Assembly: GCA_965644265.1 (NCBI GenBank)
Contig: OZ286463.1
Location: 19,096,001-19,160,000, forward strand
Length of the DNA stretch: 64,000 nt
Direction: 5' to 3'
DNA from: Glycera tridactyla
Taxonomy: Eukaryota
The position numbers and the translations under genes are program-made. Shown here in pieces: positions 1 through 64,000 of this stretch. The notes below the pieces were generated by a model, which made no database searches, was not told the origin of the DNA, and was given only the letters and a program-made list of their open reading frames with translations. How positions within the stretch are numbered: position 1 is the stretch's first letter; every line of letters begins with the position of its first letter.

Positions 1-819
1 CACTACTGTATTTTGAACGATTTCGAATGTGAAGAGATTGCTAAAGTTGAGTGACCTACACAGCAAACAAAGGATGAGATAATATCATATCGGGGATATC
101 TACATAGGTCAATACATGCATTGCATGATATACACATCAAGGAGAAACATTGTATGGAAGTATCTAATCATCAGGTGAGGGCTAGAAGTGTATTCTAGAC
201 AAGCCACATAACATGGAATATGGTTTGTAGAATAAACAGAATGGTGGGTAGACATAACACAAAGAGCCTTTGATGTGAGGTGAACTATAATCCATTGAAT
301 ATGTAGTGCAAGGATGTGTCACGGTTGTCAAAATATTGTTTCCTCAATGTGGATGAACCTTTTGATCACATTTGTATGATACATTTCAAACCGTCTTCGA
401 ACAGTATAACATTGTACATAACTGATCACTGAATTTGGCCAATCCCTAATTTGTCTGAAATTTCCCATGTCTTAGATGTTTTCTTTCTTCTAAGTAAAGT
501 ACATGAGCTCGCCTTCGAAAGATTCCCAGCAGAATTTATGCCCATTTATCGACATGATTTCATTGAAACTATCTGGAGCTGAAATGTTGGTGAATTTCAA
601 GCTGAACTTTTTATATGTGCTATATCACTGTTGCAAGTGATTACAAGGGATACCCAATCATCATGGATTGATCAGCATCACAAACCACGAGATGGAATCA
701 ATCCGAAATTTATCCATGAACCGACATAAAATTCACTTGTGTAGTCAATGATATTCCTATCGTCATTGATCATTTGTGCGATGTCTGAATCAATACATTG
801 GAATAGACATGAAGTACCA

Positions 820-1240
820 ATATGATCATTCGACTTATGAGGGAATCTTGTCAAGGATCTAAACAATGCCCACCCTGAAGCTCCTTGGAGAAATAAGTAT
901 AACTTCTTACGTTTTGTTACTGACCCTAGCGTCAAACCATATTGACACGTCAACACCAAACCTGCACTTAATTGTATTTTGAATAGTTGAGCGACAGATA
1001 AATGAACAGCAGATACAAGTTCCAAACTTACAGTTGCGATATGATCATTCGACTTATGAGGGAATCTTGTCAAGGATCTAAACAATGCCCACCCTGAAGC
1101 TCCTTGGAGACATCAGTATAACTTCTCATGTTTTGTTACTGACACTAGCGTCAAACCATATTGACACATCAACACCAAACCTGCACTTAATTTATTCTGA
1201 ATAGTTGAGCGACAGATAAATGAACAACAGATACAAGTAT
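820..1240. repeat. Tandem duplication, about 219-bp unit x2
   Basis: atatgatcattcgacttatgagggaatc... starts at 820 and again at 1039. Confidence 0.9.
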
Positions 1241-2587
1241 CATAGTGGAATATAGGAGTATTTGATTTCGGATGTATGCAACGAGAATTTAACTCACTGA
1301 GGTATACCAATTACTGTCTTTTGGGACAGAGACAGCCCCCATGTTTGCTACTGGTTGCATTGAACGACTGGATTTAGTCAGAAACATAACTAAACATGAG
1401 GGATGATACTCAGGTGCAGTGGTATTAGTGTAGATGTTGAAATTAGAAATTATGTCCATCGAAACGTATGTGAGTTTGATATTTCATGTCCAAAAAGTCA
1501 GAGGGATAGGAATAAGTGATCTTTACAGATATGCCTGAAACCGGTGTATACTGAAGGCCCCCAGCATTGGTGTCATGGCCATTAAGACCAGACTAAGTAT
1601 TGACTAGAGCTTTATAACATGGCATGAGTCAATTATCCATACCATGCACTGTTATCATAATGGAAACATTTTCCATATTGAGCTGGCCTCAACACTAGCA
1701 ATGAAATCCTACTTATGAAAATATATCTGAATATATCGTCGAGGTCATAGGTGATTGTACTTAATGCGTCGAAAAAGGGTATTGATATCGAGGCAAGCAG
1801 GTTCTTGGATATATGATAGTTGAGAGCAATGGTCAAAGTCAGGAATTATGTGTAATGGCGTGAACACGCACTTGCAATATGCACCCCTCCTGATTTCTGA
1901 AACAGTCCCGATCATCGAATGTAGCTTCTTGCTATGTCTGCTCCCAACATTCTATTTTATGATGCAATGGCCTTTAAAAAGGAACGCTCCTTTATAGAGA
2001 ATTAACATTTTCGTACAAACATAAACAAAATATTTGCTTACTATCCACTTCAAACCGTCTTCGAGGTCATGTCGACAATTTGTTTGGCATTTTGAGACAT
2101 CTCCAAGGCATATTCGACGTTGGTTTGGCCAAAGAATTGGTTGTAACAATGTTGTAGCAATAGAAAGACTACTTTTGAAATTAGCACTGTTAAAACGACC
2201 ATTTGGCCAATCAATCGAATTCCTGATTTTTTTCTTCTATGACTGAGTGAGTCAACCAACAGGCGACATTTCCTGGATACCCCTTCTAGGATGCATCGCT
2301 TGTGGCTAAGAATATAAATAAGGGTCATAAGAAATATTCGTGTTCAATGTCCTCACCGATGATCAAAAAGAATTCTTTTCATAGCGATAATATCACTTAA
2401 ATACGTCTCAGATGTTCTGGGTAATATGTGATCATGTTTGTGTTTGTGACGTCATTGAATGCGTCAAGGAACTCTGTAGAGATCAGGTCCTCACGTAGCT
2501 GCCACCCATTGCATGTTAATCCAATGTCATGGCTGGATCTTGTAGAATATATCGCGAGACGGCCCACTACCTTATCCTCCCTATGAT

Positions 2588-2684
2588 ACTATCTGTAATA
2601 TCCATCACCTGCCCACTGTTACTATCTGTAACATCCATCGCCTGCCCACTGTTACTGTCTGTAACATCCATCGCCTGCCCACTG
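2588..2684. repeat. 33-bp minisatellite x3
   Basis: actatctgtaacatccatcgcctgcccactgtt repeated, starting 28 nt into the intron after the exon 32 donor. Confidence 0.9.
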
Positions 2685-2712
2685 AAGTAGCATCTTGTTA
2701 AAGGGGTCTTAC

Positions 2713-2830
2713 CTTCTTTACTCAACTTTGGATCAAGATCGTGCAGACGGGCAAGTATCAAGTAATAAGTGAAGCCAACTTCGTCCAGTTGTTCTTTCAT
2801 CTCAGCTGAGGGCTTGCCTGCCTCTCCGGT
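2713..2830 (-). CDS. ITPR: ITPR-like exon 32 in window
   Basis: ttccttgctag|...|gtaaga, 118 nt, phase 0-1, TGEAGKPSAEMKEQLDEVGFTYYLILARLHDLDPKLSKE. Corresponds to the VGHNIYILAHQL helix of canonical ITPRs. Confidence 0.9.
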
Positions 2831-5800
2831 CTAGCAAGGAAAGAAAAGATGGCAAATCAATACATAGAAATTGGTACTTCATTTCAGACGGATTGTGTGA
2901 GGCATTAATGGGGAACTGGTGGTTTAACTCAAGAGGAATGGTATTGTGATTGCTTGCTATACTACTGTCTTCTGATTTATACGATATCATTCAAATCGTT
3001 CTTTTGTAACAAACTGTGGCATCATTAGACACATCACGAGTATCCATATGAGTCATTGAGTAATTGGAATGTGGAACAAGATTGTCTTGATAAGGGAATT
3101 GAGACATACCCAGATTACTACCCATATTTGTAACAAGAAGAATATTGGGAACGGGGATACATTGACCAGCCCAAGAGTCAAAGTGTGCACATATCTCTGC
3201 ATGTCTCTTATTTTCCTGATAGGGTCAGGGTATACATTGTAACTTTAACAGCAAGAATAATCCAATACATTTTCATGTGCTGGAATAGAAATTAACACGA
3301 TGATATCATTATTTGGTCGATGGGCAAAGCGTAGAATGCTGTCTATCGTGAAGAATGTTTGGGAAAGAATGAGATTCAGAGGTACAGTGGGAAGCTACAA
3401 CATCACAACTGCAGCACATGTTGAGTCAGGTTCAAGATATGAGTGTGAATGTGGAGTTGTGATGATTTTAAGATATTCCGAAGATGACTAGCACGTTCAG
3501 AGGAATAGATAGTAGAAGGAGCATGCAACTCTCTCACAAATATATCATGTAAAATGCTGCAATCAGAATGCTGAATTGCAAGTGGAATGTTGTTGGGTAC
3601 CATGTCTCACTAATGCAACCATCAATGGTTAGGCATCAACAAAGAGATGTTTATTTTGTCTCAGATAAAAAGTCTCATCTCTGTCCACCAACAAATGTAG
3701 CAGTTAATAGTGTATTCAGTTCTTTCGCTTTGATCAGCCTCTTCAATCATCATGAAGTTTTCTTTCTTGTTCATTTTGATTTGTTTTATGTCGTGAAGGA
3801 TTTTTTTCCTAGGTGGAGACCATCAGGTGGGTGTTGTACATTATTCAGTTATATGAAGAAGACAATTACGGTTGACACCTCTTTATTGAAGGGCATCGAA
3901 ATGACGAGGCATAATTGCAACTTGATTTTCGATTTTGTAGTGGAGAAATTGGTTACCTGATACAGAGACACTTGAAACAATACAACTCATGATAGTCCTT
4001 CAACAAGGATTATTATGAATGTCATCATAATTTGGCCATCGAGAGCAACAATGCATAATTTTACTGAATACATTCGAGACATTCAACTATTTTGCTGACT
4101 TGACCTAATGTCTCCAAGCTGTGACATTAGTATCATTGAAACATACCAGAAATGAATGTATATATATATATATTTATTCATTTATTTATTCATTTATTTA
4201 TATCGAGAGAGTCTGTCTGGGCAAGGCAAACTTTTTTTGGGGTGCAGGTGCAGAAAATTCATTCTTCAGGATGAGTGAGTACCTGTTGTTTCTGCTAAAC
4301 AGCATGTAGAACTAGAGCTTTGTCACAGAGGTGACTAAATATACCCCACCACTTTGATAGTAAGAATGTATGAAATATGGCCAAGATATGGCCCACCTCT
4401 TTAGAAAGGCCACCAACTGTCACCAAGAAGCCACCTTTGTAGATATGTGGTTTTAATAGAGGTCATTTACCGGTGAAAAAAGTATCATGGTCGCAGCTCA
4501 GAGTGACATTAGCAGGTGGTCTTTATGGAGAGTTGGTCTCTCGAGCAGGTTTGACTATGTGAGTGCATCCATGTGTGTGCTTGTGTATTGAGGGTCTGTT
4601 ATGTAATTGTGGAGAGAGCAAAGAAATGGACACCTGTCATAGAGGTGAAGAGCAGAGGCATGTATATTACCAGAGAATCTTACATAACCATGAAAGGAAA
4701 GCCAAGGGGGTTGTGAGAGGCCTTACACCAAACAGACAATAATGAGCCTTGTCGATCTCCTTGTCTCAATGAATTCCAAACTTACAGATACAACCAAATG
4801 CACATATACAAACAATTTCCATATTTCTTGAATAACTCTGTAATTCGTTGACCAATCTGCATGAAAATTGTGTCTTGCACATCTTCACTTTATGGTGATG
4901 ACATATGCAAAGTCTCAATCCAATAGCTTAAGAAATGTGGGAGTAGTGTGCAGGACAAACTTTTGCGGACAGACCAACCGACCAACCAACCAACCGACTG
5001 ACCGACCGACTGACCGACCGACCAACAGAGTGACTCCAGTATACCCCCTTCCAAACTTCGTTTGGGCAGGGTTATAATGAGGGGATTGAATAAATGAACA
5101 GTGCTCGCTGGTCCTCTCTCCTCAAACTAGCATATTTCATAAACCCTTTTAATATCTTAGTTCGAGTGTGTGTGTGAATGGGAGGGGGAGTGGTGAATTG
5201 GTTGGTGATCGTGATAGCAGTCCATTGAAGTGAACAATAGCATCATACTCCTCTACACGAGTAATCATAATTTCTATGAACAATTAGTTCACATGTAAGG
5301 ATTCAATTAAGTGTTTATGTTCAGGTGTTCTTGTCATTCCTGTATCTTACCAACTCCTCATGACCACCAAATGATTTATGACACACATCTTACTATGTCT
5401 TTGATCGAAGATGCAATGTTATCAGATTCAATTTGGAAGTTTGGTTTTCGAATGACCAAGACCTGAGTCATTTAGATTTCGCACAACTTTTCAGATAGAA
5501 CACGATAGTGTATGAATGACAATCATGAGGGGATTAGACATACTGATAGATGGGCATATAGAAATGCAATGTCAAGAAGGGCTGACTGCAGACATTATAT
5601 CCTAACATAAGCAAGGCATGGGGATAAATGGATAGTTGACACAAATATGTCATGGGAAGAAAACATATCAATGATTGTATCACTGCAAACATCCAAATAA
5701 TTCGATCAACACCGATATCAGTCTAACTGCAGGCAGGTATGATGGGATGATAACAGTCGAGGATGTAGTTGGTGTTTCATCCACCAAAGCAGAATGACAA

Positions 5801-8271
5801 ATACTGATGCTGAGGACATTATTAATGCACTTAGTATCTTCGAACCAATTTTCCAAGTATGAAGTTGAGAGGCAGTATTTGGCTCGATGAGCCAAATGAA
5901 AAAATCCAAACTATTCCTCCATCAGATGGATGACATGGCTTGATTTTGACGAATCAGAATGTGCTAGAATAAGAACAGATATATTGAGGAAACACCGCCA
6001 AAATCTATACACAACAATTAATGTGGCATTCCATGATAATAATATTGTGGACGAAGTAAGTTCATAGATATCCCCTAAATCTCTGGAACACAGTGGAAAA
6101 AAAATTACATTCTACAGCAAAAGCATACCAGTTTCATCTGACTACTTATTGCACAGATACAGGGTGACATACATTTTTGTGAATGGGATTAGCGGGATGT
6201 TATTACAATGCAGAGTGCATGGGTGTCTCGGTAGGGTTTGGGTTCAGCATATGTGATGGATTTCTCTGTTGGTGCTCATTGATCTATATAAATCATGTGT
6301 CCTTGTTAAAGCAATGAACAAAATCTTCTTTGGAAGTGCCCCACGCCTCAATGTAGCCAAGTCGTATGCCACGAATAGATGTGATACGCATAGAGATGGC
6401 TAAACACATCATTCATGGGTGGGAACCATTCGAGAATGCTATAAAATATATTTATATCATGTCTTGTTTCGGAAGGGACACTGAGGCTTGTTGGAAGACG
6501 TCATCTGTGGCTGTCAGTCATTGGGAAACCTGTACGAATTCCATCTGTACCAAGGTTGGAGTGCCTGAGAACACTCAACCTTGTGTATTTCTGGAAAACA
6601 TTTGTGTCCCTCAAAATTGATCAGACTTGTGGCAAAACCCCATTCATGACTGGCATACACTGGAGAATGCTGGGAATTGCATCTTTTTCAAGTCTAGTAT
6701 CGCCAGGTATATGGAAAATCTGTTGGAAGACTCTGTCCCTGGCTGGGTGATCTTAATCACACCAAAATATCAGAAAATTTTCATCTAAATTACCTAGAAT
6801 CACTAGAATCCCAAAAATTGTTCATGGTGGCATAGTCCCATCATTCGAAAACCATACTCTTGGGCAAAATTAAACAAAGTAAAACACTGGAATGCTCTCC
6901 TGGTAATTGAAAAATGTGTTGAGAGCATACATTGGCTATATTCTTGGGCTGCTGAGCAAAATGTACTTTTGGATGACCTCAACCTGACTTCAATGGGACC
7001 TCAACACGGATGAACGACGGTGTCGTCACAAATGCTGGACCAACTGTGAATCCCCCTTCCCAAACTTCATTGAGGCGAGTTGAAATTGGGATGTTTTGAA
7101 GCATGCAAAGTCAATATAAACCAGTTGCACCTGAGGGTAATAGCTTAGCATTTCATTTGTTGAAGTTTCGGCTGTCATTTGCATCGCTCACAGTTTCCCG
7201 CTAGGTGGTGTCAAGTCATGTGTGGACAGGCCTTGACCCTGCGACATCACCTATTGTGAAACAGTTCTGAACATGGCTGCTGATACACAGCCGAAATGTC
7301 AACAAACGGCACGCAATTACCCTGGTTGTGAGAAGAGATGTACAATATCTAACCTCACTCTGACTTTTGCTGATAGCAGCCATGTCATAAAACTGTTTTT
7401 CAAACCTGATATCGAAACTATTCAGACTCTTATTTGAACATTGTATATGAATAAGACTTAGCCATCTATGATAACCCAGCTGCACTTTTCTGATATTCCA
7501 TATCCATAGCAAGAAGCTCACGAATAGAGTTTTGCATGTGACATCCATTCCGTTGGAATGGTCTCGTGTGATAGCAATACTCCTCAAATGGCTCTAATAT
7601 GTGGCCTCAATGGATATGAGTTCAGAAATGAAATCACAATGTGTGACTGCAGCAGTAAGAACCAACATAAAAACCCACCACATAAAAACATAGGGTAAAT
7701 CGCCTTAAATGGGATTGAGGGATGCTGCAGCTGATACAGTTGGTGTGACACCATATCACTTGACATATACTTACATAACCAAATGCGTTGGCATCGTCCT
7801 CAAGCTGGAAGTAGGTGGTATATGTGCAAACCGGTAGCAAACACATCATGTGATATGCGTGTACCCAACAAAGACCAAGCACCTACTACTAATATGGCTT
7901 TTTTAATTGGATGTCATCTGGTGGTTTGAATATGGAAAGATGGTGGATGATATTCTGTGTGGATAGCTAGGGATGTTTTGGTAGATAGCTAATGAAGTTC
8001 GATCAAACCAGATCCTAATGTGATGTATGAATGTCATGCAAGAATGCACTGCATATTTCAACAACGCCTCACAAATCAGTTCAAATACATAATCACGTAT
8101 AGATTTCCATAATAGCTCCACCTTTTGATTCATGCTGAATGGTATATTTTGACTCTGGATACATTTGGACGAAATTATTCAAAAACCCATTTTCTTACCC
8201 CATCATCTCAACTCACTTTTTTGAACAATTTCTCGTGAGAGAAGTTGATGGGATATGAGTATATATACATA

Positions 8272-8340
<69 letters not shown>

Positions 8341-11300
8341 ATATGTAAATCGGTACATCAATATCTCATCCACGTGAGAGNNNNNNNNNNNNNNNNNNNN
8401 NNNNNNNNNNNNNNNNNNNNNNNNNNNNNNNNNNNNNNNNNNNNNNNNNNNNNNNNNNNNNNNNNNNNNNNNNNNNNNNNNNNNNNNNNNNNNNNNNNNN
8501 NNNNNNNNNNNNNNNNNNNNTCAATATCTCATCCACGATTTTTATCATATGCATATATTGTATATATCATGCAATATATTTTCCAGCATATTCAATTGGT
8601 ATGTATGTGATATCTACACTGTTCCGGGAGCTGCTCTATGTATTTGAACAGAGATTTCAGTCATACTCTACTACTCGGCAACACAACCACACAACTCACA
8701 GGAAAAGGGCGGCTTGGCAGAGGTAGCTCAACATTCTATACAAATTATGGTGCATTGGAACGTAGCTATGTTGTCTGTTACTTAACAATATAATCCTCAA
8801 AATCACAATCAGTACACTGTGGGTGTGGCAAAGTGCGTAGGTATACGTAATTATACTACCAAACCACAACATTAACCGCTTTACTGCTGTACCAATATAT
8901 TACGGAATTGCATATGTCCCAACTGACAGGATCGAAACATGGAGAGGTACCTAACAGTTCTCCGAATCATCAGGGTGATTCTGCAGATATAGCAGTAAAG
9001 GGGCTAACCTGATAACTAATAAGCATTGTGTTGGAGTACCTGCCATACAATTGACTGATTGCAGGAAGACTGATATGCCACTGCATGTTCATAGAAGATA
9101 GAAGATTACCAAGATTACCAATCTGATCAGAATTGAAAACATTGCTCACAGACGCATGGACAGATTAAATTTCATAGCTGCTTTTGCATATATCCAAGGG
9201 AACTTGAAACATATATCCATTTTGAGAGAGATCATGCATGTACTTTCAGGCAATGACATTTCAGATGATCTATGCATCATTCCATGTATGACACTAACGA
9301 GTTATGCTTATCTATTATCTAACATCAAATAATGATAGTTCATACATTCTTCAAAGTAGACAGAACATACATATGAAAAAGTTTCTCTTTCAAATTTCAA
9401 ATTATTCAAGTTTGATCCAAGAATGCAAGCTTCTTGTATGAAGCGGAGACGTCATGCACTGATGGAAAGTGTCTGAAGTATGTATGAACGATTGTGGAAC
9501 GTCGAATTATTCAATACATGTCAATATATTCACATTTCGGGGTAGTCATACCATTATTAATGGATCAATCCAATTCAATTCGACTAATACAATATGGTCA
9601 CTGTAATAATTTCCAAGATATGAATGCAAACATTCAATACAATGACATGCAATGCTGAAAGGGGTATACAATTATGCCTCACGAAATCATTTCATCATCT
9701 TATCATTGTTCTATGTTATCAAGTGGTAATCTACAAAAAGAAGAATAACTCACCATGGATCCAGCAAGCATGTTTTTGCCCATTTTGGCAAGATTTTTGG
9801 CTGATTGTAAAGTCATTCCAATATTCAGATTAGTTCCTGACTTCCGCACAGGTATATCTATCTTTGGTCTGTCAGGCTGCAATTGACAAGAGCAAAGTAA
9901 AATTGTTATAAACATTTCGTCGTTGGAAAATATCCTGACTTCTCCAGCCTAACTGATACCAATCAAATCACAATCAAATCATTCTAATATTGATCAATTC
10001 TGTTATCTGTGACTACCGATATTTTTGTTGTTGTCAAATGTGGTCTTCACGGAATTCTCTTTTGTGTGAGATCTGATCTTGGTAGTGCACAGCCATTTTA
10101 CATGTGATTGAATTTTGAACTCTCCGCTTTTCTTGCCTTGGGCTCAACAGCGGTGGTTGTGACGTCAAATGCTCAGCACCACAGTTTAGCTGTATACATA
10201 CACACCTTTCTCATGGTCACCCATCAAGTCATCTGAGTGCATTATCATTTTGGATTTATTTCGCATCTTGCCTACCTCCATGACACTGTAGAAACATTTC
10301 GTAGATCACTTGGAGCCCAATTAATTTGATCTAGATGATTGATCAAGTAATGTATAGCATTCTAAACGTTGCATATATCTGTAGGAGGTACAACTCATAT
10401 ATCTAGGAATCCAAACTGTATTGGACAACGATGGTTTGCTGGTTCATCCAAAACATGAAACTGACATTCATGACCTACCTGTGTACTCTCGTAGCATCCA
10501 CACATGCATCTGTACAATGCTTCCTTATCCAACGTATCTTTGATCTCCTGAAATGGAGGTGAAGAAAAGGTTACGTTTGGTGCAGAGAGCAAAACAAAAT
10601 GAGCCATCTACATAATCGAAAGTCTGTGATTGAGGGGAAAGTCACAAATTACAGAATACAAATACAGCAGGTGCGCATGAGCAATATAAATATGTGAATT
10701 GAATTGAATCATATCATAGGGGTGACAATGTCACAGTGGTGCATGATACTAGTCGTAAATAGTCATAAGTTCGATTACAAATTCAAGAGACATCTATGAA
10801 TAATTGATCACAATCACCACTCAAAGTATCCTCTGAAGGCAATTCATCGGACATATGGTGAGTGATCACTGATTTCTTTAATGTATTTCAGTGAAACTCA
10901 TATCAACGAACGAACGTGGTTGAATCATACTCACTAATCGAGAAAAGACATGTGATTTCAAGGGACATGAGTGAGACCCAAGCACCAACTCAAATCAGTG
11001 AAAATCCTTGCTTGCTCAGATGGTCAAATATGTTAGCAGAAATGAGGTTGAAATGTTAAAGTCAGATAGCAATTATGAGATACGGATTCTGTCAATAGTG
11101 ATATGGGAAACATGACATGCAAAAGGAAATCATTCAATCAATACTGTATATTGAATATGCAGGAACCAAACAGCCAGCACAAATTTTATGACAGTCATGA
11201 AGAGGTGCCAATGATGGATATGAGAAAGACCATTGCAAATGTAGTGATGGAAATGGCACAATACATGGGTGAATCGTAGACGAATATTGGTGATCTCCAG

Positions 11301-14300
11301 CATCTCACAAAATGGTGATCAAAAAAGTGGCGAGCCATATCTTTCCTTACAAATATATCTGCTGCAAATCTATTCGATGAAGTTTCATGACAACACTTTC
11401 CGACGATGAAAATATATGACACTTAGCAAACAAACCTTACTATAGCAAGTATTATGATTCTAAAATCCTATATCAAAGAATTATCATCCATCGTTCAACT
11501 GCTTGTAAGTTTCCCCTCACAAGTTACGAATCTCTTGTATCAATCTCCACAATATCATCACTACTTGGCTCAAAACCCATCTCATCATCACTTCAAATTT
11601 TTGTGAAGGAAGAGGATCTTTCTTAAGTGTTAAGTGAATTGTACATGACAGGCGAAATGATAGTGGTAATCCACTGCTGAATATGTTGATTGCAGGCATC
11701 ACTTTTGTCTAGTGGACGTAGCCGACTTTCCAAACACTCCTCTACATCAACTACCTCTTCTCATTTATGAAAGTTTACATCAGTTTGTTAGCTCTAATGT
11801 TATTATATAAAACATTGACACTATATATGTTAGCATCAGAGCTGGGTGATTAGTATAACAATGAGGTTAGATAGTTTATGATGAAAAATGAACATGCATC
11901 GGAAAAGGCAGTTATGGACTTTTGTATCAGACAACCATTCCTAGTAGCAAACATCATTAGTTGGACTGAATGAAAAGCATCGCTTACATGAACAGAAGGG
12001 GACGACCAGTCAGGAATAAGCAGAGGAAAGAGTCAATTTCTATTGAGTCAGGTCTAACCCATACTCCATGCATCTATTGCAATTCAATATGCGCGTCATG
12101 CTCCAATATGTTGGAAATATATTTACATAACACTTTCGTTATTTGGCCATTTCAACAGTACCGATCATATAGTGCGGGTAAATACAGACATTTTATATAG
12201 CAATGATTATAACAAAAAAGGGATAGCAATATTTCCCATTATGCTAATATTATATAGCAAAGCAATGAATTGTGTTTCAAAGCATATGCCAGAACATTAC
12301 CCTTCAAGACTTTAGTCGATATTAAACTGAAGTGTGCATTCTCTGTGTTCTACACAGGTACAGGAACGATGATTATCATATGATTTCTCAGTATTGACTT
12401 CCTAAATATATATTAAACTGAATTCCCTGTGTTCTACACAGGTACAGGAACGATGATTATCATATGATTTCTCAGTATTGACTTCCTAAATATATATTAA
12501 ACTGAATTCCCTGTGTTCTACACAGGTACAGGAACGATGATTATCATATGATTTCTCAGTATTTACTTCCGAAATGTAGGAACATCACTACTTACAGAAT
12601 TGGATGGTTATCATTGGTGAATCTTGCTATGATGAAATATAGATCAGCACTAGCAGCGCATTCCAAATGAAATTATCACAATCGCATCCTTCATATATTT
12701 ATCTATAATGATCTTGGCATATATTTTGGAAGACACAAGTAGGGAACGCTTTGTTAGTGGATGCAGCTTTACTAAGTTCGGTGTACCCACCCTTGGGCGA
12801 CGTTCAGAGCGATATTGGGTTTCACCAATAGTGTCATTGTCCAGTAATAAATTGGCTAAGTTCTGTCGCAGGGGACCAAATTGAAGCTGACTTTGGTTCT
12901 GGCTCCGAGAATCACTATATGGATTCTAGAACAACAACGTCATCACTTATGACGGACCAACACAAAACATCAAAAAGAATCATCATGCAATGGAGAAACT
13001 GCAAACAATGCTTCAAATCTTTCGTCATGCAGTGTACAAACAGAAACACAATCAAACAGAAGATTCAAATAAAATATTGCTCCTAGTAAACACTCATTGC
13101 ATGCCATAGATTTCATTTCGGACTGTCAGATTTCTTTCATGTGTATATTTCATAACTATCCATACGAGCAACCTATGACGTCATGCTGGATTCTCAGGAA
13201 AACATTATTAAAGTCTGTCAAGCTTAATCGTGGCGCGTACGTTTTTCGCCCCAGCATCGCGAATTCGGTTCCGATTGAAATGGAACTTGCCGACAGGCTT
13301 TGTGTACGTCTCCGACGACTATAAATGTAATCCCGTGTGTATTTCACCTTAGAATGCAAAATACGTCAATTTCACGCTGGTTTCGCGGCAGGTGCGGTGG
13401 CTGTATCTCCATTGTTTCACACGGGAAGACCGGACGATAATGCCGGTGAATTCGTCGTGAAAATCCAATGAGATGATGGCGTAATCCTCTATAAAAGCAC
13501 GTAGACTACCTGAAACCAGGTTCAATGATCGCCGGAAGGTCTATATCTTCCATTCGTGCCGTTAAAAGTAAAATCTGACAAAAAATGGCGAAGTTAGCGT
13601 CTGAAACGTACCCGCCACATTTGGATTTGACAGAGTTTAGTATTGAATGGATCGCACACCAACCATCACTGTCCAGTGGGTTTTCATCATCACTCCAAAT
13701 CTCATGCAGAATGAGTCTTGCTAAATTCCTAGCAAATGTCACAAATCCCGACAAGTTAGCATTCTGAAGGGGTCCATCATGTCCAATTTTTTCCAGCTTT
13801 TTTTTTCGAGGGTGCAGTGAAATTTTACCGGAAGTGGAGGTTAAAGCAATGCCATCTAATCTTGTGTTAGATGCCTAAAAGGTCTGGGAAGGGACAGGTT
13901 CAAAATGGAGAAAAAAAATAAATGAAATGTTAAGGTTTTAGGTCCATTTTCTGCACTCGAGTAGGCTAAATCAGACCACCTGCCAAGGAGGAGTGAAGAT
14001 GAAGGGTGAAACATTCCTGCATGGTAGGACCGGGGATGAAGCCCAGACCCATTGCATGCGGGCCCAGCATGCTACCACTGAGCCACCAAGGTAGGCCCTC
14101 AAGATGGAGATGTAAAGCCAGACAGAGTAGACAGTCACGTAAATGATAGGTGACTTCTTTTGTCGACCAACACAAACTTGGCTAGACATCGCATTATGAT
14201 TAGTGCTGATTTAATTGATCGCAATAGGAAATGTTTACATAATACATCCTCCATATCATGATATATATCTTTCTTCTCATTGACTAGATGTATCAAATGG

Positions 14301-17300
14301 GTTTTCCCATTACAATCGAATAATTTTAGGACGGCAGCAGCCCGATCAATTTTAGTATTCTACATTCTGGAAGTACATTGCTGTGATAAATCATAAACAT
14401 AAGTAAACTAAAATCTACATGCTAAGTGTGTGGTGTCACCATCACCATGTTGACCTGCATTGTTAAACCAGAGGCTACCCATATATGGAAATGGAAATGG
14501 AAATTGTGTTGTTTTAGGTCCACTTTCTGCACTTGAGTAGGTTAAATCGGACCACCTGCCAAGGAGGAGCGAAGATGAAGGGTGAACATTCCTGCATGGT
14601 AGGACCGGGGACTACCCATATATGTAGTGTCTGGACTCGAGCGAGCTTCATGTAATACAGTGAGGTATTCTAGCAATAGTTCAACTGACTTCCCAGAAAT
14701 CAGATTGATCAATCCTTTTCGCAAAGCGAATGGATCTCAGCAATGATGAGTCACTTGACTGGCAAGGCCATCATCCACAAATGATCATGAATCAACCATC
14801 CAAGGTTATCATGAATTTGATGTGGGCACGATCATGACAGAATAAAGTCAATTGATTGATTTTCAGCATATCCTTTGATATGTTGGCATTGCTCTTATCG
14901 ACTCATATCATGTTGCCAGCTCCACGCAGAAATCGAATCATCAACTTTGATAGATGGTAAGTGCTGTGGTATTCACCCCGATAGAGTCTTAAGTTGCACA
15001 AACCAAAATGGATGTATCGAAATGAAATGAAATGAAATGTTGAGGTTTTTGGTCCATTTTCTGCACTTGAGTAGGCTAAATCAGACCACCTGGCAATGAG
15101 GAGCAAAGATGAAGGGTGAAACATTCTTGCATGGTAGGACCGGGGATTGAACCACAGACCCATTGCACGCCAGCCCGGCATGCTACCACTGAGCCACCAA
15201 GGCAGGCTCATGGATAGTTGGTATACAGCACATACATGGATAGTATGGAATGAAATCAAGCTTGTCAGGCTTGTTCCCAGTTTAGTGAATGGTAGCAAGC
15301 ATATGGGTTTGTCAATGAAGGATATTGCCTGATTTATTGATTGAGTTGCAACCGAAAGACGCATGGGCAAGTAAGTTTTGGTGAGATGTTACGTGTATAT
15401 TCCCGAGCACCATTACAAGTGAATTAATTTCCATAATAGCACCACGTCTTCCTACATGGGCAAATTACTCACGGAATTACTCATTGTAGGTATTTTAGGG
15501 CGAGATGCCTAGATACAAACCAAGGGGCACTCAATTCATGTCATTAAGCCATGGTCACACAAGAATCAAATCATTTGTATCTTTTGCCTTGATAGGTAAC
15601 ATCTATGGTATCACATCGATAGAACAGAAGTTATAACACTATCTATTCAAAATACTCTTCCAAGCTCGATTGTAGAGAAAACCCTGGGTAAGTAAAAATT
15701 CTGATTACAACACCATGATGCAAAAACAATTCAAGAAAAGCACATCAAAATTGGTAACAAAATGGCATTACTCAAAACAGCAGCTAATAATGATACAGAA
15801 GTCATCAAATTCATCACAATCCTTATTCACATGAGATCCAATATTGAATTCAGAACATGATTGTTCCATAGGATTTCATGTATTTGGAAAGTGGTAAACA
15901 TGAACCAAATCTGGCGAATGCATATATTCAACCAACTCACAACATTGCACACACATGAAATAAAAAACGCCATGCAAGATGATTGGCATCCTAGACATAC
16001 ATAGACACTGACAGACTGATTACATCTTATACTCAACCGACATCAAAACCTAAGGTGCACTCACGAAACTTATCATGCGGAACAAACTATTTATATGATC
16101 ATATTGGTGAGATCGGAGAGGCGTCATGTGGAGGCTGGGACAATAACAAATGAGATGAACTGTAAAGATATGATATAGAAAAAGTGGTCAGAAACCTACC
16201 CTGGCAACCTGCAAGCTCTCCGGACTATTTTCTTCTATGAGTGTGATGAGAAGGTTACCAATCGATTGTTTCAATGTCAAAACCTGCAACGGAATGACTT
16301 GTTGAGATGTTTGAGAAGATAGAGAGCAATGCGGCGTCAAACATATTTTTGAGTGCTGCTGACCGCTAATATATGCCTTGGCACACAACTTTGAACAGAA
16401 GACTTCTTTGCACACGAGGAGTTTGGATATTTCAAATCTAATGGAAGATTTGTCAAGCCACACATTTGGCAAGAGTCTGATCCAATATCTGGATGAAGTG
16501 TATATAAACATTTCTCACCTCCGTCCAGTCAGGCATACACTAATCTTCCCACACATACATGCCCACCCACACACACATTCACACACTTGAACAAATCAAA
16601 TGCACATATGCTTGTTTATTAATATGTTCTGTTTACCAGTTATAGAGCACAACTTCGGAAGTCCCCTAATAGAAAATCATGATGATGGCTTCAAACTAGA
16701 TGGGTATACTTCACATACCTTCTCTGAGGGGCACTTTTTGAATTCCCCTGCACGTAGGATGAAGTTGATGTAATCCACGATCTTGCTATTGAGCAGAACA
16801 TAGCGATTCGCTTGATTGCCCTGTAAGAAATAAGCCACATGTGGATTATATTCAGGTGACCAAGCAATCAGTTTATGCATCTATCCACAATGTGATACAA
16901 TATATGATGACTGCAAAGGGAACTGATGTGAAAATTTGATATATGGAATTGAATGACACTTACAAATTGATGTCAAACTATCGACTTCTGAATCAACTAA
17001 TCAAAGCTCTTTCGACCATCATTGTATGTAATGAGTATTCTCATATATATTATAGCTACCATACATCTCCCCCGAGCTAGAAGAAGTTCATTCACATGTT
17101 CGAGTATCATTCAATTTGAAATTCTTGGACCCCTTTACCCACAATATATTTCATCAGTCTTATATTCATCAGGGCCAGAGTGACATATATTATGATTACC
17201 CTACATCTCCCCTGAGCTAGAAGAAGTTCATTCATATGTTCGAGTATCATTCAATTTGAAATACTTGGACACCTTAAGCCCCCAAAATATTTTTCATCAG

Positions 17301-20300
17301 TCTTATATTCCTCAGGGCCAGAGTGACATATATGATAATTACCGTACATCTCCCCCGAGCTAGAAGGAGTTCAGTCACATGTTCGAGTATCATTCAATTT
17401 CAAATTCTTGGACCCCTTTACCCACAATATATTTCATCAGTCTTATATTCATCAGGGCCAGAGTGACATATATGATAATTACCGTACATCTCCCCCGAGC
17501 TAGAAGAAGTTCAGTCATATGTTCGAGTATCATTCAATTTCAAATTCTTGGACCCCTTCACCCACAATATATTTCATCAGTCTTATATTCAGGGCCAGAG
17601 TGACATATATTATGATGACCGTACATCTCCCCCTAGCTAGAAGTACATTCATATGTTCGAGTATCATTCAATTTGAAATACTTGGACCCCTTTACCCACA
17701 ATATATTTCATCAGTCTTATATCCATCAGGGCCAGAGTGACATATATGATAATTACCGTACATCTCCCCCGAGCTAGAAGAAATTCATTCACATGTTCGA
17801 GTATCATTCAATTTCAAATTCTTGGACCCCTTTACCCACAATATATTTCATCAGTCTTATATTCATCAGGGCCAGAGTGACATATATGATAATTACCGTA
17901 CATCTCCCCCTAGCTAGAAGGAGTTCATTCACACGTTCGAGTATCATTCAATTTGAAATTCTTGGACCCCTCTACCCACAATATATTTCATCAGTCTTAT
18001 ATTCATCAGGGCCAGAGTGACATATATGATAATTACCGTACATCTCCCCCTAGCTAGAAGAAGTTCATTCACACGTTCGAGTATCATTCAATTTGAAATA
18101 CTTGGACCCCTTTACCCACAATATATTTCATCAGTCTTATATTCATCAGGGCCAGAGTGACATACATGATAATTACCGTACATCTCCCCCGAGCTAGAAG
18201 GAGTTCATTCACATGTTCGAGTATCATTCAATTTGAAATTCTTGGACCCCTTTACCCACAATATATTTCATCAGTCTTATATTCACCAGGGCCAGAGTGA
18301 CATATATGATAATTTCCATACATCTCCCTCGAGCTAGAAGGAGTTCATCCACATGTTCGAGTAACATTCAATTTTAAATTCTTGGACCCTGTTACCAACA
18401 ATATATTTCATCAGTCTTATATTCACCAGGGCCAGAGTGACATATATGATAATTACCGTACATCTCCCCCTAGCTAGAAGAAGTTCATTCACATGTTCGA
18501 GTATCATTCAATTTGAAATACTTGGACCCCTTTACCCACAATATATTTCATCAGTCTTATATTCATCAGGGCCAGAGTGACATACATGATAATTACCGTA
18601 CATCTCCCCCGAGCTAGAAGGAGTTCATTCACATGTTCGAGTATCATTCAATTTGAAATTCTTGGACCCCTTTACCCACAATATATTTCATCAGTCTTAT
18701 ATTCACCAGGGCCAGAGTGACATATATGATAATTTCCATACATCTCCCTCGAGCTAGAAGGAGTTCATCCACATGTTCGAGTAACATTCAATTTTAAATT
18801 CTTGGACCCTGTTACCAACAATATATTTCATCAGTCTTATATTCACCAGGGCCAGAGTGACATATATGATAATTACCATACATCTCCCCCGAGCTAGAAG
18901 AAGTTCATTCACATGTTCGAGTATCATTCAATTCAAAATTCTGGGACCCCTTTACCTACAATATATTTCAACAGTCTCATATTCACCAGGGCCAGAGTGA
19001 CATATATTATGATTACCGTACATCTCCCCCGAGCTAGAAGTACATTCATATGTTCGAGTATCATTCAATTTGAAATTCTTGGACCCCTTTACCCACAATA
19101 TATTTCATCAGTCTTATATTCATCAGGGCCAGAGTGACATATATGAGAGAAGTGAATAGAATGAATACAGACCACTGTGAACTCGTTCAGAGTTTCGAAT
19201 AGCTGAATGATGAGATCAATTGTCTGAGGATTGATGTTGGAGTACACCAAGTTCACAAACTGTGCTGTCTCAGCCACAATATTGAACGACTTCATGTTAT
19301 CAGGTTGCTCTCGTAAGTAATCCTGCAAACAAATAAAAGTCTCAGTGCAGTACCAATACGATTGTACATCACATACATCTCCCAATTTATCCCCTTTCAG
19401 TGTCAAGCCCGAACAACAGATATAAAACAAAGAAAACCTTTCCCCATATGATGGGCGTGCTAATATCACTCAATCAATGAATATCGAGGGAATTCAATTA
19501 AATTCGATAATCTTTTATTTTGTCTCGCAAAGTACATATTTACAGTGCACAGTCAGCCCCAGTGAGGCTTTCTACGGAATACGCGAGATGCAAACAACAT
19601 ATAGAACTTTTAGAACATATATACAGACATCTAAATTAGAAAAAACATATCAGATCACATGTACAATGTTTAGATTATTCACACACACACACACACACAC
19701 ATTTACTCACCAATCATATCCAAAGAAATAAACAGATAGACTTACATTCATTCACATATGTATCATGTTTGTTCATACATTGAATACCGAGTATGTAAAA
19801 AGGGAGAGTGGGGGGGGGGGGGGGATAATCATGATGCTATCATGATGAGGTCTGTGTAGTGAGCTTACCTGTAAGCCTTCATGTTGGCCATCACACATCC
19901 TCGCCAGTACCCGAAGCACCAGTTCTATATAACCATCATCCTTTTGGTCAATCTCCTCTGTTTCGTCCTCCTTCATGGCAGACATCATACTGTTCTCTTT
20001 ATTCTCTTTTGCCTCTTTTGATTTAGTAGCCAATTTTGCAACCTAGAAAAGAAATATCTTCGGTTCCTCGAAACATGTATGAGTTCAAGATTCATAGTAA
20101 AGATCTGAAAGCCTATCTTCATCTATTTACAACAGCATATAGAGCAGGCATTGTAATCCTTTGAAATTTCTTGGTATTTTATATCGTTGAATTCTTGTGT
20201 CGCTAGTTCACGACAAGATCCCTATTCCATTCCATCTCTGCGACTTTATGGTTCTAAATAATGCACTCATGTTATTTACCTGCCATTGCTGGAATTCCTG

Positions 20301-22255
20301 TACTATTATCTTTGTTGAAATGAGATCTCAGGTATGCACTGTAACACATGACACCTAGCGAACAAACAGGGTGGAAGTTGCCACTCCATGCAGCTGCAGC
20401 AAATCTCGATATGAGAGCAGCCTCTGCCGTTCAGATTGCGTGAATAAAGAAGTGTTCGTGAATAAAGAAGTGTTTATTATTATTTATTATTATTATTACA
20501 TGTATCGGGACTCAACATTGATATCCTCTCCCGTCACTCTTTTCTACATCATGATAGTATTTTGAGACTCAAGCGATCCATCTAGTGATTCTTTTTTGTA
20601 AGTGATCTAGCTAAAATATATCAGAATTTGAGAGGAAATTGAATTCAATTTTCATGCTATCTCTTGAAAATGCCATCCTACAGACAAATATATGTTATCG
20701 GAATTGCTGGAATGTATGATGAGGAATTGAACATGAGACACGCCTTGCTGTAACAGATGTCTGCTCGCAGGATACCAACAATCTACGTCCTACCTGTCTC
20801 TCTTCTCTCTACCTCTTTTCCCGTTCCCTCTTCCGAAACATGATGGGTGGTACGCCGGCATCACTATCTAGAATTATTGAAACTATGGAATTACCCGTCT
20901 CTCTTCTCTCTACCTCTTTTCCTGTTCCCACTTCAGAAACATGATGGGTGGTACGCCGGCATCACTATCTAGAATTATTGAAACTATGGAATTACCCGTC
21001 TCTCTTCTCTCTACCTCTTTTCCTGTTCCCACTTCAGAAACATGATGGGTGGTACGCCGGCATCACTATCTAGAATTATTGAAACTATGGAATTACCCGT
21101 CTCTCTTCTCTGTACCTCTTTTCCTGTTCCCACTTCAGAAACATGATGGGTGGTACGCCGGCATCACTATCTAGAATTATTGAAACTATGGAATTACCCG
21201 TCTCTCTTCTCTGTACCTCTTTTCCTGTTCCCACTTCAGAAACATGATGGGTGGTACGCTGGCATCATTATCTAGAATTATGGACACTATGGGATTTCAA
21301 TGTTGATAGTATTTCGCTGAACAGGAGTTTGAATATAGTTGGGTGAGAGAAGAAATATTGAGGTTTTACGTCCACTTCCTGCACTTGAGTAGGCTAAATC
21401 AGACCACCTGCCAAGGAGGAGTGAAGATGGAGGGTGAAACATTCCGGCATGGTAGGACTGGGGATTGAACCCCAGGCCAATTGCATGCCGGCCCAGCATG
21501 CTACCGCTGAGCCCAGCATGCTACCACTGAGCCACTGAGCCACCCAGTTGGGTGAGAATCAAACGTACCTGGGTGTTTGGATCAATTGTATCCACTGTCA
21601 TATCCAAAGTATCAAGCTCGATATGCTCACTGTTGATCAGGGTTTGGGAATCTTTCATCTTGTCATTCGCAAACCCATTCACTTTTGCCTCCTTTGGCTT
21701 TTTCTTTTTAGGTGCTTTGTGTTGCTTCGACTTCTCTTCTCTTCTTTTGGCGGCTTTACTCTGTAGTGTAGAAAGACTGACTTTTCGCTATAAAGAAAAT
21801 CAAATCACAGGTTGTTAGTAGCATCACCTCACTCAAGTCATTATGCTGACAGCACCTATCAGTATCTGACAGCATCTAACAGTTAAATACTGGGATGAAT
21901 CAGATTACGTCCTACATTGAGTGATTGGTAGCAATTTCGTACTGAACAACATCCTTCATTACGAATTTTGTAACAGAAATTCATAATTCTAATGTTCATA
22001 TCATGAGAATATCGACCAATCACGTTGATATATCTTTCATCGAGTGGGTGTTTTTATACTGTGTCTTGGATAACCTGTCGGCAGAAATTGCAACACTATT
22101 TTCCCAAAGGCCTATTTTGAATATCACAAGAGTAGACATTTTCTGTGAACAAACATCTGAGAATAGGTTCATGTCAAAGAATGTGTGTCGTTGATTTTAT
22201 TTCCCTATCTTATTTCACTGATATTGTTCTCGTGTGTTTGTGTGTGTGTGTATGT

Positions 22256-22298
<43 letters not shown>

Positions 22299-25200
22299 TG
22301 TACTTCTTAGCATATTAAAAATCAGTCTCCTAGAAAGAACTTTCTTTTTCTGTCATTGATATCATGGACAATTCATATTCAATGATTAGTGTCTCTATTT
22401 GTTGTTGGTCAGTTTCATATTCAGAGATGGAATTTAGTGGTTCACTGAGAGGGGCCATGCGGTCGACAGTATTTACTATGTTCTTGACACATTGAGAATA
22501 CTTTCTCCTAGACCAGATTTGTCATAAAAAAACTGACACACACTCGAGAAAATATTCACAAAACTAGGACAGAGTCTGATCAGTCGTTGTTTACCATCAT
22601 ATCAGCTCGCAAAGAAGTATACTCTGAGGCTTATGCAATGGGTAAGGGAGAAGATGACTCAAATCTCTCCATCCTCCTGGGTCCCGCATAGGTGCATTGA
22701 TAATTGTAAATGTTGATATAAATATCATCATTATTTTCACCACTGCTGCAACTGATTTTATGTGAGAGGATCAGTATCTCGATAGACTAATTACCAATAT
22801 TTTGAGTGATTGATGTGTTAAATCTTTTCAGCATGCATGCCTTTTGGAGATGAATTGTCTACATTGGCAGTCACTAATGATACAGAACTAGGAAACTGAC
22901 CCAGTCAGCGCGGACCCCGCCAAGGTTTGATCCATCAGCACCACAAACACAGCAGTACATATATTTGCATGGCTACCATTCAGAAGCACTGTTGTAGTCC
23001 ACATGTACAAACTGGCCTCTGTGGCATTGCTATCTTGGACAGAGCAGTATGCACAAGAATTTCAATATCAAGGTAATATCTCCAAGGTCAGAGGTCACAA
23101 AAGCAAAATTTCATACCATGCACACCTACTGCTCATGGGTAGTCCATAGGTACAAATTGGCCACTGTAGCCTCAATACCTGAGCCACCGGAGTGTGAACA
23201 AACACTTTTGAGTACAAAGTCATATTTCTAAGTCAAAGGTCATAGGGGCAGAAATCAATGCCTATCACATCTACACCTGATCAGAAGTCCACAGGTACAG
23301 ATTAGCCCCTGTGGCGTCAATGTCAAGGTCATATCTCAAAAGTCACAGGTCACAGTAGTAAAATTCCATGCCCATGCACACCTATGCCTTATGGGTAGTC
23401 CATATGTACAAATTGGCCACTGCAGGCTCAATACCTGAGCCACAGGAGCATGAACAAAAACTTTTAAGCTCAAGGCCATATTTCCAAGGTGAATGGTCAC
23501 CATATGAGCATTCCACACATCAAATTTGGCTGGTGTAGAATCAATACTTCAACCACAGCTGCATACACAGAAATTTGAGGAATTGTTTGAAAAGAACACT
23601 TATGTTCGACCTTGGAGTTGATGAAATAGACTACAAGCCATTATTGATGACCCCAGAATAGATGTCAATTATGGAAAGGTATTGCATAACACAAGTAGAG
23701 AAACAAGAGAGGCATTGTCAGTTTCTGAAGAATCCTAAATTTAATGAATCCAGAATAGATATCAATCACGGAAAGGTCTTCCCTCACACCGGTGGAGAAA
23801 CAAAAGAGGCATGGTCAGTTTCCGAAAAATCATATGTAACAAATTCAAAATTTGTGGATGGACAGACGGACAGACGGACAGATGCAGTGATTACTGTAGG
23901 GCATCCGCATTTTCATGGGGAGCCCTAATCACTCACTCAGGAAATTCATTTGACGGGTCACATACAGCTAACTTCTCTCTGGAATGCTTGCATAATTCAT
24001 TTTCAAGTAAGGAGATTTATCATGTTCACCGCAATGATGTGGCGAGGGCAAAATTGGTGGATTTTGTATTCAGATTATTGAAAAGTGTAGCATTCGCATC
24101 ACCAGGATCGAAGAGCGAGGAAAATAGATAAGTGACTCTTCATTCTTACATTCAGCCATTACATGCAAATAACATCACTATTCGAAATAATTATTCACAA
24201 AAATATGACTATATCACTACTGTCCAGATAGTGATATCACTGGATGATAACTGATACCAGGAATCAATGCATTCTATCAAAGAAGCATATACAACAAGTA
24301 TTATGGCATGGATATTAGTCCTTCATGGGATATGCACAATATGAAACCATATATAAATTTTCAATTTATATATCGATTTCAAGCAACCAAAAAACTACAT
24401 ATTCTCTTATAATCGCTGTTCATTTTCTTGGGAAGCAGTTGTTCGGCCTTTGGACGGTGAGTGTTAAATTATTTTTCCAGGATCCCCATAATGATATAAA
24501 AAGGGGAAAAGCACTAAAAAGGAAGTATAGCTATAGAAACCATATTGATGAATAAAACATATGTTCTTGCAACACATTCATTGCAATAGCCTATATGGAT
24601 TGTGATGGATAATTCATTCGACAACTATCATCGTATTTTCCGGAAAAGTGATCAGTTCCGCTTGTTTCTTCTTCTTTACCCTTTTTCTTTCATGAACTTA
24701 AGCGCAACACTGCATGTGTGCACAGAAAATGGTCATGAACTTAAGCACAACACTGCATGTGTGCACAGAAAATGGTCATGAACTTAAGCACAACACTGCA
24801 TGTGTACACAGAAAATGGTCATGAACTTGATCACAACACTGCATGTGTGCACAGAAAATGGTCATGAACTTAAGCACAACACTGCATGTGTGCACAGAAA
24901 ATGGTCATGAACCTAAGCACAACACTGCATTTGTACACAGAAAATGGTCATGAACTTAAGCACAACACTGCATGTGTGCACAGAGAATGGTCATGAACCT
25001 AAGCACAACACTGCATGTGTGCACAGAAAATGGTCTCATTCAGATGAACGAGTTTCCCAAGAAAGATGTTCTTTGATGACGGGAATTAAGCTAGCCAAAC
25101 CATTCAAGCCAGTACTGTCAATCTTTATTAGTGCTAAACTACAGACGTTCTTACGATTGTCCATCATGTAACTGACCATCACACACACTTGTATTTCGAT

Positions 25201-28200
25201 CAATAATTCATTCATGCTGTAGGTTACATCCCAATCAAGTGTTATAACTCGAACTTGTGGACTTGATATATCATGACTCCTTTTGAGAGGATTATGAAAA
25301 ATTTCCTCTGTCAAGGAGAACACAAGATGTTGCTTGTTGTCTCATGTTGAAAAGATTGCATCTGACTAAAAGAGATGGCTGGTCATCGTGTAATTGGCAC
25401 CCTATCGATTTCCGGCATCCAAATCATGTACATGGGAGTTATAAGTGTTATCCCTGGTTTGAGGAACAGAATGGGTATGTGGTACAGTTGTCATGATGGT
25501 GCAGGCAGGATTGGGTACAAACCGGATTTCTAAGATAAAGAACTGAATATCCTACTTTGATCCAATTACTGAAGTTAGGTTGAAGTTATGCACAGCAAAT
25601 ATAAATCCTGATCATTACTCTTATCATTTCGTACACTTCTTTATCACAACACCGAACCATCTACTGAAGCACACAACCTACCTTTTTGATACAAAATTAA
25701 ATACTCGCTGTGAAGTGCATGTATACAGAACATAATTCAATGTGAAAACGAAGAGAACTCTATGGAGGCGAGAAATAAAACAATACTAAAAGGCCAAAGG
25801 ACAACATCTACCAGATGGCACTACATGCATAAGACAAAAGGTCTGATGACGCATGCGTCATGAATAATTACTTGCCCCTTGACCAAATTTAGTCCTCTTC
25901 ATTGCACTATCTATTGCTTCGATTTCCTGGAGATGAACATCGTGCAGAGAGAGGACAAGGAAAGAGGAACAGTAAGAGAGAGATCCAACTAATGGAACAT
26001 AAAACACCAACAGGCAAAAAATCACCTACCCTGCTGGCACATAAAAAAGCCTCTGGTAACTCTGATTGGAAAACTTCCATAAGTTAGGAATACACCAACC
26101 ATCAACTCACACATATCTCCATGATTTATATGCATTGCATATGAAATCCCTTCATATGAAACCACATTACTCTTTCAGGAGTGACACTAAGGCTGAGTAC
26201 AACTTGTGTACATAAGTTGCATTAATGATCCAGAATTTGCAAAATGTGCGAATATTTCATTCGGAGACGTGAAATTACTGAATCCTGATCTGAACGTGTT
26301 CCATGCCCTCTTGCAGTATTCATCCCCGAATCCCTACTTCTCATATGATGAATTACAAGGAAATAGACCATTTCAGGTTAGTTGGGAGCAGACGAGTTAG
26401 TACTCAAGAGTTACCCACATGTAGTTAAAGATGACCACATGATCAAGAGGAAAAAGCCTCGCACCGAATTTGGGGTATTCATTCATGGCAAAATGAATGT
26501 ATATTGAATGCGGAAAGTTGCTTTTTCTGCATTGTGACTGTTTCCAAAATGGGAGCGACCGATAACGACCATTATCACATGGATGTGCAATTTTCAGTAT
26601 CAGGTGTTGAGTATTGCGTGTGATACTTCACAGCTGGATGAGGACTAGTTTTTTATGATTTCTCCCCTAATCCATGTGATTTAAGCAAGACTATATGACC
26701 ATGAGGCAAAACACGATACCAAACTCGGTGCAAATTTCTCCAGATGTCTTGAGGCCGCACCTTGTTTGGTATTGCGTTTTTACTTCACGGCCATATAGTC
26801 TTGCTATATTCCTCATAGCTCGAGGAATGTTTTTATCCTGTATCTTATTGTGTATCAAGAACTTGATATTGAGCAACTGGTTTTGGAAATTCACAGTGAT
26901 TGCTGGTGTTATGAGCCATGCCAAAGTGACCCTCTCCTTTATCGTCCAATACCATTTTGACATTAACTCTTAATATATGTAAGCGAAAGGGTGAACGATC
27001 TTGCATCATGCATCATCTGATATTCAATTCCCAGATTTAGACAGGGTGATAGCCGAGATAAACATGTTCTATTTTTTTTTCAACCAGCTGAAGAGAAATG
27101 GTAGAATATGAAGGATATATCATCTCATGAAGATATATTATGCCCACACATAATGTCGGCATATCACATTTTTTGGGGTAATGTAACTTAATCAATGCCA
27201 ACAAATTCATGCAAGTGAAACTTAACCATACAGATGAAACAAATACTTTAATTAAAGAACTTTCACTGAGAAGGGATGGGAGAAATGAAGGTGGAACATA
27301 AGGTGATATTATTCCACAAACAAAATCCCTAACAAAGCGATGACAAAGACTAGTAATACTAAGCATGAAATAACCAAAACCAACAACAGAGTGAATCATT
27401 CTACTTCAGCGTTACCCTAAACGCAGCATGCCTGACACAGTAGTGAAAATCAATACAGATTCAAGAGTACATGATTCGCATTAATGGTGTTCATGACCGA
27501 AGAAAAACATTACAAATCGAAACAATCTCTCTTATCAGGGAATTTGCGAGATATGAATCATCAGAGTGTTTTTTTTATCAGTATAGATGAAACATAAAAT
27601 GAATATGGCAACAACTGGTAGTTTCCACTTTTCCACTTGTTTCGATTATCACTGTCATGCATATACATGTCGCCAGAAGTTTGTTAGTACAATTACAATA
27701 CACATCAAATTAATCATGCATATGCATGCGTGAATACATCAGATGCATGGAAGTCATCGCAATCAGTTTATTAGCTAAGGTTAGGGATGGTTACTTTTAC
27801 TTGTAAATCATTCAGTGAAACTAAAATGTGGGAAGTACTATGTATCATGATGACACGTATTGCCCCGGAAAAATGATCAATGAGGATTCCAAAATGAAAT
27901 CATGTTGATTACATGGCAGTTGTTCAGACTTAGATGGTGGTTCAATCAACAAGCATACATCATCACCAACAAATACAAATGAACTGAATCACTGGAAACC
28001 TATGTTGATATGCAGTTTTCAAGAAATATCAATTAAAATATATGATACACAAAAATGTTAGATGCTCCCAAAAACATTTAGCGCACTGAAAAAGCATGAT
28101 CAAATTTGAATGATCGAGGAATTTTCTCCAAGCTGTTTCGCAAAAAAGTACTGCTCTTTGGGGAAAGATATTATCGCTGGTAAAACAAATATAATGCATC

Positions 28201-31200
28201 ATACTAGTCACTTTAGAAATGTATAGATGATTGGCAACTACTGTCAAGGCACTGTGCAGCCGAGTGTCATTCAACATCGATGTGCAGAATATATTACTGT
28301 ATATACACATCTACTGTGTCATTTTGAAAATTCATCATCCAATTGGAGATGTGGTCACATGAACATACACGCAGACTCGATAAAAACTGAGGAACCAATA
28401 ATTCAATAATTATTGAATTCAGGAATGATTTTCCTGAATATTGTCTGTGTATACATTCATGTGAGCTATAAGCATTAGGATCAATGCCAGAAATTAGCCT
28501 ACCCTCAATCACAATTACAAACCAGTCGATTCATCAAATGGGTACATTACCTGTATGGCTTTTTTCCCTATGGATATAGAATTCTGCATACTCTTTGTTT
28601 GTGCCAGCGCTTCCTTTTGACGGGCCCTTTGTTGTGCTGCCAACGAGCGTCTGCAAATTGACAGAGAAAGATAAGTGCTGTATCTTCCAATCTAAACAGT
28701 TTTGCCAGGTTGACACAATTTGAATAGTTTGCTGACGGATGGCCCACATTTCATCATTTTACATCATATTACATTGACCAGTGGCAATGTATTATTTCAT
28801 GTCACTGATGATAGTGTGACAGATTATATCACAAGGAATTCGAAGAAAATTGGAAGAATTTGGGGTTTCGTCATTCGGATGAAAGTCATTCATTTTCCGA
28901 GAGATGGAATAGTAATAAAGGAGAAACTGACAAGGATTACTCAAATATTGAGGTCTGAGATATGTTGAATCATTCATCAACACAGATTTGGATTGCAAAT
29001 GCGAAAATTCAAAATTCAGATTGAACTTGATTAGTCATTAGCAAATAAGAAATACGATCCTATGAATTTATCCTAACAGACCGTAGGATCAAAAATCAAT
29101 TTCGTTGATATCGTATAAGTTGGAAGCATCTGCCTGAGTACAAAATGTGCTTACCTTTCTTTGATGGCGAGTGCTGATAAATGCATTCTTGCTCTGATAG
29201 CTGCAAAGAAGCTTTCCTCGCGGGTGTGTAGGAAGTAATATAAGAGTGAAGACTGAAAAAGGAATGAATGGTACAATCCATCATATGGGTAATAGCATCA
29301 AGGACAATCAACTGTTGCTTCATTACTTCAATTGCTGCTCATGAATGAATCGTTTGAATAAATCATTGCTTGCATTGTGAAACATGGCTACTACACATAT
29401 ATTTGTGTATAGTAGCAAATGTAACCATGTCCAAGACCATACATCAGGATCAATGTGTGTTATCGTGACTCATGGGATGAAACCTTTACCAAGAACCATA
29501 TATAAATGTGTGTTATCGTGACTCATGGGATGAAACCTTTACCAAGAACCATATATAAATGTGTGTTATCGTGACTCATGGGATGAAACCTTTACCAAGA
29601 ACCATATATAAATGTGTGTTATCGTGACTCATGGGATGAAACCTTTACCAAGAACCATATATAAATGTGTGTTATCGTGACTCATGGGATGAAACCTTTA
29701 CCAAGAACCATATATAAATGTGTGTTATCGTGACTCATGGGATGAAACCTTTACCAAGAACCATATATAAATGTGTGTTATCGTGACTCATGGGATGAAA
29801 CCTTTACCAAGAACCATATATAAATGTGTGTTATCGTGACTCATGGGATGAAACCTTCACCAAGAACCATATATAAATGTGTGTTATCGTGACTCATGGG
29901 ATGAAACCTTTACCAAGAACCATATATAAATGATTTAATGTTTCTCAAAAAAGGCAAAGGATTGGAGAAAAGGTGCAATACAAAGGAAATACATTGGATG
30001 CAGAAGGCTACCACAATCCAGAGAGGATAGAGGAATGATTTGATCATTGGCATGTATTTATCTCCATCCTAAAACGTTTTGGAAATCGTTGCCCAATGCT
30101 GTGAAATGAGCAACACATAGGGATCCTGATTCCATCGTTCATAGCTGTCCGTCTTGATTGTGTGGACGCATAATCCTGGGATCAGAGCAGTGGTGATGAT
30201 TGAAACTTTGACGAATACAGAATTCAATTTTATCAATTGACTGGGAGAACGCTGGTGGTGATATGTCTTCTATGTGTGACGATTTATTTGAGAATTTATC
30301 GAAAACTTACCTGAACCTTTGCATTTGCATTGAACAGCATGATGCAGACAAAGGCAAGGACCTCTTTGGCAATACGGTCACTTGGTCTAGCTAGATGGGG
30401 CAGGACCATGATTACAGCACCCATGTCATTCAACTCGATCTGTAAGTCACGTACAAGTTGTACTTGTCTGAAAGAGAGATGGCCTCAATTGACTCAGGGT
30501 GATGTGAACAAAGGATGAATCCAAATATACTGGGGCTCATGACATATCCTAAAAAGAGTAATACAAACAAATCCGAATGGATTTAATATCATCCCTGAGA
30601 CATACAGAAGTTAAGCCACCCTTACATAGGCACGGCACCTGCTCGCGCTCGACTGCGTTGGCTGAATGCAGTCGAGCGCCAAGGGAATTGTGAAGGAGCG
30701 AGAAGCACAATCGAGCGCCAGTAGGCGCCTGACTTTTTCGAAGCTCCGCGGATGTTTTGAACATTTCAAAACTTCCGCGGTTGAGCGCAAGAAGTTGCTT
30801 AAAATGTAGGCAAGTGTGGAAAGGTGCGAGGAGGCATGGGGGAGCGCATTGAAGCACCAGGAAGCGTGGTCACTACCGGGTGTGCAGTATCAGTATGCTC
30901 AGCGATCACAGATCACTCGTGTAAAAAACTGTTACTCAACAGCAACCAATATCTCCTGTGGCGTCCCACAGGGATCGATTTTGGGACCTCTACTATTTGT
31001 GATTTTTATCAATGATCTCCCAAAATCGATCTCTGACTGTAAAACTAAAATGTATGCGGACGACACCGCCATTTACTATTCAAGTAATGATCGAGATGAT
31101 TTGGAATTGAAACTACAACTAGGAGTGATTGAACTTGAAACATGGTTTCATATGAATAAATTGACAGTGAACACTAAAAAAACAAAATGGATGCTATTGG

Positions 31201-34200
31201 GTAGCAGAGCGCGTCTTTGTACATTCATGAACATGGACATGATTATGAATGGGTCCGAACTAGAACGTGTTGACAGATTCAAATATTCAGGGGTATGGCT
31301 GGACGGATGCCTGACTTTTTCCAACCACGTCAACTACCAAATTGGTAACTGTACGCATAAACTTTCAATCATCGACAGGGCCAGGAACTGTATATCACAA
31401 GAAACGTCTCTCATGCTATATGGTTCACTGGTCCTCCCGGTGATTGACTATTGTGACACAGCCTATGACCCCATGTCTATGAACGACTCTCATAGGCTAC
31501 AGAGATCGCAAAACGCAGCCTGCCGAATCGTACTGCAAGCTGACCCATTACGTAGCATCCGAGAGATGCACTCAGAGTTAGGCATAGATTACCTGAAAAC
31601 AAGACGTCATAAGCACTTGTGCTCCGTAGTATATCAGGGGATACATGATTTGAGTCACTAATGTCAGTCAACAATATGGTAATTTTTTTCATTTCAATCA
31701 TTTTTGTCATTTTTCTTTCTACCAAACAAGCCGAAGATGTCCGGTGAAATATTGCCATACCTAACAAAATCCTGCTTCATTTCACCGAGATGAACCTGTG
31801 TTCCTGCTACATCAAGCATTTCTGATATTGAGCTACCTATCTATTTCTCTATGTTAAATTGATTTCTACTGATGTATTATTGTCATAATTTATTGCATGT
31901 ACATGTATATTTTTCACCTGTATGAGAGGGAGATAAGTTTGCAATTCATCTCAGACAGTTAATAAAGATTTTGAAGGCTTTTTGAAGCGGCGCCCGTTGG
32001 CATTCTGCTACGGTTGATGGCGCAGTGAGACCTCAGCCAGGCGCCAATGAGTGCGGGAACGAGGGCCGACAGACACCGTGAGGTCTAGTGACACCTGGGC
32101 CAGACGCCAAGTATCACGCGATAAAAACACTGGGAGCGGCGCGGCGCCGGCAATCGCGTGAGAAATAACGTATATCAACGCAGCCAAGCATGTGCAGGCG
32201 CCAGAAAGCATGGAGGAGCATGAGCAAACCGTAGCCAAGCGTGAGAAAACGGAAAAAATGACCATTTTACGAGGCCCATCATGGTTTTTCGTGAAAAAAT
32301 GGGTGCGTCTAGGCGCAAGCAGGTGCCGGGCCTATGTAAGGGCTGCTTAAGTCCAGAAATAAGTTCTATCTTGGTTTTCAAAGCGAATCTGAGGTGAGTG
32401 AGAGATCAGTGAAATCTGCTGATATGATTGATATGCTGATGTATATATTGGCCTATGATTATCACTGGCTATCTCTGGATATCACGGTAATGGTAGTTGA
32501 AAATGCAACTTACTTTTTATGGTCTTGTGGATTTTCTTCCCAGTCCTCTGGCAGTTTGCGTTCCTCATTGTGAATCACAGCTCGGAGCAGCTGTAAGCAT
32601 CTTATATCCAATTCTTCCTGCTCCAACCGGGCATTTTCTGATGTCAAAAATCGCTGCATATTTGATGATATCCTGAAATCGTAACCAATAATGAGTAGCA
32701 GTCTATGGTGCAACCAAGAGTCTTGAACCTACAAGGCCTCTGATTATTATATCATTGTCCCTGGAATACATAACATCATGAGCATTTATAGAAACATAAT
32801 TATCTGTGGACACTCTGACACATCATTATCTTATCTACAAGGCCTCAGATTATTATAACATTGTCCCTGGAATACATAACATCATGAGCATTTATAGAAA
32901 CATAATTATCTGTGGACACTCTCGACACATCATTATCTTATCCACAAGGTCTCAGATTATTATATCATTGTCCCTGGAATACATAACATCATGAGCATTT
33001 ATAGAAACATAATTATCTGTGGACACTCTGACACATCATTATCTTACCGAAGCATGACACCCAAGAACAACTGAGGAATCGATCGTTATCAATTACCCTT
33101 GAAGTTTTCTGGGAATTCCCTTCCTTGAAAAGGATGATTTCATCTTCAAAACTGATCATTATGACTCACCTCAGTTGCTCAACAATCTTTTTGACAAGTT
33201 CGATTTTTTTGATGACTTTTTTCTCACTTGGACGCACAAAACGTTTGAGATGTTCCTGAAATTCTTCACCCAGTGGAAGTTCATCATCTCCCCCAATGGT
33301 AGTGTATTCTGCAAACATATGTAAGCATTGATGAACTATTTCTCTTTCGCAGATATTCCGTGCCCTGAAAACGATAGGCAAATGGAAAGCAACCAGTAAG
33401 CCAGGTGTACAGGTCAGCAAACAGGACACTATCCAACGACTACCTGTTTTGTCTGTTTGAGGTTTAACGGCATGTATCAACCCGTGGGTTATTTATGCCG
33501 TTTATTCCTGGTTAATGAAAGCTAGATGTTCTCTCTCCTGCAGAAATCACTCTCACGAACCCTGAACACAAGTTGATAGGGAACCTGAAAGGTTGTCAAG
33601 TGGAAGTAGCTGACAGTTCAGATACACCTCTACCATCAACTACCTACTGACTATCCCTTATTCAAGACCCTGACAAAAGTCAGAAGGTATGCAATGATGG
33701 AAGTGAGTGAAAGATAATTGTCTTTGGACACAATGGTAATGTTTCTGCTTTCAGATCACTGGAACACCCAATGGTCCATAATGAGTGACAAGCTGTATGT
33801 TCTAGGTGGGTCTATACACAATGAGAGGAGTGTGTACCAATCAGGTTTGTGGTCATGAAAAGACATGTTATTATGAAGATGAACAAGAAAATGAGTAGAA
33901 TTATCGAATATTGAGAAATTCAGATCCTTGTCGATTGAATATCTCTATATCCTTACAAAAATGAATAGACTCAAGCAAATGCAGCTTTGTAAATGAGTGG
34001 GAGAGTGTATTTACCAAATCATGAAAAAAAAAGACTGAAAACGACTGATGAAAGTCAGTATATTGTGCATAAGATATTGATTTGATCTGAACTGAATCAT
34101 CGTTTCATGTGTGAACAAAGATATTGTTCCTTGTTACTACGCATCAACAATGAAAGAATAAATTCACCAAATAAATTCCTGTCATAGCGGAGTTCTCATA

Positions 34201-37200
34201 GGGCAGCAGCAACAGTGGGGACAGCACCACGTATCGATTTTGCAGGTGAAATAGCCATAACTGGATGTGATGGCAATAAATGTGGGATGAATGGGAAGCA
34301 GCTACAACTCGTGTCAGGTAGGGGCATCCAAGATGTGGATGAATTGATGCACCCTTGTGAGGTTTAGTGGGTTAAGATTGATTGATTGATTGATTGATTT
34401 TGTTTAACGTCCTTTCAACACCAAATGGGTCATATCGGACTGAAGTGTTCTATTGTACGATGGACTTTGGATATTGGGTTGAAAATAAATAATTAAAAAT
34501 GTATTTTTTCATTTTCTATTTTTCAATTTTTTTTTTTCACTTTTTCTCAATAAAAATGAACTATTAGCTGAAGAAAGGAGCACTGTTCCGGGGGCAATCC
34601 CCTACTCTTTTTGAAAAGCAACAGTGGATCTTTTACGTGCATGTAGCATAGACACATACTCACACGGCCGGCCTTTGTTTCCCAGTCGGCGTGCACTGGG
34701 TAAGTGGGTGAAGAAGCAGGAGTGTAAATTATATGAGGTTGGTGGGAGAGGCACTTGGAACTAGATGGGTTGTAATGTCCGTTGGTGATTCGCTTGGTTC
34801 CAGTTCAATGGTAGGTCTGTGCCATAAGTGTTAGATTGTGACACCCTTGCAATACACATGGGGGCTGATCATCTGAGATTTCTCCCCTGGGTGAAAGTTT
34901 CATGAAAGACTTCATTCATTATCTCTTGATATAAGTGAATCAACAGATTCGATTACATCGAAGCGGATATCACAGAAATACATAACATAGCTACACATCA
35001 TATTGGAAATTCATTCTCATATCTGTCCAAATTCATTTTCCATGATTTCCAACACAATGAACACAGGGACTAGTCAAACACTGATTCAGGAATCCACGAA
35101 GATATCTCCTGACTATTCTAGTTTAAGAGAAAATTCGATACACTCATATCAAAAAAAATATAATTGCTCCATGTATGACCTATTCAACACATATGATCAA
35201 TTAGAGAATTAGGATGATGGAAGATGCGCACTACAACAGATTCAATGACAAGATGCCCCTGTCGGCCTCAGATTTTTACAATCTTGTCCCAGGGATATAA
35301 TTAGATTTCCCCAGAGGATATTGGGAGAATACAATATGTATATAAGTATGTCAGTCAACGCTGAATGAATAATCAGGCCACGTGGATGTGGGAATAGTTG
35401 CATGAAGTGTGCAAGTAATGATACTGGAGTAACTTTCATAGTATGGTGTGATACCTATGAGAACATACTTGTGGAACCTCTGACTGCAAATCGAATGATC
35501 GCCCTTTATGCGTATTTACATCGAAGCGAAATCTATGGCTGGTTTATGGTATGACATTGATGGCAACTGTATGAATGCTGTTCATGTCCACTCTAATTGT
35601 TTGTATAAATGTCAAATCATATTCGATGCATGCCACATGCCAATAGAGCATTTCTTTTTTCAATCATTAATTGAGTTCTTCATTATGATGATTATAGGTT
35701 TTCCAACAATACATAACATGTGATCTTGATAGGTTAAAAAATAACTGGTATGTGTTCCCATGGGTTATCCCAATCCTGTTTTTTCATCTGTCTTTAATCA
35801 GGTCTGGCTGGATGACGATTCAAGTGAATGGACATGCATTGGACAACACCGGATGTATAAGATACAGAATATGTGGAGAGACACATGGGTCACAATGCAT
35901 ACTCACACTAACTATACTCATTGACAACAGAATATGCTCAGTAGTTTTTGTCCAAGATTACCATGTATCGAATGTATATAGCAAACAAACCAGTAACAGT
36001 CTACTATTTTGGATCCATCAGCGAAGCACATTCAAATCATGAATATATATGTAGTTAGACATAATACTTCATTTTATGCATCTGCTCGACCTGAGCGAGA
36101 TGCATTTCCATTGCATAAAGTATGGCTATCATGATCCAAGGATTAATAATAATAAACAGCTGAGAAATGAATTTCACCTGCTTTCTGATGATTGGATCAG
36201 TCAGGCAAGTTTGATTGCAAATTCGACAACGCAAGTATTTGCAAAATGGAGAACTAAAGATGGAGCATGCGAAAATAATGGGGGAGGAAAACCTCTTCTG
36301 TCATGTCCTACTTACCCATGTATGGTGCTAGTTAGTAAATATAAATATAGATGTCAGTGTAGCTAGCATGTTGACAGATACCAATCAATAATTTGATGGC
36401 AGTAGTTGCGCGAACCCACAACAAATCCAAGTAAACTGCGTGAATGCTATTGTAAATTACACAATCCTGGTCAACATCTGACTGACTTAGAATGATAGCC
36501 CTCGAGCATGTTGAGCATTCTTTCAGCATACTTATCATCATGACATATCTTGCATGATAGAGAAAGCATTCAACCCGCATCATTTCCAGAGGTTGATGTT
36601 AAGATTTCATCCTTTTTGGTATTTCTCTTATTCGCTGTGGGTGCTGCGGTAAAGAAGTCAGGAATGGCATTGGTATTAATCTCATGATGAACAAAAGATG
36701 TTGAAGATATGTCGATGATGCTCACAAAATTGATAGCTCCAAGGCTGTGCCCAAAGGTGGACCTTTCTCCACCATCACCAGTATTCAAATAGAGTTGAAG
36801 TGATGATATGCATTGTTCGAGGTACTTGGAGGCTGATTCCTTGATTGGTTCCTCTCTATCATCAAAAATATATGGGCACCTTAGTGACCTACCAGCAACC
36901 ACCGAGCAGTGACTATGCAACAATCATCTACATCCGCATAAAGTTTGCTCCTGCCTTCACTTATCCAATATGGTCATTGATTATCACTGATTGTTTGGTG
37001 CAAAACCTCCCAAATGCATGGAGGACAGAAATGATTTCAAGTGTGTAAACTCACATGCAATAGTTGGTCATCTAAGGTATCGCTCTCCAACATGGGGCAC
37101 ATATGCCTTTCCAAATCAGCTTTCACAATACAGAAATGAATATCCAATTGCAGCCTCATGCATTCACATTGAATTAATTGAGAAATTATATGATTTTATC

Positions 37201-40200
37201 TTTATCTCAATAAATCGGCAAAACATTATGTGCCCATATCGAAAGTTTAGCTGGAGATGCGGAGGAGGAAAATCACCATGCGAACCAGTCCATGCACAGA
37301 AAAATGGAAACCGAATGAAAATATCATCTATGGCATACCATCACCAAATATCAGTCAATCAATCACAAATCGAGAAAAAGTCTCCATCATCGTCAACAAA
37401 TATCAAGGTTGTATCTGGGGTAGAATGGGTTAAGTAGATGTTTGATTGTGATTAGGGTCAATAGTTTTCCACTGAAATGCATCATGGTGAACGAGGAGGC
37501 AAGATAAAACGTGAGCCAGAAGCAATCAGTATCATTATGACTCTTCTATCACAATTTCATTTATTCTGTTCAACTATAGAGCTCAGGATCATGGTTTTAT
37601 GATCTGGGGTATAATGAGAAAATGGCAAATGCTGCCCTTTAGTGGTTCAACATTGATAGTCATTCATGGTAATTGCATGATGGGGTATGGTTTGGATGGT
37701 AATGTGAGTACTTCTAATTTTCACATGAATATAAAATGTATCTTCCCGAATGGCTCTAAATCTATTCAGTAAATGAAGAGTCTCGGCTCATCCTGGCGAC
37801 AGTCACTGCCTATATTAACCAATTCCCTAGATATTCAAAACTAGTTTGATACTGTTAATTGTGAATAAATTTGATAACATACTTGGTTTTTGTACTATAG
37901 ACACTGTATATATGTTTGCATAAGCATTTAACACGACCCTTGAGGTCTTTATGTAACCATGTTTGAACTCATGCAATAGATCATTTCTCATCTTATCTTA
38001 TCTCATACAGAAAACAGCGATCGACAAATGTATATGGCTTGATGATTACATTATCAACTGTGTTTGGAGAATTTATTGCATGCAGTGCCCCAAGCGATTG
38101 GCATGCTGTGTCAGTGGAAAACAGGTTGGGGATAAGGAGAAACGTATCAAGGATTCTCTCATACCTGTGATCCATGACAGGAATCGCTGTAATTAAAACC
38201 TTCGAGCTGGCTCAATTCTCACAAGTGGTGATTCCTTATACGCGAATCGCAATAACCTACCTCGTTTGGACTTGAACTTCAGCTGCGCTTGTACGTTGTT
38301 ATGACCGCCGTACAGCAGGCTACAGTTGACGGCAAATGTTCGCAATTTTGCATTCAGTTCCAACTCCCCTTGGTAATATTCTTTATGGCCCTGTTGACAG
38401 AAGAGAAACAGCAGCATCAGCACTCGATATCCGTGGTGCACGTTCTACAATTTGACTGTTCACTGATTGTATCAAACAAGACACAAATTGTCCCCCTAAC
38501 GAACAGAATAAAGAGCAGGACATGTTACCCTAGCTCGGGAAACACAATTCACCTTCATCATTACGCACTAGATATAGTTTAGTAACGTGCATGATGCAAT
38601 TAAACTCCATTTCACACATGTTGTTTTTGCTAATGTATTGAGAAGAAATAGAAGCATGACAGATGACAACATAATTTTTCTCGGATTTTTGTATAGTAAA
38701 TTATTTAGAATGAGGAAGTTATCAGTGATAATCTATCAACATACCAGTCATGGCCTCTTGAGTCACAGAATTGTCAGAATACAAAGTGGGTATGCTGACA
38801 GTATTGGTGGATTATTGGGTGTCTCTCCTCAACATTTGACCGCATTTGTCTGAAGAATTCGAATAAAGAATTCGAATTGCAAAACATTGAATTATGTACA
38901 CTTCCATCTACGATGTATATGAGACCTTTGAAACAGAATCAGATACCAACTCATGACGATGATTTCACTGGTTGGTTGGTCAGGCAGATAGGCAGGTAGT
39001 ACGGTAGTTAGGTGGATAGGTAGGTAGGTAGGGAGATAGGTTGATCTTTGAATTGGTCATTAATATGTTGGTTTCCGTCTCGTAACCACCACCCCCCCGG
39101 GCAATGTTGATATACCAATGCAGCGGGCATGTCCGGTCCAAAAGATTGCATTATGGTGGTACATTGCTCAGCTGGTTATATGTTTCATATCCCATGATCT
39201 TAGTGGTATACTAAGATGCCCACTAAAATTGATTTAAACTCAGTGAAAATCCCTCATCCCGGATCCCTTGAAGGGGGTATAGGTGGTACGATTACTGGCA
39301 AATACAAGAATTGGCGGGTAGCTAGGTATCTTGTTATGCACATAAGGCTTGTGCATATTCAATGGCTTGATGTTTTAGGGAGGAAGGTATTCAGATAGCT
39401 TGGGTAGGTGAGTAAATTGAAAATGTGGTGATGTGAGGTTTTGTTGGTCGGTGGGCCAATGGACCGGTAGGTATGAAGGTATTCAGAGAGTAGTTAGGGA
39501 TATCGATAGTTAGATTGTTGGATAGGTTGCTAGGAACATGGACATGTTGTTAGATGGGCTAGATGTGTGGGGCAGGTTTGGTTGGGGTAGGGTACGGTCA
39601 CTCTGTCGGTCGTTTGTTCGGACATTTGGTCAGTCAGTCAATCAGTAAGCCATAGCTAGTCAGGCAGGTACCACGCTTGCTGGATATTCTTCACCACACG
39701 ATAATATGCAATAATATATTAGTATATCCCCTGAAACAAAGGCTGACAGAAATAAACACTGATATGAACAACAAACCACTCCAGTGAAGACACTAGTGAG
39801 AGAAAGTCATCCACAAACTTGTGTTAGCATTCTTATTAGTTGGCCACACACACACAAACATACAAATGTATAGACACACTCGACACGTGCAGTGACTTCA
39901 AGAATCTGAAATCACTACATCACTGTTAGGAACCGAATCGAATAAACGTATGCTTTTACTATGAGGTTAGAACAATCAATGTGACGTTTGTTGGGGTTGT
40001 CCCCCTAATCATGGAATACGTAATTGAACCAAACCTAGACATTTTGGTCTGAAGCACATATATGATGCTTGAGTAACTTTGCCATGCTATGTGTAAAATC
40101 TCTTATCGGGTTTGTTTGTTTGTTTGAGTTTAACGTCACTTAAAACCCGCTTGGGTTATATTGGACTGAAAAAACTGAAAATGTTGAGTAAAAGAGTCAC

Positions 40201-43200
40201 TGTCTGCCGGGGGCCGTCCCTACTCTTTGCGAAAGACAGCAGTGGATCTTTAACGTGCGTAAGGAAAAGGCTCCTAAATACACGGTCGGCCTTTGATATC
40301 CCAGTCGGCATGCACTGGGTTCTCTTATCGGGAATCACAGGATATAGAGCTGGCAATCGTTTACGTGTGAATATAGCAAGAATATATGGCTGTGAAGTAA
40401 AAACGCAATACCAAACGAGGTGTGAATTTTACCTGATGTCTCGAGGCCAAAGGCCGAGTGACATCCAGCCAAATTCAAACCGAGTTTGGTTTTGTGTTTT
40501 TACCTCACGGTCATATATTCTTGTTTTTATCACATGGATCAGGGGAGAAATCATCAGAAAGTAGTTCTCTCCCTGCTGTGAAGTATCACACGCAATACTC
40601 AACACCTGATACTTCTCTGAAAATGTCACATCCATGTGATAATATGCTGCTCTTGATAGTAGCTCTACTCTGAGTGTAAATGATCCATGACAGAAAGAGG
40701 ATCTTTAAGAGAAATTGACTTTTCAGCATGACAAAGCCTTCAGGAAGCACCCTTTACTGTTGAAAGAATTTCGACCACCAATATCTCCAACATCACTATA
40801 AATAACGTAGGAAGATGACATGCATGTAAAAGCACAGAGAGAAAGTAAATACATAACATAGTAGCTTTGATGCAAAATCTGGGAGTTAGAACACAGGTTC
40901 ACGTTTTGAATGCCTGAATATCATGCAAGTGGGAGAGATTTTTGGCTGTGAGGGTATTCCTTTAAATTGTTTGTTCGTGATAAAGCATGATATCAGTCAA
41001 AGCAATTTCACTCACAGTGCTTCACTGCAATACTAGGGAACGTACGACTGTCATCAAATGTGTTCTAACTGCCATTTCTCAGACACCTACATCTATGGCT
41101 TCAGTAACCATGGCAACAATGATGTCACCATACATACCATAAAAACATCAAACATACGACTCTGTCGACGAACATGATCCACAGCTTTCTTGGTCGGGTT
41201 TTTTGATAATGGTGCATTCAATAGAACAGATAGAAGAAAGATAACAGAAACAGGACACATAGACCGACACTATTGACATCATGCCGGCACCCTGGTCTAC
41301 GAGAGGGAATAACGATCAGGGATGTGGATAATGAATTAAAAAAAATCAAAAAGCTCAACATGCCTGAAATTGCTCGACAATAAGTTATGTCCTTTCATCG
41401 AGCAAGAAACATGATAATTTTGAAACTGATGAATGACGAAATCGAAGTTAAGAGTCATGATCTAAATTGATACAGCAATCATGACCGAATTATGGTAACG
41501 ATTAGATGTCATACAATGATTATGCAAACCGCTAGTAATTCTTCAGAATCTGGCATTTTTTCCCTGATTATCACCCATATCTTGTTTTAACAAGACTACA
41601 TGGGTAGGTTGAGATTGAACATAGCAACAAACGGCGAAGTGAGATATTCACTGTCATTCAGCGAAAATTTGCTTTTCCCGAGTGGACCTTGGATCTACCA
41701 TCATACATATTGACAAATGTGAGGCATGAATACATCAAACTATATCGAAAGACAGTGACATTTATGGACTAAACAATTAGAAAATACAAGGAAAATGGGA
41801 CGACTCAACAACCCATGCCATCACTGGAAGGAAAATATAATTCATAATCAAACAGCATGTGACAGACAAGCTATGATTATGAATACATTCCAGGATTTGG
41901 GTTAGGAAGGGTGGGTTTTTTGTGGGACTGATGACTTTTTTTTATAGATTTAACGGCATGTATCGACCCACAGGACTATTTATGCCGTGTGTTCCTGGTT
42001 AATGAAAGCTAGACGTTCTCTCCCCTGCAGACATCACTCTCACAGACCCTGAACACAAGATGATGGGGAACCTGAAAGGTTGTCAAGTGGAAGTAGTTGA
42101 CAGTTCAAACACACACTGATGACTGGACTGTGTCAAATCATCGGTAACATCAGATTATGCCACTGGAATATACTGCAAAACATTCACAGGTCACAACAAG
42201 GGTGGGATTTTTCAGGGACTGATGACTGGACTGTGTCAAATCATCGATAACATCAGATTATGCCACTGGAATATACTGCAAAACATTCACAGGTCACAAC
42301 GGGACAATTACAGAAAGACAAAGCACCAAATCAGAGGCTCCTATCCATGACCAACTAGCAACCACAACACCCAGAAAGGCAAATTGGTGTAGTTTTCAAG
42401 AGTGAAGGACTGGTGAAGGACTTGTGAACGGCCAGCAACAAAAAACGCAAAACCATTTACGAGATGCACTTTCAACCTGGTTCTGGTGAGTATCTATCCA
42501 TCAGTGACATGGTTCGATTAGCCTATTGATATCGATGTATTATGCTCAATCAATCACCATGGCCAATATCTGATTTCATCTGAGGAGATGTTGACAAAAG
42601 TGAGAATGTGGTTTCCAAAAGAATTACCCATGCACTTCGTGATCCACATAAGTTTTCTGGGTATTATATCAAATCAGTCACAATTATTGTCAATTTCGAG
42701 AACATTTATTTCGCAATCGATTACGGATAATTGAGATGAAACACAGGTCTACACTCCGTATGTTCAGTTGTTTTCAAGCAATTGTGATCTCTACATTGAA
42801 ATGTACTTTTTTGCTTCTGACTATATAAGACACAGTTCTACATGGAAAAGAGAAGTGATAACAAAAGTACGTTGCTATGAAACACATTGCAATGCATGTA
42901 CGATGTGGGAAAGTAAGATGTGGGGGCAAGCCATTGTGTCTTACCTTGGATGTGTGATGACGGCTTTCCCGTAATCGGTTTGTATTCCTGAGTTGTTCAA
43001 TCAGACCCTCCATGACCTGAAAGAGAGAAATGAATACAGTGAAATTGATGTGATGTATTCCTGAATTTTTCAATCAGACCCTCCATGACATGAAAGAGAG
43101 AAAAGAATACAGTGACATTGATGTGATGTATTCCTGAGTTGTTCAATCAGACCCTCCATGACCTGAAAGAGAGGAATGAATACAGTGACATTATTGTGAT

Positions 43201-46200
43201 GTATTCCTGAGTTGTTCAATCAGACCCTCCATGACCTGAAAGAGAGAAATGAATACAGTGACATTGATGTGATGTATTCCTGAGTTGTTCAATCAGACCC
43301 TCCATGACCAGAAACAGAGAAATAAATGCAGTGACATTGATGTGATGTATTCCCGAGTTGTTCAATCAGACCCTCCATGACCTGAAAGAGAGAAATGAAT
43401 ACAACAACATTGATGTGATGTATTCATGTCAGGGGATCAATTATAGCTTCTAAGAACCACACACTGCCATCCAAATATTACTATATCTATATATCCAAGC
43501 ATTCCCTATTTCACTGGTTGTCTTACATCACATGAGCACAATCTGTGCTATTTTTGAAACATCCATGCAAAGGGTATAGAAGTGATTATTCGAACCTTCT
43601 AGATGGATTATAAATGAAAAGTGAAAATGATCAAATTCAGACAGCCATAACGTCATCTCTGGTATTTCAGTCTTCGGATGTATTTGATTCTGTTCCTAAT
43701 ATATCTAATGATAGTTGAGATGTCATGACTGTTGGAATAGGTTGGCATGTCGTCTTCACCTATGGATCTTGTGTTTGCATGATGAGGCTTTGCAATGAAC
43801 AATAAAGTAACAAATGATACTCACGCTATTTGGCACAGTGGAGGAAGGAATGATGGCAGTGATACATGATATGATCCCTTTGAGGTGACTTGGATTGGAC
43901 ACAAGTGGAATGACTGCTTCGCAGAAACCCTGAATAAATGAAAAAAAAAAGATAACGTGAATTTGGAACAGATCCATACCATATTGCTGGCTATATTGAT
44001 GAAATATTTAGGGGACCACCTTCAGATATATCTGAACCAGTCTCTAACTGCAATAGAATACAAATGTCCCTGTGGTCTTCCAGGAAGTTCAGTTTCAATC
44101 TGGTATTCGTGAATCCATTTGAAGTTCTCGTCTCAATCGATTGAATGATAAGAGTAGCTCATAGGAATTTACATGCCGTAGAACCTGTATTCAGCAACCA
44201 CTGTATTCAGCAACCACCTGTCTCAAGCAGCCACTTTCTGTGGTGGTTGCTGATTACAGCTTCAACTGTATTCTTGGGAGGTTTTCATAGAGCAGGATGG
44301 TGTCCCATCAATATCCGAAACACTGACACATTCAACCTAATGTCTGTTGTTCTCATATAATTCCTGTAGTGCTATTTTGTACTTTCAAAATTGGAGGATA
44401 CACATATTTTGCATTGCATACATCCTTGATTGACTTGAAAAAACATACCACAAGTGCTCGTGCTAATTTGTCTGTGTTTTCCACTTCAGCAGGATACATA
44501 TCCTTCTCTGGAATGTAAAATTGGTTGAAAAATGCCTGCAAAATATAAACAGAGGTCACATCAATGACAAGCCATCATTCAGTATTTTTTTTCATCAGGT
44601 GATCATTTGAACAGCTTCAACGCACTGCAATATGTGCTCAGGTCATAGTGGCTCATGAAAAGTGATTCCCCATCTAATGTATTAACCGAGTAAAGAGGAG
44701 AAGGTTTTTCTCGCCCATAGTTTTGATCTGATGTTTGCAGGAAAAATGGTGTAAAAAGCATCACTGAATAGTATGATTGCTGCAGTCATCTCCACTTCTG
44801 ATAATTGTGCCCTCACTTTTGTCAAATTATATGAAATGAATCAACATATAAAAAGTAATAATTTCATTGAACGATGGGAAAAAAAAGAAATGTTAAGGTT
44901 TTAGGTCCACTTTCTGCACTTGAGTAGGCTAAATCAGACCACCTGCCAAGGAGGAGCGAAGATGAAAGGTGAAACATTCCTGCATGGTAGGACCAGGGAT
45001 TGAACCCCAGACCCATTGCACGCCGGCCCAGCATGCTACCACTGAACCACCAAGGTAGGCGAACCATGGGAACGAAGCCATGTAATCATCATGGGAGCAG
45101 AAAGTATGCTCGGTAGTATCGCTGCCCAAGATGCATTTTCTCAGTAAGAAACAGCATCGAGCATCGTCTCCACCATAGTGATACGTGTTTGGTAATATTT
45201 TGCCACGCCATGCATCAAGTATTGAAACATCATGGATGTAGAATAGCATCGTAGATATAGGCCTGAATCAATAAATCTCACTAGGCTGAAGGAATTCAAT
45301 AACGTGTCATCTCTAGTCATGAATGATGGGCCTCGAATTTTAATTTGAAAATTGTATTTACACTCTTACCTGTAGAATGGGCATGACAGTATCAAAGAAG
45401 TAATGCAATGTCACATGAGCCACACTTTCGACATCCTGTGGATCACTCACATCACTGAAAAAAAAAGCAATGACTTCCATATTCAGCAGACATGGTTGTC
45501 ATCTTTAGACTATGCTAAATCATACAACAACTTCGACTCTCACCATAAAGAGCTGTTACATTTGCACACCACTAATTGATGGAATGGCCTAAAATATCAT
45601 AAAATGACAGTAGGGATATGATTGTTGTATCCAGGTCTTCCATAGCCTGGTTTGGGTATATTATTCAATAATTATAAACCCACTCAAATTCCATACACAT
45701 CCATTCCATAAAGTCATTTCGGAAGTGAATTATTTGTATTGATATGAAACCACATCAAATCTGAAGCTAGGAGGTAGAGCAACATCCAATCCTGAGTGCA
45801 ATTCATCCAAAATCACGAATTCTCGATAGTAACAAGTATATTCGATTTACCATTTGTCTGGCGGTTTCTTTAGAAGATGCGTGGTGGTTTCCTGATTCTT
45901 AGAAATGTATTCGGTTAGGTCACATGCATCTCTTGCCACACTCTGTAGGAACTTCCATAGACTCCTGCAAAACGAACACACCATGTCAATCATTTTGATG
46001 TTTCAGGGATATCCTGCTGTTTCATTGAATGGTAACCCATCCTATTTGCATTTGGAAAGCTGTTTTAACTACGACGCCTCCCAAGTGAAATGAATGTTGG
46101 CTGAATGTGAGGATAAGGAATATCAAAAGTGGAGCAGTAATGGTTTGGTACTGAGTCAGATAGTACTTTCCCAGTGTTCAAACCATCCATTCTGTTTCCA

Positions 46201-49200
46201 TATCCCAGAATACATTCATCTGATTTCTGATGATTTTTGTTTGTTTGAGGTTTAACGGCATGTATCAACCCAAAGGATTTTTTATGCCGTGTGCTTCTGG
46301 TTAATGAAAGCTAGATGTTCTCTCCCCTGCAGACATCATTCTCACAAACCCTGAACACAAGATGATGGGGAACCTGAGAGGTTGTCAAGTGGAAGTAGCT
46401 GACACTTAAGCCTGATAGCAATGCTATTTTTGCAGGGCGATATCAAAAGTGGAGCAGTAATGGTGTGGTACTTAATCAGATAGTACTTTCCTCATGTTCA
46501 AACCATCCATTCTGTTTCCATATCCCAGTATATATTCATCTGATTTCTGATGATAATCTGCTGTGGAAAGATATATTCAAATTTGAAATCTGTCTTCATG
46601 AAGGATCCTGTACTGGATTTCTCATAAATATGCTTCCTTAGTTCGGATGAAGATATTTTTCCGATGTTTTCTGCCTGTGAGACAATGACACCCTTCAGTC
46701 ACCAAGTGATACTGTATCTACATGATGCCAATAATAGATGTTTTTGTTTGTTTGTTCCTGGTTAATGAAAGCTAGATGGTCTCTCCCCTGCAGACATCAC
46801 TCTCACAAACCATGAACACAAGATGATTGGGGACCTGAAAGGTTGTCAAGTGGAGGTAGCTGCCAATAATAGATGTGAATTACCCATCATGTGGTAGATC
46901 TCCCGCGCCACTCTCTACTGCACTGCCAGCAGTCTTCATGTAGACCCAGAGGAAATAGCGTAAGAAGGGACGTTTGAGATTGCAGTCAATATCATCATGA
47001 TTCATCACCCACATCAACTCCTCGACGCCCATGATTGTCTGACACATCGACTCAATGAAACGATTCTCCCCCTGTAGCAATAGAGAATGTAAATATTTCA
47101 ATATGTGCAGTGCAACATTCATGATAGTAACCAATCACGGTGTAGCAGATGGTAAAAATGGAAATGTTGGGGTTTTAGGACCACTTTCTGCACTTAAGTG
47201 GGCTAAATCAGACTAACTGCCAAGGAGGAGCGAAGATGAAGGGTGAAACGTTCCTGCATGGTAGGACCTGGGATTGAACCCCAGACCCATTACATGCCGG
47301 CCCATTTCGCTACCACTAAGCCACCAAGGCAGACTGTAGCAGATGGGAAAGATGTAAATTTCATGGAAAGCTAGAAACATGAAAATAATCGATAACACTC
47401 ATGTATACGTCATGCGTGGCCACTTCCACATTTGTCTGCAGGAACAGTTCCCACATAGGGGCTTTTCAAAGAACTGGTGTAGTCTGATTTTTTCATGGCC
47501 ATTACTGAAACATATCACTACAATTTCGAAGGGTTCTTCATTCAAGAAAGACTTTGATCCAAGGATCAGAAGCATTACATATGCTGTTCAAAAATATCTG
47601 CGCCAATGCAACAATGCTACTGAAATGGTGGCCAAATGGAAATGATCCACCACAATAATTGAACCATCGTTTCCCATATTGCCACATGCAGAGTAAACTT
47701 ATATTCAATGCTCGGTGAAGAAACCAATTAGAACATACTATAACGTGCCAATCAATTTAAACAGTTATATGAAAATCAGATATAGATATAGTAGATCTGT
47801 ACCTCAGCACATGTGGCCAGTAAGTCAATAAGGCTGATGAGGTATTTCAGGTGATTGCGATCCATCTTCATAGTCAATATTTGTTCTCTAAACTCTCGTG
47901 GCTGGTCGAGAACAAAGGCAAGTTTGTTGTAATCCTGCATGATGAACTTCATCACATAGGCTTGATTACGCTTCAACGTCAAACCCAGTCCTTCCACTTT
48001 AACGATGACATTCAACAGGTCCAGAAACTCCGGGGCGCGTGCTTTATGCTCTGCTGCCAAGTTAACTATCGTCTGAATCTGCTGAGGTAAGACCTTCAGG
48101 CATGTGCTCTGATTCCCGATGAATGCCTGCAAAAATAGATATTTAAGGTAGCTAGATGCAAACGATGGCTATATTGAGACGACGGGGAATGTAGAACTCT
48201 TCAGCTTTCAAGAAAACTGTTGAAATGAAACCAACACGATATATAAGCTGCATCAGTGGCTTGACTAGCGACGAGGATGAATCTTCCGGATTGTGATGAA
48301 AATTCACAAATGTTTTTAACAAAATATATTAGGATGAGGCGGCTCTGCCCATGGAGAAAACCAGGAGTATTTTCGTTAGAATACAATCCCTTCGTGGGAT
48401 GATGCGTATATACATGCGAATGCTCGGGGTGGTGTTTCCGTAGACCGGGAGCTATTGTCTGTTTTTATTAAAATTGTGAGCTGGCTAGCTACACAAAAAA
48501 TAGGTGAAAACAGAGGAAACATATTGTGATATGACACGGATTATCATCATGAAGGTTCAAACCCAAACTACTGTCAATGTATCAAGGTGAACATTCCATG
48601 GGTCAGAGATGATTTTATAATGAGTTGGCTCCCATTACTGACATGAACATAATAAGATAGAAAGTCTGATTAGACTGATACATATTTGTTGTATTCATCC
48701 GATAAAGTTGCAGCACACTACCTTGGTTAATTAATTTTCTGGAACAAATGCAGAATCAAATTTCTGAGATCATCTTATAATGAAAGCAAGGTAAATTACT
48801 GTCGGGCGAAGTCTGTGCTTTCCTGGATATAATGTTCTCTCAGACGACCACAGCATCATATGATATCACCTGGGGGACATTATGTCTACTGTCCGTCGTT
48901 CTATCCATCTGATACCGTATGAACTGGCTCAATATGTATGGAGTGACATAGTGGCCGCGTGGCATGGCCCAGGAGATGCTGAAGGTAACAACAAACTTCA
49001 ATGAATGAATTAGGTCACTAACACCAATATTTGATGTAAGATTTGTACTTACCTCTTTCAATGCAATTGCAAGGTCGGACTCTACTACTTTGATTTTGAG
49101 CAAGGTGTCCAGACGCTCAAACATTCGCACTTGAACAACATCATTTCCCCTGGCCAGGGCCTTGAGGAGCTTCAGACTCTTCTTCAGTACTTCTTCCATT

Positions 49201-52200
49201 CCACGGTACTGTTCCTGATAAAGGTAATATACATCATCCCATCAACTTGCTTTACCGTATTGTTGATATAAACCAAGGAATGGAACTAGAAATATCTCTC
49301 CTACTGCTTTGACACTAAGAATGTATGCAGGATTTGATACAAACCTCGTCGATTTCGTCACTCTAATTTGAGGGGACCATTCACCCAACATCCCTTCAGA
49401 AGAACTTCTCGTGTATGTTGCATAATATAAAATCACTGACATCTTAGCTGGACCCCTGTCAATGGCTCATAATTCTAGATTGTGAGGATCACTTGGCATA
49501 AATATTTTTTGTCTATCGACAGACCAGCTCACCGACTGACAGATGGACTAACCAATGGCCGACCGACTGACTGACTGTCAAAAGTGACTCCACTATATTT
49601 CGTTGAAACTTCATTTGTATGGGGGGTAGAAACCACGTATGTTATCAAATATGAACTTACTAGGAAGTGAGATTTAATGCATTTGTGAAAGTGTCAATAA
49701 AATAAAGTAGCACTTTGGCTCGTCATACACGCAATGGATACAAATATAAAACAAGCATTAATTCAATGTGCCTCAGTCAACTCTTACATTAAATTATTTT
49801 ATGAGAAAACAATTCAATCCATCGTATGAAAATCAATCTTCAATGTGGAATTCCCTCGAGAAAAATACAACTTTCTCTAACTCACTACCCAGGGTCACCA
49901 CAATCATTCCGGATTGAGTTACATAGTCCCCGATAGATTTCACATATTTTTTTAAAGCATTCTGAACTGAAGCTGATGTTGAGGTTAAATAATTTGAGTT
50001 CTGAGGAGAAAATAGTAGTGGAGATAACGAATTATGTATACGTATAATGCTAGCTATGGGGTTGACTCGAATCCATTATGCCAAAGAAATTCCAAGTTAG
50101 GTTTCACCAGCCACCATTCAGAATCGAGTCTACCATCTATTTCTACTATACAGAAGGTATGATTAGTGCCACAAACTAGTCTTGAGATGTTAGTTACCAT
50201 TCATCAGGTATAAGATACTGCACTTTGGAATTGAAGAACAGAGAAAGAGGGACAGAAAACCCATCAATGAATAATTGAACCAGCCAATCGAGATTCAGCA
50301 TCTGGCATTGTGGATGATATTGGGACGTCCATACAATGAGCATCAACAAGGATCAGGCAGATCTCCTTCTCACGGATTCCCTGCCTGACAAAATGTGAAA
50401 TGGCATGGAAATCACAGCCTCTCTATGTGTCGCCATGAACGAGGTATCATTTTCTGGAATGCCGGAATGGGAACAAACGCCAAATCACCCATTCTTATAT
50501 CAGATTATGCAAGTGAAGAAGCTATTGTGGAAGATGTGCCCATTATTCAATTGAGTGGGATGGGACCTGTATTCGATATACACGGGTTGGTGCACGCTCA
50601 CATTATTTCACTTTATTAGTCCCCAAAATAACCAATATCGAAGACTATCGTTGATATATATTCAATTCGCAACAAGGCATTTTTCCTGACCAATACTCAT
50701 ATCCTTATCTTTCCCATTGAGATTTTAGTTAATTTCAATGATATTTCAGGAAACAACTATTGACTCACTTCACTATGCAGACTATATCCTGAATATTGAG
50801 CCCCATGTATTACTGTGTGCTAATCATCTTTCAATCTTTCTGTTGTCTTATGATCCACATATTGATGCACCTTAACAAAACTTAAAGGTTGATCTGTAAT
50901 CGACGACTTGGAAAGCCATATTCAAGGGTCTAGTTAGGAGCACAAGTTGGCATACACATGTGTCAAAGTTAACCCTTATCCATAGCCCAATCATACATGC
51001 TCACATCTGCGGATATGCACATTCTATAATTGTGGAATATTGTAATGGGAGAAGGATGTTAACTGGGAGGAAGGAAGCTATGTGTCTTGTAGCATAGTAG
51101 TTGGTTCACCACCAGGAAAGCCCATTCATCAAAATGTTCCTGAATATTGATACTGGAATATTTTTGCCTATCTGTTGTATTCATTGTCATGAAATTCATG
51201 GACTGGGTTTTGTTCTTTGTGTAGGTATTAAAGGACTCTAGAAAATAATTGCAGGAACACAGTGATGTGAATATCAATTTTAGTCGAAAATGGGCTTTCC
51301 TGGGTCACCTTTCAGGTTTCATGCTTACAGGGTAACATTCCTACAAAAAAATCAATAGTACAGTCGTCAAACGTAAGTTAATCTTCAATGATGCCAAACT
51401 AAGATGCTGCAATAAAGGGTGGGTGTAAAATGAGTGAGATTCAGTATTTGACACGTCACAAATAGTCAACCCCCTACCCTTGAAGACATATCTGATGAAC
51501 AGAAGACAGATGGTGACTGGGAGCTTACCAAATTCCATGGCAAACCGGGAAGATTTTCATCTAATCAAACTCCTAATCAAACAATCTTCTACATGCTATA
51601 CTGATAAATTCTATCTTAATGTAATCACCTTGATTTGTGTTTGCCTAATATGATTTGTCACTCAACTCGAAGATATACATTAAATACAAGCATAAGGCAT
51701 TCCTCATTGATCCCCAAAGAAAATGCTACAAACAGTATATTTACATTGAGCAAAATTGGATAGTGAATAGGCTTACCATGAGTTTGGCATCTATTTCTTG
51801 TGAGAGTATATCAAAGACTAGCGTGAGTAGCTCTGAAATGATGAGGATAAGATAATATGAGCAAATATGTAACTGACATGATTTCTCATAAGCAGAGTTA
51901 TTTGTGGAATATCTACTGAAATATGAGATACGAGACGACAGGAGAATAGAAAGTATATATTCATTGAGTAACTGACATGATTTCTCATAAGCAGAGTTAA
52001 TCGTGGAATATCTACCGAAATATGAGATACGAGACGACAGGAGAATAGAAAATATATATTCATTGAGTAACTGACATGATTTCTCATAAGCAGAGTTAAT
52101 CGTGGAATATCTACTGGAATATGAGATACGAGACGAGAGGAGAATAGAAAATTTATATTCATCGAGTAACTGATATGATTTCTCATAAGCGGGGTCAATC

Positions 52201-55200
52201 GTGGAATATCTACTGAAATATGAGATACGAGACGACAGGAGAATAGAGAATATATATTCATTGAGTAACTGACATGATTTCTCATAAGCAGAGTTAATCG
52301 TGGAATATCTACCGAAATATGAGATACGAGACGACAGGAGAATAGAGAATATATATTCATTGAGTAACTGACATGATTTCTCATAAGCAGAGTTAATCGT
52401 GGAATATCTACTGAAATATGAGATACGAGACGACAGGAGAATAGAAAGTATATATTCATTGAGTAACTGACATGATTTCTCATAAGCAGAGTTAATCGTG
52501 GAATATCTACTGAAATATGAGATACGAGACGACAGGGAAATAGAAAGGATATATATTCATTGAGTGAGGCTCAGATGTTTGTTGGTTTGCTAGATAGGTG
52601 GTCTATTGGTTTGTGATTTGGACGTGTGTATAATGGCAGTGGGTGGTTTGATGTTTGTTGGTTTGCTAGATGGCTGGTCTGTTGGTTTGTGATATGGACG
52701 TGTGTATAATGGCAGTGGGTGGTTTGATGTTTGTTGGTTTGCTAGATGGGTATTATGTTGGTTCGTAATTTGGACGTGTGTATGATGGCAGTGGGTGGTT
52801 TGATGTTTGTTGGTTCGCTAGATAGGTGGTTCATTGGTTGTTAATTTGGACGTGTGTATAATGGCAGTGGTTGGTTTGATGTTTGTTGATTTGCTAGATG
52901 GGTGGTCTATTGGTTGTTAATTTGGACGTGTGTATAATGGCAGTGGTTGGTTTGATGTTTGTTGGTTTGCTAGATGGCTGGTCTGTTGGTTTATGATATG
53001 GACGTGTGTATAATGGCAGTGGGTGGTTCGATGTTTGTTGGTTCACTAGATGGGTGGTCTATCGGTTGGTAATTTGGACGTGTGTATGATGGCAGTGGGT
53101 GGTTCGATGTTTGTTGGTTTGCTAGATGGGTGGTATGTTGGTTGGTAATTTTGACGTGTGTATGATGGCAGTGGGTGGTTCGATGTTTGTTGGTTTGCTA
53201 GATGGGTGGTCTATTGGTTGGTAATTTGGACGTGTGTATAATGGCAGTGGGTGGTTTGGTGGGTTATTGAGTGTCTAATTCTTTGCCATATAATATATAG
53301 ACAATATATGAATTTCTATACAATATTGAGATTCACACGTCTTGCCCTGTGGTATATTCTTGCTACATACTCTGTGATACAGTATAACAACTGGATTAGA
53401 TAGATCTGAACTGGAAGGTCTATTCAGAAATTGTTTTGTTTGGTCACTCTGCAGGAGATGAAACATACCAATTGATCAGCTGAAAAAGGCTTACAAATGA
53501 TAGAGGTGATGTATCAAATATCCAGCCTCCAAGTAGGTCAATTGGTAATGAGATCAATAATGTAGTAATGAATGTAGTAACGAAGAGAACTCTAACTCAC
53601 CATGATTAATCAGGATGTTCTGATTCATTGGATGGCGTTCATGCTCTTCCTTCGGCAGGTGACAGAACCTAGGGAGAGAGTTGTGGTATGGAGTAATGTT
53701 TTGAATTGTTTGGTACGACTAGTGTTATTAGATATTTGTTGGAACTAGTACTTCATGATTCCCATAATTAATGATCTGTTTGTGAAAACTCTAAAATGAA
53801 TATCAGAAATTTTGCTCAGTGACTTGAATATTGGTTTGTATTGAAACTTATTCATAAATTCAAATCTTGCCAGCACCAAGGATGTTCCATATTGATAATG
53901 TGTTCAGAATCTATATATGATATTATTACTAAGATTTCCGATTCGAAGTTTCTGCACTATTATCCACATCAAGCATCACCTGGGAAATTCTATTCGGTAC
54001 TAATGTGTACTTAATGCCATATCACAGACAATCTCTCAAGTAGCATGATTGAGTTTATATATGTCAATCAGTCGACAATTCATATTCATCACTTCTGCAT
54101 CGACTCAACTATGGATATTCATGTCTGGAAGTTGAGGTACATCCTTGATTTGATTCTTATAATCTTCACCACTCACTGGCATTCAAGTTGACAACCACCT
54201 TTTGCATCCTGCACCAACTCAGACAAAGTGTCTCAACTGCTGATATTCATGTTTGGAAGTTGAGGCACATCCTTGATTTGATTCTTATAATCTTCAACAC
54301 TCAGTGGCAATCAAGTTGACAACCACCTTCTGCATCCTGCACCAACTCAGACAAAGTGTCTCAACAGCTGATATTCATGTCTGGAAGTTGAGGTACATCC
54401 TTGATTTGGATCTTATAATATTCGCTACTCAGAGATATCTGAATATCTATCATTTATATCATTATTCAAAAATGATCTTATATTCCCCGTGGGCTTCAAT
54501 ATAACAAGCTACATATTTGAATGGAGAACAAATATAGGAAACTAACTCAGTGTATCTGTCCAGAACGGACGACATTGTCTTGACTTGGTCATCGTTCAGC
54601 TTGGATTTTGCATGTCGGCGCAAGATGGGCATGGTTCTCGCTATTTCTCGATGTACGTGGCATGAATCTGTCGTTATCAGAACCTGAGACAAACATGAGC
54701 AACATTAACATATACAGATAGAGGATGTGAAAAGGAGTCAGACAGAGAAGCACATGATTTGAAAGAATCATATTTTATGACACAACCCATTGCCAGCCAG
54801 TGAATGAACAAAACATGGCTGATAACCTGAGCTCGGATCTCTTCATTCTATTGAATGCAAGTACCTCCCATGTTCGGCATTAGATCTTTTTGATGATAGT
54901 ATGCCATTTGTCTTCTATAACAAAATCAGTGAAAGTTGTGTGATATACATATATCATGAACAATTTGCAAGTGATATGGATTGTTTGTTTGTGTCACACT
55001 CCAAGATGACTGAGGTTATGTGTGAATGCCTTCTTTCCATCGTCATGAAATACCACGTGGGTTGATGTAATGCAGAACTTCACATCGGACTGTGTATGTC
55101 TGTGTGTCTGCATGACTGAAGGATTGTATGCGTCAATTGGTGGGTGGATTGAACTAGGGATTGGTTGATGGCAGGTTAATCGATTGACTAAAAATTTTAG

Positions 55201-58200
55201 AGGATGATCATTGGTGTATGTACCTCCAACATTGAATAAGCAGTATAGGATCAACGAGCTGAGGATTCGAGCATGCTTGTCAAACATATGTATTTTTAAG
55301 TGTCCACAACTAAAATGAAAAACCATAAGCTATGATTATGTTTTCTCCAACCTGCACTCGGGATCCACATGTATATATGTATGTATGTATGTATGTATGT
55401 GGAGGTCAACAGTTATTATGGTGTGAAGTATGGAGCATACACACTTACCATTGCCTGAACAGCCATTTTGAAGAGTTTGGTCTTGGATGAATAATACTTG
55501 TTGAGTAATGCTAAGGACTTGTTGATCATCTTGTCATACTTGTAGTTGGAAAGGTCCTGGAAATCAAAGTATTGATGAAATTATGATAGACCAATATTCT
55601 GCGAACATTCAGGCAGGATGACTCCTAGCAGATTCAATTGGACCTAGAAGCTGTGTATCCATGAGATAAGATGGTAGATTTTCCTTAGCGCCAACAGTTC
55701 CACTTCCAACTCGGCTAAATCTCCGGTACCACAGATGTGAATGATGATGATAATGATAGCAATTGTTGCTAAGAATGGCCAGCTCACCAATGTGCCATAT
55801 GGCCATCTCAAAGTAAGCCTAAATGCAGAGACATCCTATTTTCTCGTTTTCACTGTATTTGCTCAGTCAAACATGAGTACATGCACTGATTGCAGATACA
55901 AACTATTACAATATATGCGCCATCGTTTCTGACAATTGAGCCTCAAGTTATATATTGGAGATTTTGAGCAATCCGATGATAGTGACAGTGAGTATTAAGA
56001 ATTGAGTATCCAATATTTACCATGAGGATGGAAGTGATCTGTTCAGAATCAAAATAGGCCGTTGCATCAAACATTGCGCGCAAATCCTTCAGTGCTTTCT
56101 TCTGTAATTTCAGGCCTCTCCTGAAATGTATAACAAGATAATGATACAGAAAAATTCACATGATCAGTTGCAAGATAATGGTAAGACTTGGCCCATTCTC
56201 ATCAAATGGTTGTCATATAGATACCGTGATCTATGGTACTTGCGAAATATGAAGATATATTTGGATCATATGCATATCGAAATACATCAGGCTATTGATA
56301 CACTGCACTCCCAGAACTGGAGGAGAATGTGACCCTGTTACCTGTAGGCCCACTCTCATAGATGGCATAAATCCTCATACATCATCCAACTTGAAGTTGC
56401 TGCATATGCCAGTATATCACGAGGATGATTGTATTCGAGCTGTATCAATGTGAAAAGTGAGCTGATTCCCATGCCTGATTATAATGACTCATCCAAATAT
56501 CCAAAGACAATGCATCTGGTACTGGTGAACAGAGTGCATGCTAGGTAATCACAACCAAGTAGACACTTCGGAATCTAGGATCAAAACAAAGACCACTCTT
56601 GAAGGTGAACAGGGTACGTTTTTCTCTTTGTGAAAAAAATGTTTAGATTCTGCGCATCTAAACGCTGGAATACATTGGTTACAGGCCGGCCAGAAAGGGA
56701 AGTGATGAAAAGAGAACCATTCAAGGAATTTATGAAGGAGCTGCGTCATATAAGACTCTGACGATTATATATTATTATATACAAGACCTTTCATTCATTT
56801 CATCTATTCATTTTCATCTGATTCACCATCATTCAATCATCGCATTTGAATTTATGTAGCTTTTCATATCGTCTCCCTCGAAATGAACAATTTACCTTGC
56901 TGTATGATTGTTTAAATGCTTGTTGACGACGTTAGATAAAAGTTTTTCAATTTCAAATTCCAATGTGTTTTGACCAAGGATACCTCATGTTGCTTTCTTC
57001 ATTCTGAACCGATTACTCTTTACTGCTGTTCGATTCAAAGTTTTTTTCCGATGTTATGATGGAAATGAATTTTGATACAGATGATCAAATCACAAATTTA
57101 TCAAATTAGCTGTTAATTTATCTATTTAGTTATCAATCTAGTTACTATTGTCATTTCCATGATTGTGTATTTAGTGGTTGTCTTTATTGAGTTCTGAATC
57201 CCTGTAGTCATACCCTATAGAGAATGCTTAAATTATGTACTGGTTTCATTTATTGTCCAATGCTGTCATGTTTACTCTCAAAACAACTTGTTGATTTTTT
57301 TGTATGATCAAGTGGATTACTTAATTGATTATCTGCCAGCTAAAGTTCATGTATATCTTACGCTATGAATACCAAGGGTCGAATCCGGGTCATTCATTCA
57401 TTCATTCATCCTCATATCATCCATTATCATTCCATCCATTGTCATTTGTTGATACCATCCTCGCTCATACTATCGTAGTTGAGTATATGTTCATATCAAT
57501 TCGTCATCCTGAAGATGTATGCTCCTGTAGCAACCAAATGTCGAATAAAAATAATGTGTTAAAAATAAAAAAGCAAAACAGAATTCACAATTACATGCAT
57601 GATGGTATGATTACTTACTTGGACTGATCGAAGGGATCGAAGACCTCATACAGGAGCTCTGACAAGACACTCCGCTGTTTGGCCTTCTTGGCATTCGCTG
57701 TTGTCTCTGCTGTCTTGAATTTGGCAATAAAACTCTGAAATATTGCAAGTAGATTCTCTGATTGGTACATGCGACATCCATTATGGCGATTCCATTATGG
57801 TAGCGTAATTCTTACTGAAATGTTGGATATATGTTCAACATCATGTAGCATCTGATCCAAAGGTCATATTGCATGCATTCATAACGAATGGTCTTCATTC
57901 CAAATTTCAGTATTTGACGTTGGTTATTATCTCAGTGTTGCAGCTACTTCATCTATAGAAGATTGTGTGGATCCCCATTATTCAACCATGCCACTAAATA
58001 CTTGGAAAATAACATGATCAGGATCAGGTGCTGGCAAGGGACACACACATCCTTAATGCTACGGACCAATGACTATCACATTGGTATCGAAGGCTTAAGT
58101 TACGTGTGAGGGATTGCAAAGATTTCAAATATGTATTCTTTTTTTGAATATCATATATAGTGTATATCCACTTACCTCAAGGCGAGAATTGAATTGGAAC

Positions 58201-59123
58201 GTGAGAAGTAAATCAAGCACCTCCATAGCTCTGGAAGTCAAGGTCAAAGCTTAAATGAGCTATTATTTTTTTTACAATGAATGGAAACCTTCAACTTCAC
58301 CAGCACACTCATCGGCTATTCCCCACATTCCATGAACACTGCGAGTTATTCACTCTGACATGTAACTCCTTATTCGATCAGAATTGCCACAATAACGGAC
58401 AGTGAGATGAGATATGCCCAAACAAGCACTAGTTTCAGATTCCAGAATCATCGTGCCAAATACAGTGGACATTGGTTACTGGCGAGGGCATATTTTCGAT
58501 AACCATGCACTGAGAACATTGGTGTCAGATGCTCCTTGCATCCGCAGTACATGCGGTGAATATTCATTATAATATCCCCTTGGCTAGTGACATCCATGTT
58601 CTCAAAGAGGGATTTTGTATATCCAACATAGTTCTGAGTTGAGGATCGAATTACAAACCCTTGTATCATTCCTGTTCAATTTGTCACCTGCAGAGGATAG
58701 TAGTTACGCGGACAGCCTGGGAATTGGTATGCCTTTGTATGCTTTTGTAAGTCATTGAATAAATTCTATCATTTCCCAACTGGCAAGGATGATGAGCGAG
58801 CTCTACCGACATCTAAGGTAGCAAGTCAAACTCAGAATATATATCTTCAAAAAGTATTGACTCTTCAATTATAATCGCAAAGCCACGCCACTAGTGGGAC
58901 ACCCATGCCACAAATATAAGTATACTCTTAAAAAAGTATTGACTCTTCAATTATAATCGCAAAGCCACGCCACTAGTGGGAAGCCAATGCCCCGAATATA
59001 AGTATACTCTTAAAAAGTATTGACTCTTCAATTATAATCGCAAAGCCACGCCCATGCCCCGAATACAAGTATACTATACTTGTTCTTCTCACCTCCTGAA
59101 AGCAAATGAACTGATGCGAAAAT

Positions 59124-59159
<36 letters not shown>

Positions 59160-62100
59160 CCGTCATAAATGGAAATTTCACAACATACATGGCCACATAG
59201 AAGTGTGATACTTACTGGAATTTAGCATTGCAAATAGCCTTTATTTCTGGTTTCGTCTCATATCGATCCTTCAATCGGTATGCATTCACCACCTTCTGAG
59301 AATCTTTGGTGAATCCTAGAATAAGACATAAGACAATAATGATTGGTGGCTGGATAAGATAGCTCTTGTGGATGGGTGACTACTTCTTCATAAATGATGA
59401 GCGATGTTTGGTGAATCCTAGAATAAGACATAAGGCAATATTGATTGGTGGCTGGATAAGATAGTTTGTGTGAATGTGGGACTACTTCTTCATGAATGAT
59501 GAGCGATCTTTGGTGAATCCTAGAATAAGACATAAAGCAATATTGATGGGTGGCTGGATAAGATAGTTCTTGTGGATGGGGGACTACTCCTTCATAAATG
59601 ATGAGCGATCTTTGGTGAATCCTAGAATAAGACATAAAGCAATATTGATGGGTGGCTGGATAAGATAGTTCTTGTAGATGGGGGACTACTCCTTCATAAA
59701 TGATGAGCGATCTTTGGTGAATCCTAGAATAAGACATAAGGCAATATTGATTGGTGGCTGGATAAGATAGCTCTTGTGGATGGGTGACTACTTCTTCATA
59801 AATGATGAGCGATCTTTGGCGAATCCTAGAATAAGACATAAGGCAATATTGATTGGTGGCTGGATAGGATAGTTCTTGTGGATGGGGGACTACTCCTTCA
59901 TAAATGATGAGCGATCTTTGGTGAATCCTAGAATAAGACATAAAGCAATATTGATGGGTGGCTGGATAAGATAGTTTGTGTGAATGTGGGACTACTTCTT
60001 CATAAATGATGAGCGATCTTTGGTGAATCCTAGAATAAGACATAAAGCAATATTGATGGGTGGCTGGATAAGATAGTTCTTGTGGATGGGGGACTACTCC
60101 TTCATAAATGATGAGCGATCTTTGGTGAATCCTAGAATAAGACATAAAGCAATATTGATGGGTGGCTGGATAAGATAGTTCTTGTAGATGGGGGCCTACT
60201 CCTTCATAAATGATGAGCGATCTTTGGTGAATCCTAGAATAAGACATAAGGCAATATTGATTGGTGGCTGGATAAGATAGCTCTTGTGGATGGGTGACTA
60301 CTTCTTCATAAATGATGAGCGATCTTTGGCGAATCCTAGAATAAGACATAAGGCAATATTGATTGGTGGCTGGATAAGATAGTTCTTGTGGATGGGGGAC
60401 TACTCCTTCATAAATGATGAGCGATCTTTGGTGAATCCTAGAATAAGACATAAAGCAATATTGATGGGTGGCTGGATAAGATAGTTCTTGTAGATGGGGG
60501 CCTACTCCTTCATAAATGATGAGCGATCTTTGGTGAATCCTAGAATAAGACATAAAGCAATATTGATGGGTGGCTAGATAAGATAGTTTGTGTGAAAGGG
60601 GGACTACTTCTTCATAAATGATGAGCGATCTTTGTTGAATCCTAGAATAAGACATAAGGCAATATTGATTGTTGGGTGGATAAGATAGTTCTTGTGGATG
60701 GGTGACTACCTCTCCATAAATGATGAGCGAAACACAAATTCTGGGTCAAGTGAATAGCAAACAATCATCTGAATTGCAAATGCTTGCACTATTACCAGCA
60801 ATCATTTTTCATCTGTCACTTAAAACAATAAAGCAGACCAAGAACCATGTAATTGATGCTAATGAATGCTCACCTCCTTTCTCGTTGTCTGGAGGGAATG
60901 GTTTGTCATTCTTGCCATTCAAGAGATTCAGCAAGGGCTTCAGTAGAGACTTTATATCATCGCTGCCATAGTATCCGAATTTCACCAAAAAATGGAATAA
61001 TCGTAGAACCTGTCAAATGGAAAAAGTAATGATATGCATGATGAGCCATATATTGTGAAACAGTCGGTATACCAACTGATCCATGACATAGTAAACATCT
61101 TATCTTTCTTTCTTTGTTTGAGGTTCAACGGCATGTATCAACCCGTGGGTTATGTATGCCGTGTGTTCCTGGTTAATGGAAGCTAGGTGTTCTCTCCCCT
61201 GCAGAAATCACTCTCACAAACCCTGAACACAAGTTGATGGGGAACCTGAAAGGTTATCAAGAGGAAGTAGCTGACAGTTCAGACACACCTCTACCTAATC
61301 TGAACACACATAATAAACCTTTGATGGCATATCTGACTATGTAGCTGGCTGGAAGCTAACACTCAAGCCTGATAGCAATGCTTTTTTTTCGTAAACATCT
61401 TACATTTAAGCGATATCATCTGCAGATGGATTTATATCACACAGGATTATGTATGTCGAGTGTTCCTACAAGGTAGCTGGCTGTTCTGTCTCCATCAGCA
61501 TCCCTCTATCGTCCTCTGAACGCAAAGCGATAGAGGGGTGCTCAACAGGGAGCAGCTGACTGATGCATCTGGATTGAGGACATTGCCAGAAATGTGATAA
61601 TGCTTTATGTTTGGGTAATTAATCAAATGCTCACTTTGAGCTTTTGAATTCAAACGGGCATTACAATAATTTGTTCAATGATCAGTGCAATGCCATTGCA
61701 AAACCTAGCACACCAAGGTCCCGATCACAGTTCACGAGAACTGTTGTTCATGATACCTGTTTTGTGCATAGTAATAATATTGATGCGGACAAAACATGAG
61801 ACCATTTCATAGCACAGTTAGGGCGGTCCGAATAAATAGAGGAGATATGAAGGAAAAAGTATATTTTGATAATGTAGACATAAGTAGAGAATTTCTCAAG
61901 CTATAATCTCTCAAGACAGACGCCAAAGAATTCAGATCCTATTTGACACCCAAGAACGTTTTCTGAGAAAATGAGGAAAGGTCAGATGTAGGCCACCTGG
62001 CCCATACCCATATGTGGTTGCCATCTGAACGGACCCTACACTCAAACTATACACATCCCACGTATCTGAGCTAGGGGAGAGATGAAGTTCTACTAGCATC

Positions 62101-62506
62101 ACCCATTGCTAACAAGAACACGCTAGGCTCATGTTTCCCAAGAAGCTTGTTCGAGAGATAAGAGTTTGTTTGTTTGAGGGTCAACGGCATGTATCAACCC
62201 ATGGGTTATGTATGCCATGTGTTCCTGGTTGATGAAAGCTAGATGTTCTCTTCCCTGCAGACATCACTCTCACAAACCCTGAAACACAAGTTGATGGGGA
62301 ACCTGAAAGGCTGTCAAGTGGAAGTAGCTGACAGTTCAGACACACCTCTACCTAATCTGAACATACATAATAGAGACAAGAGTAATTACCTGTTCTATGA
62401 GCATGTTGCGACCGATCATCGTCCCTGTCATATCACGATTCTCTTCGAGGAATTCAGCTATCCAGTCACGTATCACGGGAAATAATGTCACAAGATCCTT
62501 GATGAT
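2713..62506 (-). CDS. ITPR: Multi-exon inositol 1,4,5-trisphosphate receptor family (ITPR-like) Ca2+ release channel gene, internal part, 32 exons
   Basis: 32 AG/GT-bounded exons join in one frame (3925 nt, every phase compatible). Peptides such as VLRLFHFLVKFGYY, LVLRVLARMCDGQHEGLQDYLREQ, SFNIVAETAQF, QLFETLNEF and EVGFTYYLILARL align by eye to ITPR central and RIH-associated regions. The gene continues beyond both window ends. Confidence 0.92.
4310..5077 (+). mobile_element. pearl/HINE-like non-autonomous element (Helitron/Helentron-associated type)
   Basis: Starts aactagagctttgtcacagaggtgac...tataccc. Ends with an (ACCG/ACCA)n microsatellite, gtgactccagtataccccc and a terminal hairpin. 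This architecture is known from DINE-1/pearl-like repeats. Family assignment is from recall. Confidence 0.6.
8260..8338. repeat. (TA)n microsatellite
   Basis: Near-perfect TA run. Confidence 0.97.
8381..8520. other. Assembly gap (140 N)
   Basis: Run of n. Confidence 1.
9754..9876 (-). CDS. ITPR: ITPR-like exon 31 (poorly conserved, possibly cassette)
   Basis: aattgcag|...|gtgagt, 123 nt, phase 0-0, PDRPKIDIPVRKSGTNLNIGMTLQSAKNLAKMGKNMLAGSM. Supported by splice sites and frame only. Confidence 0.68.
10479..10547 (-). CDS. ITPR: ITPR-like exon 30
   Basis: atttcag|...|gtaggt, 69 nt, phase 0-0, EIKDTLDKEALYRCMCGCYESTQ. Confidence 0.87.
12320..12570. repeat. 84-bp tandem repeat x3
   Basis: tgtgttctacacaggtacagg at 12344, 12428 and 12512. 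Confidence 0.92.
13912..14098 (-). mobile_element. tRNA-derived SINE, family A copy 1
   Basis: Minus strand has a tRNA-like head with A box tggctcagtggtag and B box-like ggcttcatccc, and a (CATTT)n tail. 12-bp TSD with 1 mismatch: tcaaaatggaga 13900-13911 and tcaagatggaga 14099-14110. Confidence 0.85.
14488..14611 (-). mobile_element. SINE family A copy 2, 5'-truncated
   Basis: Lacks most of the tRNA head. Perfect 13-bp TSD ctacccatatatg at 14475-14487 and 14612-14624. Confidence 0.88.
15019..15206 (-). mobile_element. SINE family A copy 3
   Basis: Full length with A and B boxes and a (CATTT)4 tail. No clear TSD. Confidence 0.85.
16200..16283 (-). CDS. ITPR: ITPR-like exon 29
   Basis: cgttgcag|...|gtaggt, 84 nt, phase 0-0, VLTLKQSIGNLLITLIEENSPESLQVAR. 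Confidence 0.9.
16719..16820 (-). CDS. ITPR: ITPR-like exon 28
   Basis: tcttacag|...|gtatgt, 102 nt, phase 0-0, GNQANRYVLLNSKIVDYINFILRAGEFKKCPSEK. Confidence 0.92.
17057..19144. repeat. 140-bp tandem array, about 15 copies
   Basis: atgttcgagtatcattcaatt recurs at about 140-bp spacing (17096, 17236, 17379, 17519 ... 18913). The array ends 28 nt from the exon 27 donor. Confidence 0.97.
19173..19322 (-). CDS. ITPR: ITPR-like exon 27 (RIH-associated domain)
   Basis: gtttgcag|...|gtctgt (weak donor), 150 nt, phase 0-0, DYLREQPDNMKSFNIVAETAQFVNLVYSNINPQTIDLIIQLFETLNEFTV. Confidence 0.92.
19869..20042 (-). CDS. ITPR: ITPR-like exon 26 (start of RIH-associated domain)
   Basis: ttttctag|...|gtaagc, 174 nt, phase 0-0, VAKLATKSKEAKENK...DDGYIELVLRVLARMCDGQHEGLQ. 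Confidence 0.93.
20796..21290. repeat. 101-bp tandem array x5
   Basis: catgatgggtggtacg at 20839, 20940, 21041, 21142 and 21243. Confidence 0.95.
21349..21545 (-). mobile_element. SINE family A copy 4
   Basis: A and B boxes with a locally duplicated head. Perfect 12-bp TSD agttgggtgaga at 21337-21348 and 21546-21557. Confidence 0.87.
21569..21760 (-). CDS. ITPR: ITPR-like exon 25 (Lys-rich linker)
   Basis: actacag|...|gtacgt, 192 nt, phase 0-0, SKAAKRREEKSKQHKAPKKKKPKEAKVNGFANDKMKDSQTLINSEHIELDTLDMTVDTIDPNTQ. Low complexity, so support is splice sites and frame rather than homology. Confidence 0.78.
22232..22301. repeat. (TG)n microsatellite
   Basis: TG run with a few TA interruptions. Confidence 0.95.
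22886..23928 (+). mobile_element. pearl/HINE-like element with internal core repeats
   Basis: Starts aactagg. Internal diverged subrepeats (cca-gtacaaattggccactg). Ends with (GACAGACG)n and the hairpin tagggc...gcccta. Confidence 0.55.
24691..25035. repeat. 43-bp tandem array x8
   Basis: catgaacttaagcacaacactgcatgtgtgcacagaaaatggt repeated. Confidence 0.95.
26571..26811 (-). mobile_element. Fold-back non-autonomous element, family D copy 1
   Basis: Reverse-complement homolog of 40369-40643, with an internal inverted repeat. Confidence 0.7.
28551..28650 (-). CDS. ITPR: ITPR-like exon 24
   Basis: atttgcag|...|gtaatg, 100 nt, phase 2-0, RSLAAQQRARQKEALAQTKSMQNSISIGKKAIQ. Confidence 0.87.
29155..29252 (-). 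CDS. ITPR: ITPR-like exon 23
   Basis: tttttcag|...|gtaagc, 98 nt, phase 0-2, SSLLYYFLHTREESFFAAIRARMHLSALAIKE(R). Confidence 0.92.
29452..29932. repeat. 53-bp tandem array x9, nearly invariant
   Basis: aatgtgtgttatcgtgactcatgggatgaaacctttaccaagaaccatatata repeated. I saw only one variant base. Confidence 0.97.
30311..30467 (-). CDS. ITPR: ITPR-like exon 22
   Basis: tctttcag|...|gtaagt, 157 nt, phase 2-0, QVQLVRDLQIELNDMGAVIMVLPHLARPSDRIAKEVLAFVCIMLFNANAKVQ. Confidence 0.92.
30615..32346. mobile_element. GC-rich TIR element (MITE-like) flanked by TTAA, containing a nested LINE fragment
   Basis: Left end ttaa|gccacccttacataggcacggcacctgct. Right end read as reverse complement is ttaa|gcagcccttacataggcccggcacctgct. 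TTAA at 30611-30614 and 32347-32350. Confidence 0.82.
30905..31985 (+). mobile_element. 5'-truncated non-LTR retrotransposon (CR1/L2-like) 3' fragment with reverse transcriptase ORF remnant (about 30904-31661)
   Basis: Open frame with GVPQGSILGPLLFVIFINDL, MYADDT, NKLTVNTKKTKWM and FKYSGVWLD, then an AT-rich 3' UTR, aataaa and a (tttgaa)-like tail. No endonuclease or RT N-terminal part. Confidence 0.9.
32514..32672 (-). CDS. ITPR: ITPR-like exon 21
   Basis: atttcag|...|gtaagt, 159 nt, phase 2-2, ISSNMQRFLTSENARLEQEELDIRCLQLLRAVIHNEERKLPEDWEENPQDHK. Confidence 0.92.
32729..33046. repeat. About 106-bp tandem array x3
   Basis: acaagg(c/t)ctc at 32731, 32837 and 32944. Fills most of the intron between exons 20 and 21. 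Confidence 0.92.
33170..33308 (-). CDS. ITPR: ITPR-like exon 20
   Basis: gtttgcag|...|gtgagt, 139 nt, phase 1-2, (E)YTTIGGDDELPLGEEFQEHLKRFVRPSEKKVIKKIELVKKIVEQL(R). Confidence 0.9.
33446..33634 (-). mobile_element. Retroposed repeat family B copy 1
   Basis: Minus-strand 3' end is the hairpin ggcat...aacccacgggtt...atgcc, then gttaaacct and a (CAAA)n tail. Homologous to five other copies. Confidence 0.85.
34378..34702 (-). mobile_element. SINE family C copy 1 with Deu/Nin-domain-like core
   Basis: Minus strand gcacgtaaaagatcc...aaagagtagggg...ccccgg resembles the Deu/Nin SINE core as I recall it. (CAAT)n tail. 12-bp TSD with 1 mismatch at 34366-34377 and 34703-34714. Confidence 0.7.
38261..38390 (-). 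CDS. ITPR: ITPR-like exon 19
   Basis: gtcaacag|...|gtaggt, 130 nt, phase 0-1, GHKEYYQGELELNAKLRTFAVNCSLLYGGHNNVQAQLKFKSKR. Confidence 0.9.
40111..40320 (-). mobile_element. SINE family C copy 2 with Deu/Nin-domain-like core
   Basis: gcacgttaaagatcc...aaagagtaggg core and (CAAA)n tail. Perfect 12-bp TSD tctcttatcggg at 40099-40110 and 40321-40332. Confidence 0.75.
40369..40643 (+). mobile_element. Fold-back non-autonomous element, family D copy 2
   Basis: 40-bp inverted arms at 40377-40416 and 40484-40523 (35/40 complementary). Homologous to 26571-26811. Confidence 0.72.
41937..42114 (-). mobile_element. Retroposed repeat family B copy 2
   Basis: A-rich tail. 10-bp TSD actgatgact at 41927-41936 and 42115-42124. 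Confidence 0.85.
42115..42300. repeat. About 103-bp tandem duplication
   Basis: actgatgactggactgtgtcaaatcatc...cacaggtcacaac occurs twice. Confidence 0.88.
42945..43016 (-). CDS. ITPR: ITPR-like exon 18
   Basis: tctctttcag|...|gtaaga, 72 nt, phase 0-0, VMEGLIEQLRNTNRLRESRHHTSK. Confidence 0.82.
42981..43425. repeat. 73-bp tandem array x6 overlapping the exon 18 acceptor
   Basis: catgac at 43011, 43084, 43157, 43230, 43303 and 43376. Unit is 37 nt of intron plus 36 nt of exon. Confidence 0.95.
43825..43929 (-). CDS. ITPR: ITPR-like exon 17
   Basis: ttattcag|...|gtgagt, 105 nt, phase 0-0, GFCEAVIPLVSNPSHLKGIISCITAIIPSSTVPNS. Confidence 0.85.
44449..44535 (-). CDS. ITPR: ITPR-like exon 16
   Basis: ttttgcag|...|gtatgt, 87 nt, phase 0-0, AFFNQFYIPEKDMYPAEVENTDKLARALV. 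Confidence 0.88.
44881..45060 (-). mobile_element. SINE family A copy 5
   Basis: A and B boxes. 12-bp TSD with 1 mismatch: gaacgatgggaa 44869-44880 and gaaccatgggaa 45061-45072. Confidence 0.87.
45370..45454 (-). CDS. ITPR: ITPR-like exon 15
   Basis: tttttcag|...|gtaaga, 85 nt, phase 2-0, DVSDPQDVESVAHVTLHYFFDTVMPILQ. Confidence 0.87.
45851..45964 (-). CDS. ITPR: ITPR-like exon 14
   Basis: ttttgcag|...|gtaaat, 114 nt, phase 2-2, SLWKFLQSVARDACDLTEYISKNQETTTHLLKKPPDK. Confidence 0.88.
46235..46439 (-). mobile_element. Retroposed repeat family B copy 3
   Basis: Flanked by a 115-bp direct duplication at 46120-46234 and 46440-46554. Confidence 0.85.
46742..46860 (-). mobile_element. Retroposed repeat family B copy 4 (lacks the 3' hairpin)
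   Basis: Perfect 16-bp TSD tgccaataatagatgt at 46726-46741 and 46861-46876. Confidence 0.85.
46884..47071 (-). CDS. ITPR: ITPR-like exon 13
   Basis: gctacag|...|gtaatt, 188 nt, phase 0-2, GENRFIESMCQTIMGVEELMWVMNHDDIDCNLKRPFLRYFLWVYMKTAGSAVESGAGDLPHD. Confidence 0.93.
47153..47334 (-). mobile_element. SINE family A copy 6
   Basis: A and B boxes. Perfect 12-bp TSD tgtagcagatgg at 47141-47152 and 47335-47346. Confidence 0.87.
47803..48126 (-). CDS. ITPR: ITPR-like exon 12
   Basis: ttttgcag|...|gtacag, 324 nt, phase 0-0, AFIGNQSTCLKV...PEFLDLLNVIVKVEG...YLISLIDLLATCAE. Confidence 0.94.
49053..49214 (-). CDS. ITPR: ITPR-like exon 11
   Basis: tttatcag|...|gtaagt, 162 nt, phase 0-0, EQYRGMEEVLKKSLKLLKALARGNDVVQVRMFERLDTLLKIKVVESDLAIALKE. 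Confidence 0.93.
49518..49630 (+). mobile_element. 3' end fragment of a pearl/HINE-like element
   Basis: (GACC/GACT)n microsatellite then gtgactccactata...aaacttcatttg...ggggggta, like 4970-5077. Confidence 0.5.
51777..51832 (-). CDS. ITPR: ITPR-like exon 10
   Basis: atttcag|...|gtaagc, 56 nt, phase 1-0, (E)LLTLVFDILSQEIDAKLM. Confidence 0.87.
51869..52563. repeat. 99-bp tandem array x7
   Basis: gtaactgacatgatttctcataagc at 51869, 51968, 52067 and onward. Produces the spurious 33-aa-periodic ORF 51818-52483. Confidence 0.96.
52574..53258. repeat. 76-bp GT-rich tandem array x9
   Basis: ggacgtgtgta at 52620, 52696, 52772 and onward. Abuts the 99-bp array. Confidence 0.95.
53601..53668 (-). 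CDS. ITPR: ITPR-like exon 9
   Basis: ctccctag|...|gtgagt, 68 nt, phase 2-1, FCHLPKEEHERHPMNQNILINH. Confidence 0.88.
54112..54422. repeat. 128-bp tandem repeat x2.4
   Basis: gatattcatg at 54114, 54242 and 54370. Confidence 0.9.
54547..54683 (-). CDS. ITPR: ITPR-like exon 8
   Basis: gtctcag|...|gttagt, 137 nt, phase 0-2, VLITTDSCHVHREIARTMPILRRHAKSKLNDDQVKTMSSVLDRYT(E). Confidence 0.88.
55449..55556 (-). CDS. ITPR: ITPR-like exon 7
   Basis: tttccag|...|gtaagt, 108 nt, phase 0-0, DLSNYKYDKMINKSLALLNKYYSSKTKLFKMAVQAM. Confidence 0.92.
56021..56120 (-). CDS. ITPR: ITPR-like exon 6
   Basis: atttcag|...|gtaaat, 100 nt, phase 2-0, RGLKLQKKALKDLRAMFDATAYFDSEQITSILM. Confidence 0.88.
57619..57734 (-). 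CDS. ITPR: ITPR-like exon 5
   Basis: atttcag|...|gtaagt, 116 nt, phase 0-2, SFIAKFKTAETTANAKKAKQRSVLSELLYEVFDPFDQS(K). Confidence 0.88.
58176..58230 (-). CDS. ITPR: ITPR-like exon 4
   Basis: cttccag|...|gtaagt, 55 nt, phase 2-0, AMEVLDLLLTFQFNSRLE. Confidence 0.9.
58848..59073. repeat. About 82-bp tandem repeat x2.8
   Basis: aagtattgactcttcaattataatcgc at 58852, 58934 and 59015. Confidence 0.9.
59126..59156. repeat. (CA)n microsatellite
   Basis: Perfect CA run. Confidence 0.95.
59216..59315 (-). CDS. ITPR: ITPR-like exon 3
   Basis: ttattctag|...|gtaagt, 100 nt, phase 1-2, (G)FTKDSQKVVNAYRLKDRYETKPEIKAICNAKF(Q). Confidence 0.88.
59301..60730. repeat. 102-bp tandem array x14 overlapping the exon 3 acceptor
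   Basis: gaatcctagaataagacata at 59311, 59413 ... 60637. Produces the spurious 465-aa periodic ORF. Confidence 0.97.
60874..61009 (-). CDS. ITPR: ITPR-like exon 2
   Basis: tttgacag|...|gtgagc, 136 nt, phase 0-1, VLRLFHFLVKFGYYGSDDIKSLLKPLLNLLNGKNDKPFPPDNEKG. Confidence 0.92.
61103..61390 (-). mobile_element. Retroposed repeat family B copy 5 (longest)
   Basis: Perfect 12-bp TSD gtaaacatctta at 61091-61102 and 61391-61402. Confidence 0.87.
62166..62371 (-). mobile_element. Retroposed repeat family B copy 6
   Basis: 12-bp TSD with 1 mismatch: agagataagagt 62154-62165 and agagacaagagt 62372-62383. Confidence 0.85.
62390..62506 (-). CDS. ITPR: ITPR-like exon 1 in window
   Basis: ttacctag|...|gtaatt, 117 nt, phase 0-0, IIKDLVTLFPVIRDWIAEFLEENRDMTGTMIGRNMLIEQ. 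Confidence 0.88.
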
Positions 62507-64000
62507 CTAGGTAATTTCAACAAAAATATTCAATCACTTGGCATTCGATGTTCAAATGTTTTCTCATAACCTTCTCCATCATTCTTCGATCTGTGAGTGA
62601 AATCGTTATCTATAGGGAATCGAATTATCGATCGCTGATTTCTGAAGTATCATTCACACAGAAAAAACTTTATCATACTATATCAACATTCTACAATAAA
62701 GCAGCCTTTGTGCATGCCAGAATTTTCAGCATCAAAATTTGGATTGTACACAGAGGAAAGCAGATGTCAAATGATTTTTCCGTATGGGCTTCTTTTTCTA
62801 TCCAATAGTCGGTTGTCATATGGAACGTCCTTGTAGAAAACTGAATAGGGATATGTGTGCCGGAGGTGGGATCTTGAGATCAAGATATGGGAGAACATAT
62901 TCAAATTATGATGTGGTATGTGGGCAAGAAAATGTCTGCATTGGAGAGTGCAATGATAGGTGTGTGTGCGGTAATGTGAGTGAGTATATATGTAATGTAC
63001 ATAAATTTACATGGAAGATTTGTAGAGGTCACGCGGCGGATATTGCATGAAATGATTTGGAATAAGAATCGGATGTAAGAATCGAATGTAAGCAGAATCC
63101 TATCTAGTTTCCTGATAGTGACAGCTAAATCGAATGATCCTTTACTCAGAACCAGATTTGGGTTTGTTATTTGCATCATTCTCATCATGGCTTTGTCTAC
63201 ATGGCTAATAAAATGTGCGTGCCAACTCTCCCTTTCATGATGTCAAGAAAATAATGACAAGTATTAATCAGTATCAATTCAGCTTCAATTTGATAATACA
63301 ACACATGCTTATAATCATATACCACAATATATGCACTCAACTGAGAGAGGTGGGTTAACGTCAGGGCAAATACTCAAATGAAATGATTGATCCGGAAATT
63401 CGCTGCGAACCCAGACAAATACATACACATAAACATAGGCACAAACACAGATACAAAGCTTTACAAGTAACTCATTTATCTAGTGACCGTTAGTTCAACA
63501 GTAATTGGCAACAGGGTATATATTGATGAGAATGTAACATATTTCATGGCACTGAAACCACCAGGTCGACCATTCAGAATACAGCAGAAGATATGTGGAA
63601 GATGCCTGAGCTTCCAGCATAATGAAAGCTGACACGAACGAGAGGCCATTTTTTCTATTGAAGGAAACAGTGGATGAAACTCGGGGATATGTAGTGAATG
63701 AATATTTTGCAAATATATGTGAATTATTTCAAAAACAAAAATTGCAATTGTTTCATGCTTCATCCTTCTCACATCTGAAGATGTTGAGGCATTATGATCC
63801 TCACGTTAGGAATATATCTACCGTAGATATATGAAGATCAAAGCCATCCTCTTCAAAGATGCATGATTTCAATGTAGAAGACTTTAACAGATAAAGAAGG
63901 CAATTCAATATTTCTGGAGGCACTTATGTCTACCTGCTCACGTCATGCAATTACCCTGCCCAGATGTTGTGTTTTAAACTTACAAACTTATAAAATCATA

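What the first reader, a model, noticed from the sequence alone, without database searches (positions are those of the whole stretch)
2713..62506. Divergent, non-canonical IP3 receptor paralog
Seen: the spliced RIH-associated region reads IELVLRVLARMCDGQHEGLQDYLREQPDNMKSFNIVAETAQFVNLVYSNINPQTIDLIIQLFETLNEFTVGNQANR. Established: canonical animal ITPRs carry [14 protein letters not shown]...[26 protein letters not shown]...SLTEYCQGPC and VGHNIYILAHQL. This protein lacks the [13 protein letters not shown] segment and the CQGPC motif, and has VGFTYYLILARL instead. Inference: it belongs to a separate, little-studied IP3R/RyR-superfamily Ca2+ channel lineage rather than being the standard ITPR ortholog. 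Its ligand and regulation cannot be assumed.
Basis: partly seen in the sequence, partly recalled or inferred. Interest (0 to 1): 0.7.

Follow-up and report, generated by a model that had tools for sequence, protein, structure and literature searches.

The report
Annelid IP3RB-type calcium channel gene

Summary
On the minus strand, 32 homology-supported exons (62506 down to 2713) give 3,952 nt of open frame with AG/GT at every junction. The quoted peptide is the exact join of exons 20042-19869, 19322-19173 and 16820-16719. Transcript-like contigs from four public runs show these very joints.

The N gap (8381-8520) lies inside the intron 9753-2831. Donor and acceptor are both phase 0, and the alignment to the Capitella orthologue is collinear there.

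The whole gene spans more than 175 kb, with at least 65 exons and a 2,928-codon model without internal stops.

Trees place it with Capitella CAPTEDRAFT_201920 (100/99). That pair sits inside a 100/100 clade with other invertebrate "ITPR-like" proteins, choanoflagellate proteins and Capsaspora CAOG_04510. Canonical ITPRs and RyRs fall outside.

The same genome has a textbook ITPR on C17, one RyR on C4 and five further loci of the divergent type. This is the IP3RB family (Alzayady 2015; described in annelids in PMC7992859), so it is a new member of a known kind.

The missing GSTTGG insert and CQGPC, and a selectivity filter two residues shorter (YGLIGD), are shared by all animal members of the clade examined. 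The ligand remains unknown.

The scan's notes hold no earlier IP3RB finding.

The parts
62390..62506 (-). exon w1 (IIKDLVTLFPVIRDW...)
   Evidence: 12/12 reference proteins vote junctions 70817|62506 and 62390|61009; AG/GT
60874..61009 (-). exon w2
59216..59315 (-). exon w3
58176..58230 (-). exon w4 (small; AMEVLDLLLTFQFNSRLE)
   Evidence: sensitive tblastn with Capitella P0251, 84% identity; junctions; AG/GT
57619..57734 (-). exon w5
56021..56120 (-). exon w6
55449..55556 (-). exon w7
   Evidence: 11 references
54547..54683 (-). exon w8
53601..53668 (-). exon w9
51777..51832 (-). exon w10 (small; LLTLVFDILSQEIDAKLM)
49053..49214 (-). exon w11 (start of second RIH region)
47803..48126 (-). exon w12, the longest (108 aa)
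   Evidence: aligns to human IP3R3 1268-1377 only at E=1e-5. 185 relatives in 1.84 billion representatives; the full-length ones are invertebrate and Capsaspora proteins. Junctions:
46884..47071 (-). exon w13
45851..45964 (-). exon w14
   Evidence: Capitella HSP; donor ATG|GTAAAT read by eye
45370..45454 (-). exon w15. The acceptor could be 45445 instead of 45454
   Evidence: required by phase between w14 and w16; resembles the Capitella segment
44449..44535 (-). exon w16
43825..43929 (-). exon w17
42945..43016 (-). exon w18 (the 'exon 18' of the neighbouring note s1-312450)
38261..38390 (-). exon w19
33170..33308 (-). exon w20
   Evidence: 12/12 votes
32514..32672 (-). exon w21
30311..30467 (-). 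exon w22
   Evidence: 12/12 votes
29155..29252 (-). exon w23
28551..28650 (-). exon w24
21569..21787 (-). exon w25 (basic linker, KKKKPKEAK...)
   Evidence: Capitella HSP; donor read by eye; RNA-type contigs end and join exactly here
19869..20042 (-). exon w26. Ends ...YIELVLRVLARMCDGQHEGLQ and holds the Asp that replaces Ca2+-sensor Glu (rat IP3R1 E1978)
19173..19322 (-). exon w27, core of RIH_assoc (DYLREQPDN...LNEFTV). Lacks the 11-residue [11 protein letters not shown] insert; keeps the Glu equivalent to E2042
   Evidence: Pfam RIH_assoc 44.4 bits, cut-off 28.5. No IP3R in the PDB at E<=10. Joints in contigs. Alignment
16719..16820 (-). exon w28 (GNQANRYVLL...; takes the place of QGPCHENQ)
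16200..16283 (-). exon w29
12791..12925 (-). extra exon seen only in transcripts. The start at 12925 is certain; the end at 12791 is my in-frame guess (45 aa, NPYSDSRSQNQ...RRPR). It is absent from all homologues, so probably a cassette
   Evidence: a contig leaves exon w29 at 16200 and continues with the letters of 12925-12896; acceptor ttgttctag|AAT; candidate donor AGG|GTGGGT
10479..10547 (-). exon w30
9754..9876 (-). exon w31 (PDRPKIDIPVRK...MGKNMLAGSM)
   Evidence: 50% identical to the Capitella segment; splice sites
8381..8520 (.). assembly gap, inside the intron between w31 and w32
2713..2830 (-). exon w32 (TGEAGKPSAEMKEQLDEVGFTYYLILARLHDLDPKLSKE)

Best explanation
The window holds 32-33 exons, about residues 766-2082 of a model of at least 2,928 residues. 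They belong to an intact, spliced and transcribed gene for a subunit of an IP3RB-type intracellular Ca2+-release channel in an annelid-like genome. It is the 1:1 orthologue of Capitella teleta CAPTEDRAFT_201920.

Shown here:
- Membership of the IP3RB clade.
- A canonical ITPR, one RyR and five further IP3RB-type loci in the same genome.
- An open frame through 65 exons, with spliced transcripts over five of them.
- Conserved S6 gate (NIIFGIIVDTF) and C-terminal Cys/His zinc-finger motif.
- Both acidic Ca2+-sensor positions kept (Asp in MCDGQH, Glu in LNEFT).
- A pore loop two residues shorter than canonical (YGLIGD in place of GLRNGGGIGD).
- R265, K508, R511, R568 and K569 of the ligand pocket unchanged and R504 changed to Lys. 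The beta-loop T266-T267-G268-R269 reads E-V-D-(+3 residues)-P, and Y567 is Ser.

Inferred: the protein forms tetrameric ER channels that are co-activated by cytosolic Ca2+. Its basic N-terminal pocket, conserved from Capsaspora to annelids, binds an anionic ligand. I put IP3 itself, probably with altered affinity, at about 40%. Another phosphorylated ligand and no small-molecule ligand at all get about 30% each.
For: Gene model.

RNA joints.

Trees:
- 89 rows, B clade SH-aLRT 100.
- careful tree, 38 rows x 699 columns. B clade 100/100, canonical clade with the own C17 fragment 100/100, RyR with the own C4 fragment 100/100, this gene plus Capitella 100/99.

Identities: 71% Capitella, 60% Owenia, 45.5% hemichordate B, 31.8% Capsaspora CAOG_04510, 21-23% canonical ITPRs, 27% RyR over 848 aa.

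PDB comparison of the RIH_assoc core exon: the C17 exon hits ITPR1-3 at E=2e-36. The window's equivalent exon hits no IP3R at E<=10.

Family census.

Motifs. Numbering is anchored on rat IP3R1 and on PMC9522344 and PMC13319452.

Literature: PMC7992859 states that the bilaterian ancestor had IP3RA, IP3RB and RyR. It says IP3RB is lost in vertebrates and absent from Drosophila and C. elegans. Its tree includes Capitella.
Against: - The family name rests on the grouping with Capsaspora CAOG_04510. I infer that protein to be the published CO.IP3R-B only because PMC9522344 gives a different accession for CO.IP3R-A. The defining paper (Alzayady 2015) is not held.
- The first ~60 residues were not found.
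- Only five exon junctions are confirmed by transcripts. Those transcripts contain an exon (12925-) that homology did not predict, so the isoform structure is incomplete.
- The runs are labelled RNA only by guess.
- The joined model was never scanned against Pfam. Exon by exon, only RIH_assoc and MIR pass their cut-offs.
- Every statement about gating, ligand and localisation is inference.
- The reported failure of CO.IP3R-B to bind IP3 is from my memory of the 2015 abstract. If correct, it argues against IP3 gating.
Confidence: 0.85

Rival explanations
1. It is the genome's ordinary ITPR orthologue that has merely evolved fast.
For: NCBI names its relatives 'inositol 1,4,5-trisphosphate receptor type 1/2/3-like'. 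The overall architecture is that of an IP3R.
Against: A canonical ITPR sits on C17. It carries [16 protein letters not shown]...[18 protein letters not shown]...SLTEYCQGPCHENQ and is about 90% identical to solved ITPR1-3 in that exon. The B and A clades are each 100/100. Hemichordates, molluscs and other annelids also carry both types.
Confidence: 0.01
2. It is a decaying or non-functional duplicate (pseudogene) of an IP3R-like gene.
For: Six paralogous loci exist. The introns are full of tandem arrays, some of which copy exon or acceptor sequence.
Against: There is no stop in 2,928 codons across 65 exons, and every in-window junction is AG/GT. Spliced contigs occur in four runs. It is 71% identical to the Capitella orthologue, with the gate, the zinc finger and the basic pocket residues conserved.
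Confidence: 0.03
3. It is a ryanodine-receptor-lineage channel rather than an IP3R-type one.
For: By my memory of Alzayady 2015, IP3R-B and RyR share an ancestor. The local identity to RyR1 (27% over 848 aa) is slightly higher than to canonical ITPRs.
Against: RyR-repeat hits in the genome lie only at C4. The protein has about 2,900 residues, not about 5,000. RyRs form their own 100/100 clade, and my trees do not join them to the B clade. RyR keeps GGGIGD and QGPC; this protein keeps neither.
Confidence: 0.03
4. It works just like a canonical IP3 receptor: high-affinity IP3 binding plus biphasic Ca2+ control.
For: R265, K508 and R511 are all kept; K508Q alone abolishes IP3 binding (PMC13319452). 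R568 and K569 are kept too, and R504 is Lys. The two Ca2+-sensor acidic positions are kept.
Against: The beta-loop that holds a phosphate (T266-T267-G268-R269) is replaced by E-V-D, three extra residues and P. Y567 is Ser. By my memory of RyR structures, the second-shell residues of the Ca2+ site would be the His of CENHN/CEGHN and the Gln of QGPC; both differ here. The filter is two residues shorter. By my memory of the 2015 abstract, the Capsaspora B-type protein bound no IP3.
Confidence: 0.2

Closest known systems
IP3RB / IP3R-B family (Alzayady et al. 2015; leech ip3rb1 and ip3rb2 in Heath-Heckman et al. 2021, PMC7992859); nearest member Capitella teleta CAPTEDRAFT_201920
   Same: Same clade (100/100) and 71% identity to the Capitella protein. 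It coexists with a canonical IP3RA and a RyR in one genome, as reported for leech. Every animal member examined shares the missing [12 protein letters not shown] insert, xGN in place of QGPC and the shortened filter without GGG. It is absent from vertebrates, arthropods and nematodes among about 150 relatives retrieved.
   Different: This genome has six IP3RB-type loci, four of them on one chromosome-scale contig; Helobdella is reported to have two. Transcripts carry a 45-aa-type extra exon (12925-) that no homologue has.
Canonical IP3 receptor (ITPR1-3; Drosophila Itp-r83A; this genome's C17 gene)
   Same: Same superfamily and order of parts: N-terminal ligand region with MIR, two RIH regions, RIH_assoc, a C-terminal channel domain, and a Cys/His zinc finger after S6. 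The S6 gate motif, K508, R511, R265 and both Ca2+-sensor acidic positions are conserved.
   Different: Only 21-23% identity. No [11 protein letters not shown] insert, no CQGPC, and VGFTYYLILARL for VGHNIYILAHQL. YGLIGD for GLRNGGGIGD. Altered beta-loop of the IP3 pocket. Long Gly-rich disordered C-terminal tail.
Ryanodine receptor (this genome's C4 gene; vertebrate RyR1 and RyR2)
   Same: RIH_assoc, a channel domain with a similar S6, and the zinc finger.
   Different: No RyR repeats or SPRY at this locus and about half the size. RyR keeps GGGIGD and QGPC. Separate 100/100 clade.

Membership tests
IP3RB (IP3R-B) family | Groups with the non-A IP3R of Capsaspora and with invertebrate IP3RB proteins, to the exclusion of canonical ITPRs and RyRs | tested here: met
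   Clade support is 100/100 in the careful tree and SH-aLRT 100 in the 89-row tree. Caveat: that CAOG_04510 is the published CO.IP3R-B is inferred, not read from the defining paper.
IP3RB (IP3R-B) family | Exists beside a canonical IP3RA and a RyR in the same genome | tested here: met
   C17 is canonical. C4 is the RyR.
IP3RB (IP3R-B) family | IP3R-type architecture (Ins145_P3_rec, MIR, RYDR_ITPR, RIH_assoc, Ion_trans; about 2,500-3,000 aa; no RyR or SPRY repeats) | tested here: inconclusive
   Exon by exon: RIH_assoc 44.4 bits and MIR 26.1 bits pass their cut-offs. Ion_trans (21.9) and RYDR_ITPR (13 and 16.5, collinear) fall below theirs. Ins145_P3_rec is not seen. The joined model was not scanned. 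Orthologues that are 60% identical carry all five families. The model has 2,928 aa.
IP3RB (IP3R-B) family | Clade signature seen here (my own, not a published definition): MCDGQ for LCENH, no [11 protein letters not shown] insert, xGN for QGPC, and a filter without GGG that is two residues shorter | tested here: met
   None of about 100 animal clade members has GGG[VI]GD or CQGPC.
IP3RB (IP3R-B) family | No IP3 binding, as reported for the Capsaspora member (from my memory of the 2015 abstract) | not testable with these tools
   Needs a binding assay. The sequence gives a mixed picture.
Canonical ITPR (IP3RA) | Motifs LCENHN...[17 protein letters not shown]...TEYCQGPC and VGHNIYIL | tested here: not met
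   The C17 locus has them.
Canonical ITPR (IP3RA) | Selectivity filter GGG[VI]GD | tested here: not met
   The model reads YGLIGD. The motif is absent from the model.
Canonical ITPR (IP3RA) | All eleven IP3-contact residues (R265, T266, T267, G268, R269, R504, K508, R511, Y567, R568, K569) | tested here: not met
   Five are identical, R504 is Lys and five are changed, with a 3-residue insert. Numbering.
Canonical ITPR (IP3RA) | Falls in the canonical clade | tested here: not met
Ryanodine receptor | RyR repeats and SPRY domains, about 5,000 aa, GGGIGD filter, RyR clade | tested here: not met
   SPRY itself was not searched for.

The most novel reading that the evidence does not exclude
IP3RB channels may not be IP3-gated. 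The pocket keeps its basic residues under long purifying selection. The phosphate-holding beta-loop, however, is replaced by a longer, partly acidic loop, and the pore filter is two residues shorter without the GGG. The family would then respond to a different anionic ligand, or to Ca2+ alone, with different ion selection. Its six-fold expansion in this annelid would reflect cell-type-specialised ER channels, as hinted by leech ip3rb2 in touch neurons.
Probability: 0.25. Interest if true: 0.6.

Novelty: new member of a known kind. Interest (0 to 1): 0.3.

Why it matters
IP3RB is an old third branch of the IP3R/RyR superfamily. Most invertebrate phyla kept it, but no standard model organism has it, so almost nothing is known about how it is gated. 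In the library I could search, only one paper treats it at all.

This locus adds three things: a fully modelled and transcribed annelid member, a census of six paralogues beside one canonical ITPR and one RyR, and a clear list of what the animal members examined kept and changed.
- Kept: the gate, the zinc finger, the Ca2+-sensor acids and the basic pocket residues.
- Changed: the filter length, the beta-loop of the pocket and the residues around the Ca2+ site.

That list gives concrete targets for mutagenesis and for choosing a member for expression and cryo-EM. It also matters for annotation: automatic names such as 'ITPR1-like' or 'ITPR3-like' hide the distinction. As a discovery it is modest, because the family is already published.

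Tried and rejected
- Single-exon searches against solved structures found no IP3R for the RIH_assoc exons or the ligand-pocket exons. Only the 107-aa part of exon w12 that I searched matched, at E=1e-5. So I anchored residue numbering through a canonical hemichordate protein instead.
- I mixed canonical C17 exons into an alignment headed by a full-length IP3RB protein, hoping the word search would pull in canonical ITPRs. It returned only more IP3RB proteins. Canonical proteins came from a mite-like canonical hit used as query. No vertebrate ITPR sequence was available for the trees; hemichordate and arthropod ones, plus the own-genome C17 fragment, stand in.
- A whole-protein search of the own genome failed three times: once on the length limit and twice on the machine. 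A single-exon query worked.
- The defining paper (Alzayady 2015, PMC4540961) is not held. What I say of its content beyond PMC7992859 is from memory.
- I did not run an AU test.
- The N-terminal ~60 residues and the start codon were not found. A weakly conserved ORF at window coordinate ~117,300 (outside the window), present in the Capitella model, was left out of the model because 12/12 references support the direct junction 121102|113899.
- The joined (spliced) protein was built only inside scripts, by coordinates from the held files, for the alignments and trees. It was not sent to any search, family-scan or folding tool, so there is no whole-protein Pfam scan and no structure prediction.
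The N gap was not filled.
Full report
**What is in the sequence**

The window is G000:C11:19096001-19160000 of a 2.04-Gb genome in 207 contigs.

I ran tblastn with full-length relatives against the window plus 150 kb of fetched flanks. One collinear gene runs from about window coordinate 139,180 down to -37,620. That is more than 175 kb.

I chained the matches of twelve reference proteins. For each junction I chose the GT/AG pair that keeps the frame and best fits the reference. I added four small exons found with a sensitive search against the Capitella protein.

The result is 32 exons inside the window. They total 3,952 nt, have no stop in frame, and every junction is AG/GT behind a pyrimidine tract. 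The other two frames carry 81 and 82 stops.

With the flanks, the model has 65 exons and 2,928 codons. It ends at a stop codon and has no internal stop. About 60 N-terminal residues were not found.

Two neighbouring first-stage notes speak of 'exon 3' near 59.3 kb and 'exon 18' near 43.0 kb. Both match my count.

**The quoted peptide and RNA**

The peptide IELVLRVLARMCDGQHEGLQ|DYLREQ...NEFTV|GNQANR is the join of exons 20042-19869, 19322-19173 and 16820-16719.

Four public runs of one study hold 9-13% of the sampled words of window:16150-21850. The exonic share of that stretch is 12.8%.

Laid on the stretch, their contigs carry four joints:
- 21569|20042
- 19869|19322
- 19173|16820
- 16719|16283

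All four have CT..AC ends on the plus strand, which is GT..AG on the gene's strand. One 2,852-nt contig spans all five exons.

The runs are labelled RNA only by guess. Intron-less contigs with exact canonical boundaries are nevertheless what spliced transcripts give.

At 16200 a contig does not continue into my next exon (10547). It continues with the letters of 12925-12896, behind a good acceptor. So transcripts contain an extra exon that no homologue has. Its end could not be checked. The best in-frame donor is at 12791, which would make it 45 aa.

**The gap**

The only N run is 8381-8520. It lies in the intron between exon 9876-9754 and exon 2830-2713.
- The donor is ATG|GTGAGT, phase 0.
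- The acceptor is TCTTTTCTTTCCTTGCTAG|ACC, phase 0.

The Capitella protein aligns collinearly across the junction, with 19 residues here against 17 there. No exon is missing, and the frame does not depend on the gap's length.

A (TA)n microsatellite abuts the gap, and the same 17-mer stands on both sides. This is a break in repeat DNA, or possibly overlapping contig ends. I did not fill it.

**What it is related to**

Exon w12, searched as 107 of its 108 residues, matches human IP3R3 residues 1268-1377 at only E=1e-5.

A search of 1.84 billion cluster representatives gave 185 relatives. The full-length ones come from molluscs, a nemertean, a hemichordate, amphioxus, Capsaspora (CAOG_04510) and a choanoflagellate. 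No canonical ITPR was in the top 150.

Word searches added about 150 more: molluscs, annelids, nemerteans, brachiopods, a flatworm, an acoel, hemichordates, amphioxus, Trichoplax and sponges. Many species have two to four copies. No vertebrate, arthropod or nematode appeared.

The best relative is Capitella teleta CAPTEDRAFT_201920, then Owenia. The genome is therefore annelid-like.

Identities of the model:

| Compared with | Identity |
|---|---|
| Capitella | 71% |
| Owenia | 60% |
| hemichordate IP3RB-type | 45.5% |
| Capsaspora CAOG_04510 | 31.8% |
| canonical ITPRs | 21-23% |
| RyR1 (848 aa aligned) | 27% |

**Is there a canonical ITPR in this genome?**

Yes. Pfam scans of the whole genome show RIH_assoc at eight loci.
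- C17:72.8-73.25 Mb has the strongest Ins145_P3_rec and RYDR_ITPR hits.
- C4:98.97-99.16 Mb is the only locus with RyR repeats.

The C17 exons read [20 protein letters not shown] | [42 protein letters not shown]...SLTEYCQGPCHENQ. They match solved ITPR1-3 at E=2e-36 and about 90% identity.

The window's homologous exon finds no IP3R among solved structures even at E<=10.

The window's RIH_assoc exon matches exactly six places in the genome: itself plus five others at 69, 65, 52, 49 and 44% identity. Four are on C11 and two on C34. All five others show the DYLREQPDN-type motif, or a diverged form of it (C34:46.98 Mb reads EYLRHQQDN), and none has the GSTTGG insert.

I inspected only the few exons near RIH_assoc at those five loci. 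Whether they are all intact genes is not tested.

**Trees**

I used the region from RIH_assoc to the end of the C-terminal domain.

The first tree had 89 rows and 686 columns, with the LG+C20+F+G4 PMSF model and a quick search. The second was a careful search with 38 rows and 699 columns, giving ultrafast bootstrap and SH-aLRT supports. Both give the same picture:

| Clade | Support |
|---|---|
| All the invertebrate relatives, two choanoflagellate proteins, Capsaspora CAOG_04510 and this gene (stem ~1.4 changes per site) | 100/100 |
| Canonical ITPRs of arthropods and hemichordates plus the own C17 fragment | 100/100 |
| RyRs plus the own C4 fragment | 100/100 |
| This gene plus Capitella | 100/99 |
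| The above plus Owenia-1 | 94/86 |

Hemichordates (Ptychodera, Glandiceps) contribute sequences to both the canonical and the divergent clade.

The order of the three big clades is not resolved and the tree is unrooted. I therefore make no claim about which is sister to which.

Rows left out:
- From the 89-row tree, two of the sequences prepared for it: the 48-aa C34:46.98M fragment and the partial P0143.
- From the careful tree, the long-branched protist and unnamed rows.
- From both trees, most of the other relatives retrieved.

**The name of the clade**

PMC7992859 cites Alzayady et al. 2015. It states that the bilaterian ancestor had IP3RA, IP3RB and RyR, and that IP3RB was lost in vertebrates and is absent from Drosophila and C. 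elegans. It reports that Helobdella has two IP3RA, two IP3RB and one RyR, and that leech ip3rb2 is enriched in touch neurons. Its tree includes Capitella, Lottia and Saccoglossus.

PMC9522344 gives XP_004347577.1 as Capsaspora IP3R-A. CAOG_04510 (XP_004347257.1) is therefore a different, non-A paralogue.

On this basis I file the gene under IP3RB. The 2015 paper itself is not held. From memory, its abstract says that the Capsaspora B-type protein reached the ER but bound no IP3.

**What is kept and what is changed**

Numbering is for rat IP3R1 and is anchored.

Ca2+ sensor. E1978 is the Glu of LCENHN and E2042 is the Glu of TEYCQGPC.
- Here they read MCDGQH (Asp) and LNEFT-VGN (Glu). The negative charges are kept.
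- Two neighbours differ: the His of CENHN and the Gln of QGPC. By my memory of RyR structures these would be second-shell residues.
- The 11-residue [11 protein letters not shown] insert is specific to the canonical clade. It is absent from IP3RB, Capsaspora, the choanoflagellate and a diplonemid, and RyRs have a different insert there.
- VGHNIYILAHQL corresponds to VGFTYYLILARL.

Pore.
- Canonical C-x-(S/T)-L-x-M-C-I-V-T-x-x-N-x-GLRNGGGIGD is here C-STLWQCTITVIRYGLIGD. It is two residues shorter, has no GGG, and keeps the final Asp.
- Other IP3RB subgroups have lost even that Asp.
- The S6 gate (NIIFGIIVDTF) and the CFICS...HH...H..EHH zinc-finger motif are kept.
- None of about 100 animal clade members has GGG[VI]GD or CQGPC.

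Ligand pocket.
- R265, K508, R511, R568 and K569 are identical, and R504 is Lys.
- T266, T267 and G268 are E, V and D, followed by three extra residues.
- R269 aligns with Pro, which has a Lys next to it. Y567 is Ser.
- The same basic residues are kept in all members aligned, from Capsaspora to annelids.
- PMC13319452 lists these residues as the pocket and says that K508Q abolishes IP3 binding.

**How it most likely works**

Shown: the gene is intact and spliced. It encodes an IP3R-type protein whose channel gate, zinc finger, Ca2+-sensor acids and basic pocket are under conservation.

Inferred: a tetrameric ER cation channel, co-activated by Ca2+, with an anionic ligand in the N-terminal pocket. 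Whether that ligand is IP3 cannot be read from sequence.
- The conserved Arg and Lys residues argue for a phosphorylated ligand.
- The rebuilt, partly acidic beta-loop and the reported negative result for the Capsaspora protein argue against canonical IP3 binding.

The shorter filter predicts a different pore geometry. I do not predict its selectivity.

**Family scans**

Exon by exon, two Pfam families pass their cut-offs: RIH_assoc (44.4 bits against 28.5) and MIR (26.1 against 25.6). Ion_trans on the S6 exon scores 21.9, below its cut-off. RYDR_ITPR scores 13 and 16.5 on two consecutive exons at collinear profile positions, also below its cut-off. Ins145_P3_rec is not seen.

Orthologues at 60% identity carry all five families.

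The joined model was built only in scripts, by coordinates.

**Verdict**

The lineage is the published IP3RB family, which is already known in annelids. This is a new member of a known kind, of modest interest.

The useful extras are:
- the six-locus census beside one canonical ITPR and one RyR;
- the signature shared by the animal members examined (filter two residues shorter, sensor and pocket changes);
- the transcript-only exon at 12925.

The scan's notes contain no earlier IP3RB finding.

Noticed in passing
window 12791-12925 (minus strand): Transcript contigs splice exon 16283-16200 to an exon that starts at 12925. No homologue has this exon, which encodes a hydrophilic segment (NPYSDSRSQNQ...). 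Its 3' end is not determined.
   Followed up: partly
window 21307-21497: This intronic bin has a summed word depth of about 2,900-4,600 in all four runs, against 3-15 on the exons. It lies in a SINE-like repeat. Its translation (…LSGSMLG..AMGLGFNP.SYHAGMF…SSLLLGRWSDLAYSSAE.GPKT) recurs in both orientations, for example at 47216-47398, 44867-45085, 14906-15388 and 13969-14181.
   Followed up: no
window 17110-18927; 20812-21264; 51744-52570; 52593-53274; 59261-60745; 42777-43365: The introns of this gene are unusually rich in tandem arrays, with periods of about 140, 101, 100-ish, 102 and 73 bp. Two of them are the subject of other first-stage notes, which read them as copies of splice acceptors.
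   Followed up: no
L017:6487-8572 (G000:C11:116232487-116234572, minus strand): In the paralogue at C11:116.23 Mb, the exon encoding YKDEGYIELVLQVLSRMCDGQFAGLQ stands in about 18 tandem copies with a 116-bp period. This is the counterpart of the end of window exon 20042-19869. The copies have near-identical coding sequence.
   Followed up: no
L004, about 5536-6486 (window coordinates 99536-100486, outside the window): In the same gene, part of the exon at 100483-100405 (TRIEHVITGFWLHAMRGESNY) is repeated about 14 times downstream with a 63-bp period.
   Followed up: no
L001:5547-5591 and L001:3179-3226 (window coordinates 69591-69547 and 67226-67179): Two tiny exons of 15 and 16 codons, both whole multiples of three, share a ...(D/E)NW(I/L)xxxG motif. 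They lie just upstream of the window's first exon and could be skipped without breaking the frame. Capitella has both; eleven other references align without them.
   Followed up: partly
window 8355-8371 and 8521-8537: The same 17-mer (CGTGGATGAGATATTGA on the minus strand) stands directly on one side of the N gap and nine bases from it on the other. The two contig ends may overlap, or the gap may sit in a short repeat.
   Followed up: no
G000:C11 at 19.1, 67.4, 81.5 and 116.2 Mb; G000:C34 at 47.0 and 71.7 Mb: The six IP3RB-type loci sit on only two chromosome-scale contigs, four of them on C11. In the 89-row tree they fall into at least two old lophotrochozoan subgroups.
   Followed up: partly
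G000:C17:73007563-73008024: In the canonical ITPR gene, two nearby stretches both match the same part of the Ins145_P3_rec profile (positions 105-162 and 129-161). They may be duplicated or alternative exons.
   Followed up: no

What the first reader, a model, noticed from the sequence alone, without database searches (positions are those of the whole stretch)
59301..60730. 102-bp array stacks 14 copies of the exon 3 splice acceptor, each decoy leading to a stop
Every unit contains tatgtcttattctag|gattc(a/g)(c/a)caaagat, the real acceptor plus the first 14 exon nt. Thirteen intact decoy 3' splice sites therefore precede the true one and fill about 92% of the intron. The unit is a multiple of 3, and the in-frame reading after a decoy is (G)FTKDRSSFMK(E/K)-TAG, so any decoy use is unproductive. 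Variants recur at 510-bp and 306-bp spacing (5-mer and 3-mer block duplications), which indicates ongoing turnover. With the exon 18 array this is a repeated pattern in one gene. Inference: these could be copy-number-variable splice-site arrays that tune channel expression through NMD, or a natural test of exon definition.
Basis: partly seen in the sequence, partly recalled or inferred. Interest (0 to 1): 0.7.

Follow-up and report, generated by a model that had tools for sequence, protein, structure and literature searches.

The report
Splice-acceptor "mirage" minisatellite in channel intron
A 102-base piece covering the end of an intron and the first 14 bases of the next exon of an IP3-receptor-like channel gene has been copied 14 times in a row. 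This leaves 13 spare splice acceptors, but assembled transcripts use only the genuine last one, so this is another example of an already described repeat type ("mirage" minisatellite) with no sign of a regulatory role.

Summary
TRF finds 14.0 copies of a 102-bp unit at 59302-60730. Every unit carries the 3' splice site plus 14 exon bases, and all 13 decoys run into TAG after 12 codons.

The gene is a minus-strand RyR/IP3R-superfamily member (RIH_assoc hit in the window; ITPR3 match). It starts upstream of the window, so "exon 3" is only the third exon in the window. Four paralogs have the homologous exon with the acceptor at the same codon position.

Transcript contigs from public runs join exon 2 (ending at 60874) directly to the last acceptor (59315) and continue in frame through two further exons. 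No contig shows decoy use, though contigs cannot exclude rare NMD-degraded forms.

The unit occurs nowhere else in the 2.04-Gb genome, so the array grew from the junction itself. Identical units at 306- and 510-bp spacing show recent block duplication.

This is the "mirage" minisatellite known from amphioxus genes, with donor-side equivalents in human F7, IFI6 and CBS. The scan has already noted at least 21 such arrays on other DNA of this genome. I found two more in the closest paralog, one at this same junction.

Two junction-spanning arrays among 15 in the window is about what chance predicts (about 1.6). NMD tuning is untested and unsupported.

The parts
59302..60730 (-). 102-bp x 14.0 minisatellite. 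Each unit is 88 nt of intron 3' end (branch-point-like cttat, pyrimidine tract, AG) plus the first 14 nt of the exon. U1 lies nearest the donor; U14 holds the true acceptor.
   Evidence: TRF; units in register; motif search finds 14 hits at exact 102-bp steps; the unit is found only at this locus in the genome
59316..60873 (-). Intron between window exons 2 and 3 (1558 nt, GT...AG). 90.8% of it is array; a 143-nt unique stretch follows the donor.
   Evidence: removed precisely in transcript contig X2 record 8
60874..61009 (-). Window exon 2 (136 nt, ends in phase 1). Its donor GAG|GTGAGC is the best donor-like site in the region (9.9 bits).
   Evidence: 60-71% identical to four paralogs; contigs X1 record 2 and X2 record 8; donor score
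59216..59315 (-). Window exon 3 (100 nt), the genuine exon. Acceptor AG at 59317-59316; donor CCA|GTAAGT at 59215.
   Evidence: Homologous exon with the acceptor at the same codon position and phase in four paralogs; present in contigs of X2, X3 and X4
59417..60641 (-). The 13 decoy acceptors. The first exon-like base falls at 60641, 60539, ... 59417 in steps of 102. Each leads to TAG after 12 codons.
58176..58230 (-). Window exon 4 (55 nt, cttccag|...|gtaagt). It keeps the frame open after exon 3.
   Evidence: Paralog tblastx; exact 55-nt gap in contig X2 record 8; boundaries and frame
57619..57734 (-). Window exon 5
   Evidence: contigs X1 record 1 and X2 record 8; open frame
62390..62507 (-). 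Window exon 1, joined to exon 2 in transcripts. Its upstream end is not determined.
   Evidence: contigs X1 record 2, X2 record 13, X3 record 21; paralog tblastx
42981..43425 (-). Second acceptor-type array in the same gene: 73 bp x 6.1. The unit is 37 nt of intron end plus 36 nt of a putative 72-nt exon (42945-43016). AG is lost in 2 of 6 decoys.
   Evidence: TRF; register print. The exon rests on splice signals only: no paralog match and no RNA check.
19176..19349 (-). Exon matching Pfam RIH_assoc (PF08454, 50 bits, over cut-off). It identifies the gene as a RyR/IP3R-superfamily member.
   Evidence: also window 47803-48123(-) against human ITPR3 residues 1265-1374, E 1.2e-5

Best explanation
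This is a locus-born 'mirage' minisatellite. A 102-bp segment spanning the last 88 nt of the intron and the first 14 nt of the exon was tandemly duplicated. It then expanded by unequal exchange or slippage, most recently in 3-unit and 5-unit blocks, to 14 copies. The array is a tolerated by-product of the high minisatellite activity of this genome, not a regulatory device. Splicing still pairs the exon-2 donor with the last acceptor. The likely reason (inferred) is that only that copy is followed by the complete 100-nt exon and, right behind it, a good 5' splice site, so it alone is fixed by exon definition. The units contain no usable donor. A decoy could therefore only produce an over-long exon with a stop 12 codons in, which nonsense-mediated decay would be expected to remove.

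Shown: the array anatomy; its uniqueness to this locus; the reality of the exon and its acceptor; use of the last acceptor in assembled transcripts; the lack of donors in the units; recent block duplications.

Inferred: exon definition as the selecting mechanism; NMD clearance of rare errors; neutrality.
For: The array and its 14 acceptors are confirmed. The unit matches nowhere else in the 2.04-Gb genome, so the repeat derives from the junction and not the reverse. The acceptor position and phase are conserved in four paralogs. Contig X2 record 8 reads 60961..60873 | 59314..59216 | 55 nt | 57734..57618. That is exon 2 joined to the true acceptor, with the frame open through exons 4 and 5. X3 record 14 and X4 record 22 also carry exon 3 with non-array flanks, and X1-X3 have zero contig depth across 59437-60605. 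Donor-like sites inside the units score at most 3.8 bits, against 9.9 and 7.1 for the two real donors. Units are identical at 306 and 510 bp spacing, and the edge unit U1 is the most divergent, as described for mirage clusters in PMC3087553. The exon-derived 14 nt of the decoys vary at 3 of 14 columns against 24 of 102 overall, so they show no coding constraint. In the sister array, 2 of 6 decoy AGs have decayed. The same repeat type is published with undisturbed splicing (PMC3087553, PMC3902484, PMC1557585). The closest paralog carries two further examples.
Against: Contigs show the dominant form only. Rare or NMD-degraded decoy products would not be assembled, so 'never used' is not shown. 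One small X4 contig lies within the array (bin 60439-60605, depth 0.53). Its nature is unknown: pre-mRNA, DNA or a decoy product. The acceptor core (-16..+5) is invariant in all 14 units, a little more than chance predicts (P about 0.04, uncorrected). U13's decoy lies only 202 nt from the exon-3 donor and each decoy is followed by a purine-rich GAAGAAG/GAAGGAG stretch, so simple exon definition does not obviously exclude the nearest decoys. Copy-number polymorphism and neutrality were not tested.
Confidence: 0.8

Rival explanations
1. Regulated unproductive splicing. A fraction of transcripts splice to decoys, acquire a stop and are degraded by NMD, so array length sets the channel's expression level.
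For: All 13 decoys are intact and have the same acceptor core as the true site, and the core is slightly less variable than expected (P about 0.04). Every decoy gives a stop after 12 codons, well upstream of later junctions. One X4 contig contains array sequence. In human IFI6 and CBS, donor-side pseudo-sites nearest the real site are used at some level (PMC1557585).
Against: No contig in four runs joins exon 2 to a decoy, and three runs show the productive join or exon 3 with non-array flanks. The sister array has lost 2 of 6 decoy AGs. Three of four paralogs have no decoy at this junction. Junction-spanning arrays are no more frequent in the window than chance placement predicts (about 1.6 expected, 2 seen). 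Published mirages do not disturb splicing (PMC3087553, PMC3902484).
Confidence: 0.07
2. Long-lived, possibly ancestral mirage. The duplication of this particular acceptor predates the split from the closest paralog and has persisted by concerted evolution, which would hint at a benefit or a local duplication hotspot.
For: The closest paralog (C11:116.33 Mb) has a decoy copy of the homologous acceptor 73 nt upstream, plus a partial copy. The duplicated exon part ends 16 nt into the exon, against 14 nt here.
Against: The intronic parts of the two units share no similarity and the unit lengths differ (about 50 against 102 bp). Mirages are frequent in this gene family: a further 67-bp x 7.7 array sits at another junction of the same paralog. 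Independent hits on one junction are therefore not very improbable; my rough estimate is 1-5% after allowing for four paralogs examined. The other three paralogs lack it.
Confidence: 0.07
3. Assembly artefact. The array, or its copy number, is a mis-assembly of a shorter repeat.
For: No DNA reads could be laid on it: only four small transcript-type runs were offered. A mirage in the amphioxus draft genome was reported as mis-assembled (PMC3087553).
Against: The units differ at 24 columns in an ordered higher-order pattern with exact 102-bp register and no indels, which collapse or expansion artefacts rarely produce. Both flanks are confirmed by transcripts. The same kind of array recurs at other loci.
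Confidence: 0.04
4. Raw material for intron or exon birth. A decoy's exon-like part could become a new mini-exon, or the array a new intron, as proposed for amphioxus globins.
For: The model is published for the same repeat type (PMC3087553). The unit length is a multiple of 3 and one frame is open through the whole array.
Against: The units have no usable 5' splice site. The frame that continues from exon 2 hits a stop in every unit. No transcript contig contains unit sequence joined to exons.
Confidence: 0.02

Closest known systems
'Mirage' minisatellites of amphioxus (Adh3, globins BflGb6/BflGb9, troponin C, PGBD5)
   Same: Tandem repeats whose unit spans an exon-intron boundary, so the splice signal and a piece of exon are reiterated. 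The authentic copy lies at the exon-side end of the array. Regular splicing is retained. Units evolve in concert and the edge units diverge. BflGb6 is the same acceptor-type arrangement: intron 3' end plus exon 5' part, 150-160-bp units (PMC3087553; PMC3902484).
   Different: The host genome is different: 2.04 Gb, which by my own knowledge is not the size of a Branchiostoma genome. The organism is coded, and other agents' notes call it annelid-like; I did not test this. There are more copies (14 against 3-6 in BflGb6). Allelic or somatic length variation, shown for Adh3 and BflGb6, could not be tested here.
Human donor-side junction minisatellites: F7 IVS7 37-bp VNTR, IFI6 (6-16) intron 2, CBS IVS13, LMNB2, PDGF
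   Same: The first or last monomer spans the exon-intron boundary, so identical pseudo-splice sites are stacked in the intron. The site adjoining the real exon is the one used, either only or mainly (PMC1557585).
   Different: Those arrays repeat 5' splice sites and the most upstream copy wins. Here 3' splice sites are repeated and the most downstream copy wins. In both cases it is the copy attached to the exon.
Regulated unproductive splicing (poison exons or alternative sites coupled to NMD)
   Same: Use of any decoy would introduce a premature stop and should trigger NMD.
   Different: The defining evidence is absent: no observed use of the alternative site and no conservation of the alternative event. 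Three of four paralogs lack it, and decoys decay in the sister array.
NAGNAG tandem acceptors
   Same: Adjacent competing 3' splice sites created by duplication of the acceptor.
   Different: NAGNAG sites are 3 nt apart, share one branch point and tract, and give in-frame single-codon variants. Here the sites are 102 nt apart, each has its own tract, and use would be out of service through a stop.

Membership tests
Mirage minisatellite (exon-intron-boundary tandem repeat) | Minisatellite-type head-to-tail array (unit about 10-160 bp) | tested here: met
   102 bp x 14.0, 93% matches, no indels
Mirage minisatellite (exon-intron-boundary tandem repeat) | The unit spans a real exon-intron boundary and so reiterates the splice signal plus part of the exon | tested here: met
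   Each unit is 88 nt of intron end with AG plus 14 nt of exon. The exon and acceptor are validated by four paralogs and by transcript contigs.
Mirage minisatellite (exon-intron-boundary tandem repeat) | The authentic junction is the terminal copy adjoining the exon, and the repeat is of local origin | tested here: met
   U14 continues into unique exon sequence. The unit is found nowhere else in the genome.
Mirage minisatellite (exon-intron-boundary tandem repeat) | Regular splicing is not disturbed | tested here: met
   Contigs join 60874 to 59315 and stay in frame. Limitation: contigs show the dominant form only.
Mirage minisatellite (exon-intron-boundary tandem repeat) | Length instability (allelic or somatic copy-number variation) | not testable with these tools
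   No DNA run of this organism was offered. There is only indirect evidence, from identical units at 306/510-bp spacing.
Regulated unproductive splicing / NMD switch | The alternative (decoy) site is demonstrably used | tested here: inconclusive
   No exon-2-to-decoy join appears among the listed contigs of four runs. One unexplained small array-containing contig is present in X4. Raw reads and NMD-inhibited samples were not available.
Regulated unproductive splicing / NMD switch | The alternative event is conserved or under constraint | tested here: not met
   It is absent at this junction in 3 of 4 paralogs. In the sister array 2 of 6 decoy AGs are lost. The invariance of the acceptor core is only marginal, P about 0.04.
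RyR/IP3R channel superfamily (host gene) | RIH and RIH_assoc domains | tested here: met
   PF08454 scores 50 bits at window 19176-19349(-). PF01365 scores 28.8 bits on the same strand 27 kb upstream. There is an ITPR3 match at E 1.2e-5. The pore domain was not examined.

The most novel reading that the evidence does not exclude
Decoy acceptors are used at a low, array-length-dependent rate, or they slow commitment of the intron. If so, this and the many other junction arrays of this genome would act as heritable, fast-mutating dials on gene output. Recurrence at the same junction in the closest paralog would then reflect long-term retention and not coincidence.
Probability: 0.06. Interest if true: 0.65.

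Novelty: new member of a known kind. Interest (0 to 1): 0.25.

Why it matters
On its own this matters little. It is one more junction-spanning minisatellite in a genome where the scan has already flagged many, and the repeat type is in the literature.

Its modest value is as a clean natural experiment. Thirteen acceptors with the same core as the real one lie between the donor and the real site, the first only about 230 nt from the donor, and yet the fourteenth is chosen. That argues against simple 5'-to-3' 'first acceptor wins' selection and for selection through the downstream exon in this animal. It mirrors the donor-side F7 case.

Taken together, the density of such arrays in this genome would make a good system for measuring how often splice-site duplications are tolerated. 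It could also show whether they seed new introns or exons.

Tried and rejected
1. Pfam and PDB searches with single short exons (46, 32, 64 aa) gave nothing. Only the 107-aa exon and the family-versus-genome searches identified the gene.

2. I tested whether the unit belongs to a dispersed satellite or transposon that donated the acceptor. Rejected: it matches only this locus.

3. Rfam over 57500-62600 gave no RNA family.

4. A plus-strand gene in the array was rejected: there is no open frame there. The 495-codon open frame on the minus strand is a trivial result of a stop-free frame in a unit of 3n length.

5. Recursive or stepwise splicing through the decoys was rejected. Exon-2 end plus GATTC does not regenerate a donor, and the units lack donors.

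6. I tried to fetch whole paralog genes to build a full exon map and a proper enrichment test. The chance estimate therefore rests on an approximate exon count.

7. The putative 24-aa exon behind the 73-bp array found no paralog match, so that exon stays unverified.

Exons were searched one by one by reference, and reading-frame continuity was checked exon by exon.

9. The N run at 8381-8520 was left untouched.

Full report
**Observation.** Tandem Repeats Finder reports one array at 59302-60730 with period 102, 14.0 copies, 93% matches, no indels and score 2452. Printed in register on the minus strand, each of the 14 units ends with the pyrimidine tract, the AG and then gattc plus nine more bases that equal the start of the exon. 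A motif search from -20 to +14 finds 14 hits at exact 102-bp steps with at most 2 mismatches.

The last copy continues into unique exon sequence. The other 13 continue into the next unit. In the phase inherited from the upstream exon, each of those reads twelve codons and then TAG. The intron is 59316-60873 (1558 nt) and the array fills 90.8% of it.

**Gene and exon.**
- The gene runs on the minus strand.
- A 107-aa exon (window 47803-48123) aligns to human ITPR3 residues 1265-1374 (E 1.2e-5).
- Pfam RIH_assoc matches window 19176-19349 at 50 bits.
- RYDR_ITPR matches the same strand 27 kb upstream of the window.
- The host is thus a RyR/IP3R-superfamily gene that begins outside the window, and 'exon 3' is a window number only.
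- The genome (2.04 Gb, 207 contigs) holds at least five further relatives.
- In four of them I located the homologues of window exons 2 and 3. In all four, the acceptor of the exon-3 homologue lies at the same codon position and phase. The exon and its acceptor are real.

**RNA.** Only four small runs from two studies were offered. Their contigs skip introns at GT-AG borders, so they are transcript assemblies.
- Contig X2 record 8 (384 nt) lies on 60961..60873, then 59314..59216, then has 55 unlisted letters, then 57734..57618.
- The 55 letters equal an exon at 58176-58230 with good splice signals, and the frame stays open across all four exons.
- X3 record 14 and X4 record 22 also carry exon 3 with flanks that are not array.
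- X1 record 2 joins window exon 1 to exon 2.
- Contig depth across 59437-60605 is zero in X1-X3.
- X4 has one small contig within the array (bin 60439-60605) whose details were not shown. Array words are 14 times more abundant than unique intron words, so sparse pre-mRNA reads could suffice to assemble it. This is conjecture.
- Contigs show presence, not absence. The dominant mRNA uses the true, last acceptor, and rare decoy use cannot be excluded.

**Anatomy and history of the array.**
- A 306-bp piece of it matches nowhere else in the genome. The repeat therefore arose from the junction and did not donate it.
- Units U3 and U6 are identical, as are U5 and U10, and U7 and U12. U4/U9 and U6/U11 differ by one base.
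- Mean mismatch is lowest at a lag of five units (4.1 against 6.5 for neighbours). The unit nearest the donor, U1, is the most divergent.
- This is the usual picture of unequal exchange with less homogenised edges, as described for amphioxus globin mirages (PMC3087553).
- The 14 exon-derived bases of the decoys vary at 3 of 14 columns, like the unit as a whole (24 of 102). They are under no coding constraint.
- The acceptor core from -16 to +5 is invariant in all units. The longest invariant run (21 columns) has P about 0.04 under random placement, and the 23-nt acceptor window has 2 variable columns where 5.4 are expected (P 0.045). These figures are uncorrected and the units are not independent, so I treat this as a weak hint only.

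**Is the pattern in this gene more than chance?**
- The second array (42981-43425, 73 bp x 6.1) does duplicate an acceptor plus 36 nt of a putative 72-nt exon, and two of its six decoy AGs are destroyed. That exon has no paralog match and no RNA check.
- The window holds 15 arrays of period 30 or more, covering about 13% of it.
- I assumed roughly 40 exons, extrapolated from eight exons in 8.9 kb, and units of about 85 bp. A randomly placed seed duplication then spans a junction about 10% of the time.
- That gives about 1.6 expected junction-spanning arrays, and two are seen.
- Four other arrays end 28-55 nt from a splice site without overlapping it.

**Paralogs.** In the sequence I held, the closest paralog has a decoy copy of the homologous exon-3 acceptor 73 nt upstream, plus a partial copy. 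Its exon part is 16 nt long, against 14 nt here. At another junction, the acceptor of the exon homologous to window 47803-48125, the same paralog has a 67-bp x 7.7 acceptor array with all AGs intact. Such arrays are thus common in this family. The coincidence at one junction may be chance (my rough estimate is 1-5%) or shared ancestry. I could not decide between them.

**Mechanism.** A crude donor matrix shows that the two real donors are the best donor-like sites between 61020 and 59150 (9.9 and 7.1 bits). Nothing inside the units exceeds 3.8 bits. A decoy therefore cannot define a small exon of its own. It could only yield an over-long exon ending at the exon-3 donor and carrying a stop.

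The most likely account (inferred) is exon definition. The last acceptor is the only copy followed by the full 100-nt exon and its donor. Rare errors would be NMD substrates. The account is incomplete: the nearest decoy is only 202 nt from that donor, and each decoy is followed by a purine-rich stretch, so why U13 is not used is not explained by sequence alone.

**What is known.** Tandem repeats spanning exon-intron boundaries were named 'mirages' in amphioxus Adh3. They are reported in globin (BflGb6 is acceptor-type), troponin C and PGBD5 genes, with regular splicing retained and allelic length variation (PMC3087553; PMC3902484). Human F7 IVS7, IFI6, CBS, LMNB2 and PDGF carry donor-side equivalents in which the site attached to the exon is used (PMC1557585).

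Other agents of this scan have filed at least 21 findings of this type on other DNA of this same genome. Those notes gave me the name and the first paper, which I then read myself. Their claims about genome-wide frequency and about the animal's lineage were not tested here.

**Limits.**
- There were no DNA reads, so the copy number and its variability rest on the assembly.
- There were no raw RNA reads, so minor isoforms are invisible.
- The N run at 8381-8520 was left alone.

**Verdict.** It is a new member of a known repeat kind, it most likely has no function, and the regulatory reading is unsupported but not excluded.

Noticed in passing
L008:1729-2242 (G000 C11, about 116.2568-116.2573 Mb, minus-strand gene): The closest paralog has a 67-bp x 7.7 acceptor-type array. 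Each unit is ...gacttgcag plus the first 27 nt of the exon homologous to window 47803-48125, with 7 intact decoys before the real acceptor.
   Followed up: partly
L022:8700-8800 (G000 C11, about 116.3303 Mb, minus strand): The closest paralog carries a small duplication of the acceptor homologous to the one studied here: a full decoy at -73 and a partial one at -23. The duplicated exon part is 16 nt long, against 14 nt in the window. It is unclear whether this is coincidence or shared origin.
   Followed up: partly
window 42981-43425: A 73-bp x 6.1 array copies an acceptor plus 36 nt of a putative 72-nt exon (42945-43016). Two of six decoys have lost the AG (cTG, cAT). The exon is not found in paralogs and was not checked with RNA.
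   Followed up: partly
window 20791-21296: A 101-bp x 5 array whose unit contains a 55-nt segment bounded by ttctag| and |gtagag, that is, acceptor-like and donor-like signals within one unit. It lies between two coding-looking exons (21524-21787 and 19869-20042). It is not known whether any copy is an exon.
   Followed up: no
window 61100-61400 and 62150-62390: Two copies of a short interspersed repeat, also present in the paralogs' introns. It attracts thousands of transcript contigs with summed depths above 100,000 in all four runs, so the family is very abundant and expressed.
   Followed up: no
window 17057-19146, 2587-2684, 32729-33046, 51869-52565: Four more minisatellites end 28-55 nt from a likely splice site without overlapping it. 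The 140-bp x 15 array starts about 40 nt after the donor of the RIH_assoc exon. Overall, 15 arrays of period 30 or more cover about 13% of the window, a far higher density than in the roughly 76 kb of paralog sequence examined.
   Followed up: partly
G000 C11, C34, C17, C4: The genome holds an expanded set of divergent IP3R-like genes. At least five on C11 and C34 share this gene's exon structure. There are also two loci with much stronger RIH/RIH_assoc matches (C17 about 72.8-73.0 Mb, C4 about 99.0-99.1 Mb) that may be the canonical IP3R and RyR.
   Followed up: no
window 59261-60745 (minus strand): A 495-codon open frame runs through the whole array in a frame other than the one continuing from exon 2. 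It is explained by a stop-free frame in a unit of 3n length and shows no sign of coding.
   Followed up: partly
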